Shown here: one piece after another, positions 1-64,000 of the stretch
Numbering within the stretch: position 1 is the first letter of the stretch
Layout: each line of letters opens with the position of its first letter
Position numbers and translations under genes: made by a program
The notes under the pieces: model-generated
What the model was told of the DNA's origin: nothing
Seen by the model: only the letters and a program-made list of their open reading frames with translations
Databases searched by the model: none
Assembly: GCA_004431415.1 (NCBI GenBank)
Contig: QPMI01000559.1
Span: 72,961 to 136,960, forward strand
Direction of reading: 5' to 3'
Source of the DNA: Cyanophora paradoxa CCMP329
Taxonomy: Eukaryota; Plantae; Glaucophyta
Length of the DNA: 64,000 bases

Positions 1-754
1 TCCATCCTGATTCGGCTCCATCGGGCAGCAGGGAAGGTGAACGGCTCCATCGGGCAGCATGCGCAGGAAGGTGAATTGAACTTGGTAAGGCCCGGCGGCC
101 CGTGCACGTGCATGCGCATGCATGTGGTGGCCGGAAGAGTTGGGATGGTCGGCGGCCGCACCGACATGCATGGTGCTCTGGTCGTGCTAGGCCTAGGAGT
201 GCTGGCTGTGGCGATTTCGCTTCGCCGCTGGTCGCTTCGTGGCCTGGGGCGGCCGCGGGCCGCGAGCGAAGCTGGGCGTGAAGGGAAGGGCCGCTCGGAG
301 GCGAGGGCGCCGGCGTTGAGGTTCGCCTCGATGACGGCGCGCGGCATCTTGCCGATGGCGTGCCCCAGGTCCTTCCCCGCCGCGGCGCCCCGCTCAGGAA
401 CTCGAAGTGCGGGATCCCGTCCACGTCGTACTACGGTACCGGTACCTGCGCATGCCCCACGCCCCCAGCCCTCAGCCGCTGGCCATGGAGACCCCGCAGG
501 GGGCGGCGGCGGGGGGCCGGGGCGCGCTTGTCGATCTCGGCGAAGGTCTGCGGGCTGTCGATGACCTGCGCGGGCGGGGTTGAGCTCGAGGTGCCGCTGA
601 CAGCAGGCCGCGTCACGTCACTGTCGGTACCCAAGCACTTTTTTCTCTTAATTTGCGAAAAGGGGGGGACGGTTTCAAGAATTAATTTGAATTCGTCGCG
701 TCGAACGAACACGTTCGAGGCGCGACCACGGCAAGCCCCATTTGACCTGCTAAC

Positions 755-1817
755 ATGGATCCCGCCGTTGCCACCGCCCCTGCCGTTGAAGCCAAGGCTG
801 CCAAGGTGAAGGCGCCGAAGGTGCCGAAGGCCCCCAAGGAGAAGGCGCCCAAGGTTCGCTTTTGTCCGGCCCCGAGTGCCTCAGCCTGCGGCCACTTAAC
901 TACACGCCGCGAGTACTCCCCTAGCACAGCTAAGGCTTCTACTCTCTTTTCCGGCGGCGCAGAAGGATGCGAAGCCGAAGGCGGCCCCGACCCACCCTCC
1001 CTTCGCGGAGATGATCGCTGCGGGTGCGTTTTTCCGGCGGAGGCGGGGTTTTCGCATGTAATCAAAACCTTGACTCTTCCATGCAGCGATCACCTCGCTG
1101 AAGGAGCGGACGGGCTCTTCGGTCGTCGCCATTAAGCGCGCTATCCTTGCTGCCCACAAGGTTACTGACGACAACACCTTCAAGGCCCACCTGGTGCTCT
1201 ACCGCCCTATGTCCCAGGCCCGCGAGCTCCTCTGAAGCCTCGCCGCAGCGCATGGCACTGCAGCGCGGTGTCAAGAACGGTGCGCTTGTGAAGGTCAAGG
1301 CGAGCTACAAGCTCTCGTCGGCGACGAAGCCGGCCGCGAAGCCGGTCGCCAAGAAGGCGGCCCCGAAGGGTTCGCTTGAGCGAGGCTTCTGCATTGCGCG
1401 CGTGCCTAATTTTCCTTCAGTCGTCACCGGCGACGCCGCGAAGGCTGTCAAGAAGGGTGCGCTTGATGACCTGGCCCAGCGGGGATGAGTCGCTTTCTGA
1501 CCTTCATCGCAGCTGTTGCAAAGCCCAAGACCGCCAAGCCGAAGGCCGAGGGCGCCAAGAAGGCTGCGGCGAAGACGGCTAAGCCGAAGAAGGCTGCGGC
1601 GAAGCCCGCGGCGAAGCCTGCGGCGAAGCCGGCGGTGAAGAAGGCCGCGCCCAAGGCTGCCAAGCCAGCTGCAAAGAAGGCCGCTCCGGCGAAGCCGAAG
1701 GCAGCGAAGCCTGCGGCGAAGAAGGCCGCCGCGCCCAAGGTGAAGAAGACCATCACCAAGAAGGCGGCGCCGAAGAAGGTTGCTGTCCCCAAGGCCAAGG
1801 CCGCTGCCAAGAAGTAG
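755..1817 (+). CDS. Histone H1 (linker histone), multi-exon
   Basis: Spliced exons give a K/A/P-rich N-terminus, a globular domain (THPPFAEMIAAAITSLKERTGSSVVAIKRAI...LQRGVKNGALVKVKASYKL) and a long AKP-rich tail ending TAG at 1815-1817; short GT-AG introns. Confidence 0.95.
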
Positions 1818-1849
1818 AGTGGCTGTTGCCGCTCTATTTCTTCCCTCAC

Positions 1850-1864
1850 GGTGTTTTAAACACC
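1850..1864 (+). promoter_or_regulatory. Histone-type 3' stem-loop candidate (GGTGTT-TTA-AACACC)
   Basis: Perfect 6-bp stem about 32 nt after the H1 stop codon; position and GG...CC closing pairs resemble histone mRNA stem-loops, although the loop is 3 nt rather than 4. Confidence 0.55.
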
Positions 1865-2111
1865 TCCCTCTCCTCTTGGTCCCGCGAAGGCCATTAAGCC
1901 AGCACACTGGAGAGCTAGAAATAATTACATGCTGCACATTATTAAAGTACTGAAGTTTATGAATTATTTCCCGCCTACTTAGCCCCGGTTTAGCCCGAGA
2001 GTTCCAGGGTTTAGCCCCGTCTCCGCCATATGTAAGCTCTGCCGAAGTGGGAAGGCTTGTCTCAACTTTCTAGAAATTTTCCAATTTTTTTTGGCCAGTG
2101 TATTTCTGCGT

Positions 2112-2972
2112 TACGGGCGCGCCGGACCTCCTACCTACAGCGCTTTAACTGTACCCGTGCTGTTTGGGTGAGAGCGTAACCCGCAGGGACTGGTGCCCTG
2201 ATGGAAAAGGGGATGGGAGCCGAGCCTAGCTACGAGCTGAGCAGGCGCTTCGCGTCCACGCCCGTGCCGTAGCGGATGAAGATGCCCCTGCGAGAGGTCT
2301 GTGCGATTCCGATCGTAATCGCAACTCTGATTCCGACCGTAATCGCAACTCTGATTCCGATCGTAATCGCAACTCTGATTCCGATCGTAATCGCAACTCT
2401 GATTCCGATCGCAATCGCAACTCTGATTCCGATCGTAATCGCAAGTGTATTTGTTTGGATATGTGTTGTGGTTTTCGAATTAAGCCCCCCTGTTCGAACT
2501 CAAATCTTGGGGCAGAAAAGTTTTACGACGATTGATTGTATTCGAAAACTCTACTCTTGCACAGTTTTTGTTGCAGAATTGAATTCATGCCCAAATGCTA
2601 TACTTCAATTATACAAGTGTGACTGGACAGGGGGGGGGGGGGGGGTAAACGGAGATGTTTCGTTGCGGTGAAATGACATGCATCGTAATCGCACTGTGTA
2701 TAACTCCTAGTAGTTATTGTTGTGTGCTAATGCAAATCGTGGCCGACGTAGAATTGCATGCGCATTATATATAATTAGCCTTGAGGGGTCTGACGTCTTG
2801 ATTGCGATTACGATTGAGCCTTGAGGGGTCTGACGTCTTTGATTGTGATTGCGATTGCGGCCCCTGCCGCCACAAGACGCGATGCAGCACCACGCCGCGC
2901 ATGCGGGCACACGTAGCCATAGGTAGCCAGAGTGTCCGCGGGGAGGCGCATATGCATTACTCTCCTTAGGGG
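2112..2972 (-). mobile_element. Degenerate non-autonomous Fanzor-family element (right end 2112-2306, subterminal repeats, left-end internal fragment ~2855-2972)
   Basis: Reverse-complement match to ~53087-53284; 24-bp tandem (GATCGTAATCGCAACTCTGATTCC) at ~2310-2445; 2855-2972 matches the left-end family at 28190-28312. Extreme termini are diverged or lost. Confidence 0.75.
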
Positions 2973-3253
2973 GACATGCAGGATATCCGGGCCTTCAGGG
3001 CCTTCGGCTTTTTGTCTAATACTTCCATACATGCTGTACATACTGTTCATTCTGCGCCTCGTGAAGGAAAGCACACCGAACTTATAGATCTTAAGGTGGT
3101 GGCAGCCTTTGACTCAGATCTAGAGCTCGTGGCGGAATGTATGTGCAGCGACTGCGCCACAGCATATTATTGTGCATTTGCGCTTCACACAGATCAGACA
3201 TCATCTGCTACATGTAAAAAAAACCATACAAGATATTGGATGCGCAGCTATAG

Positions 3254-4835
3254 CTAGACTCCATGGGACCGAAGAAAACGGCTGAGCTGTTCGTTCACTA
3301 GAAGAGTTATCTGCGTGAAAAACATTCAGGTGAGTTCTTTTCAACAGAAAACGAGGAGATGAAGCTAGCGCCTGCCTCCACCCTCTTCCATAAGACTGGG
3401 CCGCCCCCCCCTTCCCCCCGCCCCCCCCCGCCCCCCCCCCCCCCCCTTGCCCCCCGTCATACTCAACTCCCCGTCTCTCAACCCCACCTCCCCCCCCCCC
3501 CCCCCCCCCCCCCCAACAACATCAACAATCATCACCATCACATGTGGCGCAATTCGAACATAGTAGGTCCCGAACCCCTGTGCGCACAGGCCTTAGTAAT
3601 GCAAAGCAGTCTATAGCTTTTAAAGGACAAACACGACAAAGTACTTGGCACCTTGTAGAACGCTAGAGGGCCCTCGTTTACGAGCGTTTTGAATACACAG
3701 TCGACTGAGTTTTTGTAGGGAAGCAATCCATGTGCATCCGGTTTTTGTTTCTGCATGCGCGTCTGCCAACCAAAGTCAGGATGCTCCAGCTCGGATTTCG
3801 ATTTTGGAGGATGGGAGGATGGGAACCTTCACAAAATCGAAGGGAAGAGAGGCCGCTGACGCGAGAAAACCCGCGGCTGCGCTCGCTGGTAGCTCCGCTT
3901 CTTTTCTCGTCCATTCCAACCGATGTTGTAGCACATCCTTGACCCGTTCATTTGATGCTAACATTGCGGCATTGAGCGCCATTGCTCGGCAGACCGTGGG
4001 GGTGCACCCCTAAGAGAGGTAAGGGCAGGCGGACGTCGGAGATACGGCGTTTCGCGCCTTCCAAAGGGCGAAGAAGCCCTCCTCTTTGATGATGCGGCCA
4101 AGCGCGTTGCCGACACCCGTGTAATTGCGGCGCTGCTCCTTGGGAAGCGTGGAGTCTGACTAAAAGAGAGTAAGGAAAAGGAAGATCAACTGAAAGAGAG
4201 CAGACCTGCATGCGAATGAGGGCGAGGTCTGCGGGAGTGCCAAAAACCGAGGCGATGCCGCCGGCCGATAGACCGAGGGTTGCCAAAACGTATGTTGGTA
4301 TGTGCTGGGCTGGAAAGTATTCTTCTTGGACTTTGTCGCGAGCGCTGTTGAACAGCCCAAGGCGAGCGGTTGTGTACGTCGCCTGCCGGAGAAGGGCAGC
4401 GCCGAGGCCCCGGTAAAAAGAGAGCATGCCGTCCTCGCGAAGCACTGTGAGGACTGTGGCAACAGCCCCCGCTTTGGGGCCCTTTACGCCTTCGCCTGGG
4501 AGATTTTCACTCGACGTAAGATTTCGATTTCGATGTTTGCACTCAAAGTAAGAAGCCTTACCTGCGAGCTGAAGCCTGACCTTGACCAAATCGACCGGCT
4601 GGAAAGAGGTCAGCGACGAGCACACGAGCGACGAGCGCGCGAGGCCAGGCTGTCCACCTGTATTATGCATGTTGCGAACATGCCGCTTGAACCGCCTAAG
4701 ACCTGCGCGGTGAAGAGCAGGCCGCTCACGGACGGACGCCGAAGGCTGGGGCGGCTCGGCGCGTACATAGGGTCGTGCCGCCTTCCAGACAGCGAGGGCA
4801 TTTGGGTACGCCGACGCCTCGAACTCCCGTGTCAT
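3254..4835 (-). CDS. Mitochondrial 2-oxoglutarate/malate (di/tricarboxylate) carrier, SLC25 family, multi-exon
   Basis: Exons with carrier signatures QPVDLVKVRLQL, YRGLGAALLRQATYTTARLG, GTPADLALIRMQ, LPFDFVK, YKNSVDCVFKTLVNEGPLAFYK, GFGTYYVRIAPH; last exon ITLLVNEQLSRFLRSHGV*. Confidence 0.93.
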
Positions 4836-6445
4836 CGCGAGCTGTGGCGTCGAAGAAATTGGCACGGCGTCACTTCGGCGCGCGTCGCGTCGACGTCGAC
4901 GTCGCTGCTGACAGTGATGCGGATGCTGCCTATCTGGCCCTGCAGAAAGAGCAGACTAGTACTGTGGATGTGCACAGTGTAGCCGGGCCTTTTTTTCTGG
5001 CGCCACGCCTTTTGGCGAGTCCACGAAGCGCGGGTCCTGCGGGCGATTACGTTTAATTTCCTGCTATTACTTTAAGGTCATGAAGTTAGACGTCGCTTTT
5101 GTTAGACGTTTGCCCACCAGTGGGCCACCACACTGTGACAACGACGCCCACAAAGATTTCGATAGACGAACTTCGCGATCGGAATGACCGACGAGAATAT
5201 TTACTTTTTCGAGATTGCACTGCGGCAGACCGTCGGACCCAGCCTGGCAGACACCTGTTCATCCGATCAGTTCTGACCGCGGGTAGGAGGTGGCCATGGG
5301 CAGGGCCCGCGCCGTGGCTGCGGCGGCCGGGCCCGGGTCGAAACAAAAGTCCTGTGCGAATTCCCCATGTTTTGGCCCCTAACGGGAAAGCGCTGTACAA
5401 TCACGCCCATGTACGCATATATATATATATACCTTTTTCGTCAGGACCGATGAACATTGTGCCCATCGACTTCATCAAGCTCGGGCGTGCAGGGCCCATT
5501 CCTCCCCAGGGATGCGCTCGCCGCACTCCGGATCTCTGCCCCAGCTGCAGGGTGTCGCCTCAGGGCCTCTTGCAATTAATATTCCCGCACCCCGCCTCCC
5601 CGCTTGCTCGCCCCCACCCCACCATGGCACAGCAATTGCAACGCGTCGGACGAGCTAGCTCATTGTTCGCCACGAGCTGTACGAGTGGGCGCACCGTTGG
5701 GCGCTCGCGCACAGGGCGGGCACCCCCGCCTGCCCCCCCTCACCCCTGAATTTGCTGAAAGTTTTTTCGTAACGTAGTAAAAAATGAATATCACAATCTT
5801 TGTCGACGTCGAAGCAAAACAATGCGCCCCCGCCCCCCCCTCCTGCCCCCCAGGGGCAGTTTTTCCTGTCACAGTGTCCCCGAGGGGCAGCTGCAGTGCA
5901 GCCTCGGGTCGCAGGCTATATATAGCTAGGGGGGCGGGGTTAACGTTCTAGAAAAGTTTCGCCCTGGCACCCATTCAATGATTGGCCAATAGGGTCGTCG
6001 TTCTTGCGCATGCGCGAATCGGCGAATAGGAGCACAAAGCCCCAAAGAATCTACCCCCCCCCCCCGCCCCCCCCCCCCCCTCCCTATTTAAATCAAAAGG
6101 GTCCGGTCCTCAGGGCCTTTTTAAATTTCCTTAAGTATACCACTCTTTATATAATATAATTTATTATATTATATATACCCCGCCCCCTCGCCCCCTCGCC
6201 ACTCTGTACAAGTACTAGTAGCCCCCCTTGCACCTCCGCGGCCGCGCGCGGCCCGCACTTCCCGCACTTGCACACGGCCGGGCGCGGTCAGCTAGTTATA
6301 TGATAGTCCAGGAAAAGGTCCAATCCTTCGCGCAGCATTCCTATCTATCTATATATATCTTAAGCTTTGAATTCGAATTCAACCGTTGAACGCTCAGTTA
6401 ACACTTACACTCATGATCAGTAAAGAGCTGGAAGCTGGATCGGGA

Positions 6446-6494
6446 AGAAGAAGAAGAGTATGTATAAGACACGCCCAAGCCGGTTGTGCGGTTT
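6446..6494 (-). repeat. LINE 3'-terminal motif fragment with (CTT)n tail
   Basis: AAGAAGAAGAGTATGTATAAGACACGCCCAAGCCGGTTGTGCGGTTT also at 14013 and 33406; reverse copies at ~26636-26690 and ~39258-39297. Confidence 0.75.
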
Positions 6495-7003
6495 AGTACT
6501 CGTCAGTATACGTATACGGACCCTCGCGATCATCGGATCGAGCTCGGCGTTGCCCTGTTCAGCTCCGTATATATTGGTAGCTCCGTTAACGTTAGTTTGC
6601 CCGGCCCGCTCTCCCATCACCCCGCTCAAGTAAAAATGCGTCGAAATGCGATTCGTCGAAATGCGATTCCGGTTCCAAAAACAGCATGCTCACGTAGTCC
6701 AGGAGCGAATAGTTGTTGCCCGACATCATCTGGGTCGCCCCCACGCGCCAGGAGAGGAGCGCGGACATCGATCGTGTGGGAGGGGAGGGGTCAACTGGGA
6801 ACTAACAAGCTCAAGCCGCAGAGCTGCATGATCAAGCTCGCCGAGTCGTTAACAAGCTCGTTGAGCTCTACCTCGAGCTCGTTGAGCTCTCGCTCAAGCT
6901 CGCAGAGCTCTAACTCAAGCTCAAGGCTATCTTAAGCTTACCGTAGTACTGCTACGTATACATCGTTCAATTGCAAGGCACCGGCACCGGCCCCAAGCAC
7001 CAG

Positions 7004-7249
7004 TCCATCAGGGCATCAGTCCCTGCGGGTTACGCTCTCACCCAAACAGCACGGGTACAGTTAAAGCGCTGTAGGTAGGAGGTCCCGCGCGCCCGTAGCT
7101 TAGAAAGAGCAATCCGTTGTGGCAAATTCTCCATCAGGGCACCAGTCCCTGCGGGTTACGCTCTCACCCAAACAGCACGGGTACAGTTAAAGCGCTGTAG
7201 GTAGGAGGTCCCGCGCGCCCGTAGCTTAGAAAGAGCAATCCGTTGTGGC
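7004..7249 (+). ncRNA. Two tandem copies of the Fanzor right end / putative omegaRNA scaffold (7004-7111 and 7130-7237), each followed by ATCCGTTGTGGC
   Basis: Near-identical to 53191-53298; 126-bp periodicity. Confidence 0.7.
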
Positions 7250-7353
7250 TTGAGCCACGAAGCTTGCAATTGACGGGCTCTGCCTTGAGCTTAGAAAGAG
7301 CTGGCCTGGGGAGGGATTGCGCCGAACTTTTGGCCGCAGGCCACCAACTTTTT

Positions 7354-7998
7354 ATGTTCATCGCGGGCCTCCCGCCGCCGGGCACACCGGCGGCAGCGCA
7401 AATAGGCGATCGATGCGCGTCGCTGCGGCGCAGCAGGCCGCTCCCGAGATGCGCCGATCGGCCCCCACGCGCGCTGCCTCACTGCTCGACGTGCGCAACG
7501 GCGATCGATCGGGCATTCTTGTCGCAACTTCTCATTCACAGTCCAGCAGGTTCTCTTTCAGAGGCCCAAGCCCGCCAGAGCGAAGCGTCTTTGTGCTCGC
7601 GGAGTGCGCGTACGCACCGGACGACGCGACGCTGAAGGCGGCGCGCAAGGCCGCCCTGGCGCTGGTTCACGTCGTGCGCATCGGCAGGCGAGGCGTGACA
7701 CAGGGCGTCATCGACGCGTGCCGCGAAGCCGCGCGGGGCAGCAGAGGCGTCGTAAAAGTACGATGCGTCGGAATTGATCCGCGACAGGCCGCTTAAGCGA
7801 TACAGGTGCTCGTGGATAAAGACGCACCAGTTCAGGCAGGAAATGTCAACATTGACGGCTTCTTCCGAGTCCAGGTGTGGCTCCTCTACATTAGCTTTGA
7901 TCTGGCGTGCTCCAGTTTAATCTCAGGCCCGATCGCAGGTTAATGGCCGCAAGGTTGTTCTCATACAAGACGGCGTCAGCAGCGATGACCTTACATAA
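7354..7998 (+). CDS. CRM/YhbY-domain RNA-binding protein, probably plastid-targeted; possibly pseudogenised
   Basis: MFIAG... transit-like start; LKAARKAALALVHVVRIGRRGVTQGVIDACREAARGSRGVVKVRC and VNGRKVVL match the CRM pattern; an in-frame TAA at 7794-7796 interrupts the domain. Confidence 0.6.
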
Positions 7999-8066
7999 CG
8001 GGGTTCGTGCATTCGATCGCGAAACGTGACTATGATAACCTTCAATGAGTAGGCTACTGGAAAGGA

Positions 8067-12610
<4,544 letters not shown>

Positions 12611-12689
12611 TACAACAGCATTTTAATTTGAGCTCGGCCCCCTGGGCTCTGCGCATGCCTGAAGGGGTCGGCAGTGTGATGCGCATCGC

Positions 12690-14010
12690 TTCAAATTGTA
12701 TCCTTCCTTATCTCTTGGTGCTTTTGGATCCTACTTTCACATGCACCGCTCGATGATCTCCCTTCTTGATCTTCTTCCTGAGAATCATGTAGTTCGTCAG
12801 CGGATTAGTCAGGATCATCTCCGCGCCCTGCAGCCGTTCTGCGCAACTTCTCACGGTTGGTTCGTGTTCTCTGTGCTCTATCTCCCGTGGTCTGGCTGCG
12901 CTCTGTGTCCGCTGGCGTTCGCGCCCTTTCTCCTGGCCGTTGTGCCCATTCTCTGCCTGTCGCGGCTGTATTCTTCATCTTCGATGCAACACGTCTGAAA
13001 TGCGCCCTCTGACATGCGTACGTCACGCCGTCGCCTGGCGCCTTTTCCCGCTAACCGTAGACGTGGCTGCTCATTGCTTGCTCTCCTTCAGTGAGCATTG
13101 CATTTCTGCATCTTTATGTCGTCCGGTAGCCGATCGTATCGCTAACAAGCCGACCTTTCCGCCACCATTGCTAACTGCTGCCTGCGCTTCGGCATAGCAT
13201 TGTCTGCTTGCTGCGCATCGCCGCCGTCAGACGCTGTTGTAAACCTCCCTCGACTCACCTCGCTTGCTCCGCATGCCGCTGCCGGACGCTGTCGCACACC
13301 TCCTTCGACTCACCTCAGGTGTGCTCCTACTCGTGAGTCAGAGACACAGACCCAGGCCCAGTCTTCTACTGCTCCTGCTAATAAGCGCTCGCGGATTTCT
13401 GACGGTCGGACGCTGTTATACACCTTCCTCGACTCACCTTGCTTGCTCCGCATGCCGCTGTCGGACGCTGTCGCATACCTCCCTCGACTCACCTCAGCTC
13501 TGCTGCTCGTGAGGAGATTATTTGTTTCCATTCCCTTCAGCGAGCCTTTGCCACTGCTCAGCAGATTACTCGTGAATCCGTTGCACAGGCTCAGGCCCAG
13601 TCTTCTGAACCTGCTAATAAGCGCACTCATCTTTCTGATCCTGAGTTTAATGGCTCTTCTGTTGGTATGGCAGATGCTGCTTTTCATGAGTAATCCTGCT
13701 TGACACTTGAGCTTGTGTCCTTCCTTTGCCCGGGGCAAACCCTGATACCCTCGGGCCGCCCGACAGGGAGCGGGCCGTCACGGGGATTCAGGCTCTTCCT
13801 ATGTGGCGCCGTCGGGTGTCCACATAGGTTGGCTTTTCATTCTGCTGGCGCCCTGGGGGTGGTGGCCCAGGGTCCTGTACGTGGCTTCCACTCACTCCCC
13901 ACGCTAGTGGGTCCCTGACGGGCCTTGCACGTCCCATTCGGGGCCTCTGCGGCTTTGTCATACCCAGTCTTGCTGGCGTGGATGTGTCTACTGCATTTCT
14001 CTCTCTCTCT
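12690..14010 (+). mobile_element. Probable degenerate LINE 3' fragment with (CT)n tail
   Basis: Pyrimidine-rich broken ORFs with internal repeats, a GATACCC...CAGGGAGC...GGGATTC motif shared with ~30548, and a terminal (TC)n. Confidence 0.4.
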
Positions 14011-14240
14011 TGAAGAGTATGTATAAGACACGCCCAAGCCGGTTGTGCGGTTTTGACGAAAGGCGAAGGACCCGAAGGCCCGAAGCACAATCGAAGAGAA
14101 GCCAGGTGCACACCCAGTCTTCTTTACGGGCGGATATGCTCGAGGCGCCAGCCCACCCAGCCCAGCCGCTGAGCCGGGGCAGTACGTACCCCCACAAGCC
14201 CCTGACTTAGGGACGGTGCTTGCAAGGAAGCAGCTTGCGT
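14011..14240 (-). mobile_element. LINE 3' end fragment, tail-to-tail with the preceding element
   Basis: 14013-14095 matches the 3' terminus of the LINE at ~33413-33496. Confidence 0.7.
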
Positions 14241-14819
14241 TCAAGGTGCACTTTCAAAGTTTCGGGTGTTTAAGATAAGCTTGTCAAGGTGGCAAGGTGC
14301 TCAAGGCAAGGCGCAAGCTGCTGCCATACAAAATTTTTGTATGGGATCCGGAGCGGCATGCATATGGTAGCCCCCCCCGCGCCGGCGGCATATTGGTGGA
14401 AAACAGCTTTCGAAAAGCCAATTGCGATATTTATGACGTTGACCCAAGTTGCAGATTGAGGTTTGGATGCAGTGTGGATGTCTAGCACGTCATAGCACGT
14501 CACGACATAAAGGCTTTACGTCATAGCACGATTTGTATGGGGAAACTTTTGTATGGGCGGATCTTAAGCTTAGCTTGTCATGATCAAGGTGGCGAGGCGC
14601 TCAAGGTTAGCTTGTCAAGGTGAGGGGGGGTACCAAGCCACGTCCCTACCCTGACTCCCTGTCCCTGACATCGCCCGTTCGACACCGCCACACTGCCAAA
14701 GGGCCTGGGTGCAGCTTCGAATCAATTCAGCCGGCCGTAGACGGCATAGCTAAACGCTCAGATTTGTGCGCGATCCACTGCTCCTCGACCGGCTTGTGCA
14801 GCGAAACACGCGCACTGCA

Positions 14820-15615
14820 ATGGCGTCAAAAGAACCGACCACCTCGGGGACGATCTTCAAGAAGTGCGTTCCTCTGCTTGCGCCCGGCACGCAGCGCGTG
14901 GGCTAACGCGTAGATGCAGGTTTGGGAAAGACGAAATCTCCACGCAGAACCTGGTGAAGTCCTCTGTGCAGCGGGGCATACGCAGCTCCATTCTGGCGCA
15001 AATGCCTGCGATCGAGCCGATCATAGATGACATCCTGCCGAAGAAGAGCGACCTTGTCATCGCAAAATGGTGCGGAGGCGCGCAGGACCGCTCGATATTC
15101 CGAAATCATGGACACGCCTCGGCAGTGAAGGCCACATCAGTCTCGTCTGCATCGACAAAGAGCCCCTTTTCTTCCAGGAGCGCGATGGTCCATTCTTCCC
15201 AACGCTGCGTCTCTTGCACAAATGTGAGCGTCATTTTTTGCAGGTTGAACGTCGATTTGATTGACAGCCATCTCTGCAGATCCCTTCATCCTGCCACACA
15301 TGCAGTGCGACAAGGGGGCGATCAAGTTTGTCATTGGCGGGGCGAACGTGATGTGCCCTGGGCTGACCTCGAAGGGGGCCAAGATGGCTGAAGTCCCGGG
15401 GAACTCGGCTGTCGCCGTGATGGCGGAGGGCAAGCAGCATGCGATGGCAGTTGGTCTGACACGTTGGTCCTCTGAAGAAATGTGCGGTTCTTTTTTGAGA
15501 TTTCCCCCCCATGCAAGAATGATTCCAGAGCAGACGAAAGACGAACAAGGATATTGGAGTGTTCAACATGCATTACCTGGGTGATGGGTTGTGGAAGAAC
15601 CCTCGCTTGGATTAG
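14820..15615 (+). CDS. MCTS1: MCT-1/Tma20 PUA-domain translation re-initiation factor, multi-exon
   Basis: Spliced product IFKK|[22 protein letters not shown]...[11 protein letters not shown]|[31 protein letters not shown]...GKQHAMAVG...HYLGDGLW. Confidence 0.95.
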
Positions 15616-15865
15616 TACTTCAACTTCCCGGACTCCCGGGCCCCGGGGCCGGCTCGAGCCAAGCCTAGCCAGCCCGAAAATCGGCTCCGAGGCTCGAGCC
15701 GCTAGCAAGCAGGCTTGCCTCGCGATCGAGTCCTCGACTGCCTGCTCGAGCCGAGGCTCCCCCACAAGCCCCTGACTCCCTGTCCCTGTAATCTATATTA
15801 CAGATGATGACTTCTCTGACGCTGCTTCCGATTCTAGCTATAGTCTATGGATGCACTACTCGACT

Positions 15866-16105
15866 TGCTCTTTCTACGCTACGGGCGCGCGGGACCACTC
15901 CTAGACCGTCAACGCTTTAACTATACCCGTGCTGTTCGGGGTGAGAGCGTAACCCGCAGGGACTGGTGCCCTGATGGAAAAAAGGGGATGGGAGCCGAGC
16001 CTAGCTACGTATACGAGCTGAGCAGGCGCTTCGCGTCCACGCCCGTGCCGTAGCGGATCAGGATGCCCCTGCGAGAGGTCTGTGCGATCAGTACGATTAC
16101 GATTG
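15866..16105 (-). mobile_element. Fanzor right end copy (variant subfamily, includes the last coding exon)
   Basis: Reverse complement of ~53065-53298, with the variant central segment shared with 43865-44104. Confidence 0.85.
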
Positions 16106-17084
16106 TGAATCGTAATCACAACCCTGATTGCGATCGTAATCGCAACTCTAGATCTAATTCTGATCGTAATCGCAACTCTAATTCTGCTTTTTCTCTATAT
16201 CGCTTCAAATTGAAGAATTAAGAAATTATTGAGGCATTTACGGAGAACAGTGGTTTCGGGCTTTGGCTCCCCTTTCTCAATAGGACTGATCGCTTGCTGA
16301 AGCCATTATGGCCCCCTCCTGCTGACCCGTTCTTTGCCATCTTCGAAGCCTGGCGGACTATTTTCGATGTCAGAAGGCCTCCCGGAGAGTCCTCCCACAC
16401 TGGGTTCTCCGGGTCGGCGGGTGGCGAACTGAGTGGCTCAGTTCGGGACAAAGCACCTCCCCACTGACACTGTAGCTAGCTACAGGCCCGCACAGCAGGT
16501 GCGTTTTCCCTTGGAGCTGATCGTAATCGTAATTCTCTGGGTCTCGTCTTTGATTTTTTTTTCGTTTCTTGTTTTGATGAGCTCGGGCTGGGCAGCTGCT
16601 CGAGGATCAGCAGCTTGCCAGACCGCGTCATCGTCAGAAAATGGGAGCTGTTCGGCGAAGAAATCAACTGTAGCGAACGGGCGCTATGAGTGCAACGAAA
16701 GAGCCATGGCAAATCGAAAGTGTAGCACCGTCCTCGCCCTCCCAGCGCCGCCCGATCGCAATCGTAATCGTACTGATCGGCGGCGCCGAACCCTTCATCG
16801 CCCTGACACGAATCTCAGTCGCGCGCGACTCGACTTGCTCGGGAGCTGCTCGAGGCTGCACTGCAGCTGCAGGGTGGGCGGGTGGGCGGGTTCGGGCGTG
16901 TATGTTTATCAGGGTGGAAGAGGGGGGGGGGGGGGGGGAAGATTTAGGGTAGGGGATGGGTTGCTCAGGGGTTTTTTTCACCCACGCCAGCGTTCAGCCG
17001 CGCCAGCGCTGCCGGTAGCGTTATCGGCATCGCAATCGCTAGCACTTGCACGCAGTGACGCGGCAGTACTGTATTGCTTTTTCA

Positions 17085-17663
17085 ATTTGATCCGCCAAGA
17101 GGTGCCGCTGACGAGTGAGACGGCGCCCACAAATAGTAGGAATCAGGATGTCTAAACGCGCACTTGACTGGGCTTTTCGGTGCGCCGCGCTCGTTTTGAC
17201 GCCGACCCCGTTCCGCGCGTGCTCATGACGTCGTCCGTGTCGTCGGTAGCGCGACGACGACGGGTGCGCTTCCATCCATTCTCGGCCACGCGCAATGTAC
17301 CAAACACCCGCGCAGTGCTCTTCGGTGTGACGGTTGTCGGCCTGTTCCAGTTCGGTGCGCTGGCGCCCCCCGCAGAGCGCGCCCCCGATTCTGACCTTGG
17401 ACCGCAGCTGGCGTTTCGTACTCAATTTTGACGAAAGAAAGACCTGCCGTGCCGCCCGCCGGAGCCTCGGAATCTGCAGCCCCGCAGGCATGCGCCGGAG
17501 CCGCAAGCAGATCTTTGGCGCTTCCGCTGACGCTCTCTCAGAAGTAAACCGTGCCATCGCGGACGCGCCACTCTCCATGCGTCACCGCACCCGTAGCCTA
17601 GAAAGAGCAGCCGAAGAACGTGCACTCAAAGCTGTCCCTGAGGGGAAGCCTGGGCTTGCTTGA
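17085..17663 (+). CDS. Small multi-exon protein, possibly NDUFA13/GRIM-19-like (complex I B16.6)
   Basis: IRQEVPLT..FHPFSATRNVP, a hydrophobic segment VLFGVTVVGLFQFG, then WRFVLNFDERK and EERALKAVPEGKPG* loosely resemble the B16.6 layout; start unresolved. Confidence 0.35.
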
Positions 17664-17774
17664 GGCCTGAGTTCACGTAAAGTCTACGTCCGGGCTTAAC
17701 TTCGTCGTAGGCAAATCGAAATCGTCCTGCATGGTTGGCATAAAGTGCGGCGGGTTTTTAGGCCTTGGTTGGAC

Positions 17775-18792
17775 GCATTTGGACACGTACTGAAACGCAG
17801 GTCCGGGCTACAAGTGTGGGAATGTACACTGCGGCCGCCGCGGCCGCGGGCCCAGCCCACCGAGCCCACGCTCGGCCAGCCGGGCCCTGCGTGGCCCCCT
17901 AAGGAGAGTAATGCGCCTCCCCACGGACACTCTGGCTAGCTAGAGCTGGACGTCTTTGATTTCGGTTGCGATTGGGGGTTGGGCGATGGAGCTCAGGTTG
18001 GACGTCATTGATTTCGGATACGATTAGGGGTTGTTTTACAAATTAAATAGGGATTGGGTGACCGAGCGAAGGTTGGACGTCTTTGATTGCATGCGATTAC
18101 GATTAGGCCGGGTTGGGCGACGGAGCTAATTTTATAAGCTTTTAAGGTTAACGTTAACGTTGGATGTCTTTGATTTCGATAACGATAAGGGGTTGGGCGA
18201 CACAGCGCTAGCTATGGTACCGGTTGTACGTTGGAAGCCATCATAGTATATATATATATATTATTGCCTCACGGCTTTATGCCGTCAAGAGCCCGCACTC
18301 CGAGTCGCGTTACTCGCATGCGCAGTGCTTGGCCTTAGTCTACGCAGCGCTCGCATTGAGTGCGGCGATTGGACCCCCACTACTTTTCATGTACCCCTCT
18401 CGGGCTCACACCCCAGGTGACACACTTGTACCCTGCGACTGTGCTTGCTCCTAGAATACCAGTTCCGCTCGCTCTCGCTGCCAGCCTGCCGAAGCTGCAC
18501 AGCACGCATGGTCACGCCTAGCAGCACCGTAAACTAGGCTCTTCTGAATATATATAGCATATAGCGCCAGCTAGCGCTAGCTAGAGTGTCCGCGGGAAGG
18601 CGAATTAATCGAAATACTCTCCTTAGGGGGCCGGGGGGGGGGGGGGGGGGGGGCATGACCAGCTTGCTGGCCATGGTGGGCTGGGCGCCAGCCGGGCCAG
18701 CGGCTGCGGCGGCCGGAGTGTACATTCCCACACTTGCAATATTAATTGTTGCATGTCGCCCAGACTTGCGGTTTGAATTCGTGTCCAAATGC
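17775..18792. mobile_element. Inverted pair of left ends (17775-17940 plus; 18578-18792 minus) enclosing ~50-bp subterminal repeats
   Basis: GCA-TTTGGACAC termini at both outer edges; repeated GGACGTCTTTGATT...CGATT units at ~17945-18200. Confidence 0.7.
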
Positions 18793-18925
18793 TGAGACTC
18801 AGCTGTTACTAAGACCTCGTAAAAAAAAGAAAGAATCCTATAGCTCACCGACTAGTACTGGACCCATCTTGGAACTCATCAACGAAATGATGTCCAACTC
18901 ATTCACCGACTGTCCAAACCAATGA

Positions 18926-19080
18926 TGCTCTTTCTAAGCTACGGGCGCGCCGGACCTCCTACCTACAGCGCTTTAACTGTACCCGTGCTGTTCGGGGTGA
19001 GAGCGTAACCCGCAGGGACTGGTGCCCTGATGGAGAAAAGGGGATGGGAGCCGAGCCTAGCTACGAGCTGAGCAGGCGCT
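18926..19080 (-). mobile_element. Fanzor right end copy
   Basis: Reverse complement of ~53145-53298 with intact GAAAGAGCA terminus. Confidence 0.85.
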
Positions 19081-19148
19081 AAAATTTTACTCTCCAAAGT
19101 TTCACTCATCTTCGATAGAGAAGGAACTCAACGATAGATAGAGAGGGA

Positions 19149-19558
19149 TTACATGTGGGTCTTCAATGTATCTACATCAGGAATCTCTGGGCCCGGAGCC
19201 TGAACATATGAAAGACGTGTGCGTCTACGGTGACTCTGCTGTGGCGACCAAGGGGGCTTTGCGGCAGGGCTGGAGGGACTAGACGGCCGATCGTTTGCTG
19301 GAACTTTAATCGATATTGGTTCTCGAGGACCAGCAGGTTTTGCAACGGCAATGTCTACCTGTAGCCTTGAGAGAGCATCCTCGTGATTCAGCATCCTTTG
19401 AGCCAATAGTTGTTCGCTGCTGTGTATAGAGAGATGAAGATGAGCCAAATCATCAGAGAGCTGTTGAAGATGTCTGTGAATGTGAGCTGTTAGAGTTGCA
19501 GTTGCTGCTGCTGCTGCTGCTGTTGTTGTCCTCTGCTGCTGTTGTTGTTGTTTCCTCT

Positions 19559-19590
<32 letters not shown>

Positions 19591-19595
19591 TGCTG

Positions 19596-19646
<51 letters not shown>

Positions 19647-19745
19647 CCGCCACCGCTGCTGCTGTTGCTGTCCAGTTAGGCTTGTGGAGTCTTGACAGCA
19701 GCTGTGCTTGTGCTTGCTGGAGTTTTGATCGTTAACTGCACCCAC
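19149..19745 (-). other. Poly-Q ORF / (CAG,CAA)n microsatellite in a repeat-derived segment
   Basis: Trinucleotide tract at ~19500-19670; 19168-19283 recurs inverted at ~42945-43059. Confidence 0.45.
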
Positions 19746-20492
19746 GCCTTCGATTCGCCTTCTCTGGGCCTCGTCTTTGGCCTTCCTTTCGTTCTTTATT
19801 TTGATAAGCTCGGGCTGGGCAGCTGCTTGAGGATCAGCAGCTTGCCAATCCGCATCATCGTCAGAAAATGGGAGCTGTTCAGAAAAGAAATCAACTGTAG
19901 CGAACGGGCGCTATGAGTGCAATGAAAGAGCCATGGCAAATCGAAAGTGTAGCACCGTCCTCGCTGTCCCAGTGAAGATTTCCCAGTCGCAGGTGCGATG
20001 CTGTTAGATTCTTCGCTAGCTTCGTGGGGATGTTGGGCGGAGGGAGTGGGAATTCGAAGGCGTCGTCCAGGGGCGGCTTTGAGCGGAGGTTCGAGCTGAC
20101 GTTCGGAGCCGCTGGCGGTGCCGCCACACGTGCTGTTGGTCCTGCTGCCGCCGCTGGCTGTGCCGCCACGCGTGCTGTTGGTCCTGCTACCATAAGCGCA
20201 GCCACCGCCTGGGCCCCTGACACCACCGCTGGCGCCCTCGGCGCTTGCGCAATCGCTGGCGCTGCTGCCGCCCCCGCGGCTGAGCCCCCCGATGGAGTCG
20301 CGCTTGCTGAGGCATGGACTGCAGCGACTGGCGGTACAGGCACAGTAGATCCGCGGCCACCCTTGGAGCTAGCTCCTTGGCCGCGGAAGAACGCAAGCAT
20401 TCTTATTCTACGCTGCCGGCGGCGGGGCGGGGGCGGCTGCTGGCGTTCGCGATGGGGAGGCTGCGGGCGCCGCCGGGCTGAACAGCCGCCGG

Positions 20493-20539
20493 CAGCACGT
20501 AGGTAGGAGGTCCGGCGCGCCCGTAGCTTAGAAAGAGCA
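20493..20539 (+). mobile_element. Minimal Fanzor right end copy
   Basis: GTAGGTAGGAGGTCCGGCGCGCCCGTAGCTTAGAAAGAGCA, identical to the element terminus. Confidence 0.8.
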
Positions 20540-20737
20540 GCAATCTAGACCCCCGAACTGCTGAAGGTCAAGCAAGCTTTTGCTCGGCTCTTAAGCGAGC
20601 CGTTGCTCGGCTGCCCGCGTATAAAGCCGAGAGCTCGAGCCGGGCTCGCGAAGCCGCTCCCTCAAAGTACGTATACCCCCAAAAGTCATCCGTCAGAAGC
20701 TGCAGCGCGCGCGTCTTCGCCTTCGTTTCTTGTCACG

Positions 20738-21780
20738 ATGTCGGGAGGGAAGGAAAGGATCGACGTCATCGCCGTCCTATCGAAGGACGCGGAGACGATC
20801 CGGTGCGCAGGCGCTCATCAAAGACGTTCAAGAGTTTAGCTGTCGTCCAACCCCTAATCGCACTCGCAATCTTTGCACGCTGCGATTTCAGGGAGCTCTT
20901 CAAGCTCCACGCGCGGGCGCTCCTCGAGAACGACAAGGAGGAGCAGGTCAGTCGTATGCGCAGACGCACGCGTACGTGCTAATTTTCGCCTCTGTTGCAG
21001 GATCGCCTCTCCCGCGAGATCCAAAGGCTCGTCGCGCTTTTTCCGGGCTTTTGCAGCGCCATTCAAGAGTCTAGCTGTCGTCCAACCCCTAATCGTAATC
21101 GCAATCTTTCCACGCTGCGTTTTCAGGGAGCCCTTACATAAGCCTTACATATGCGAGCTCAAGAAGTCCCGGGCTGTTGCAGCGCCAGCTGATCGATGCG
21201 CCCGTAGGCACGCGATCGCACACAGCTACGCCGAGAAGAAATCCCTGTTTCCTAATATCGGGTCACTCCTCCCAGAGGAAGCGGATGTTGAGGCGATAAA
21301 GGAACGCTGCGTACACGATCTGAACCGATGCGAAAGGCACCTCGTCAAATTGAACAGCATTTCGCCGTTGGAGGGTCAAACTTACGAACAGGTTCGATTC
21401 TCTGCCACCTGGCGCAGACTTCGGAAGCACATCTGACGCCATGTGGGCCCAAGGAAATGGAGCGGCTTCGAGAATGCCTTGAATCCTATTTTCTCGATGA
21501 GGAGGACATCCTTTTCCCCAAGATGAGAAAACAGGTGCGACGCCTTTTTTTTTGATTCCTTTGCTCTCTCTTCTCGAAATCTGGGATAAGGCTGACGCTG
21601 GTTAGGCTGACGAGGCATTCCTCCATTCTCTCGCTGCCTCAATTTTGAATGAGAAGCACCGTGCCCCACATGTCCTCGAGGTGACCACTACTCTGATTAT
21701 GCCAATCGAGATTCTGACTTGTGTTTCGATTCTGTTCTGGTGAATGACGTCGACAGGTCAGTCCGATGAAGCTGGGCTAA
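20738..21780 (+). CDS. Hemerythrin/HHE-like domain protein, multi-exon
   Basis: Two HHE-like half motifs, AHSYAEKKSLFP and YFLDEEDILFPKM; internal intron/exon duplication at ~20828-20905 and ~21062-21140. Confidence 0.6.
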
Positions 21781-21906
21781 CGATCTAACGAGTCCAGACT
21801 CGATCTGGACTTGACGCGAGTGTGTTTGGATGTTTCAAATCAAGATAATGTGTACTGCCACAACAACAGCGATCTGGTTCTCGAGTCTCTGTGCTCTGTG
21901 GCGCGG

Positions 21907-22040
21907 GGGGTTGAGGGGGTTGGGGGGTTTGGGGGTTGGGGGTTGGGGGTTGGGGGGTTGGGGGGTTGGGGGTTGGGGGGTTGGGGGGTTGGGGGGTTGG
22001 GGGGCGGGGGGGGGGGGGTGGGGGGGGGGTGGGGGGGGGT
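21907..22040 (+). repeat. G-rich (GGGGTT-like) tract, G-quadruplex-prone
   Basis: Directly visible runs of G4-6 separated by TT. Confidence 0.85.
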
Positions 22041-22156
22041 GGCTGTCTTGGAATTTATCAACGTCAAACAGGGTTCGCCTGTGGATCTTCAATATTGGAT
22101 ACTCGTGGCAATCGTGTCAACAGCCCTCGGGCCTATAATTTTCGTATCTCTGAGCC

Positions 22157-22520
22157 TGGAGCCTGAGCAGAGTGCCCCTAGGCCTCTATTAATATTCGTC
22201 CCCTTCTTGCCCTCTGGCGCAGGCCGACTCCATGTCTGGTCGCCTCCTCGCTGCAGGCGTACCACGTTGCGAAGAGGACCGAGGCCTGCGCCCACAGCGC
22301 GCAGAAGTGCGTCAACAGGCATCGCCCCCCCCCCCCCCCCCCCCCCTCCCCCCCCCCCATTGCCGGGGCAGCTAGCAAGAGTGTCCGCGGGGAGGCGCAT
22401 TACTCTCCTTGGCCAGTTCTTTGTTCAAGAATAGAGCAATAGCGGCTCACCCAAACAGCACGGGTACAGCTAAAGCGCTGAGGTAGGAGGTCCGGCCGCG
22501 CCCGTAGCTTAGAAAGAGCA
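22157..22520 (+). mobile_element. Composite ~365-bp unit ending in a Fanzor right end; second copy inverted at 32301-32665
   Basis: Colinear similarity between the two copies, stopping exactly at GAAAGAGCA. Confidence 0.8.
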
Positions 22521-22567
22521 ATAGTATGTTACACGTAGCAGCTTTTCCCCGTGGCCGGCCAAGGGTT

Positions 22568-24600
22568 CTAATTCTTCTCCGGTACAAAAACTCGAATTAT
22601 ATCGGTCAGCGTAAATACACCGACAGGCTAACGCAAACAAAATGAGTCAAACCTCCACAGAGGTAGCACAAGCACAAGCAAAGATTTGCGGACCTTCATC
22701 TGTTCATCGCAGACCCAGACACCTGTTCATCTCATCAGGCCGGGCAGCGTTCCGTTTTCTGCGGCCTATCCCCCTTTGAATCTAGCTGCGGTCCCCCAAT
22801 GCGGCAGCTTCTTGGCCGGTTCTCAACGGGCGGGGTCAATGTTTCTAGCGCGCCATCTCCCCCCCTTTCCTCCCCCCCCCTCCCCCTCCCCTCCCCCTTC
22901 CCCCTCTCTCCCCTGCAGCCACGCGCGCCCATAGCCTAGAGAGCGCACCAAACCAGTGGTTCTCGTAGATTTGTCGAACAACGTCGAGGATGCTCTCCGT
23001 TTTGCGTACACAACGAGGCGTCTGCAACGGCGTGACTTCCTGGTCATGGTGAGTTCGCAGTGCGGCGCACATGACCACCGTGCAGTTGGTGCAGAAAGAA
23101 TCCTATGGGAAAATTGAGGAAGCTGAGCTTCTCCTTGTCCAGCCTGATGGAGAAATCAGATTGCCACAAGAAGCGATAAAGAGGGCCGTGATCTTGCCCT
23201 CTCAGATCACGAACTCCAAGCGTTGCTGCGACTTTCCCCTCCTCATCAACCACAGCAATCGCGCTGAGATGAAACTTGTGCATCTTGGAGGCGTTTAGGT
23301 GGATTCGAACATAGACTCCAATGCATGCCGTACCAAGACAAACCCGTCCAGAGCCCGCTCCCGATGTCCAATCGAGACTACCCCCTGGTGCATCTAATGT
23401 GAAGGTTAGCAGCAACCGCTTGAGCGGGAGAGGAGAGTTACAATTCTCTCCACCGGGATATCGCGTATCTCAGGGATGCAGTGCGCGTTCTCATATCTGC
23501 CACTAAAATAAGGCGAACCGATTGTGTGGGTAAGGTATCACCCACAAGAAGCGGGTGAGGTCGATCTGGCCTAGGATGTGCAGCTCGTTGTCCTTCTCAG
23601 ATTCTACGAGGGCCTTGTGTGTTCCACTTTGGAAGACTTGGGCAAGCCTTTTTTGCGCTTAGCAGTGTACGTATATACGGTTAAGAACGACGAACACATC
23701 AAGCGGCGTGTTCGACGGGAACTTCGGCAATTCAACTCTTTTTTCCTTTCCCAAAAAATCGATCACCTGCTCAATCGTTTGAAAAAATCGTTTTAAATTA
23801 ATTTCTCGATCCTGCGGCAGGGCTCGGCTGGGCTTCGGACCTCCTTGATGGGCCGCGTGAGAAAGTTCTCAACTTCGTCGAGAATTCTCTTCCTTGCTTC
23901 AATGGACACCGGCCCGTCCACTACCTCTGCGTCCCCGAGAACATCGAGCACTGCGTGAAGCATGACGAATTTTTGAAGCTCTTCTGCTGAAAGACAGCCA
24001 ATGTAGCTCTTGCTCTTCGGCCCACCCGTAGTTACTGGAATGCTGCAGATGGCGAGCAGTATGATTATTTGGACCGCATTTGGACGCATTTGGCCTTCAC
24101 TTTAAATTTCCCCCAGCCGGCGTTGATGACAGCCGTGCACCTGCTCACATGGGCCTCCTTGAGGAGCGCGAAGCCCCGGCCCACAGTCTCAGTCGAGCTG
24201 ATTTCGATAAGATGAGTCGGTGCTTTGCCGCCAGAATCGCTGCGCGCGAAGAGATTTCCTGCATGTTTGTAAGCAGAAAGCGCCAGATCGGGCCACTGGG
24301 CCAGTTGAAACAGAAAGCGCACTGAGCGATCGAGTGATTGATAGTTTCTTTCTATCCCCCTTCGCGCTCGCCCCCGAGCTCTCCTTCTCGGCCTTTCGTA
24401 AACTCAGCCGTCTGTTCCGCGCGCGCGTGGTGGTGGCATAGACCTGGCGCTCGCGCATTTCTTTTTGCAAGCCCAGCAAAAACTGAACCGTCTTCCCCGC
24501 AAGAAGCTCCTTGACCCGTACCGCCGACGACGTGTCCTGCGGGAGAGAGCGGGCCGGCAGCGGAGCGGGCGCACGGTTAGCTTGATCTGATTTCGACTTC
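22568..24600 (-). CDS. CBS-domain protein (SNF4/AMPK-gamma-like), multi-exon
   Basis: Exons LIEISSTETVGRGFALLKEAHVS, LSAIAVVDEEGKVAATLGVRDLRG, CVRKTESILDVVRQIYENH, RVWVCDEQMK, PVGVFTLTDIIRVFVPEKN*; start uncertain. Confidence 0.8.
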
Positions 24601-24812
24601 AATGTTAGATAAAGCTGCTGCAGCTGATTGCACGCACCAGGTCTAGAGGCTGAGGGCGCACGAAGTCGCGCTGCATCGAGAGCCGGCCGGGCGGAGGGGT
24701 CCCGGAGTGCGAGGCCGAACCCTTCATCGCCCTGACACGACAGATCTCAGTCGCGCGCGGCTCGAGAATCAGATTTCCACGTTCAATCCTTTCGAGGCGG
24801 GTATACAATAAC

Positions 24813-25179
24813 GCATTTGGACACTGTGACACGTACTAAAACGCAGGTCCGGGCTACAAGTGTGGGAATGTACACTGCGGCCGCCGCGGCCGCGGGCCCA
24901 GCCCACCAGCGAGCTGGCCGGCCGGGCCCTGCGTGGCCCCCTAAGGAGAGTAATGCGCCTCCCCACGGACACCGTGCTACGCTATGGCTAGCTATGGCTA
25001 CGTGTGCCCGCATGCGCGGCCGCGCCCGGGGGGCCACGCAAGGCCCGGCTGGCCAGCTAACTGCACCTGGGACGCCAGCGCTAGCGCGGCGCCACGCGGG
25101 TCCGGATCCGCGCCCCACTTGCCTGGCCAAATCCCACACTTGCAGCCCGGACTTGCGGTTTGAATTCGTGTCCAAATGC
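24813..25179. mobile_element. MITE-like unit formed by two inverted left ends
   Basis: GCATTTGGACAC at 24813 (plus) and at 25179 (minus); the two ends belong to different left-end subfamilies. Confidence 0.75.
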
Positions 25180-25200
25180 TTCTTCCGTAATATAAGCCCA

Positions 25201-26404
25201 TTAAAGAAGGCCTGGAGGTGGTCTTAATACGATTTTTCCTGGAGAGTGCATGTGCACCTCAGGGACAGGAGATCTTCAGTGCATGTACAAAAGCATGCGC
25301 ACGGTGAACCATGTCCACAATCGGGACAATCTGCTTCACGAATGGCACGAGCGCCGTGGATCCTCCATCCAACTGAATCTCCAGGATGTCATTCCCAGCA
25401 TTTATGACTGAGAGAACACGACCAATGTTCTGGCATGATTGAATGTCAGCTCTCAACCCACGAGATCACAAACTCATTCACCTTTGCATTTCCGAGATCC
25501 TCTGAACCTGACTCTTGGTTCTCGAGGCACACATCCATGCCTATCAAGTCACGCACATGGTACTCCACACCCTCCTCGAGCACAGGTCGCTCCGAGGCAC
25601 TCGCATAGAGCTTGGAGCCCCGGAGCTCTTCAGCTGCCTCTCGGCAGTCGATGCCTGCGAGCCGTATGATGAACGTCGATTTTCCAGGTACGCTTCTGCA
25701 CGGATACTCTCAGAACATAGTACTGCAGGAGAACAGCTAGAATACGTGCCTGCCCGTGGTGAGCTGCACCGTTTCCAGAGTAGCCTTCGGGTTGGCAGCA
25801 CGACCCCAGTCTTCTCCAGCTCTGGCGGTAGTCGCTCTTGATGACCGCAGAAGGTAGCGTGTGCCAGGCCTTGTGAATCTCTCCGGAAAGTCCGATACAC
25901 TCTGAGCTTTCAATTCGCCACGGACGCCATGTGGGCCCACTATCGTGCCTATTGCGACGTAATCGTCACTGACTCCGTCATCCTCGGCGTCCTGCGCGAC
26001 ACGCGCTGCGCGTACGTTAGAGCGGTCGCAGTGGCGGGGAGTGTCATGCGCACAAGGGGCGCGGCTGGGCTTCGGGCGCACTGCGCGGGAGCTGTCACTT
26101 GGCTGACTGCGGCTGCCCTCGCACAGCAAAACCCCGCCGAGGGGCGCCGAAAACCTCGCCGGGACCGCCGGCACGCGAGGCGCCCACGTCCACGTCGTGG
26201 AAAGCCTGCATCTGTGCAAGATATGCTATCAGAGACCCGCGCGCGCCCCCGGCACGACAAGCGCCGTCCGCACCGGCGCTTCAGGAAGCAAGCGCTGGCG
26301 CGGTGCTCGACGGGAATCCGTGCGATCGATGCCGCGGGTGCTGGCCACGCCGGCAGCGTGCGGGAAGGGAAGGAGATTAACACTGCGAAGCAGGCGGACG
26401 GCAT
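25201..26404 (-). CDS. rimM: Ribosome maturation factor RimM, organelle-targeted, multi-exon
   Basis: YVAIGTIVGPHGVRGELKAQSVSDFPERF; IGRVLSVINAGNDILEI...ALVPFVKQIVPIVD; KIVLRPPPGLL*; start uncertain. Confidence 0.9.
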
Positions 26405-26811
26405 CGAACTTATAGATATCGATGGCGGATCCAGATCAGCCGCTCAGGAGGGGCCCCCGGGGGAACTTGGGGAAGGGGGGGAGGGGTAGGGAGAGGGGGG
26501 GCGGAAACGAACGGGAGGGGGGGCCTGGGGGGCTGGGGGGGGCGGAAGTGGGCGCGGGGGCTTGCCATTGGCAGCCAACTGCAGGTCAGATCAGAAGTCA
26601 CCCTTCCTCGTCAGACAATTGCAAGTTTTTCCTGGGGCCTTCGAGCTCTTCGCCTTTCGTCAAAACCGTACGGCTGGCTTGGGCGTGTCTTAAGCTTCCT
26701 CGTCGATCAGAACGTCGACCCAGGCTTCTGCACTACCGGACCGGTGCCTCTAAATCTGTAAAGATCGAGATCGAGCTCAAGGCCGGGCCCGCCGCGCATA
26801 CGTAGGAGACC

Positions 26812-27817
26812 ATGGGGAAGCGCGGTGGGAAGCGTGGCCGTGCGGCCGGCGAGGGCGAACTCGAGGTGCGCGGCCCCCTGCGCAGCCTGCCGACAGGCAC
26901 CAACAGAACGCAGTCCGGGGGCGAAGATCAGGAGGAAGCGTATCACCCGCATTCCAGCGCGACCGCGACAACCTCGGGCGATGGCCGCCGCGTATCGAGT
27001 ACGTACGCCGCTCTTTCCTCTGCACATCGAAAGGATTCGAGAAACGCGCAGCGAGGCGGAAACAGCTCAGCGAGGCCATGAAGCAGGTCATGTTCTTCGC
27101 CTCCGTGCGCGTGGGGTTTGCCTGCTGAAAGACTGGCAGGTCGACGAGGAAACAAGGCAGCAGGTCAAGAACGCCCGTTTGGAGGCGCTTGCCAACGACG
27201 ACTACGGCATGGACCTCGACACCAAGAAAGGCGATGACGATGACTTCGTGATGACTTCCGACGAGGATGACGATGGTCAATGCACTTCCTGAGTCTGCAC
27301 CGTTATTGCAGGCTCACTCGCGAACTGCAGTCGCGTTCGTGAAAAAGAAACGCAAAAAGAAAACAGAGCTCCGGGAGAAGCGAGACAAACAAGAACGAGC
27401 CACCAAGAAGCTGGAGCAAATCATCAAAGAGGCTGTTGGTTACTTTGCCGCGTTTCATCGAACGGAAGTGCCGCAACTGATCGAAGGGGGCCCGAGCAGA
27501 ATCTCGAGGGGTGCCCATCCCATATACCAACATATCTCACAGCCGCTGTGAAGCCATCCCGTTACCCGGCAAGGCATTTCTGCCATGTCTGCGGGTGGGG
27601 GGCTTCCTTCGGCTATTTGACTGTTCCATGAATACAGCTGGCTCAGAACCGCGCAGGTTCTTCTCGAACTACACTTGCACACGCTGCGGAATGCGATACT
27701 GCTCAGCAAGGTTTTTTCTCCTGTTTTTCAATTTCCATACCGAGCGCTGCAAGAGTAACACCTTACAGATGTCTAGGGCAGCACAAAGAAACGAGATGCC
27801 TCAAGTTTGCGGATTAG
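26812..27817 (+). CDS. SWC6: SWR1 complex subunit 6 (SWC6/Vps71/ZNHIT1), zf-HIT protein, multi-exon
   Basis: ARLEALANDD; PTYLTAAVKPSRYPARHFCHVCG|FFSNYTCTRCGMRYCSAR|CLGQHKETRCLKFAD*. Confidence 0.92.
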
Positions 27818-28067
27818 CACAAGCCCCTCCCGCGCTGCACCGTCGAATTGTGGTCACGATTATGATTGGGAATACGATTACGATTGCGAACACGATTACG
27901 CTTGCGAATATGATTACGATTAGATATAGTGCGAGCCTTAGGCGGCGGCGTTGGCAAGCTTTAAGTGTTTTTGCAGGGAGCCTGTTTCAGGACGCCTAGC
28001 TCGGACGCCTAACGCCTGTTTGAGATCAGGCGATCGCGAGGTAATTACAATGCTGGGTAAGCGTGCT

Positions 28068-28312
28068 GCAATTGGACACGTACTAAAACGCAGGTCCGGC
28101 CTCCGGGCTACAAGTGTGGGAATGTACACGGTGGCCGCCGCGGCCGCGGGCCCAGCCCACCAGCGAGCTGGCCGGCCGGGCCCCGCGTGGCCCCCTAAGG
28201 AGAGTAATGCGCCTCCCCGCGGACACTCTGGCTAGCTATGGCTACGTATATACGTGTGCCCGCATGCGCGGCGTGGTGCTGCATCGCGTCTTGGGGCGGC
28301 AGGGGCCGCAAT
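28068..28312 (+). mobile_element. Fanzor-associated left end copy
   Basis: GCA-ATTGGACACGTACTAAAACGCAGGTCCGG...; matches 17775, 24813 and 52000. Confidence 0.8.
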
Positions 28313-28499
28313 CTTATAACTATGCTTCATTTCTGTAACGCGAAAAAGGAAGGAATGTACAAGAAAGTTGGTTTCAACCAGCAGGCGCCACAGAAACCAA
28401 AGGAAAGTGGACAGAGGAGGGAATGCGGGGATAGAGGGCATCCTCCAGGGCCTGTGCTCCCGTCAGTTGCTTCAGCGAAATGAACAGGAAAACCGATCA

Positions 28500-29680
28500 A
28501 ACCTCGTGGAGTTCAAACATCACCCGACGGAAAAGTCGACAGAGCTGCCTGTGCCCATGAGCCCAGTCCGCAGCTTGGCACTGGCGGCAACAGTAGCATG
28601 CCTGCAGCCACTTAAGCATCGGAGCGATCATCGGACTCCAATCAACGCACCGCTCGGCATGAGCCGCACACTTGAAACTCCCTGCGTCGGGTTTCTGCCT
28701 GCCCACACACCCGATTGAAGCACGATCGCAGCTGATGCCGCCTGCTACAAGGGAGTTGTGGCGAAAGCTAATGACCAGGCGACAATTCCGCATACCTGGG
28801 TTGCCGTTCGCGGTGAGCCCGTTCCTGTACATGCTGCGCAGGCAACTCCGGAGGGAGGTCTGCATCTTCTCGGTCGGGCGCGTCCAGCCGCCGACCGTGA
28901 GGGTCGGGCCGCGCTTCATCCGCCAGGATTGCCAGGCCAGCGCGACCGTCTTCTGGGGGATTGCGACGGCCCGCCTCATCTTCTCTGCCTTCTCGCATGC
29001 CCGACTCCCGCGTGCCCAAGGCCGACCCAGGAAGCGGCGGGGGGATCCCAAGGTCCCGCTCTGCGGCCGACCGTGCAGTCTGCAGAATCTCCATTAACTG
29101 CCCAAACTCAGCGTTCAGAGCTGCGTGTGCATCGAAGGCACGGGCGCGTCACCATGTGGTGCGGCTTCAAGCGGTGGTGCCGCCTCTCCCGCTCCGCGTG
29201 CGCATCTCGAAACCCCTCGAGACGATCGATGCGGTCCAGGTGGAGGTTGAGAAGTCGCACGAACGACTCAAGGATGACGGAGAGCATGCGGCTCCTGTTG
29301 CCCGCAGGAACGTCTTCCGGCGGGGGCTCGGGCGGCTCGCCGCGTTGCTGCCGCAGCGCAGCTATGTCTGCCCTGAGGGTCTCCACGGTTGACTTGAGAA
29401 GACTGTCTATGTCGAGGCGGCGTGCGGCGCCCTGCTCCCCCTCTGCTGCATGCGCCCTGCTGGAGCTAGCGGCAGCGGTGTTCCCCGGCGCAAGCGGCGG
29501 GTGGGGCTCGTCCACTGCGGCGGCGGCTGTTCCTTGCGCTTGCGCGGGGGCCACGTCGTCCTCACTGCTCCCCGCGGCCTCACCGCCCTTTCTTGGTGCC
29601 AAACGCTCGGACTCCGCCCCGCTCTCACCGCGGCTCTCCATCACTGGAGAGCTTGGAGCGCTGCGGCGACGACGGCTGTA
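28500..29680 (-). CDS. Hypothetical multi-exon protein, function unknown
   Basis: ORFs 29108-29713 and 28768-29094 are joinable by a short GT-AG intron; no recognisable domain. Confidence 0.3.
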
Positions 29681-29689
29681 CCCCAACAG

Positions 29690-30620
29690 CAATTTCAGCC
29701 CCAATTTTCTCACTCTCTCCTTCCCGATCTTCAGCTACCCCTTACCCCGTCTTCTACTGCTGGTTTTACTGTGGATCGATTGATGCGTACCTTCTTTCAA
29801 GAGCTCGACCGCTTGTTGGAAATTCTTCCTCATCGCCTTCCTCCTCACCGCCGTGTGCGCTTCTTTTCTGATTTTCATACTGTTCCTCAGATTGACCCCT
29901 TCCGGTCTTCAAGGCTTCCTTCTGTGAACAATTGCTTGGTGCAGCGCGCGTGTTTGACTCAACCTGGCAACGATATCTTTCCTGTGAGCATGTTCCTGCT
30001 GCTCACCCTCCTTCGCATCTCCAACCTAGCCCGCTTCCGCTAGTCTTTCCTGCTGCCGTCTTATGTCCTGAACTTCTACACACTCTTAAGCGTCCTCCTA
30101 CTTTCGTAGATCCTTCTGACTCCGACTCTGATCATCTGATGGGGAGTCGATCTCTTCTGCTTCCTCTTCATCTTCTCGTGCTCCTAGTCCAGAGCGTGCT
30201 GATGCCCCAGGTACTCCAGAATATATAGAGCCTGAGCCTATTGCGGACAACCCTCTTCCTGCACATGCTCCTGAACCTGCTCAAGATGCTCTTGGTCCCG
30301 TTCTTCCTGCTCAGATCCATGATGAGGATAATGAAGAGGAACTTGCTTTGCTCCATAGACCCCGAGCGTCTTCTGCTAGTTCTAGTGCTCGTTCAGATTC
30401 ATCTAGTCCTGTAATCTATATTACAGATGATGACTTCTCTGATGCTGCTTCTGATTCTAGTCCTGTCACAGTGTAGTCTTTATTAGTGATGATGAGGATG
30501 AGCTCGACATCCCTTCTATCTACCCCAATTTTGCACTTTGAGACGCGATACCCCACCCGTGCCGTTCAGGGAGCCGGTATCGGGGTGGGATTCGTGTATT
30601 TGATATCTTTTTTCTCTCTC
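29690..30620 (+). mobile_element. Degenerate LINE 3' fragment related to the C-terminal extension of the 33.4-36.0 kb LINE
   Basis: FFQELDRLLEILPHRLP resembles LFRVLDDFMDMLPRRLP; CEHVPAAHPPSHLQPSPL resembles CEHVAQPAPSPDLAPSPL; PVIYITDDD resembles QVIIYVDD. Confidence 0.65.
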
Positions 30621-30745
30621 ATTTTGTAACCACCACCCAGACTCGAGTTCGAGTCCTGGGAGTGTCTTTTACTTGCTCTCTCTCTCTTTCGGGAGTCTTG
30701 GGGCCAGTGTTTGGCCACAACTTGCGTCTTGGCTGGCTGCCAGAC

Positions 30746-31966
30746 ATGCAGAGCCGAGAGGGCGCCGGAGGTAGCCGCGCGAGCGCCCAGCCGCAGCAGC
30801 GCACGGCCTCATTGGCTGCCAGGGCGCGAGACGCGCACGCTTGCCCGCCGCTCCCTGAACGCGCATCGTTACATGCAACCCCCTTTAACAGCCGGCCGGT
30901 GATGCAGCTCGAGCAGCGCCAATCCAGGGGCGCGCTCCAATCCAGGAGCGCCATCTCCTCGAGCAGCGCCAATCCAGGGGCGCGCTCCAATCCAGGAGCG
31001 CTGCGGGAGTGGCTGCAAACGATTCCAGCCAGTACTGCAGTGCGCCCGCGCGCCGCTGCTTCTGTTTCGATTTCTGACCAGCATCGGACAGCAGGCGGCG
31101 AGCTCGCCCGCTGCAAGGAAGCTTCAGCAGTCCTACGCTGTCTCGAACTCGACCAGCGCCCCAGCGCCTCGACCTGTAGCCGCAGCCGCAACTCGACGTG
31201 CAGCCGCAGCCGCAACTCGACCTGCAGCCGCAACAGCCGCAACTCGATCTGCAGCCGCAGCCGCAGCTCGACCTGCAGCCGCAACAGCCGCAGCTCAGTC
31301 TGTGTCTGCAACTCGACAAGCGGTGGCAACTCAACCTGCAGCCGCAAGTCGATCTGCAGCCGCCGATGGGCGCGCCACGCGCACGACCAACGAAGACCAC
31401 GACAACGACGCTTTAATCGCGAGATTACTCTGGGCCGAGGCGAACGGAATAGATATCGACCCCTCCATTTCCATCCGATTACGAGAGTCTGTTTCTGTTG
31501 AGTTCGACACAATGGGAGACTTCGCGGATGCACCTACCTCATCTCTGTCTCCAGAAGAGCAAGAAATGATTTCAGCTGCTCTTCGGGGAGCTGACCTCCC
31601 ACAGCGGAATTCGGCCTACGAAGGTTAGCGTCCTGCTTCACAGCCCGCGTCACCGCCCCCGGCTCAGCGGCCGCAGTCCCGCTTGAGAGCATGACTTATG
31701 AAGAAATCCTCGCACTTGAAGATCAACTCGGGCACGTCAAAAGAGGACTCAATCCAGACCTGCTCGCTTCTATGCCGGTTCGCATGATCGAGGAATCTTC
31801 TCAGGAAAAAACATGCTCGATCTGCACAGAAGATTACAAAGCTGGTGATTCAATCAAAACCTTGACATGCTTTCATGCATTTCATGTCGATTGCGTCGAT
31901 CCATGGCTGCGAGAGAACTCCAGCTGTCCCGTCTGCTTATCGGATCTTCGGGAAATTGCATCGTGA
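30746..31966 (+). CDS. RING-H2 E3 ubiquitin ligase with upstream (QPQPQLDL)n repeats
   Basis: MTYEEILALEDQLGHVKRGL and CSICTEDY...LTCFHAFHVDCVDPWLRENSSCPVC; 5' structure uncertain. Confidence 0.88.
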
Positions 31967-32300
31967 ATAACTGCACAAGCTCTCCCCACCACCCTTTTCC
32001 CCCTTTCCCCTTCCTCTCCTCATCATCATACTCACTCCCTGTCTCTCAACCCCACCCCCCACCCCACTCCATCCCCACCACCCTCCCCCCCCCCCCCCCC
32101 CCCTCCCCCGCGCGCCACCCCTTTTTCCCCACCTACTCTCCCTTTGCCCTCTCCCTCGCTCTCGCCCTCTCCCCTCCTCCATTCCCCCTAAGTTGCTTCT
32201 CTTGCTCTGACTGCTCCTCCGGCCTGCTTGCTGAGCTGTAATACCTTCCATGTAAGCTTTTACTGAGGCACACTGATCATACTGCCATGGCCAGGCTGTG

Positions 32301-32665
32301 TGCTCTTTCTAAGCTACGGGCGCGGCCGGACCTCCTACCTCAGCGCTTTAACTGTACCCGTGCTGTTTGGGTGAGCCGCTATTGCTCTATTCTTGAACAA
32401 AGAACTGGCCAAGGAGAGTAATGCGCCTCCCCGCGGACACTCTTGCTAGCTGCCCCGGCGAGGGGGGGGGGGGGGGGGGGGGGGGCGATGCCTGTTGACG
32501 CACTTCTGCGCGCTGTGGGCGCACGCCTCGGTCCTCTTCGCAACGTGGTACGCCTGCAGCGAGGCGGCCAGACATGTACATGGAGTCAGCCTGCGCCATG
32601 CCAGAGGGCAAGCTTAAGGGGGGGACGAATAGAGACCTAGGCCTAGGGGCACTCTGCTCAGGCTC
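32301..32665 (-). mobile_element. Second copy of the composite right-end unit
   Basis: Reverse complement of 22157-22520. Confidence 0.8.
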
Positions 32666-33001
32666 GCCATGCATGCATGTGACATCGATGCAGGTCCTCT
32701 CCCCGGCCCCTTCTATTGTTGCATTTCTCCACTTCATTTTTTGAAGGGGCCGGGGCCCATCATGATGATGCATGTGCAACTGCAAGTTGGAAATACCGTA
32801 GTACAGCCTTCTTATACCGTAGTACAGGGCCTACAATATATAGCGCTAGCATAGTAGCTAGGCTACAAGACTAGCTGGCCGTGTGCAAGATCGGTGGGCT
32901 GCGCGGGGCGCATGCCTAATTTAAAGCTGGGCTGACGCCGTGACGGTGGCAGCAGTACTAGTACTTGTGCACATACTATGCTTGTACATGCCATGATGTA
33001 G

Positions 33002-36000
33002 TAGAGCTTCGGCTCGAGCCGAGCCGGCTGGAGCGAGCCTCGGAGACGGGCTCGAGCCGGCCTTTTTCCGGCTCGAGCCGGCTCGTGGCGAGGGGCGGCT
33101 CGCTCAAGCCGGCGGCTCGAGCCGAGAGGGGAGGGCTGGCTCGAGCCAGTGGGGGCGAGCTAGCACGAGCCGGCAAGCCGGGGCTCGAGCCAGGGGGGGA
33201 AGAGGCGGCCTCTGACGTCAACAGCTCATTTCCAGCGCGTGTCGAGGGCCTGACTCATCAAATACAGTCTAGATAGCCTCTATTCTCTTACAGTAGATGC
33301 ATTCTGCATGTATCCACATGAGCTAGAGGCCCAGGTTCCTCCGCGCGCCCAAGTCTGGGGCTGGGGTACCCCCCCCCCCCCCCCTCGCCGGCTCGAGCCG
33401 GCTCGAAGAAGAAGAAGAGTATGTATAAGACACGCCCAAGCCGGTTGTGCGGTTTTGACGAAAGGCGAAGGACCCGAAGGCCCGAAGCACAATCGACAGT
33501 GAACCAACCAGACAAGGGTAGTGGCAGCGCAAACGCCTTACGGTCTACCGCGTATGCCCTGGCGGTCCGGCGCTCATACACGCAGACACGGAAAGCAACC
33601 ACAGACATCCCAATGCGGGCCTCTTCCTAATGCCGGCCTGGGGGAGTCCTGGTCACGACCTCGCGTGTGAAACCTTCAGCCATCAGTCATGTCATCAGTC
33701 TCTTCGTCAGAGATAAGCACCATTGGGGAACCTGGGTCATCAGCGAGATCCATAGAGGCAGCCTGGCAGCGGATGGGAGAGTTGGAGGAGGTGAGGGCCG
33801 CAAACGTTTGAAAGAAACCTGAGGTAGGACACCAGGAACGTTGTCACCATGATCCAGAGCACCAGAGTCTGGAGAAGACACTCGACGACGCTTAGGCGGG
33901 ACAATAGAATGAGAAAGAGGATCAGTCTCCATGGGCATCAGAGGCGCAGAAGAAGGCAGAGGGGCAGAAGAGGGAGGAGCTAGGGAAGCAATGACAGCAT
34001 GACTCGCGAAGTCGGGCTCAACATCAACAGCGTCGATTCGGATAGGAGAGATCGGCAGCATATCAGGGGCAAGCTCAGTGTCATCCACATAGATGATAAC
34101 TTGAGGAGAGGGCGGAGGTGAACCTGTATCATCGATAACAGCATCAAGACCGAATGCTGAAGCACCAACACGACGGCGTTGAAGAGGCGGCTCATCCTCT
34201 GAGTCAATATCCGGAGGCGGGTGAGGTGGCAACGGGTGAGGGGGTGAGTGAGCCACAGGACCAGGGTCAGGGGCAGGGTCGGGTCCCCCAGGGGGGTCGT
34301 CATCATCTGATGAGGTACTACTGGAGGAATCATCAGGATCATCAGGGCCAAGGTCGGAAAGGTCAGAGGAGTCTGAGCCGTTGTCAGGAGGGGACATATA
34401 GCCTTCAAGATCCTCCTTTTCAAGACGCTGCAGCAGGACAGGCCGCACACTGGCATAAGGAAACTGAGCCACAAGGGGGCTAGGGGCTAGATCGGGGCTA
34501 GGGGCAGGCTGAGCGACATGTTCACAGTGCGCATAAGAGGCTAGGGAATGGTCATAAGCACGAGCAGCGTCTAAAAGATTAGCGTAGAATGAAGAATGAG
34601 AGGGGTCAGCAGTAGAGATGAAACGGAAATACCCACGGACATAGGTGACTTTAAATCGAGGTAAACGACGAGGAAGCATGTCCATAAAATCGTCCAGAAC
34701 GCGGAACAAGGCAGTCATCAGAGTAGCTGTCTTCAAGCCCGTCTTGGAGGAAGGTGTAAGGGGCAGCTGTGTGTTAGGGTCCATTGCAAACGTAGCAGCA
34801 GCTTCAGTGCGACCTGCTCGATAGGCAAGACAGTACGAGCGGAAAATGATGTGCAATCCAAGAATCCGAACAACCTGCCACTCCCAGTCCTGCAAGAACA
34901 TCTAGCTGTCAGCGAAACGGACCGAGCCAGTAAGCAACCAGGCAACGAAGCGAGCGGAAGGAATGGACATCGGCTGGAGCTGCAGGGCATGGAAGATGAG
35001 CGACCAGAACTGCTGCACAACAGGGCAGAGAACGAAAACGTGCAGAGCATTGCAGCGCCGGTGGCAGACCGGACATAGCGAGGAGAGGAGCTCACTGTCA
35101 AGCAAATTTGCCGAAGCAGGACGCTGAATATCAGAGCGCGGGACGATGTGCGGAGAGCGTTGTAGCGCAGTGCAAAGTAGCCGTCAAGGACGCGCTGCGT
35201 GAGAGCGTAGCGGAGGTCGGGAATCACCGTGTTAAACCAGGGAAAGCGATCAGTGCGCGCATCGTAGCCCGGCGGCCAGAGGAACTTTGGAGAGAGATCA
35301 GCACGCCACTTAGTCTCAGCGGTCGTCGGCGCCATGAAAGCGTGGGAGGAGAGGTACTTGTACACGCTGTGAACCGTGAAACGCGACGGGGCAGCAGGCA
35401 GCTTGTACGCAACCGACTTAGAGAGGCGCAGCTCTTCCTTTGAGCGATCATTGATGTTCTCACGGTCAGAGTAGAACGCAAACGTACGCGTACGGGAAGA
35501 CGACGGTGGCAGCGGACGGAGTGCAAGGTCAGAAAGCTGCAACGAGTTCATGAGGAGCCGGACGAGTGCAGGCATGGAGAACAACTTGCAAGCGTTCTTA
35601 ACAAGGCTAAGCGCATGCGCAGGCACGGGAATGAAGTCGATCGCACGGGCCGCGGGCCGGATCGCAAGTACATCGGGGAGGGCAACGGGACTGTCAAGCG
35701 AAGCACTGCAGGGCACGTCAATCTCATGGAAAGCGAGCTGTGTGTCAGGAAGAAGGTGAACGCGACAGAGAGCTACGCCCTGAAGTGAGACGCGTTCAGC
35801 AGCAAGTTTCGAGAAAGGGCCAATAGCGAGACCTCCAGGTTCGTGTTTCCAGTCTGCAGTGCGACCACATCGCCAAACCTCTTGCGCAAGTCGATTATTG
35901 AGCGCATGCAGCTGGTCGCGCAGTTGCTCGGGATAGGAGGGCTCGACATCCCCATAGGAGGGGAGGGATAGGAGAGAGTATGTTCCCCAGAGAAGTCCCA

Positions 36001-36104
36001 GATTTGATAGTTGAAACGGAAGCCGGTTCGAGCTGGCTCGAGGCAGGAGGGGGCTGGCTCGAGCTGGCTCGAGCCGGGAGCTTTGTGCTCGAGCCGAAGC
36101 TCTA
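33002..36104. mobile_element. CTCGAG-rich MITE-like element with 18-bp TIRs, split by a LINE insertion
   Basis: TAGAGCTTCGGCTCGAGC at 33002-33019 and its exact inverse at 36087-36104; GGCTCGAGCC subterminal repeats on both arms. Confidence 0.6.
33407..36021 (-). mobile_element. 5'-truncated L1/Tx1-like LINE (post-RT region, zf-RVT, long C-terminal extension, (CTT)n tail)
   Basis: FTVHSVYKYL and CPVCHRRCNALHVFVLCPVVQQFW (CCHC knuckle); frameshift and stop present; ORF continues 34901-33687; tail at ~33406-33418. Confidence 0.85.
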
Positions 36105-36996
36105 GCACTGTGTAGCCCGGACTTCAGGGCCTTGGGGGTAGCTATAAGTATACCGGTACCGGTTCATCTCACAGTACTAGTGTCACAGCCACTGAGTGTC
36201 CAAATGCTGAACGATGCGCGAATTCAAAGCTTACATGGGAGGTATTGCTCTTCATGATCACATTGTATACGTATACGTATACGTATACGTAGCTACGTTT
36301 ACACACGTGCACTACGTACTGGAAACCGGCATGCACCGGGCCCTTACTAAGTTATATACTATGATAATTAGGGGGAGAATAGAGCAGGACACGTGCCGCG
36401 CAGTGCCAAGTGCAAGCCCTCCCGAGGGCGGACCGGAGGCCCTGAGGTCTCAATTTTGCAAAAGGGGGAGGCCTCAAAAACGGGAATTTGCCCGGCCAAG
36501 AAACATTAGTAAACACAAACTGCAGAACGCGAAATGCACTGCACCCGAAGTACGGTCTCATGATCAGCATGCAAGGGCCGGGGGCATTACTTTCAAGCTC
36601 CGCACCGGCCCCATTCATTGAATCCTGCTCGAGCTCGAATTATTGCAGAAGAATATTGAATCCTGATCACGAGTTCCGAAGTTCCGCTTTCAACTTGGCA
36701 ACCGGTCACGGGTCAAGTTCAACAATTTGAAGTTTTCACTTCCGCAGTGCTTCCGCTTTCGAATTTACTAGCGTTCGCGGCTGGCCCGGGGCCCGCTCCT
36801 TTCGTGCATGCGTGATGATGGCTTATGATTGTATCTTTTCGCTTTTTCCTACATGAACTCCTAATTACATCAACATCGAGGTGGTACATTGGGGGCGCTG
36901 CTGGACCCCGTCATGGAAGGAAACCCCTCCGAAAAATTTGAAAAAGGTCCAGGCTGTTTTGCCCATGGAAAGGCTGCCCGGCGGCTGAGAAGCCGC

Positions 36997-38977
36997 TTAC
37001 GCATCGTCGAGGGCCGCAACGCCGGGGAGGACCTTGCCCTCCAGCAGCTCGAGCGAGGCACCACCACCAGTGGAGATGTGCGACATCTTCTCCGCGAGAC
37101 CAGCCTTCTCGACGGCAGCAACCGAGTCACCGCCACCGATGATAGTCTTGCAGCCCTTGGGAGTGAGCTCGGCAAGGAGGTCGGCAATGGCGAAGGTGCC
37201 CTTCGCGAACTGCGCGGCGATTTCAACGCGGGTGCTTACGGCAGCTCGAAGAGATGCGCCATCTGGGTTGGACAAACCTTGTCAAACTCGAACACGCCCA
37301 TGGGGCCGTTCCAGATGACGGTCTTGGCGTCAGACAGAGCCTTCGAGAACGACTCGATCGACTTGGGGCCAATGTCCAGACCCATCCAGCCATCGGGGAT
37401 CTTGTCGGCATCAACGACCTGATAACGGACTGAGCAATCCGATCCGGACGAGGAACTACAGACACCCGTGCCTGCGTGTTGGCCTCGGGGTCGAACTTGT
37501 CGGCCAGGAGGACGTCCGTGGGCAGGAGGATTTCGACGCCCTTCGCCTTCGCGACCTCCTCGAGCTTCTTGGCGAGCTCAACCTTGTCCTCCTCAACGAG
37601 GGACGAGCCAGTAGGAAGGCCGCGGGCCTTGTAGAAAGTGAAGACCATGCCTGCATCACGGTAAGCCTACGATACCATAGATCGTAAACAGAAGCAAGTT
37701 TGAAGGAAGACGCACCACCGCCGATGATGAGCTTGTCGCACTTGTTCAGCAGCGACTCGATCACACCGATCTTCGAGGACACCTTCGAGCCACCGACGAT
37801 GGCGACGAGGGGGCGGACGGGCTCATCGACGGCGCCCCTAACGGAATCGGTTAGCTCCTGTGTTAGCTAGCTTTGTCGATCAGGGGTGCTCACGCAAGGT
37901 ACTCGAGCTCCTTCTCGAGGAGGAAGCCAGCGACGGAGGGCTTCAGGTACGCGGTCACGCCAGCGGTAGAGCCGTGAGCACTGCACGTGCGATGCTCGGC
38001 GCAAGCGAAAACACAGGCGAAAGACACGGCACCGCACCGGTGGGCAGTGCCGAAGGCGTCGTTGACGTAGAGGTCAGCGTTCGCGGCGAGCTTCTTGGCG
38101 AACTCGGCGTCGTTCTTCTCCTCCTCCGGGTAGAAGCGGACGTTCTCAAGGAGAATGACATCGCCCTGCAGAGCGGTCAAACCGGACCGCCAAGCCGAGC
38201 CCAGGAAAATCACCTCAGACATGGCCGCGACGGCGGACTCCACCTCCGCGCCGATGCAGTCGTTGGTCTTCTTCACCGGCTTGCCGAGGAGCTCCGAGAG
38301 GCGCGCCGCGACTGCGCCCCGCCACGACCGGTCAGCGCGCGCGCTGGAGCGCGCGATTCCGGATCTTCTAAAACGTTCTTTAGCTGTGATTTAGGCGTTC
38401 GGAAGGCGATCGGGGGCGCCCAGCCGGCCATCGATCGGCGCGCGCAATGTGCGTGCGAGTGCGCGCGATTGTGCGCGGCGGGCGTCGGACGAGGGGGGGG
38501 TGCGGATCCCGACGAACCCGGGGTGAGGCGGAACTTGTCCTCCGGGCCGCTCTTCGGGCGGCCGAGGTGGGACGTGACGAGGACCTTCGCGCCCTTCGAG
38601 GCGAGGTACTGGATGGTCGGCACGGCGGCGCGGATGCGGGTGTCGTCGGTGATCTTCATCTCCTTGTCGAGCGGGACGTTGAGGTCGCAGCGGATGAACA
38701 CGCGCTTGCCCTTGAGGTCGGCCTCAGTGAGGTTCTTGACCGACTTCTTAGCCAGCTTCGCCGACATGCGGATGGCCTTCGGGACAGCGAAAGACTTCTT
38801 CGCGGCCGCGAAACGGTTCTGCGCCGAGAAGGTGCGCGCGGCATCGAACTTCTTGGTCGCCGCGAAGCTCTTCGGGATGGCCGGGGCCGCCGAGGGCTTG
38901 GCAGAGCAAACCGACGACGACGCCTGAACGGCGGGCGCAGCGCGGACGCCAACGGCGGCGAACGAGGCGGCGAACAT
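36997..38977 (-). CDS. PGK: Phosphoglycerate kinase, plastid-targeted, multi-exon
   Basis: MFAASF... transit peptide; [65 protein letters not shown]. Confidence 0.98.
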
Positions 38978-39933
38978 GTTGAAGGCTGCGATGAACGAAC
39001 TATGGGAACAATCCTGGGCAGGGTACCGGATACAGACAAATCGTTCAAGTCGCTCTGACTGGGACCATGCTCAGACGTCATCAACAAGCCCGTCCCGATG
39101 CTTCGAATTCCGGTCCATATGCATAAGCATCCGGCGCCGGCCATGCATATGTAGCCGGTGATGCTCGCATGCTCAATATCGATATCGATATATCGATCGA
39201 TATCGCGAGCTCGAGCACAGCTGCATGCGGGGGGGCCTCCGGAAGGCGCTCTATTATCCGGCTTGGGCGTGTCTTATACATACTGTTCTTCTTCTTCTAT
39301 ATATATATATATAATCTAAACCTCTCTGTACACGCTAGGGTACAACCCGCCGTGTCGCCGGCACAGCGGGTTGGGTCGGGGGTTCGCCAGTCCGAGAGCA
39401 AGCCTGGTGGAGCCGCCGGGCTCAGAGCATCGGGGAGATCTATAGCTGTGTGGTCGGGGAGGAGAGAGACGGGGGGTACAGCACGGGAGGGCGTGGGGCC
39501 GTGGGAAGGGGCGGGGGAGGACCGTCGCCTTAAAAGCTTGGCTTTGTCTTCGATTCGGTGTCAATGATCGGGTCGCGCGAGCTCGAGGGTGCACGTTGCA
39601 ATTCAATGCAATTGCGCATGCAATTGGGGTGGCCATGGAGCGTGCACGCATTGTAATTACGTATACTCCCCTGGTCGTAAGCTTATAATTAAGCTTACGT
39701 GCTCGTGTACGTATACGGGCCTCGCGATCGGCCCGGCGCCGTGGCTGCGCGGGGGGAACTCGGAATTCGAACGGCGCGGGCCAGCCCCTTGCGGGCACGC
39801 GGGCCACGTTAATGTTAATTATAATTATAATCATAAGGTTTTACTTAGTAACGGCGAGCCTCGAGCTCGGAGATCGAGGGCCGCGCGCGCGGGCCACGTT
39901 AATGTTAATTTCACGGACCTCCGGGCCTTCCTA

Positions 39934-40130
39934 TGCTCTTTCTAAGCTACGGGCGCGGCCGGACCTCCTACTTCAGCGCTTTAACTGTACCCGTGCTGTT
40001 TGGGTGAGAGCGTAACCCGCAGGCCCTGAGGGACTGGTGCCCTAGGCCTGATCATCGGATGGAAAAAAGGGAATCGGAGCCTAGCTAGCTACGAGCTGAG
40101 CAGGCGCTTCGCGTCCACGCCCGTGCCGTA
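39934..40130 (-). mobile_element. Fanzor right end copy with small insertions
   Basis: Intact terminus TGCTCTTTCTAAGCTACGGGCGCG on the plus strand. Confidence 0.85.
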
Positions 40131-40639
40131 TAGACACAGGCGCTTCGCGTATAGACACAGGCGCTTCGCGTATAGACACAACACGCACCGCGCGGCGCCG
40201 CCGTCGCATATGCATTTATGAACGGAACAGGGACACTGCAGTTGCACTGCCCCTGTACATGTTGGAGGGGAAGGACCTCTATCGGTTGATCATGAGCAGG
40301 AAAGGTCAGGTTAGCCAAGATAGAGATAGCTATAGTGCTGACTCTGTAGATCTATAGCTAGAGCCTGCGCACGCAGCCGCTGATAATGATCATGAGTTGC
40401 GCGAACGCCTGCAGTTGGGACGGTCGGCCGGGCTCGCGATCGACTCGGCGAGCTCGTGGGACCGGAAGAGGACTTGCAGGTCAATCAGTTAGGTTGATTA
40501 GTTCTGGGTCTTCGACTCGCCCCCGCCCCCTGCTCGTCACGGCGTCTCGCGATCGGGATGTGCAAGGTGGCCATGTGGCCTAATTCAACAAAGACAGCAT
40601 CTGCAGACTGCAGCTAATGCTCGGTAGGCGTAGACGTGC

Positions 40640-41235
40640 CTCCTGCCGCGCCTCCGCCCCGCCCGGCGAGCCCCGCCGCCGCCCGCCGCGCCTCCGCCCC
40701 GCCCGGCGAGCCCCGCCGCCGCCCGCCGCGTCTCCGCCCCGCCCGACGAGCCGCGCCGCCGCCCGCCGCGGCTCCGCCCCGCCCGGCGCGCCGCTCCGCC
40801 GCCCGCTGCGCCTCCGCCCCGCCCGGTGCGCCGCGCCGCCGCCCGCCGCGCCTCCGGCCGCCCGGCGAGCCCCGCCGCCGCCCGCCGCGCCTCCACGCCG
40901 CGCCGCCGCCCGCTGCGCCCCGCCCGGCGGCGAGCCGCGCCGCCACCCGCCCGTCGAGCTGCACCGCCGCCCGCCGCGCCTCCGCCCGCCCGACGAGCCG
41001 CTCCGCCGCCAGCCGCGCCTCCGCCCCGCCGGCGCGCCGCGCCGCCGCCCGCCGCGCCTCCGCCCCGCCCGGCGAGCCGCGCCGCCGCCCGCTGCGCCCC
41101 GCCCGGCGGCGAGCCGCGCCGCCACCCGCCCGTCGAGCCGCGCCGCCGCCCGCCGCGCCTCCGCCCCGCCCGGCGAGCCGCGCCGCCACCCGCCGCGCCT
41201 CCGCCCCGCCCGGCGAGCCGCTCCGCCGCCCGCCG
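40640..41235. repeat. Extremely GC-rich minisatellite
   Basis: Recurrent CCGCCGCGCCTCCGCCCCGCCCGGCGAGCC units; long overlapping stop-free ORFs on both strands. Confidence 0.9.
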
Positions 41236-42243
41236 TCTGCTGCGGAGCGCGGCACACATCGAATCTAGTTGTGTGCACCTTGCGGCCGAGAAGAAGAAGG
41301 AGATGCGCAAGAGGAGCTGTTCGACGACATGGCGAGATCTGCACTTGAGCGCGCCTTCTTCTGTGTATGTGGCTTCTGTGCGCGCCCGGCGCGGGAGTGT
41401 CAATCGCGGGGCAGTCAGAACCGTCGGCGCGAACTCGGCCAGAGCAGCGCGCACCGGAACTCGGCGTCGCGGGCGCCTTCTTCCTGCACTCTCGCACGTG
41501 CTCATACAGGTTGTCGTGCCGAGTGAAGTGCTTCACTGCAGTCGCAAGGCAGCTCGGCCCCGCGACCTCGTCCACCTCTGCGCGCCGGCGCCATGCATGA
41601 GAACGAAGTTTGGCGGGGGAGGGGGGAGGGGCGAAGTTTGGGTACTGCAACACGATCGCGATAGGCGCCAAACTCTCATGATCAGGAGCACTTTTTTCCC
41701 GCGCCCGGCCCGGCGGTACAACAGGTACTTTAAGCGGCCTAGCGGGCCCGGCCACCCTGTGCCACACTGCCACGGTGCACCTCCGGTCTCGGCATGTATG
41801 ACATGAATCGTCGGGCTCATCACGCGCGTTTAGGCGCCGGTGCACTTGGTCCGGTAGATATACCGGACCGGTACCGCCACATGCATATGGCCCATATGCC
41901 TGGTACCCGGTGAGGCGCTAGATTGCATTTTTCGAAAATGTGTTATTAATATTAATATTGCAATTGCCGATTCCTGCAGCTGGCCATGGTCCACCCGACG
42001 TCGACAAGACCCGGCTCTACCGGTACCGGAACACGTTTTCGGACTCCTAGGGACATGCCTTGCAATTGCTAGGATCCGGCGAGAAATCCCGGGTTTTGGA
42101 AGGTTTCATTTTGGCCTGGGGTGGGCACCCGGACACCCCCAAGTGGGGGAAGGGGATCGAAGGACCTTCCCCAATAACGCAATTTCATACCCCCCTCCCC
42201 CTCCCACCCTCGGAGTGGCCGGTTCAGAAAGGCGCATTCAAGC

Positions 42244-42907
42244 ATGCTGTCGTTCACAGCTTCCGTCGCGCTCCCCGGCCAGCAGCGAGTGATCTCATTC
42301 ACCGGCGCCACCCGGTCACGCGCGCTGTGTCCACTGCCAGCCGTGCGGAAGGCGCGAACGCAGACGAGGCGTTTCGAAGCAGCGTCGGCCAAGCTGCGCA
42401 CGATCGAATCGAATGAGGATTGGAATGAGGCGCTGGAAGCATCCAAGGGCGGTCTGGTCGTTGCCATGTTTTCCGTGCGCCGCAAGTCATCGCTTGGCGC
42501 CCCGATCTTGGCCGCTAACGAAGCGCCCAGGCCAAGACCTGCGGACCATGCATAATGATTCAGCCAAAGATTGTCGAGTTCGCCGAGAAATTCAACGACG
42601 TCGTTTTCGTGCAGATCAAGGGCGACACGAATGAAGACACAAAGTCATTACCCTAATAAATTACGATTACGATCCAGCCTAATTCAAGAGCAGGTCCATC
42701 TGCAAGGAGCAGAAAATCAAGATGGTGCCGACGTTCCGCTTCATGTTCAATGGCGAGGTGCGGCGAGATTTCTCTATTGAAAACAAGTGTTGAACTGTTT
42801 CTAAAAAACATCAGAAAATTGACCACTACTCTGGCGCCAAGGCTGACGAGATCCTCGAGCACATTGAGCGAAACAAAGCGAAGGCTGAAGAATTAGCTGC
42901 CATGTAA
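42244..42907 (+). CDS. Plastid-type thioredoxin (Trx-f/CDSP32-like) with TCGPC active site
   Basis: MLSF... transit peptide; LVVAMFS|AKTCGPCIMIQPKIVEFAEKFNDVVFVQIKGD...|SICKEQKIKMVPTFRFMFNGE|KIDHYSGAK. Confidence 0.9.
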
Positions 42908-43419
42908 TACAGTATCACAGTATCACAGTATGCCGGCCAGGGCTCTAGTCCCTCCAGCCCTGCCGCAAAGCCCCCTTGGTCGCCACAGCAGAGTCACCGT
43001 AGACGCACACGTCTTTCATATGTTCAGGCTCCGGGCCCAGAGATTCCTGATGTAGATACGAAAATTCCTGATGGCAGCCAAAGTGGTAATCGTAATTCCC
43101 TCACGGCCTTGCTGGCCATGGATCGTAATCGCAATTCACAGTATGCCAGGGATCGTAATTCACAGTATGCCAGTGGCAATATTAATCGTAATTGCCCCAC
43201 CCCCCCCCCCCCCCACCCCCGCGCCCCCCCTCTGGCTTGAATTGGTTCGCAACGCGCGCAAGTGCACGGAGCTCGAGGCATCCACGCATTTAATTTTGCA
43301 CTTTGTGTTAACAAAGGTTTCTTTTGGCCGGGCAACTTCTTTGGGTGTTTACGATTACGATCAAGCCTTACGAGTTACGATTACGATCAGCCAGACGAGA
43401 AAGCCGAAGCCTGCACCAG

Positions 43420-43449
43420 GGACCTGCGTTTTAGTACGTGTCCAAATGC
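43420..43449 (-). mobile_element. Left end terminus copy
   Basis: Reverse complement reads GCATTTGGACACGTACTAAAACGCAGGTCC. Confidence 0.75.
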
Positions 43450-43864
43450 GAAGAATTAGCTGCCTAATATCACGAAGGAATCATTTTTGAAAGCGCTCCC
43501 CTCCCCCCCCAGGCCCGCCCCCCCCTGGCTTGAATTGGGTTCAACGGTTGCAACGCAAGTGCATGAAGGCATCCATGGGCGTTCGTCCATGCCCCCCTGA
43601 CTCCAGCTTTAAATTAGGCATGCGCCCCGCCCAGCCCACCGATCTTGCACACGGCCAGCTAGTCTTGTAGCCTAGCTAGCGCTATATATTGTAGGCCCTG
43701 TACTACGGTATAAGTAATTGTCTATCGTAATCGTAATTTACCTCCGGCCCGGCTCACCGCCTACCCGCCTACTAGGGCTAGCCCCCTGATAGTAATCGTA
43801 ATTTTCCAGTTGACCAGGCCAGGGCTCCCCTCGCCTATAGCCCATCGTAATCGTAATGGGCGCG

Positions 43865-44104
43865 GCAATCGCAATCGTAATCGTACTGATCGCACAGACC
43901 TCTTGCAGGGGCATCCTGATCCGCTACGGCACGGGCGTGGACGCGAAGCGCCTGCTCAGCTCGTAGCTAGGCTCGGCTCCCATCCCCTTTTCCATCAGGG
44001 CACCAGTCCCTGCGGGTTACGCTCTCACCCCGAACAGCACGGGTATAGTTAAAGCGTTGACGGTCTAGTGAGTGGTCCGGCGCGCCCGTAGCTTAGAAAG
44101 AGCA
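43865..44104 (+). mobile_element. Fanzor right end copy including the last exon (variant subfamily)
   Basis: Matches ~53069-53298; encodes GILIRYGTGVDAKRLLSS*. Confidence 0.88.
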
Positions 44105-44210
44105 TCCACGTGTGCTTCAATCTCTCCATATTATTCGGACGCGCAACAAATCTTAGCGAATCCGCTTGTTCGGACGCGCTGTTTCCTTCCCACTTGGAAA
44201 GCGGCCAATC

Positions 44211-46087
44211 TCAAGGCCGAGAGACTGCGCTGCAGCTGCCGATGACGTAGATGGCGTGCGGTTCGGAGCAGGGCCGCTGCAACGTTACCGAATCAGATCG
44301 AGGGTGCAACAGTATTTCGCCGCGAGAGCACCTGACGACACTCGAGACTATGACAGTGATGTCGTCCATCTTACCGCCAAAGAAGCGGTAACCACACTGG
44401 CGAGCCTTCACAGCAAAGGGGCTCTGACGAATGGAGCTTTTCGCGAGCTCATGGGCCTGCAGATGTATAAGCACATGGCCAAAAAATAAACCGGAGCACT
44501 TGACGGCTTTGCACCTTTTCTGCAAGCTTAGAGGCCAGCTCAGTTGCATATGCTGTACCTGCCCGCTTTCCATCTGCTGCATTGCTCGCTCTGAAGCAGA
44601 AAGCGCGGACATCGTGCAGAGCAGACCGATGGGCTCTTGGATCTCACAGATGCTGATAATTTCGTGGTCGTAAACATTGTCCCAGAGCCCATCCGTTCCA
44701 GTCACAATCAAATCGCCCTCCTGGAACTTCGTGTCAAGAGAGCGTCAGCGAAGGAAATGCAACATTTGCGCACCTGGACTTGAACAAAAACGCGATCGCT
44801 GTGCTCTGGCGTATCCTGCTCGCAGAGTCAATACATCAGCGAATTTGCTCGTCGCGAGTATTGGCTGACTGTGGACTCGGTCCCAAGCTGGTAGGGACAG
44901 TTGAAGTAATGTTGCTGTTCAGGGGACCGGTACACAATGTCACTCCCACGGAGCTGCAGCGCGCAAAGAATGGGACCCTCGCAGGTGGACGCGAAGAAAA
45001 ACACAAGGACATACGACCATGATTCCCGAATCGCCCAGGTTAGCGCCGTGCAGCACGTGCTGATCGCCATCGAGAATCGCGACACAACACGTGCTGGAGC
45101 CTGGGGCCTCAACCTGGCGCCCTCTCTTAGAAGAGGTGATTCGATTCTGCTCGGAACGACTCACCTTGGACAGAGCGTAATGCATCGCCATAATTGGGTC
45201 GCGGACACCCAGCTTGACAATGGCCTCCTCACACCCCTGCATGAGTTGCCTGCATGCTCATCAGAACGCACTCGCGTTCGGCCATGGGTGTCGCGGCGAA
45301 CCGAGAGAAGAGACCGGGATCAATGCCCTGAGTCGCCCAACCTCCGACACCATCCGCAACACCAACCGCGCTGGTGTCATCACAGATAAAGAAAGCATCC
45401 TCGCCGCCTCTGTACGCCTTCTCCGGATGCGGGATCATACTTGCGCCTGGATCAAGCCGTGAGCAAAGAAAAGCTCCGTGTTGCTAGAAACAAATGGGCC
45501 GACCAGAGAGGATGCGAAGGGGGCTCTTCGCCGACTGCTGCTTCCCGGAGTCAGCCTTCGAGCTTGGAACAGCGGAGTCCTCCGCCGTTGCTGAATCCTG
45601 CGAATGCAAGCTAAATGATACAAGTACGGCTGAAGTGGAAGTGGCCCCACCTTCGCGTTGATCGGACCCGAGAACAGCGCGCCCGCGCCGGGGATGCTGG
45701 ACCGACACCGCTTGGAGAGCGCGTCCAACGCTTCCCGCAGGCTGTTCGGAAGCGCCGGACCCCAGAGGGGGACATGGAGCTTGCGGGCTGAATGCCAGAC
45801 GCCGCTTTCAGCAACACCGTGGATCGGCCGAACGAGGGGGGACTGGACGCTGTGCAGGAAGCTTCGCGCGTGCGAAGGCTCGAGCCAGGAGGCCGGATAC
45901 AAGCCCTGCGACGGCCGGGACGGGCGCCAGACACGTGCGGATGCCGAGGCCCTGCGACGCGCGCGCCATCTGGAACGGCCAGAGGCGCGACGGGCGGCGC
46001 ACGTGCGCACCTGACAGGAGCATCGTGGCGGAGGGGGACCGATCCCGCGTCGGGAACCCGGCAGTGCTGGAGGCCGACGACGAACAT
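44211..46087 (-). CDS. PTC7-type protein phosphatase 2C with N-terminal targeting extension, multi-exon
   Basis: IPHPEKAYRGGEDAFF, GVADGVGGW, GSSTCC, ANLGDSG, QQHYFNCPYQLG, TDGLWDNVY, GGKMDDITV. Confidence 0.93.
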
Positions 46088-47199
46088 AGTGGTGGTCGGG
46101 AACGGTATACGGTGTCCGAGCGTACGGACTAAGACCGCCGCACCAACCGTGCGCTGAGCCACCTTGAGCTCGGGCCTTGGGCACTTGAAGTCGGAAGTCT
46201 CGGGGCAGGGTACAGAGTACTTCAGTTGTCCTTTACCGGCCCGATTTCGATGCTGACGTCGACCAAGACCGATTACGATCGATTCGATCATGATTACAAT
46301 TTTATTAGGACGTCCTAGCTTGATGTCATTGCATTTGATGCATATGATCACGTGCACTGCAGCTGCGCATGCAGCTGCCAGGCTGCAGCGCTAGCTGTGA
46401 GTCAACCTGTGAGTCAGTGACTCTAGACCCCGGTCGGCAGAGCTCGCGATCGCGATCGAGGCTCGACCCAGGCCCCCGGCGCCCCCTAGCTATAGCTTGC
46501 AATTGGCTTTCACCCCTCTCTCGCTCGCCTGGCTGCCCAGCTGCAGCTCTGCGGCCCGTACGCGTCCCCCCCGGCTCAGCCCTCTGCCCAACAGCCCCCC
46601 GTCAGCACTCTCGCGGTCTAGCGTCGACGTCCGCCCCGAAATCGTCCAAAATCGTTTCTATACCGGCATCAACTGGAGCCCACTCGCCGAGGAGTACCTG
46701 CGCATGCGGCGCAACCGTGCAGCAGCAACCGTGCAGCAGTTCTGTGTTGATGGCTGGCCCGAAGGCGCCCTCGGGAGGCCGCGGTGGTGGACGCGGCGGC
46801 TCCGGAGGGGGCCGCGGCGCCTCTGGAGGCAGTCGCGGCAGCTCTAGCGGTGGCTACGGTGGCGGACGTGGCGGTGGTGGTGGCGGCGGCCGTGGCGGTG
46901 CCCCGACGCAGCCCCAGGGCGTCCCCTTCCAGGCCACGACCTGCGCCTCACGCCCGCCGGGGACGATGGGCATCTCCTACGCGGCCGCCGGGCCTGCGCA
47001 TGCCCCCCGCCGCCCTCCGCTCCCCTTGACGACGAGCCCATGCCCGACGCCCCGACCGCGCCGTCGCCCCGTCATACATTAAGAAATACTGCACAATTGA
47101 CACGTGCACTGTGACAGGGCGCTCGCATGCGCAAGCCTCCGCGCGCGCGAAACAAACGCACCAGTGGCAAGGTTGGGAAAGAAAATGTGGTGCACTTAC

Positions 47200-50100
47200 C
47201 ACAGCTCGCGAAAAAAAGTCGGTCCCCACAACTCGGTTTGTATGACAGGGGGGGGAGCAAGTCGACTTGGAAAATCCCTACGCCGGTCAATTAAATCTTT
47301 TCATATATATGGCATATATATGCATTCTTATAGAGCTTATTTCTTTCTATCAGTAGTTTTAACGAGATCGAGGAGAGATTCCGGTCGGCGGTCGCTGGCA
47401 GATCTAGAGAGAAGTTCAACAAACAGCACGCCTCTTGACAGTGTTGACACCAGCGCCCACATCAGCATTGCGTAGGCCCGAGGATCGAAGACAGCCAGGC
47501 AGTATAGTTTGGATGCGTCCGGGCGTACTGTGGCCTAGCGCGCCTTCGTTCTGCCGCAGCAGCGGCCGACGCACGACGCCCGCGCGCAGCGAGCACGACG
47601 CACTCATGATCCGCTACGGCTCGTGGTGCGCTCGTTGCCCCCGTTGCCCGGGCCCGTTGCCCCTGTCGCTGACAAACACGCAGGCTGACACTCCCGTAGT
47701 AGCCACTGCATGTACCTGTAGTAGCTACTGTACCTGTAGTAGCCACCATGCGGCTCTGCGGTCCGCGCGTCCGAGCCGGGGCCGACCGTCGGCCGCGGAC
47801 GCGTGGCGGCGTGTCTCGGTGCTCGAGCAGGGCGCGACAGACGCGGGCGACGACGGGGCGACGCGGGCGACGCGGGGCGGCGGGGCGGGCCCCGGCGGGC
47901 GGCGGAGGCCAGGCCGACGCGCGGCGGGTCTCGGTGCGCGAGCAGGGGCCGCGGGCGGCGCCGAGGGGCTGCCGACGACGGGGCGCAGGCCTGCGGCTTC
48001 GGGGGCGGCGGGGCGGGCCCTGGCGGGCGGCGTAGGCCAGGCCGACGCGCGGCGGCGGGTCTCGGTGCGCGAGCAGGGGCCGCGGGCGGCGCCGAGGGGC
48101 TGCCGACGACGGGGCGCAGGCCTGCGGCTTCGGGGGCGGCGGGGCGGGCCCCGGCGGGCGGCGTAGGCCAGGCCGACGCGCGGCGGCGGGTCTCGGTGCG
48201 CGAGCAGGGGCCGCGGGCGGCGCCGGGGCGCTGCGGACGACGGGGCGTAGGCCTGCGGCTTCGGGGGCGGCGGGGCGGGCCCTGGCGGGCGGCGTAGGCC
48301 AGGCCGACGCGCGGCGGCGGGTCTCGGTGCGCGAGCAGGGGCCGCGGGCGGCGCCGAGGGGCTGCCGACGACGGGGCGCAGGCCTGCGGCTTCGGGGGCG
48401 GCGGGGCGGGCCCTGGCGGGCGGCGTAGGCCAGGCCGACGCGCGGCGGCGGGTCTCGGTGCGCGAGCAGGGGCCGCGGGCGGCGCCGGGGCGCATTCTTC
48501 TCAGGGCCTCTCCGTCCCGCCTGCTCTCCTGCTCTCCGTCCCTCTCCGAAACCCGCCGGCGCCCCGCCTGCGCCGTCTGGGTCGGCGAGCGCTTTGTTAA
48601 GCATGTACGAAGCTGTAAATGCATCTAGATGATGTATATCTCGCGTCCCAGGCGCTAGATGCGACCGGGCGGGCGAGAATCGTCCTGGGGCCAGATGGGG
48701 CCGCAGATTGCAGCGGATCTTGAATGCAGGTCCAGGCTTTAATCGGCGGTCTTCGGTACCACCACCACCGTCTTCAGCACCCTCGAAAACCCCCGGGGGC
48801 GTGAAATCGCCACTACTGAGTGAGTCGATGCTTCCGAAGTTCAATAAGGCATCATGAGCAGGTCAGGGTGGCATCTTGAAACTTGAAAACTGAAAAGTTC
48901 CAGAGAGAGTCCTACGCCGTGACGAGTGAAGTTCAAAACATCGGTCCGGCCCAAAAACACTTCGGATCACCCTGGATCTTGGTGTGGTGACATTTATACA
49001 TGTGATAATGATTCTGGCTTGAAGAGCGGCCAGCTGAGGCCAGCCAGTCGCCCAGGAACTCACTAGCTCACTGACTGTGAGCAGGCGATCTCCGCTGAGG
49101 ATGCACCGACGGGGGCCGCGATGCATCAGCACACGCTCTATCAAGGCTCGCATCGATTTGCGTTAGCGGTGGCCAAGCGAACCCCCGCGGCCGGGAGCGA
49201 AATTAGATCGCAAAGGCCCCCCCCCCTCATGATCATGATCAAGCCTTCTGGAGGAGAAGGCGATTCCCGGTTCCCGCTGCAGATGCACGCGCCGGAGCCG
49301 CGCTCCACCCGCACATGCTCTTTCGAGATGTGCATCGATCTGCGTTAACGGTGGTCCAGCGACTCGGCGAACCCTCGCGGTCTAGAGCGAAATTAGATCG
49401 CGCAGGTGCCCCCACCCCAAGCCTTCTGAAGGAGCAGGCGATCTTCGCTGTGGATGCACCCCCGGGGACCGCGCTTCAACTGCACATGCTCTTTTGAGGT
49501 GTGCATCGATCTGCGTTAGCGGCGGCCCGGCGGCCCTCGCAGTAAGCAGCGAAATCAAATCTCCCAGGTGCCACCCGGCCCACCCACTGGACTCAGTGGA
49601 GCAGGTGCCTCTGGCCATGGCGGCGGGGGTGCGTGCCGCCGCCCGTACGCGAGCTCTGCGCGTGCTCTAGATGTGCCTCATGGCCCTAGACGTCTCAACC
49701 CGCATCGCCCCGCCGTTGCAGCCATGCCATCTGGAACCGCGGCCGCCTGCGTCTGCACACGAGGCCCGGGGCCGGGGCCGGGGCCTGCGGCGGCGAGGAC
49801 GCGGCGGAGGAGGCGGAAGAGGGCGGCGCGGCGGAGGGGGCGGGGCGCGACGGGCCGGCCCAGGGGGCCCGGGGCCGGGGCGGCGGAGCGGGGCCCGCTG
49901 GAGCCGAGGAGGACGGCCGGCGGGGCCGCCGGGAGCGCCGCCAGGTCCCCCGCCTGGCCCTGCGCCGCCGCGGGCTCGAGGGGGGGTATACCCCGAGCAC
50001 GGGCGGGTACGACAAACAGCGGTTCGCGCCCGAAGGATCCGACACAGCCAGCCGGCACCGTCGCCGTGAGGCTGGCATGCCGCTTAAGCTTGATTGCACA

Positions 50101-50925
50101 CGAGCGCGCGTCTGCCTGGGCGCGGTGGGACACGAAGCGGGTCTGAGCGAAAGAAGCATGCCTCTGCGGCGTGCGTCCCGGTGCCTGCGGCAGGCGCCGG
50201 CGGATCCGATCAGGCCTAGGGCGCCGGCGCCGGCGCGGAGTGTGCGAACGCGGAGCTCGTGGGCGCGGCAGCGTGGCGCTTCGCCACGCACCTATTCGTG
50301 ATGTATAGCTTGGCGCCATCCTGCGCCATCTTGGCGAACCGGCTCTCGTCGGGCCGCGGGCTGCGGCTAGCGCTGTACATGTAGTCAGCGCGCGCGGGTC
50401 GGGGGCGAGCCCAGATGCGAGAAAGATCACACCTGGCGCACTGTAAGCTTGCTCTGAGACGAACTGGAGCTACTGGAGGTCGCCCGCGCTCGAGCCCGGA
50501 ACCTTCTCAGATGGGGGGCCCTGCACAAACGCGACGGCCATTTCGCGCAGCTGACGGAGCGAGGGCTGCCATCAAACACAGAGCTAGAGTGCTTGACTAT
50601 CTAAACTTTGTCTGAAGCACTTTGAAAATCGTCGGGCTAGTTTTCGCGCACGCTTTCCTTGAAGGCGATCGAGTTTGACCAGACTCTTGGTTTTCGTCGC
50701 GGCGGTGCCCGAAGGCGGCCGTTCCTGCTCCATATGCGACCTGGAGGCTAGCTGTGACGCTCTCTGCTGCGTGCGGAAGCTGCGGTGCGTGCTGGTCGCG
50801 CGCTTCGCCGAGTCGCGTACGTCTACCCCGGGTGTTTTAACTTTTGTAGGGGAGAATTATTCGAGTCCCAAGTCGAGTCCCAGCCAAGTCGAATTGCGGG
50901 GACCGACTTTTTTTCGCGAGCTGTG
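47200..50925. mobile_element. Non-autonomous TIR DNA transposon, CACTA/EnSpm (CMC)-like, CACAG...CTGTG, 3-bp TSD
   Basis: 28-bp perfect TIR CACAGCTCGCGAAAAAAAGTCGGTCCCC; TAC at 47197-47199 and 50926-50928; empty-site copy at 55273-55363. Confidence 0.9.
47800..48490. repeat. GC-rich ~123-bp tandem minisatellite inside the TIR element
   Basis: Repeating GGGTCTCGGTGCGCGAGCAGGGGCCGCGGGCGGCGCC units. Confidence 0.9.
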
Positions 50926-51229
50926 TACATTGGGGGTGTGACCCAGCGGAAGCCTGAAGCGGGAATGAATTGAGCAAGGACGTTTTTCTGCGAAGTTTTT
51001 GTTCCTGTTTTAATTCTTATATATCTTTTGTTTTCGTGTTTTTTTAAATGCGGAACTTTTTGCGAACTTTTTGTTTCGTGTTTTTTTAAATGCGGCCCGG
51101 GCCGGCCGCGCGCGCGCGCGCGGCCGGGCCGCCGGGCCGGGCGGCGGGCCCACGGCCGGCGCCCGCCGGGCCGCGCCGCGCGCGGCGGGGCATGCATGCG
51201 CATGCCCGCATACGTCCTACCGACGCTAC

Positions 51230-51482
51230 CGTGTAAGACTTAAATACCGCGTCACAAATTAGCGCGTTTCAAAAATTTGGGCCCCGATTTGCGCTTAATT
51301 TACCGCGCTACCAAATATTACCGCGTTCCATGCATCGTCTTCCGAAGTTCGAAAATGTATTATTTGTTAGCAAAGGGGGTAATACATATACTGCGCTACC
51401 AAATTACTGCGTTCTAAAACTTTTGAGCGCGGTAATTTGTCAGCGCGGTAGTTAAGTCAGCGCGGTATATAAGTCTTACACG
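51230..51482. mobile_element. ~253-bp MITE
   Basis: TIR CGTGTAAGACTTA(A/T)ATACCGCG (22 bp, one mismatch); internal TACCGCG repeats; AT-rich core. Confidence 0.8.
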
Positions 51483-51999
51483 CCGGTGCGTGCGCATGCA
51501 TATGCCATGATGTGCGCATGCATGCGCATGAGCAGCTGCGCATGCACTGCGCATGCAGATATCGATCTATCTGTACGTATGGCGATATCGATCGCGATCA
51601 GCTGCAGGCAGCCTGGCAGCACTGCATGCACATGTGGCACACTGTGACATGTACGTACATACGTATATGCACGCGTGCAATTAATAAATATTGCAAGTGC
51701 ACGTATGCATACACGCGTGTTAGGGACCTAGGCCTAGGTGCGCATACTACCCAGAAAGTTAATTGCACCACTCGGTTGGGATTTGTGTGTTGTAGCATGG
51801 CGGGGCGAGGGGGGCAGCGCGCTACGTATACGCGACAGCTGGCATGGCATGTGAGAGGCAGCATGTTGGAACATGGGGGCAAGGAGCATCAGCACCTCCG
51901 GTCCAGCCCTTTTCAACCTTTACATTTCCGTGGGAAGGATCGGACCTGCCACAACGACCTCTCGCCGCCGTCGGGGCGGATCTGCCTCCTACGTCATTC

Positions 52000-53298
52000 G
52001 CATTTGGACACGTACTGAAACGCAGGTCCGGGCTACAAGTGTGGGAATGAGCCGTAACGCACATGAGCCGTCTATGTAGTAATCACAGATCAAAGCTAAG
52101 ACGTCCTAATTATGATCGTAATCGCAGATCAAGGACGCCCTAATCGTAATCGCAGATCAAAGCTAAGACGTCGACGTCCTTATTATGATCGTAATTGCAG
52201 ATCAAAGCTAAGACGTCGACGTCTTCGCAACACCAGCATGTCGCTGGCCAACAGAATTCGCAACACCAGCTGGAATGCCATGCACAAGTTGGCCAAGGTA
52301 TGCGTAAGCTATCATTGGGTTGTTATCGTGTGGGGGAATCGACCTTGGTAGCTGCTTCTTCGAAACAAGCCGTTGAAAGATGCCGCGCAACAATGTACTC
52401 AACCCCACCAGGAACTTGCACAAGGGCTTCCAGGAGGGCAGCTTCTTCCTTCCGAGAAGTTCCTGTGCCAAGGAAGGAGCAATGCCATGGCAGGGGTTTG
52501 AGCAGAAAAACATTTAAGCAGGTCTTCCAACGTGTTGGCATCATCACTTGCTCGTCTCACAGCTGAAAACGCTGCTGGAACCTGTAAATCTCGAAGTGAG
52601 AAGGCTTCAGGTATTCTTGAAGGGAAAAAAACGGACCGTGGGTGGCGCGTCAGGCTCTCGACTGCCGCCACTACGAGTACGCTGGTCTTGCGTTTCGACC
52701 CCCTCTGCCACACGGTCTTGATGCTTATTTTGCGCAGGTTCCGGCAGCTCCTGCAGCACGCCGTCCGGCGGCACCCCAAGGACGAGGACCCGCCGTGCAC
52801 GCTCCAGCTCGTCTGCGAGGCCTGGACCTCGAAGACGTGCGGGGTGTGCGGCAAGATCAACTACGGGCTCGGCTCGAAGAGGGTCTTCGAGTGCCGCCCC
52901 GGGTGCGGCTTCCGGGCGGACCGCGACGGCAGCGCCGCGCGGTGCGTGTTGTGTCTATACACGCCTATACACAATCGCTGCCCCCCCCCCCGCCTAGTCC
53001 CGACACGGCCTAGCCACGGCGTAATTTTCCGTCTAGGGCCGGCTCGCCCTCCCAGCGCCGCCCGATTCGCAATCGTAATCGTACTGATCGCACAGACCTC
53101 TCGCAGGGGCATCCTGATCCGCTACGGCACGGGCGTGGACGCGAAGCGCCTGCTCAGCTCGTAGCTAGGCTCGGCTCCCATCCCCTTTTTTCCATCAGGG
53201 CACCAGTCCCTGCGGGTTACGCTCTCACCCAAACAGCACGGGTACAGTTAAAGCGCTGTAGGTAGGAGGTCCGGCGCGCCCGTAGCTTAGAAAGAGCA
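52000..53298 (+). mobile_element. Internally deleted Fanzor2/IS607-like element with left end, subterminal repeats, nuclease remnant and right end
   Basis: GCA-TTTGGACACGTACTGAAACGC at 52000; GATCGTAATCGCAGATCAA repeats at ~52080-52215; RuvC/zinc-finger exons; terminus AGAAAGAGCA at 53298. Confidence 0.8.
52211..53164 (+). pseudogene. Fanzor (eukaryotic TnpB homologue) C-terminal remnant with spliceosomal introns
   Basis: RRRRLRNTSMSLANRIRNTSWNAMHKLAK; spliced (introns 52677-52737 and 52942-53106) VARQALDCRHYEFRQLL...VCEAWTSKTCGVCG...LGSKRVFECRPGCGFRADRDGSAARGILIRY...*; RuvC-I and the N-terminus are absent. Confidence 0.9.
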
Positions 53299-53320
53299 CA
53301 CATAGAGTTCTTACCGCTTA
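53165..53320 (+). ncRNA. Putative omegaRNA scaffold plus guide
   Basis: Conserved multi-copy segment between the Fanzor stop codon and the element end; stems CAGGG/CCCTG, GGGT/ACCC, ACGGG/CCCGT, TACAG/CTGTA; loop GCTCT complementary to terminal AGAGC. Confidence 0.7.

Positions 53321-64000: not shown

What the first reader, a model, noticed from the sequence alone, without database searches (positions are those of the whole stretch)
2112..53298. Eleven dispersed omegaRNA-scaffold copies with different guide-position flanks: a candidate distributed guide library
Seen: the Fanzor right end recurs at 2112(-), 7004(+), 7130(+), 15866(-), 18926(-), 20493(+), 22446(+), 32301(-), 39934(-), 43865(+) and at the element itself (ending 53298). 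Ten copies end precisely at AGAAAGAGCA and then diverge. Flanks: ATCCGTTGTGGC (twice), AGTCGAGTAGTGCATC, TCATTGGTTTGGACAG, GCAATCTAGACCCCCG, ATAGTATGTTACACGT, CACAGCCTGGCCATGG, TAGGAAGGCCCGGAGG, TCCACGTGTGCTTCAA, CACATAGAGTTCTTAC. That is roughly one copy per 5 kb, all intergenic. Established: TnpB/Fanzor guides are read from DNA just beyond the right end. Inference: nuclease-free copies could supply many different guides in trans to a few active Fanzors, analogous to a scattered CRISPR array.
Basis: partly seen in the sequence, partly recalled or inferred. Interest (0 to 1): 0.92.

Follow-up and report, generated by a model that had tools for sequence, protein, structure and literature searches.

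The report
Truncated Fanzor transposon ends, Cyanophora subtelomere
Eleven broken-off tail ends of a jumping gene for an RNA-guided DNA-cutting enzyme (Fanzor2) lie near a chromosome end of the alga Cyanophora paradoxa; they are real, but their different neighbours are just different landing sites in host DNA, and nothing shows that they act as a library of guides.

Summary
The eleven copies are real; ten end exactly at GAGCA. They are 5'-truncated DNA copies (41-663 nt) of a Fanzor2 element of Cyanophora paradoxa. Several keep intron and last exon, and the 'element itself' encodes only residues 988-1087 of a 1087-aa family member. Only 7 keep both halves of a predicted guide-adjacent pseudoknot (6 flanks); 5 keep the whole post-stop end. 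There is no covariation, and the scaffold is no more conserved than the intron. Flanks are host DNA before or after genes. RNA contigs cross one junction only antisense, in the MCT-1 3' UTR; small RNAs could not be tested. Useful extras: GCA-preceded flank duplications of 2-12 nt at 4-6 copies, and low-copy host pieces shared upstream of different copies. Both point to one-ended, right-end-anchored copying, as described for Chlamydomonas CRe-1/2/3, possibly by repair of Fanzor cuts. Gene-less omegaRNA copies acting in trans are already published (ghost loci, PATEs). The scan found the same thing before on other DNA of this genome (s1-515310, s1-546206). Verdict: new member of a known kind; the library reading is unsupported.

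The parts
52636..53298 (+). Longest copy: 5'-truncated Fanzor2 gene tail (end of one exon from 52636, intron, exon to about 52943, intron to 53106, last exon 53107-53164 with stop) plus 134-nt right end
   Evidence: encodes residues 988-1087 of P0015
53165..53298 (+). Post-stop right end, putative omegaRNA scaffold: hairpin 53214-53230 whose loop GCTCT (53221-53225) can pair with AGAGC (53293-53297); core stem 53238-53242 with 53279-53283; possible closing stem 53165-53171 with 53284-53290
   Evidence: prediction only, folding z-scores not significant
2103..2307 (-). Copy with intron end and last exon, 3' terminus damaged (no GAGCA); preceded by a 24-nt tandem array 2305-2444; points at the 3' end of a histone H1 gene (stop 1817)
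7004..7111 (+). 108-nt copy, first unit of a tandem pair
7127..7237 (+). 111-nt copy between two GAGCA+12-nt duplications (7107-7123 and 7233-7249), 3-nt filler; upstream of a CRM-domain gene (ATG 7413)
15866..16112 (-). 247-nt copy (subfamily 2) with intron end and last exon; antisense in the 3' UTR of an MCT-1 (PUA) gene, stop 15615; candidate insert runs to a GAGCA+8-nt duplication at 16828-16840 and holds an inverted intron piece (16733-16779)
18926..19080 (-). 155-nt copy starting inside the last exon; mosaic of subfamily variants; no duplication found
20499..20539 (+). 41-nt copy without the pseudoknot hairpin; GCA+3-nt duplication (20492-20497, 20537-20542)
22446..22520 (+). 75-nt copy lacking the pseudoknot loop; AGAGCA+4-nt duplication (22433-22442, 22515-22524); shares about 290 nt upstream with the 32301 copy
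32301..32375 (-). 75-nt copy lacking the pseudoknot loop; points at the 3' end of a RING-finger-like gene (stop 31966)
39934..40207 (-). Rearranged copy: exon/intron piece, internal deletion with 21-nt repeats, insertions of 14 and 8 nt in the right end; GCA+2-nt duplication; about 1 kb upstream of PGK
43860..44104 (+). 245-nt copy (subfamily 2) with intron end and last exon; points at the 3' end of a PP2C-like gene (stop 44211); weak GCA+6-nt duplication at 43278-43286
17586..17609 (+). 24-nt mini end (22 of 24 identical), inside a spliced host transcript
53676..53695 (-). 20-nt mini end (18 of 20 identical), unrelated upstream DNA

Best explanation
Non-autonomous, 5'-truncated relics of a multi-copy Fanzor2-carrying DNA transposon. 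Copying is anchored at the right end, at a GCA target, and stops or switches template at variable points. That leaves a fixed 3' end, ragged 5' ends, retained introns, filler DNA and often a short duplication of the flank that starts right after GCA. Each different flank is simply a different insertion site. Up to 5-7 copies may still fold into an omegaRNA and could load a Fanzor made elsewhere; the guide would then match only its own (empty or sister) site, the known self-maintenance role, not a foreign target. Shown: copy anatomy, truncation, introns, host flanks, statistical excess of duplications and of shared upstream pieces. Inferred: GCA as target/TAM, one-ended copying. Not shown: which enzyme moves it (no transposase found) and any omegaRNA expression. 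For the copying step my preferred route (about 45% within this explanation) is excision or self-cut, Fanzor break 15-21 nt past GCA, then abortive copy-back from a sister or ectopic donor and end-joining; one-ended HUH/Helitron copying is about equally open.
For: 5' ends on the reference at 52636, 52923, 53055, 53063, 53087, 53145, 53188, 53191, 53224 (twice), 53258, plus 24- and 20-nt ends. Introns retained, so DNA template. No intact gene in the window; many tail-only gene models in EukProt Cyanophora. GCA+flank duplications: 12, 4, 3, 2 nt within 20 nt of the junction, 8 and 6 nt within 1 kb; summed length 52 against 25 for random flanks, P about 0.0005, 0.003 without the tandem pair; rule chosen after seeing the data. 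An RNA contig from another locus joins the end to a second repeat family right after that family's GCA. Four of ten low-copy dispersed duplicate pairs lie, both partners, within 1 kb upstream of two different copies in matching orientation (null mean 0.14, P<0.001, post hoc). The 75-nt end without the pseudoknot loop occurs at two sites with different flanks, so a full scaffold is not needed for spread. The same signature (5' truncation, intact 3' end, variable duplication after a fixed motif, captured 5' DNA) is described for CRe-1/2/3 (PMC3627910). ApmFNuc cuts 15-21 nt into the target (PMC10530073).
Against: Half of the copies show no duplication. The 6-nt case lies in another repeat and may be chance. 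No empty allele was seen. The 116-nt shared piece is 100% identical while the two right ends behind it differ at about nine events, so one simple copying event does not explain it. The 14 predicted core pairs are invariant while the loops between them vary, which hints at selection on the fold, at least in source elements. No left end and no transposase were identified.
Confidence: 0.8

Rival explanations
1. Functional distributed guide library: solo ends are kept by selection to supply many guides in trans to a few Fanzors for defence or gene regulation.
For: Seven copies keep both pseudoknot halves and the core pairs never vary. A full-length gene model with catalytic motifs exists. RNA assemblies hold several end-plus-other-flank contigs (loose ends at 18925-18926; strand and size unknown). 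Four copies face the 3' ends of host genes.
Against: Continuous truncation down to 20 nt; four of eleven lack half the pseudoknot; no covariation; divergence per 100 nt: intron 1.9, exon 1.3, pseudoknot hairpin 2.0, terminus 2.1, middle 6.0. Flanks are host DNA with no second site in the window; one 19-nt viral match in four scans, not extending, about what chance gives. Four other copies face promoters, so no clear orientation rule. The end itself finishes in GCA, so an expressed guide might cut its own locus (inference).
Confidence: 0.05
2. One-ended rolling-circle copying by an HUH transposase (Helitron2-like) supplied in trans, with no role for Fanzor cutting; the ends are cis-elements only. 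This is a variant of the best explanation that differs in the copying step.
For: The Bao and Jurka model for CRe-1/2/3; capture of upstream DNA; scan notes report Helitrons in this genome (unchecked).
Against: The end is GAGCA, not CTRR; no robust subterminal hairpin and no asymmetric inverted repeat found; canonical HUH insertion gives no duplications (PMC10288648).
Confidence: 0.3
3. Retroposition: a LINE reverse transcriptase copies transcripts of the element by target-primed reverse transcription using GCA microhomology.
For: 5' truncation, variable duplications, filler and one inverted 5' piece resemble LINE products; scan notes report active LINEs in this genome (unchecked).
Against: Introns are retained; no poly(A) tail; no 3' transduced guide; upstream host DNA is shared between copies.
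Confidence: 0.07
4. Passive decay and subtelomeric ectopic recombination of once full-length insertions, with the right end surviving by chance or as a recombination anchor.
For: Window is subtelomeric (TTAGGG array from 56560); mosaic subfamily variants in the 18926 copy; template-switch scars in the 39934 copy.
Against: Deletions would not spare the same 3' base in ten of eleven copies nor create GCA-preceded duplications; copies are 85-100% identical, so young.
Confidence: 0.1

Closest known systems
CRe-1, CRe-2, CRe-3 Fanzor1/Helitron2 elements of Chlamydomonas reinhardtii (Bao and Jurka 2013, PMC3627910; Jiang et al. 2023, PMC10530073)
   Same: Intron-containing algal Fanzor; 3'-overabundant, 5'-truncated copies with intact right end; variable duplications starting directly after a fixed target motif; captured DNA at the 5' side; many stand-alone right-end RNA copies (20 reported).
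   Different: Here the nuclease is Fanzor2-like, the motif is GCA rather than TTTT, duplications seen are 2-12 nt rather than 7-19, and no Helitron ends or partner transposase were found.
Ghost Spu-1 loci of Spizellomyces punctatus (Saito et al. 2023, PMC10432273)
   Same: Many gene-less copies carrying the omegaRNA region with different flanks; the paper already proposes a guide repertoire acting in trans and shows that ghost scaffolds work.
   Different: Ghosts are a uniform element of about 550 nt with both inverted-repeat ends; these copies have one end only, ragged lengths and no inverted repeats, and a third lack part of the predicted core.
PATEs and gene-less IS200/IS605 elements; cut-and-copy retention by TnpB (Meers et al., bioRxiv 10.1101/2023.03.14.532601)
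   Same: Gene-less elements encoding omegaRNAs used in trans; the guide matches the element's own empty site.
   Different: Those are two-ended elements moved by Y1 TnpA without duplication, in bacteria.
IS607-type Fanzor2 (ApmFz2/ApmFNuc, PDB 9b0l; ISXfa1 in Yoon et al., bioRxiv 10.1101/2023.08.09.552727)
   Same: Rearranged RuvC (P.F.T motif, alternative glutamate, zinc finger, DRD); predicted loop-to-3'-end pseudoknot; target motif resembling the element end.
   Different: The Cyanophora protein model is twice as long and intron-rich; no serine recombinase or GG core found; truncation with duplications is not an IS607 trait.
CRISPR array
   Same: A constant sequence followed by variable sequences.
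   Different: No acquired spacers, no array, no acquisition machinery; the variable part is the insertion site.

Membership tests
Fanzor2 (TnpB-like) element | C-terminal RuvC with zinc finger and RD motif homologous to TnpB/Fanzor | tested here: met
   PF07282 E 5e-9; best PDB hit mimivirus Fanzor2 9b0l
Fanzor2 (TnpB-like) element | Rearranged RuvC-II (P in place of E, alternative E downstream) and RuvC-I D in a full-length member | tested here: met
   P0015: IDPG at 612, PEFRT at 971, EAWTSKTC at 1028, DRDG at 1062. It is a gene model from elsewhere in the genome; not met by any copy in the window
Fanzor2 (TnpB-like) element | Phylogenetic placement in Fanzor2 rather than Fanzor1 | tested here: inconclusive
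   Only best-hit evidence; no tree built
omegaRNA | Scaffold at the right end with a guide-adjacent pseudoknot | tested here: inconclusive
   Compatible with the minimum-energy fold, but about 10% of controls pass; z-scores not significant; no covariation; no Rfam match
omegaRNA | Discrete transcript running 15-20 nt past the end, bound by the nuclease | not testable with these tools
   Only assembled contigs were available
Ghost Fanzor locus (Spu-1 type) | Both transposon ends present around a uniform gene-less body | tested here: not met
   Ragged 5' ends, no shared left end, no inverted repeats
Ghost Fanzor locus (Spu-1 type) | Scaffold region retained without the gene | tested here: met
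   7 of 11 keep both pseudoknot halves, 5 keep the whole post-stop end
Helitron / Helitron2 | CTRR 3' end with subterminal hairpin, or asymmetric inverted repeats and T-T insertion | tested here: not met
   End is GAGCA; target GCA; no strong hairpin
Helitron / Helitron2 | RepHel partner sharing the ends | not testable with these tools
IS607 | Serine recombinase TnpA and GG core, no duplication | tested here: not met
   No GG core at the end and duplications present; no recombinase recognised in the window or in the N-terminus of P0015, though the rest of the genome was not searched
Non-LTR retroposed copy (SINE or processed copy) | Loss of introns and a poly(A) or simple-repeat tail | tested here: not met
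   Introns retained, no tail
CRISPR-like guide library | Guides acquired from foreign DNA with matching targets elsewhere | tested here: not met
   Flanks are host DNA next to genes; no targets in the window; viral matches at chance level; host genome outside the window not searched

The most novel reading that the evidence does not exclude
The truncated copies are scars of Fanzor's own cutting. Because the element ends in the same GCA that it targets, an omegaRNA (also from a gene-less copy) directs a break into its own flank or empty site, and abortive copy-back with template switching re-creates and multiplies right ends with short duplications and captured host DNA, with little or no transposase input. 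The genome would then record in vivo Fanzor2 activity, its TAM and its cut distance, and would explain the open CRe-1/2/3 signature.
Probability: 0.25. Interest if true: 0.65.

Novelty: new member of a known kind. Interest (0 to 1): 0.27.

Why it matters
As it stands: a Fanzor2 family in a glaucophyte (no paper with both 'Cyanophora' and 'Fanzor' in the searched library) that shows the one-sided truncation and variable duplication so far described for Chlamydomonas Fanzor1 elements. That the signature recurs with a different nuclease clade and target motif suggests that it follows from Fanzor rather than from the Helitron, a point Craig 2023 (PMC10288648) raised as speculation. This gives a cheap genome-wide test of what Fanzors do in their own hosts and a predicted TAM (GCA-ending) for a new enzyme. 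The library idea would matter more, but it is already proposed in print and has no support here.

Tried and rejected
Exact search of the 23-nt end in viral and metagenome contigs: no hits. Four GCA+flank 19-mers in viral contigs: one hit, no extension, 42% GC contig unrelated to the window, rejected as chance. Rfam: nothing. Folding z-scores -0.3 to +1.3; RNAalifold covariation term unfavourable. Similarity among flanks: mean 4.05 of 16, as by chance, no base preference after GCA, so homing to look-alike sites is rejected. Mobilising domain in the N-terminus of P0015: no homologues, Atlas hits under 0.9. DNA around EukProt gene models: not on record. Empty alleles in two DNA runs over 15300-19400: none seen. 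Rule that ends dock behind stop codons: four copies fit, four face promoters, two unclear, so not established here. The stretch 52202-52600 as upstream Fanzor exons: no Pfam or tblastn support. The match ACGCTCTC upstream of the 17609 mini end as a diverged scaffold: rejected, it is the 3' end of a host intron. Read depth as copy number: over 100-fold single copy, but the tool states that it is no copy number.
Full report
Observation. Two mini ends of 24 and 20 nt and a 14-nt fragment were missed. The window ends in a TTAGGG array from 56560. Protein homologues are EukProt models of Cyanophora paradoxa, and one organism holds the stretch in public runs.

What the copies are. They are not uniform scaffolds. 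Their 5' ends fall at eleven different points over 660 nt; several keep the last intron and last exon, so the template was DNA. The 'element itself' starts abruptly at 52636 and encodes only residues 988-1087 of P0015, a 1087-aa model from elsewhere in the genome that has RuvC-I, the rearranged RuvC-II, the zinc finger and RuvC-III motifs and whose best solved relative is mimivirus Fanzor2. No intact Fanzor lies in the window. A second, 50% identical Fanzor family exists in this genome (P0018, P0019). Summed contig depth over the end is more than 100 times single-copy depth, which shows a high-copy family but is no copy number.

Scaffold. The 134 nt after the stop codon can form a hairpin (53214-53230) whose loop pairs with the bases just before the boundary, the architecture that Yoon et al. 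found necessary in an IS607 TnpB. It is compatible with the minimum-energy fold, but about 10% of shuffled or random sequences also pass, and folding z-scores are not significant. Seven copies keep both halves (six distinct flanks), five keep the whole post-stop end; three lack the loop and one lacks the 3' half. Fourteen core pairs never vary, so there is no covariation. Differences per 100 aligned nt are 1.9 in the intron, 1.3 in the exon, 2.0 in the pseudoknot hairpin, 2.1 in the last 20 nt and 4.0-6.0 in the rest.

Flanks. They resemble each other no more than chance and have no second site in the window. Four scans of viral contigs gave one non-extending 19-nt match, about what chance gives. 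They are host DNA: four copies point back at the 3' ends of histone H1, MCT-1, a RING-like and a PP2C-like gene (107-335 nt past the stop), four lie in front of same-strand genes (CRM-domain, PGK, two unnamed) (the RING and PP2C names rest on motifs read by eye). In two probable RNA runs a spliced plus-strand MCT-1 transcript runs into the 15866 copy, that is antisense to a guide RNA; the 18926 junction has only a depth-4 contig; other loci give RNA contigs with the end and long flanks, strand unknown. Contigs cannot show small RNAs, so expression of omegaRNAs is untested.

How the copies arose. The first bases of the 3' flank recur at the 5' side directly after GCA: 12 nt (7237 copy), 4, 3 and 2 nt within 20 nt of the junction, 8 and 6 nt within 1 kb. 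The excess over random flanks is significant (P 0.0005; 0.003 without the tandem pair), though the rule was chosen after seeing the data. A contig from another locus joins the end to a second repeat family right after that family's GCA. Four of ten low-copy dispersed duplicate pairs lie with both partners within 1 kb upstream of two different copies in matching orientation (null 0.14); two of these pieces have about two-copy depth. So duplicated DNA stops exactly at the right end and extends variably to the left with template switches. Bao and Jurka described the same pattern for CRe-1/2/3 in Chlamydomonas and called it one-ended transposition; Craig speculated that Fanzor cutting causes the duplications. 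My inference: after excision, or at a filled site if GAGCA itself serves as TAM, Fanzor cuts 15-21 nt into the flank (the distance measured for ApmFNuc); the distal end copies flank and right end from a donor, aborts, and is joined to the proximal end, which keeps GCA plus a few flank bases. This accounts for the fixed end, ragged starts, introns, filler and duplications. It is not shown: no empty allele, left end or transposase was found, half the copies lack a duplication, and the 100%-identical 116-nt piece sits behind two ends that differ at about nine events.

Comparison. Gene-less omegaRNA copies and the idea that they give a guide repertoire in trans are published for Spizellomyces ghost loci, Chlamydomonas and bacterial PATEs. 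These copies work like CRe-1/2/3 relics; they fail the membership tests for Spu-type ghosts (one end only), canonical Helitrons, IS607 and retroposed copies. No paper in the library names Fanzor in Cyanophora. Scan notes report the same tails and the same verdict on other pieces of this genome; these are unchecked AI notes and not independent evidence.

Verdict. Observation largely right, interpretation as a library unsupported (about 5%). New member of a known kind; interest 0.27. The residual interest is the insertion signature, which may record Fanzor2 cutting in its own host (25%; interest 0.65 if true).

Noticed in passing
window 17586-17609 (+), within 17053-17787: A 24-nt near-perfect right end lies in the last exon of a small spliced, transcribed host gene (one GC-AG intron) and reads in frame in what looks like its coding sequence; insertion and exaptation, or origin, unresolved.
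   Followed up: partly
window 16533-16745/19760-19972; 19168-19283/42944-43059; 32811-32930/43603-43714; 22159-22445/32376-32665: Low-copy host pieces shared upstream of different right-end copies; the 116-nt pair is 100% identical and one partner sits in a thioredoxin 3' UTR.
   Followed up: partly
window 53299-54501: Directly after the longest copy: a 311-nt direct repeat (53348-53658, 54192-54501) with a 48-nt triple repeat, enclosing about 500 nt that end in a 20-nt mini end on the minus strand whose GAGCA forms a perfect hairpin with its flank.
   Followed up: partly
window 17774-17950, 18567-18793, 24828-25182, 28068-28313, 2853-2982, 43420-43452, 51999-52049: A second high-copy short repeat family with a sharp boundary at one side (many RNA and DNA loose ends at 17774); also the core of the tandem array below.
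   Followed up: no
window 8057-12611: Array of about 710-nt units with GT microsatellites and G/C runs, containing the second repeat family.
   Followed up: no
window 2305-2444, 16102-16199, 52079-52217, 2777-2857: Tandem 24-nt and related repeats built on GATCGTAATCGCA, directly 5' of two copies and also found in the Fanzor intron.
   Followed up: no
window 56560-64000: TTAGGG telomere array of at least 7.4 kb; the window is a chromosome end.
   Followed up: no
window 40618-41275 and 47874-48487: GC-rich tandem arrays with 40-nt and 131-nt periods.
   Followed up: no
P0008, P0017, P0018 (EukProt models, not in window): Gene models in which the Fanzor tail is spliced onto host genes (FERRY3-like, AATF) and an 1839-aa model ending in a complete second-family Fanzor; the first two may be prediction artefacts of inserted tails.
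   Followed up: no
window 7288-7301 (+): A 14-nt fragment of the terminus 50 nt downstream of the tandem pair; the pair is also flanked by an 11-nt inverted repeat.
   Followed up: no
window 752-1817, 14930-15615, 36997-38995, 42567-42908: Host genes recognised: histone H1, MCT-1 (PUA), phosphoglycerate kinase, thioredoxin; also mitochondrial carrier (about 4.1 kb, minus) and CRM-domain (7.4 kb, plus).
   Followed up: partly

Follow-up and report, generated by a model that had tools for sequence, protein, structure and literature searches.

GCA marks the junctions of mobile elements with a Fanzor2-like nuclease at a glaucophyte chromosome end

The 64-kb stretch of DNA analysed in this study, to which we refer as the window, contains 7.4 kb of TTAGGG repeat and thus represents the end of a eukaryotic chromosome. 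This chromosome is not of human origin, and matches in EukProt indicate Cyanophora paradoxa as its source. In this chromosome end, a mobile element with a Fanzor2-like nuclease is present in the form of many broken copies, whose left ends (LE), right ends (RE) and coding remnants are listed in Table 1. The sole nuclease remnant of the window is found in the best element containing both ends, where the exon at 52738-52941 encodes a C-terminal zinc-ribbon or TNB domain (PF07282, with an E-value of 5.1e-9 that passes the curated threshold). Its CEAWTSKTC...ADRD stretch aligns with Glu 467 and Asp 501 of ApmFz2, whose catalytic residues were named previously (PMC11832414), and both the rearranged catalytic glutamate, located six residues ahead of the zinc finger, and the RuvC-III aspartate are present. 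The best relative of known structure is ApmFz2 (9b0l, E = 1.6e-6, with 72 residues compared) and the fragment is nearest to the mimivirus Fanzor2, which characterizes it, as judged from its sequence, as Fanzor2-like. The gene contains introns, with splice borders of its exons defined from the sequence in combination with EukProt models. Since only 3' exons are found in the window (in a single tblastn match) and the N-terminal part comprising WED, REC and RuvC-I is absent, this copy is a remnant, and no further ORF with a TNB domain was detected among the 150 longest of the window.

Table 1. Positions of element ends, element copies and coding remnants in the window.
Feature	Position	Strand	Remarks
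Compact 0.5-kb LE-B-like ... RE element	2098..2598	-	24-nt repeats; RE tip scrambled
LE-like start	2598	-	GCATTTGGGCAT
108-nt RE tail	7003..7111	+
Second RE tail, with 6 nt filler	7124..7237	+	on flank of first tail, between GCAATCCGTTGTGGC copies 7109-7123 / 7235-7249
710-bp tandem array	8057-12611		LE-like starts: GCATGTGGACAC x4, first unit GGATGTGGACAC
Tail X1, ~0.96 kb between repeats	15866..16827	-	GCAAGTCGAGT copies 15858-15868 / 16828-16838; repeat starts 970 nt apart
Pair of LE-A and LE-B' in inverted orientation, 1018 bp, arms of ~200 bp	17775..18792		flanks GCA...TGC, without target duplication; arm score 81 vs noise ~13
X2, long relative of X1	18926..24771	-	RE, middle block and 5' start (TCGAGYCGCGCGCGACTGAGAT) in common with X1
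40-nt RE tail	20499..20539	+
RE copy	22159..22520	+	subfamily with inverted internal LE piece joined to last 75 nt of RE
LE-like start	24076	+
Further pair of LE-A and LE-B' in inverted orientation, 367 bp	24813..25179		flanks GCA...TGC; arm score 55
Solo LE-A (GCAATTGGACAC)	28068..28272	+	without right end downstream
RE copy	32301..32930	-	same subfamily as 22159..22520; collinear with 44104 further upstream
LE terminus	36196..36207	-	diverged after 12 nt; uncertain whether paired with RE 32301
RE copy with DRD-exon remnant	39934..40205	-	DGGAARCVLC, 40176-40205
164-bp piece with LE terminus (43420-43449)	43286..43449	-	between two ~80-nt duplicates
RE tail	43578..44104	+	GCATCCACG after RE (44102-44110)
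Best element with both LE and RE, 1.3 kb, with internal deletion	52000..53298	+	47 nt LE, three ATCGTAATCG-bearing repeats, 3' Fanzor exons, RE
Fanzor exon (PF07282)	52738..52941	+	rearranged catalytic Glu, CxxC...CxxC zinc ribbon, RuvC-III DRD motif
Last Fanzor exon (GILIRYGTGVDAKRLLSS)	53107..53164	+	within conserved right end; stop TAG 53162-53164
3' UTR and putative omegaRNA scaffold	53165..53298	+	ends in ...GAAAGAGCA; conserved in 10 copies

The conserved block at the right end has a length of 108-155 nt and is followed by variable DNA after the GCA, which closes every intact right end directly ahead of the predicted start of the guide (at position 53299 in the element shown at the bottom of the table, CACATAGAG...). 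In a structure prediction of the putative scaffold, UAGAAAGAGCA is left single-stranded by a long stem. Covariation is slight and concerns three of 25 predicted pairs, all of which are located in short upstream helices and none in the long stem, and the putative scaffold did not match any family in Rfam.

An exact-match search and a comparison of flanks have confirmed the original observation of eight dispersed left ends with the sequence GCA-(T/A)TTGGACAC that are preceded by unrelated DNA. Within the 64-kb window, GCAWTTGGACAC is found in eight exact matches (17775+, 18792-, 24813+, 25179-, 28068+, 36207-, 43449- and 52000+) and in 13 if one mismatch is allowed, compared to 0.43 expected. 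GCA is present at all eight sites, the base preceding it is variable (c, a, c, a, t, a, c, c), and the upstream flanks, compared over 40 nt, are mutually unrelated. Additional LE-like starts, which had escaped the earlier description, are found in the tandem array and at 2598- and 24076+. A profile search has equally recovered the ten intact right ends that were described to finish in GCA (7111+, 7237+, 15866-, 18926-, 20539+, 22520+, 32301-, 39934-, 44104+ and 53298+). These close with ...GAAAGA-GCA, where the trinucleotide is terminal in 10/10 cases, and continue into unrelated DNA except for the pair 7111/7237, which has 12 nt in common. The underlying sequence CGTAGCTTAGAAAGAGCA shows 12 matches at up to three mismatches compared to 0.09 expected. 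In an eleventh copy (2103-2307, minus strand), the last ~15 nt are scrambled and the terminal GCA is missing. The termini, including GCA, form the best-conserved part of both ends. As claimed previously, both ends are not inverted repeats of each other, with a local score of 11 between LE and the reverse complement of RE compared to a mean of 13.3 after shuffling. In the element 52000-53298, GCA is found on both sides and is the only sequence they have in common. GCA is thus a real three-base junction motif of this element family.

The arrangement of left ends provides further insight into the nature of this motif. Four of the eight form two inverted LE-LE' pairs, in which each arm carries GCA at its outward-facing end. 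Since these pairs are flanked by GCA...TGC, the trinucleotide travels with the arm and does not originate from a target duplication, and it is thus part of the left-end arm. This organization conflicts with an alternative that was raised along with the original observation, namely GCA as a fixed 3-bp target-site duplication, as would be generated by a DDE cut-and-paste transposase, in which case the motif should be directly repeated instead of being inverted with the arm. Such a mechanism would account for the presence of GCA at both sides of 52000-53298 and it has precedents in Fanzor2 genes residing in transposons with terminal inverted repeats and target-site duplications (PMC10711439), such as those of Chloropicon and molluscs (Yoon et al., 2023), where Fanzor2 is also found outside classical IS607 elements and the boundary motif adjoins the guide. 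However, the ends described here are not terminal inverted repeats, GCA is not directly duplicated around the inverted arms, the duplications found at truncated copies comprise 9-15 nt instead of 3, and the 150 longest ORFs did not reveal a DDE domain. We thus disfavour this explanation and consider it as very improbable. The pairing of ends also lends partial weight to the concern, raised along with the original observation, that the left-end family might pair with a different element, in that four left ends are engaged in inverted pairs. One further left end is contained in a 164-bp piece (43286..43449) that is probably captured filler, and most left ends are not paired with a right end. The adjacency of LE and RE does not exceed the outcome of label shuffling, with four pairs observed compared to 2.5 expected (P = 0.2).

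An indication for the presence of GCA in the target comes from three 5'-truncated tails, which are flanked by duplications of 15, 11 and 9 nt (GCAATCCGTTGTGGC, GCAAGTCGAGT and GCATCCACG). Each duplication starts with GCA, each word is absent elsewhere in the 64 kb and the upstream copies directly adjoin the tails on their 5' side. No duplication that would start after GCA without including it was found in the window. Since all three duplications begin with GCA, it appears that the unfilled target already contained a single GCA at the right-end junction, and the sequence thus supports a target GCA that was in register with the right end. The word of the 9-nt duplication also ends both duplicates upstream of the 44104 tail (exactly at 43278-43286 and with one mismatch at 43569-43577). 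Conversely, the 9-nt duplication is weak on length alone (with a control P of about 0.08), and the upstream GCA of the 15-nt duplication is contributed by another right end. In X1, the repeat includes two more nucleotides of the right end (GAGCA), a finding that is also compatible with joining by microhomology. GCA might belong merely to both element ends and have no role in the target or as a target-adjacent motif (TAM), with the duplications starting at this position due to a microhomology of 3-5 nt that joins a free right end to broken DNA. The strong conservation of the termini and the TCGAG microhomology at the 5' junction of X1 with the start of X2 would both be compatible with this possibility. 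Nevertheless, none of the three duplications falls short of the full GCA, the use of microhomology would still require this sequence in the target, and in published Fanzor and IS607 cases the boundary motif is tied to the TAM (PMC10530073, PMC10711439), which renders a restriction of the motif to the ends improbable. X1 and X2 have one 5' start in common, which would be odd for random truncation, and no duplication was found around X2 (18926..24771).

The described features resemble IS607 and IS607EU elements carrying TnpB or Fanzor2 (ISXfa1, ISvMimi/ApmFz2), which also contain two ends that are not terminal inverted repeats, an identical short motif shared by the two borders and the target, and an RNA-guided nuclease gene that runs into the conserved right end. 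In a strict version of this mechanism, a serine recombinase acting in trans would excise a circle and recombine its RE-GCA-LE junction with a GCA in the target. The location of the same trinucleotide at both borders, in the left-end arm and in the target would agree with such a process, as would the direct orientation of the subterminal motif ATCGTAATCG near both ends of 52000-53298 and the likeness of the nuclease to Fanzor2, a clade that is linked to IS607 (PMC3627910, PMC10711439). In contrast, the core described for IS607 consists of two bases, GG, which are shared by ends and target and accompanied by a GGG TAM (PMC10711439), whereas the equivalent core would here be GCA. Moreover, our search of the 150 longest stop-to-stop ORFs of the window did not identify a serine recombinase (Resolvase or Recombinase) or other transposase domain, although the enzyme could act in trans, and the intron-containing gene, the long inverted arm pairs and the many copies with 9-15-nt duplications distinguish the family from its presumed relatives. 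Conservative site-specific recombination makes no duplications and thus cannot have yielded these copies, and the inverted LE-LE' units could only invert but not be excised. Together with the large fraction of unpaired left ends, these observations do not sustain the assignment of the family to IS607, and we regard the strict mechanism as unlikely.

Similarly unlikely, in our view, is a rolling-circle process, although it captures several features of the copies. In Helitron2 elements with HUH chemistry, such as the Fanzor1-containing CRe-1/2/3 of Chlamydomonas (Bao and Jurka, 2013), full-length copies insert after a fixed motif without duplication, whereas one-ended events lead to 5'-truncated copies with variable duplications. 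The intact 3' ends, ragged 5' ends and internal deletions found here closely match the description from 2013 (PMC3627910), which further comprises full-length ends without duplication, 7-19-nt duplications of truncated copies beside a target motif, and occasional long duplications and captured filler, all with counterparts here; a further similarity is a 5' end in common with non-Fanzor elements. In such a process, the element would begin with the T following GCA. However, the motif in CRe elements is TTTT instead of GCA, their nuclease is a Fanzor1 whereas the present fragment from a glaucophyte is closest to Fanzor2, and neither a RepHel (Rep/helicase) domain among the 150 longest ORFs nor an asymmetric terminal inverted repeat between the 5' terminus and a position located 20-30 nt ahead of the 3' end was detected in the window. 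The duplications contain the motif instead of following it, although this parse is ambiguous since the right end also terminates in GCA. Cryptons, whose two termini carry the same short sequence, with one of its copies representing the target (PMC13565253), share this property with the GCA found at LE and RE, but the same set of ORFs did not reveal a Phage_integrase (tyrosine recombinase) domain and the Crypton model does not explain truncated copies flanked by duplications.

The GCA-first duplications in conjunction with the presence of the motif in the left-end arm make it plausible, by analogy to described systems, that a 3-nt core is shared and that 5'-GCA serves as TAM. Thus, while the original prediction of GCA as part of the target has gained support, the underlying IS607 mechanism has not. 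The most likely reading and best overall explanation, to which we assign a probability of roughly 0.55, is that GCA serves as TAM of the present Fanzor2 and that empty sites have the organization xxx-GCA-yyy, as originally predicted. For 52000-53298, this site is predicted as ...ACGTCATTC-GCA-CACATAGAG.... Known Fanzor2 TAMs encompass 3 nt, and the GGG recognized by ApmFz2, the nearest relative of the fragment, is also the start of its element (PMC11832414, PMC10530073), as in IS607 and IS607EU elements the published 3-nt TAMs coincide with the boundary motif. Whereas full-length copies contain GCA alone at both borders, we infer that the tails with their GCA-anchored duplications would have arisen by repair of a break in vivo. 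The nuclease would cleave at a distance of 6-12 nt beyond GCA. A filled template would then provide the far end of the break with a copy of the right end and of some of the element, and the near end, still carrying GCA and the 6-12 nt, would be attached by end joining. In favour of such a scenario, the 6-12 nt retained in the tails are close to the position at which the target strand is cut by MmeFz2 (after bases 9-14, PMC10432273), and one tail is located exactly on the predicted guide of another (7111/7237). Moreover, X1 and other tails of at least 210 nt have retained the 3' part of the last intron and were thus copied from DNA or unspliced RNA. Conversely, since the right end itself terminates in GCA, a bare GCA TAM would turn every filled junction into a legal target, and no flanking base distinguishes empty from filled sites, which counts against this explanation, as does its limited basis of only three duplications in a window that contains no intact nuclease.

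A more far-reaching and clearly less probable version of the preferred reading would regard the duplications as in vivo footprints of Fanzor2 cutting, which encompass the TAM and the 6-12 nt to the cut and which have remained from aborted homing repair, with self-cutting beside filled copies. A nuclease whose right end terminates in its own TAM could cut beside a filled copy, which would explain the re-insertion of one tail on the guide of another. If correct, the TAM, the cut position and the self-targeting of a eukaryotic RNA-guided nuclease would be readable from genome sequence alone, and the duplication-flanked tails would preserve, in the manner of natural fossils, both the empty sites and the positions of the cuts. 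Abortive RNA-guided homing would then offer a testable mechanism for the one-ended Fanzor copies of Chlamydomonas and for the variable duplications of Fanzor elements that were reported in 2013 and are still unexplained. As a TAM, GCA would extend the recognition motifs of Fanzor2 beyond those published so far (GGG, CCG and TAG). The case also illustrates how the boundary-motif logic derived from IS607 can identify the correct motif even if the assumed transposase is absent from the ORFs searched.

Three duplications beginning at GCA and the inverted arrangement of left-end arms together place this trinucleotide in the left end (LE), at the right-end (RE) junction and in the target of a Fanzor2-type element family of Cyanophora paradoxa, thus bearing out the core that the original prediction had assumed to be common to both ends and the target. 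The sequence GCAWTTGGACAC is found exactly at all eight proposed left ends, with 13 matches at no more than one mismatch compared to 0.43 expected in the whole window, and the upstream DNA is, as anticipated, unrelated among copies with a variable base preceding GCA. The constant part of the LE comprises its first 12 nt and shared sequence reaches up to about 200 nt, with two subtypes, A (GTACTGAAACGCAGGTCC) and B (GAATTCAAACCGCAAGTCC), being distinguished downstream of the constant part. On the opposite side, the RE tip CGTAGCTTAGAAAGAGCA accounts for 12 matches (0.09 expected in the whole window), and a profile search recovered the ten intact right ends finishing in GCA that had been described, one of them of 40 nt, besides two 24-nt ghosts. 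GCA is terminal in all these RE copies, and the DNA beyond differs everywhere except in the pair 7111/7237. An extra RE copy (2103-2307) shows 96% identity along its length, but its last ~15 nt are scrambled. Alignment of the LE with the reverse-complemented RE yielded no match (score 11 versus a shuffle mean of 13.3), in agreement with the claim that the ends are not inverted repeats of each other.

Coordinates in the window of direct repeats, inverted left-end pairs and the nuclease remnant
Feature	Position	Properties
Direct repeat GCAATCCGTTGTGGC	7109-7123 and 7235-7249	
Direct repeat GCAAGTCGAGT	16828-16838 and 15858-15868	minus strand
Direct repeat GCATCCACG	43278-43286 and 44102-44110	one-mismatch copy 43569-43577
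Inverted LE pair A...B'	17775-18792	arm alignment score 81 versus noise near 13
Inverted LE pair A...B'	24813-25179	arm alignment score 55 versus noise near 13
Fanzor exon	52738-52941	encodes ...CEAWTSKTCGVCGKINYGLGSKRVFECRPGCGFRADRDGSAAR; PF07282

Four of the eight left ends have no RE partner and instead form two inverted pairs (LE-LE') of subtypes A and B', which bear on the suggested alternative that GCA might be a fixed 3-bp target-site duplication. Both pairs are flanked by GCA...TGC, and a target duplication is absent at both. The trinucleotide is thus inverted together with its arm and consequently belongs to the LE sequence rather than constituting a direct 3-bp duplication, which speaks against this alternative. 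Convincing LE-RE units are limited to 52000-53298, of 1.3 kb, and the compact and degenerate 2098-2598, whereas pairing is doubtful for 36207/32301 and for 43449/39934, in the latter case because the LE resides within a piece bracketed by a duplicate of ~80 nt. Pairing by adjacency was not significant, with four correctly oriented neighbours compared to 2.5 expected (P = 0.2). Between 24066 and 24095, the first ~10 nt of the LE are present in three head-to-tail copies (ATTTGGACC GCATTTGGAC GCATTTGGCC). A tandem array of ~710-bp units extends over 8057-12611 with an interruption at 9566-10621, each unit starting with the LE-like head GCATGTGGACAC and containing (GT)n, extended stretches of poly-G and poly-C and a further GCATTTAAATTT start. 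Its interpretation as an RE-GCA-LE circle junction was rejected, since the array runs from CTGGAAAG to ...CTGG, which indicates that it has grown by slippage from one LE-bearing insertion, with the unit junction as slippage product.

Evidence for GCA in the target is provided by three 5'-truncated RE copies (tails), which sit between direct repeats beginning at GCA. Each of these repeats is absent elsewhere in the 64 kb on both strands, and its upstream copy adjoins the 5' border of the tail. Around the tails, no repeats starting past GCA and lacking it were found. In a random-position control, whose values are inflated by the repeats of the window, P was 0.03 for at least 11 nt and 0.08 for at least 9 nt, so that the 9-nt case is weak alone and it is the position of the repeats that carries the argument. 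Under any assignment of the shared GCA, a single GCA was present in the unfilled target precisely at the current RE joint. A 6-nt duplication GCAGCA at RE 20539 was dropped, because the sequence it overlaps is possibly homologous to the element. At the pair 7111/7237, the second tail (RE 7237) together with 6 nt of filler is located exactly on the GCA of the first tail plus 12 nt; a 13-nt copy of the RE tip (GCTTAGAAAGAGC) at 7289-7301, 52 nt past RE 7237 in its predicted guide-side flank, may be a repair scar. The ~80-nt diverged duplicate (43195-43286 and 43497-43577; score 79 versus a shuffle mean of 18), both copies of which finish at GCATCCAYG, encloses 210 bp of foreign sequence, in which an LE terminus is accompanied by 47 nt of its own flank. 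On the minus strand, the tail at 15866-16838 is a deletion derivative of its longer relative at 18926-24771, with which it shares the 5' start TCGAGYCGCGCGCGACTGAGAT, and on the plus strand an inverted LE-LE' pair is found past the 5' end of each, with spacers of 937 and 42 nt, respectively.

The mechanism of IS607, which had been invoked for this family, is not supported by our data. Conservative recombination leaves no duplications and would not excise inverted LE-LE' units, both of which are present, and resolvase, integrase, DDE or Rep domains were not detected in the 150 longest ORFs of the window. The ORF 34736-36163, located between LE 36207 and RE 32301, was dropped as a clue to a transposase, as Pfam and homologue searches returned no match. 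The truncated tails could instead originate from abortive RNA-guided homing, where a nuclease would cut 6–12 nt past GCA, the far end would use a filled site as template for copying the flank, the RE and a portion of the element, and the near end, retaining GCA and 6–12 nt, would be closed by end joining, at times with filler. In case of MmeFz2, the target strand is cut after bases 9–14 (PMC10432273). Retroposition of a spliced mRNA as source of the tails is disfavoured, since they have kept intron sequence.

In IS607, GG is common to the ends and the target and the TnpB of ISXfa1 requires GGG (PMC10711439), while ApmFz2 requires GGG, which also forms the first bases of its element (PMC10530073). 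Because the boundary motif thus points to the TAM in both systems and the TAMs of Fanzor2 proteins comprise 3 nt (PMC11832414), 5'-GCA is a fair prediction for the TAM of this Fanzor2. The predicted empty site of 52000-53298 would read ...ACGTCATTC-GCA-CACATAGAG..., and the reading of this virtual site as lying within a host gene was dropped, as a domain search of both flanks gave no match. As the RE is itself GCA-terminal and no neighbouring base distinguishes empty from filled sites, a bare GCA TAM would allow cutting beside the element's own copy; the arrangement at 7111/7237 fits such self-targeting without proving it.

A similar pattern was described by Bao and Jurka in the Chlamydomonas Fanzor elements CRe-1/2/3, whose full-length copies follow a fixed motif with no duplication, whereas truncated copies show 7–19-nt duplications beside the motif, with occasional long duplications and captured sequence (PMC3627910), the local counterpart of which is the ~80-nt duplicate with its foreign LE-bearing piece. 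In having a core common to both ends and the target, the Cyanophora family behaves like IS607, its one-ended copies recall the CRe elements, and its inverted LE arms resemble neither. Our literature search found no paper naming Cyanophora together with Fanzor.

The sole nuclease remnant of the window is an exon within the internally deleted element 52000-53298, whose best solved relative is the mimivirus Fanzor2 (9b0l). A Glu and the second Asp of the exon align with E467 and D501 of 9b0l, both named as catalytic residues (PMC11832414). A protein word search for relatives retrieved three EukProt models and nothing else; in these, the gene end reads ...AAR / GILIRYGTGVDAKRLLSS, which places the last exon at 53107-53164 within the conserved RE and leaves an untranslated stretch of 134 nt finishing in GAAAGAGCA downstream. 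With a predicted long stem and UAGAAAGAGCA predicted to be single-stranded directly before the variable flank, the RE block shows the layout of an omegaRNA and is a putative scaffold, whose RNA would be expected to start near TCCATCAGGG (53191) and to include 14–20 nt of flank. An Rfam search of the right end gave no match, and exact searches for the RE pattern in metagenome and viral contigs yielded no copies beyond the window. Two RE copies (22360-22440 and 32380-32470) constitute a chimeric subfamily, with an inverted internal LE piece (the reverse complement of CCCCTAAGGAGAGTAATGCGCC...GGACACTCT) fused ~45 nt ahead of the terminal 75 nt of the RE. The family-specific 10-mer ATCGTAATCG occurs 25 times compared to 0.08 expected in the whole window, near both end types and with the same orientation at the two ends of 52000-53298, and might serve as protein-binding repeat and candidate site for a mobilising protein. 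It is always located within or beside these elements (e.g. 2312-2441, 16094-16172, 43352-43883, 52115-52152 and 53072), often in tandem repeats of 18–24 nt.

The window contains a eukaryotic chromosome end, as ~1,246 copies of TTAGGG (56560-64000, 7.4 kb) directly adjoin unique sequence. The tract starts abruptly, carries long-read-type errors and is unusually long for the telomere of a microbial eukaryote. A human origin, suggested by the TTAGGG repeat, was rejected, as the window carries a TnpB/Fanzor domain and its sole protein relatives are EukProt models whose names (tig000...) follow the Cyanophora paradoxa assembly. Among the repeats are host-type genes, including an ORF with a putative MYND-like zinc-finger motif read from its translation (28500-29093, minus strand) and a mitochondrial carrier ORF (3951-4955, minus strand), and four ORFs match phosphoglycerate kinase. 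A 311-bp direct repeat (53348-53658 and 54192-54501, 98%) encloses a 533-bp segment starting with a weak 24-nt RE-like tip (53676-53699, minus strand), and a 48-nt piece of this repeat is also found 9 nt past RE 53298; the 311-bp repeat was discarded as GCA-anchored duplication, since it begins 20 nt past GCA. Very GC-rich tandem repeats are located at 40638-41235 and 47874-48487, with a unit of 20/40 nt and a 131-nt unit in 4.7 copies of 96% identity.

What the first reader, a model, noticed from the sequence alone, without database searches (positions are those of the whole stretch)
52000..53320. Intron-containing Fanzor2-like RNA-guided nuclease element with both ends resolvable
Seen: removing two GT-AG introns (52677-52737 and 52942-53106) gives HYEFRQLL...VCEAWTSKTCGVCG...FECRPGCGFRADRDGSAARGILIRY. 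Upstream lies an R/K-rich helix (RRLRNTSMSLANRIRN...HKLAK), and multi-copy end sequences bracket the whole. Established: EAxTSKTCxxCG...CxxCG...DRDxNAARNI is the RuvC-II / zinc finger / RuvC-III signature of TnpB and Fanzor, and Fanzor2 derives from IS607 TnpB. Inference: this is a eukaryotised, spliced Fanzor2 family. This copy lacks RuvC-I and the N-terminus and looks chimeric near 52630, so it is inactive, but intact copies may exist elsewhere. The DRDGS variant (S in place of the usual N) is unusual.
Basis: partly seen in the sequence, partly recalled or inferred. Interest (0 to 1): 0.9.

Follow-up and report, generated by a model that had tools for sequence, protein, structure and literature searches.

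The report
Truncated Fanzor2-like transposon tail, Cyanophora
This is the broken-off last tenth of a gene for an RNA-guided DNA-cutting enzyme (Fanzor), lying 3 kb from a chromosome end of the alga Cyanophora paradoxa; it is ordinary transposon debris that cannot make a working enzyme.

Summary
Exon 52738-52941 hits the Pfam TnpB/Cas12f zinc-ribbon domain (E 2e-9). It is 93% identical to Cyanophora paradoxa gene models that carry exactly the two predicted splice joins.

Only the last ~100 codons of the family's 1087-aa full-length-like model are present (52636-53161). The RuvC-I motif and everything N-terminal are missing, and there is no ATG, so the copy is dead.

Its 3' end at 53298 is a true element end. 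Ten other tails in the window stop at the same base and have variable 5' truncation.

The supposed left end (52000-52049) is the terminus of an unrelated inverted-repeat element family, so "both ends resolvable" fails.

The upstream R/K-rich "helix" is partly tandem-repeat DNA. It matches the Fanzor profile only marginally (E 0.02).

The nearest solved structure is mimivirus L79 (a Fanzor2), which supports the label "Fanzor2-like". No IS607 recombinase was found among the window's long ORFs.

The DRDGS variant is not special.

This scan has already found and followed up the same truncated-tail family on other DNA of this genome. Interest is low.

The parts
52000..52049 (+). Solo terminus fragment of an unrelated inverted-repeat (MITE-like) transposon family. 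It is not part of the Fanzor element.
   Evidence: It is 100% identical to the left terminus of the 1018-bp element 17775-18792, which has about 175-bp inverted terminal repeats. The other copies continue with a different body after position 52049.
52076..52230 (+). Local tandem triplication of a 36-67 bp unit.
   Evidence: the repeat finder families D6 and D7; self-BLAST 52079-52132 against 52146-52205.
52202..52348 (+). Possible older, very diverged Fanzor remnant: the helix that precedes RuvC-II (IRN......HKLAK..Y..VVI).
   Evidence: A profile of 68 full-length relatives gives E 0.02, second best of 2204 six-frame pieces. It matches at profile positions 317-367, just before the positions matched by the main exon. 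There is no tblastn match to the Cyanophora family and no protein relatives of 46-145 aa. The evidence is weak.
52636..52676 (+). First retained coding piece (PWVARQALDCRHY + 2 bases). Homology to the family starts here, so this is the 5' truncation point.
   Evidence: tblastn of P0157 aa 988-1002 and P0001 aa 22-36, 93% identity. An in-frame stop lies at 52618-52620.
52677..52737 (+). Intron 1, 61 nt, GT..AG.
   Evidence: Read directly from the sequence. The join restores the conserved H-Y-x-F-R-Q motif of the family profile and is present in gene models P0001, P0154 and P0157.
52738..52941 (+). Main exon: alternative RuvC-II glutamate (VCEAWTSKTC), zinc ribbon CxxC...CxxxC, RuvC-III DRD.
   Evidence: Pfam PF07282 E 2e-9. 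phmmer E 2.4e-38 to a C. paradoxa model. Profile hit E 2.8e-30.
52942..53106 (+). Intron 2, 165 nt, GT..AG. It falls inside the RuvC-III helix.
   Evidence: Read directly from the sequence. The join AAR|G-I-x-I-R-Y is present in P0154. The 3' part of the intron is retained in three other tails, so the copies were made from DNA or unspliced template, not from spliced mRNA.
53107..53164 (+). Last exon (GILIRYGTGVDAKRLLSS) and TAG stop.
   Evidence: tblastn of P0154 aa 217-235, 89% identity. The same exon is seen in four other tails.
53165..53298 (+). 3' non-coding tail ending at the element's right end (...TTAGAAAGAGCA). This is the presumed guide-RNA scaffold region.
   Evidence: Ten other copies in the window end at the same base, and the sequence diverges immediately after it. 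The RNA role is inferred only: fold z-score +0.99 and no compensatory changes.
53299..53318 (+). Flank that would serve as the guide if the tail were transcribed as a TnpB/Fanzor-type RNA.
   Evidence: Inference from the known TnpB/Fanzor architecture. The flank differs at every copy.

Best explanation
A dead, 5'-truncated copy (52636-53298, 663 bp) of a multi-copy, intron-bearing Fanzor2-like transposon family of Cyanophora paradoxa. It sits in TE-rich subtelomeric DNA, 3.3 kb from a TTAGGG telomere array.

It keeps the last ~100 codons (alternative RuvC-II glutamate, zinc ribbon, RuvC-III aspartate), two introns, the stop codon and the 134-bp 3' tail up to the element's fixed right end. It lacks RuvC-I, the WED/REC parts and any ATG start codon, so it cannot make a nuclease.

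Shown:
- homology to the family;
- the truncation point;
- the shared right end;
- the species.

Inferred:
- The family spreads by a copy process that starts at the right end and often aborts, leaving tails of 41-663 bp.
- The 3' tail encodes the guide-RNA scaffold.

The Fanzor-like helix remnant 290 bp upstream is either an older, decayed copy or chance.
For: - Pfam TNB domain E 2e-9.
- 93% identity to C. paradoxa EukProt gene models that carry the same splice joins.
- tblastn of the 1087-aa model P0157 finds only aa 988-1087 in the window.
- P0157 has a DPG RuvC-I motif and the WED-like part at aa 483-675.
- 11 tails share the end at 53298 and differ in 5' truncation at 85-98% identity.
- Intron sequence is retained in other tails.
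- An in-frame stop lies just upstream and there is no ATG.
- The telomere array starts at 56560.
- Closest solved structure is mimivirus L79, E 8e-37.
- The 30 nearest full-length relatives have invariant DPG and Ealt. 17 carry HTH_OrfB_IS605 and 23 carry OrfB_IS605.
- 5' truncation with intact 3' ends is described for the Chlamydomonas Fanzor elements CRe-1 to CRe-3 (PMC3627910).
Against: - There is no RNA evidence for the introns at this locus.
- The copying mechanism is not shown: no target-site duplications, no transposase among ORFs of 250 aa or more in the window, and no Helitron-type end recognised.
- The collinear Fanzor-like remnant upstream (E 0.02) is an odd coincidence for a random truncated insertion. 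It might mean a longer chimeric or gene-converted copy.
Confidence: 0.85

Rival explanations
1. One longer, old Fanzor copy runs from about 52200 to 53298. Its 3' part was overwritten by gene conversion from a young copy, or a young tail inserted into an older Fanzor remnant. The locus would then be a chimera of two Fanzor lineages rather than a simple truncated tail.
For: - The piece 52202-52348 matches the family profile at positions 317-367, directly before the positions covered by the tail, on the same strand.
- Pairwise phmmer aligns it to the equivalent region of many relatives, best P0021 at E 6.5e-4 in a set of 164 proteins.
- Identity drops abruptly from 93% to none at 52636.
Against: - E 0.02 is marginal, and part of the score comes from arginine-rich repeat DNA.
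- No part of 52349-52635 matches the profile, even in a local search.
- There are no relatives among proteins of 46-145 aa.
Confidence: 0.2
2. A complete non-autonomous element bounded by 52000 and 53298: a left end, an internally deleted Fanzor gene and a right end.
For: Both 52000-52049 and 53063-53298 are multi-copy in the window.
Against: - The left 50 bp is the outer terminus of a different family with its own inverted partner end (17775-17796 against 18771-18792). That family's body does not continue here.
- Nowhere in the window do the two repeats pair in this order and orientation.
- The ten other tails are truncated at different points and lack this left sequence.
Confidence: 0.05
3. 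A small expressed gene for a RuvC-lobe-only protein or a guide-RNA donor. The tail would be transcribed and would supply a guide RNA (or a mini-protein) to full-length Fanzor made elsewhere.
For: - Public gene models of 75-121 aa exist for similar tails in this species.
- An earlier follow-up in this scan reported transcription and correct splicing at another tail. I did not check this.
- The three retained coding pieces have no internal stops.
Against: - There is no ATG, and an in-frame stop lies three bases before the proposed AG acceptor (52621-52622) of the first retained coding piece.
- Without RuvC-I there is no catalytic triad.
- The tail does not fold better than shuffled sequence, and no covariation is seen.
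- No RNA data were obtained here.
Confidence: 0.07

Closest known systems
Fanzor2 of Acanthamoeba polyphaga mimivirus (TnpB-like protein L79, PDB 9b0l; ISvMimi elements)
   Same: - It is the best solved relative of the family: E 6e-06 for P0157, 2.5e-26 for relative P0013 and 8e-37 for the family profile.
- It has the same glutamate six residues before the first CxxC, a zinc ribbon and a DRD motif.
   Different: - L79 is a compact, intron-less 520-aa viral protein in an IS607-type element.
- The Cyanophora family is nuclear and has introns. Its full-length model is 1087 aa, with an N-terminal extension and a ~250-aa insertion.
- This copy holds only the last ~100 codons.
Chlamydomonas reinhardtii Fanzor1 elements CRe-1, CRe-2 and CRe-3 in Helitron2 transposons (Bao and Jurka 2013, PMC3627910)
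   Same: An algal nuclear genome, an intron-bearing Fanzor, and frequent 5' truncation with nearly all copies intact at the 3' end.
   Different: - Those are Fanzor1, carried by Helitron2 with hairpins, asymmetric terminal repeats and 7-19 bp target duplications.
- Here the protein is nearer to Fanzor2. No target duplications were seen, and no Helitron features or Rep/helicase were found.
Bacterial IS607/IS605 TnpB and cyanobacterial 'pro-Fanzors' (Yoon et al. 2023, PMC10711439)
   Same: The same RuvC/zinc-ribbon core. Pro-Fanzors and Fanzors share DPG in RuvC-I and the alternative RuvC-II glutamate. Solved bacterial TnpBs hit the family profile at about E 1e-14 to 1e-19.
   Different: Those are prokaryotic, intron-less and paired with a TnpA transposase. 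This copy is a spliced nuclear fragment with no transposase found among the window's long ORFs.

Membership tests
Fanzor (TnpB-family, as defined by Yoon et al. 2023) | Alternative RuvC-II glutamate six residues upstream of the first CxxC of the zinc finger | tested here: met
   VCEAWTSKTCGVCG at 52738-52941, read directly. It is aligned to the invariant E of the relatives. The definition comes from PMC10711439.
Fanzor (TnpB-family, as defined by Yoon et al. 2023) | RuvC-I aspartate in a DPG motif | tested here: not met
   It is absent from this copy: only aa 988-1087 of P0157 are encoded in the window. It is present in the family's full-length model P0157 (VIDPGV). The family qualifies; this copy is a fragment.
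Fanzor (TnpB-family, as defined by Yoon et al. 2023) | C4 zinc ribbon followed by RuvC-III RD/DRD (Pfam PF07282) | tested here: met
   PF07282 at E 2e-9, above the gathering score. The second cysteine pair is CxxxC rather than CxxC. DRD is present.
Fanzor (TnpB-family, as defined by Yoon et al. 2023) | Eukaryotic nuclear location | tested here: met
   - The same contig window carries a TTAGGG telomere array.
- A Mito_carr ORF lies in the window.
- The gene has GT-AG introns.
- The nearest proteins are C. paradoxa nuclear gene models.
Fanzor (TnpB-family, as defined by Yoon et al. 2023) | Structured guide RNA encoded at the 3' end of the element | tested here: inconclusive
   A conserved 134-bp tail with a fixed end is present. 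Its fold is no better than shuffles (z +0.99), and 0 of 36 predicted pairs show compensatory change. There is no Rfam match.
Fanzor2 / IS607-type element | Protein groups with Fanzor2 and IS607 TnpB rather than with Fanzor1 | tested here: met
   The top solved structure is mimivirus L79. No chain named Fanzor, and none I could identify as a Fanzor1, appears among the 49 hits at E up to 1. No tree with labelled Fanzor1 and Fanzor2 references was built, so support is by best hit only.
Fanzor2 / IS607-type element | TnpB-like N-terminal helix-turn-helix and compact size | tested here: inconclusive
   17 of the 30 nearest full-length relatives carry HTH_OrfB_IS605. P0157 shows no such domain and is 1087 aa. 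This copy has no N-terminus.
Fanzor2 / IS607-type element | Linked IS607-type serine recombinase (TnpA) | tested here: not met
   None of the nine longest ORFs of the window hits a recombinase or any transposase. The test is limited: it covers only the nine longest of the 13 ORFs of 250 aa or more, and it would miss intron-split genes.
Fanzor2 / IS607-type element | No terminal inverted repeats and no target-site duplications | tested here: met
   No shared flanking duplication was found at 8 of 10 tails. The two exceptions are tandem tail pairs. The right end is not the inverse of the 52000 sequence.
Helitron2-carried Fanzor (one-ended transposition) | 5' truncation with over-abundant intact 3' ends | tested here: met
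   11 tails of 41-663 bp all end at the same base.
Helitron2-carried Fanzor (one-ended transposition) | Terminal hairpins, asymmetric terminal inverted repeats, 7-19 bp target duplications, Rep/helicase partner | tested here: not met
   No target duplications. No stable terminal structure. No Rep/helicase among the long ORFs. The full-length element was not available to inspect.

The most novel reading that the evidence does not exclude
The Cyanophora family could be a still-active, intron-bearing, enlarged Fanzor2 that spreads by a right-end-first copy process. New truncated tails may land preferentially inside the guide-matching flank of existing tails. Two tandem pairs in this window start 7-20 nt after a previous tail's end (7004-7237, and 22446 with its duplicate at 32375). 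If so, the nuclease's own RNA-guided cut would be seeding insertions. The collinear older remnant upstream of this copy would be another trace of such self-proximal insertion.
Probability: 0.07. Interest if true: 0.6.

Novelty: new member of a known kind. Interest (0 to 1): 0.18.

Why it matters
This copy matters little by itself: it is a pseudogene fragment. Four features are already described for Fanzors:
- intron gain;
- multi-copy families;
- 5'-truncated copies;
- a repositioned glutamate.

Three modest points remain:
- A glaucophyte has a young, multi-copy Fanzor2-like family whose full-length model keeps all three catalytic residues. I found no paper that mentions Fanzor together with Cyanophora. 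The intact gene elsewhere in the genome could be a candidate eukaryote-adapted nuclease.
- The abundance of tails with a fixed right end gives material for working out how Fanzor2-type elements copy themselves in a eukaryote.
- The correction of the 'left end' prevents a wrong element boundary from being propagated.

Tried and rejected
- **Joined spliced peptide.** The exons were searched separately by reference.
- **Genomic locus of the full-length model.** P0157 is not on record in the contig collection, so I could not locate the DNA-level start of homology or the true left end of the element.
- **Relatives of the upstream 83-aa piece.** The protein search gave no hit at 46-145 aa.
- **An eyeballed reading.** I read 52349-52450 by eye as a frameshifted 'FETS..M' RuvC-II stretch. 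A local profile search did not support it, so I dropped it.
- **Guide-RNA structure.** The single-sequence fold is no better than shuffles, there is no covariation among 8 copies, and there is no Rfam family beyond two sub-threshold miRNA chance hits upstream.
- **Target-site duplications.** None found.
- **Neighbouring ORFs and long ORFs.** Pfam on six neighbouring ORFs and nine long ORFs gave only a mitochondrial carrier at 3951-4865.
- **Neighbourhood of a close relative.** P0013 lies on a giant-virus-like contig rich in ankyrin and F-box genes, with no recombinase next to it.
- **Earlier findings.** Word searches for an IS607 recombinase or telomere notes in this genome were blank.

Full report
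**What is in the sequence**

- Removing 52677-52737 (61 nt) and 52942-53106 (165 nt), both GT..AG, joins three coding pieces: 52636-52676, 52738-52941 and 53107-53161. The stop codon is at 53162-53164.
- I checked the exons one by one by reference.
- The middle exon (67 codons) hits Pfam PF07282 (Cas12f1-like TNB, the TnpB zinc ribbon) at E 2e-9, 37.9 bits against a curated cut-off of 26.3.
- In an exhaustive search of 1.84 billion representative proteins, its best match is E 2.4e-38 at 93% identity. 727 proteins match at E up to 0.001.

**Organism and family**

- The four best hits, and all nine members of the top cluster, are EukProt gene models of Cyanophora paradoxa. This confirms a lead from earlier notes of this scan.
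- These models are predictions, so they support the introns but do not prove them.
- Homology supports intron 1 independently. Only the spliced reading restores the H-Y-x-F-R-Q motif conserved in a profile of 68 full-length relatives.
- The window is nuclear and eukaryotic. A (TTAGGG)n array runs from 56560 to the window end, so the finding lies about 3.3 kb inside a chromosome end.
- A mitochondrial-carrier ORF lies at 3951-4865.

**How much of the gene is here**

- P0157 (1087 aa) is a full-length-like model.
  - Its aa 483-675 match the WED/RuvC-I part of the profile, including V-I-D-P-G-V.
  - Its aa 928-1078 match the RuvC-II/zinc-ribbon/RuvC-III part.
  - About 250 aa of low-complexity insertion lies between the two.
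- tblastn of P0157, P0154 and P0001 against the whole window finds only aa 988-1087 of P0157, at 52636-53161.
- Upstream of 52636 the frame has a stop at 52618-52620 and no ATG.
- The copy therefore lacks RuvC-I and everything N-terminal and cannot encode a nuclease.

**The ends**

- Self-comparison shows ten more copies of the 3' part in this window: 16112-15866, 43869-44104, 2307-2103, 19080-18926, 40130-39934, 7127-7237, 7004-7111, 32375-32297, 22446-22520 and 20499-20539. They are 85-98% identical (100% for the shortest, 41-bp copy).
- In the alignment, nine of the ten stop at the same base (...TTAGAAAGAGCA, 53298 here; the copy at 2307-2103 loses similarity a few bases earlier) and diverge immediately afterwards. 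Their 5' ends differ, giving lengths of 41-247 bp.
- This copy, at 663 bp, is the longest. So 53298 is a genuine element end.
- Three tails retain the 3' part of intron 2. They were therefore copied from DNA or unspliced template, not from spliced mRNA.
- The 'left end' is a different matter. 52000-52049 is 100% identical to the outer terminus of a short inverted-repeat element family.
  - Examples are 17775-18792 (arms 17775-17796 and 18771-18792) and copies at 24828, 28068, 8744, 9473 and 11256.
  - In those copies the terminus continues into a body that is absent here.
  - The two repeats do not pair elsewhere in the window in this order and orientation.
- 'Both ends resolvable' is therefore not supported.
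- The 48-nt repeats just downstream (53307, 53610, 54453) and the 300-bp duplicate (53353-53652 against 54196-54495) are local subtelomeric duplications.

**The upstream 'helix'**

- The rest (LANRIRNTSWNAMHKLAK, reading on into ..Y..VVI) matches the profile at positions 317-367. That is immediately before the positions matched by the main exon, but only at E 0.02. It is the second best of 2204 six-frame pieces.
- Pairwise phmmer places it at the equivalent site of many relatives.
- It does not resemble the Cyanophora family's own sequence at that position.
- Nothing in 52349-52635 matches the profile.
- No protein of 46-145 aa resembles it.
- I treat it as a possible older Fanzor remnant (about 20%), not as part of this copy.

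**Which kind of Fanzor**

- Yoon et al. 2023 (PMC10711439) define Fanzors by DPG in RuvC-I and a glutamate six residues before the first CxxC.
- This copy has that glutamate (VCEAWTSKTCGVCG).
- DPG is present only in the full-length model.
- The best solved structure is mimivirus 'TnpB-like protein L79' (9b0l). Its E-values are 6e-06 for P0157, 2.5e-26 for relative P0013 and 8e-37 for a profile of 18 family C-terminal halves.
- Bacterial TnpBs follow at about 1e-14 to 1e-19. No chain named Fanzor, and none I could identify as a Fanzor1, appears among the hits at E up to 1.
- ISvMimi elements are Fanzor2 in Bao and Jurka 2013.
- All 30 nearest full-length relatives have invariant DPG and the alternative glutamate. 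17 carry HTH_OrfB_IS605 and 23 carry OrfB_IS605. One of them lies on a giant-virus-like contig.
- 'Fanzor2-like' is thus supported by best hit and by architecture of relatives. No labelled tree was built.
- The IS607 link is not shown: the nine longest ORFs of the window give no recombinase.
- The DRDGS variant is unremarkable. The family has DRDGG, and relative P0009 has DRDLS.

**How it most likely arose and works**

- Shown: a fixed right end and variable 5' truncation.
- Inferred: the family copies itself from the right end and often aborts.
- Bao and Jurka proposed this for the 5'-truncated, 3'-intact Fanzor elements CRe-1 to CRe-3 of Chlamydomonas.
- I found no target-site duplications, no Helitron-like terminal structure and no partner enzyme, so the mechanism stays open.
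- By analogy with TnpB and Fanzor, the 134-bp tail should encode the guide-RNA scaffold and the flank would be the guide. Here the tail folds no better than shuffled sequence (z +0.99). 0 of 36 predicted pairs show compensatory change. Rfam has nothing.

**What could not be done**

- The full-length locus could not be fetched.

**Comparison with what is known, and verdict**

- Intron gain, multi-copy families and the repositioned glutamate are documented for Fanzors (PMC10530073; PMC10711439).
- One-sided truncation is documented too (PMC3627910).
- No paper in the library mentions Fanzor together with Cyanophora. The three that mention Fanzor and glaucophytes say nothing relevant.
- Earlier follow-ups in this scan reached the same reading for other tails of this family on other DNA of this genome. 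My tests agree independently.
- This is a new but ordinary member of a known kind.

Noticed in passing
window 56560-64000: A (TTAGGG)n telomere array of about 7.4 kb, G-rich strand running to the window end, with occasional variant units (for example near 56620). The window is a chromosome end. No telomere letters were sent to any search tool.
   Followed up: partly
window 17775-18792; related termini at 24828, 28068, 25132-25182(-), 43420-43452(-), 8066, 8744, 9473, 11256, 11968: A MITE-like element family of about 1 kb with ~175-bp terminal inverted repeats. Copies at 8066-12112 recur every ~700 bp and are preceded by long G and C homopolymer runs.
   Followed up: partly
window 7004-7237; 22446-22520 and its duplicate 32297-32375: Tandem pairs of Fanzor tails. 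A truncated tail begins 7-20 nt after the end of a previous tail, and the first 4-12 nt of flank are repeated after the second tail. This could be a local duplication, or insertion into the guide-matching flank.
   Followed up: partly
window 39934-40207 (-): An internally deleted tail. A 41-bp piece matching 52923-52963 is joined to the last ~175 bp, with short tandem repeats of a fused intron/exon motif at the junction.
   Followed up: no
window 15866-16030(-) and 43947-44104(+): Two tails form a sub-variant with a 5-6-nt insertion and several linked substitutions near the 3' end of the tail. This gives two scaffold subfamilies, as another first-reader note said. No compensatory pairs were seen.
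   Followed up: partly
window 53307-53354, 53610-53657, 54453-54500; 53353-53652 against 54196-54495: A perfect 48-nt repeat in three copies and a 99%-identical 300-bp duplicate 843 bp apart, directly downstream of the tail. These are subtelomeric duplications of unknown origin with no Pfam hits.
   Followed up: partly
window 48000-48493: A tandem repeat of 131 bp, three or more copies at 97-100% identity, inside a very GC-rich (70%) stretch at 48-50 kb.
   Followed up: no
window 3951-4865 (-): An ORF with a mitochondrial carrier (Mito_carr) domain, E 1e-15. It is probably an exon of an ordinary host gene.
   Followed up: no
L001 6001-7365: The close relative P0013 has the HTH_OrfB_IS605, OrfB_IS605 and TNB domains. 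It sits alone among ankyrin and F-box genes on a 52-kb metagenomic contig that looks like a giant virus, with no recombinase beside it.
   Followed up: no
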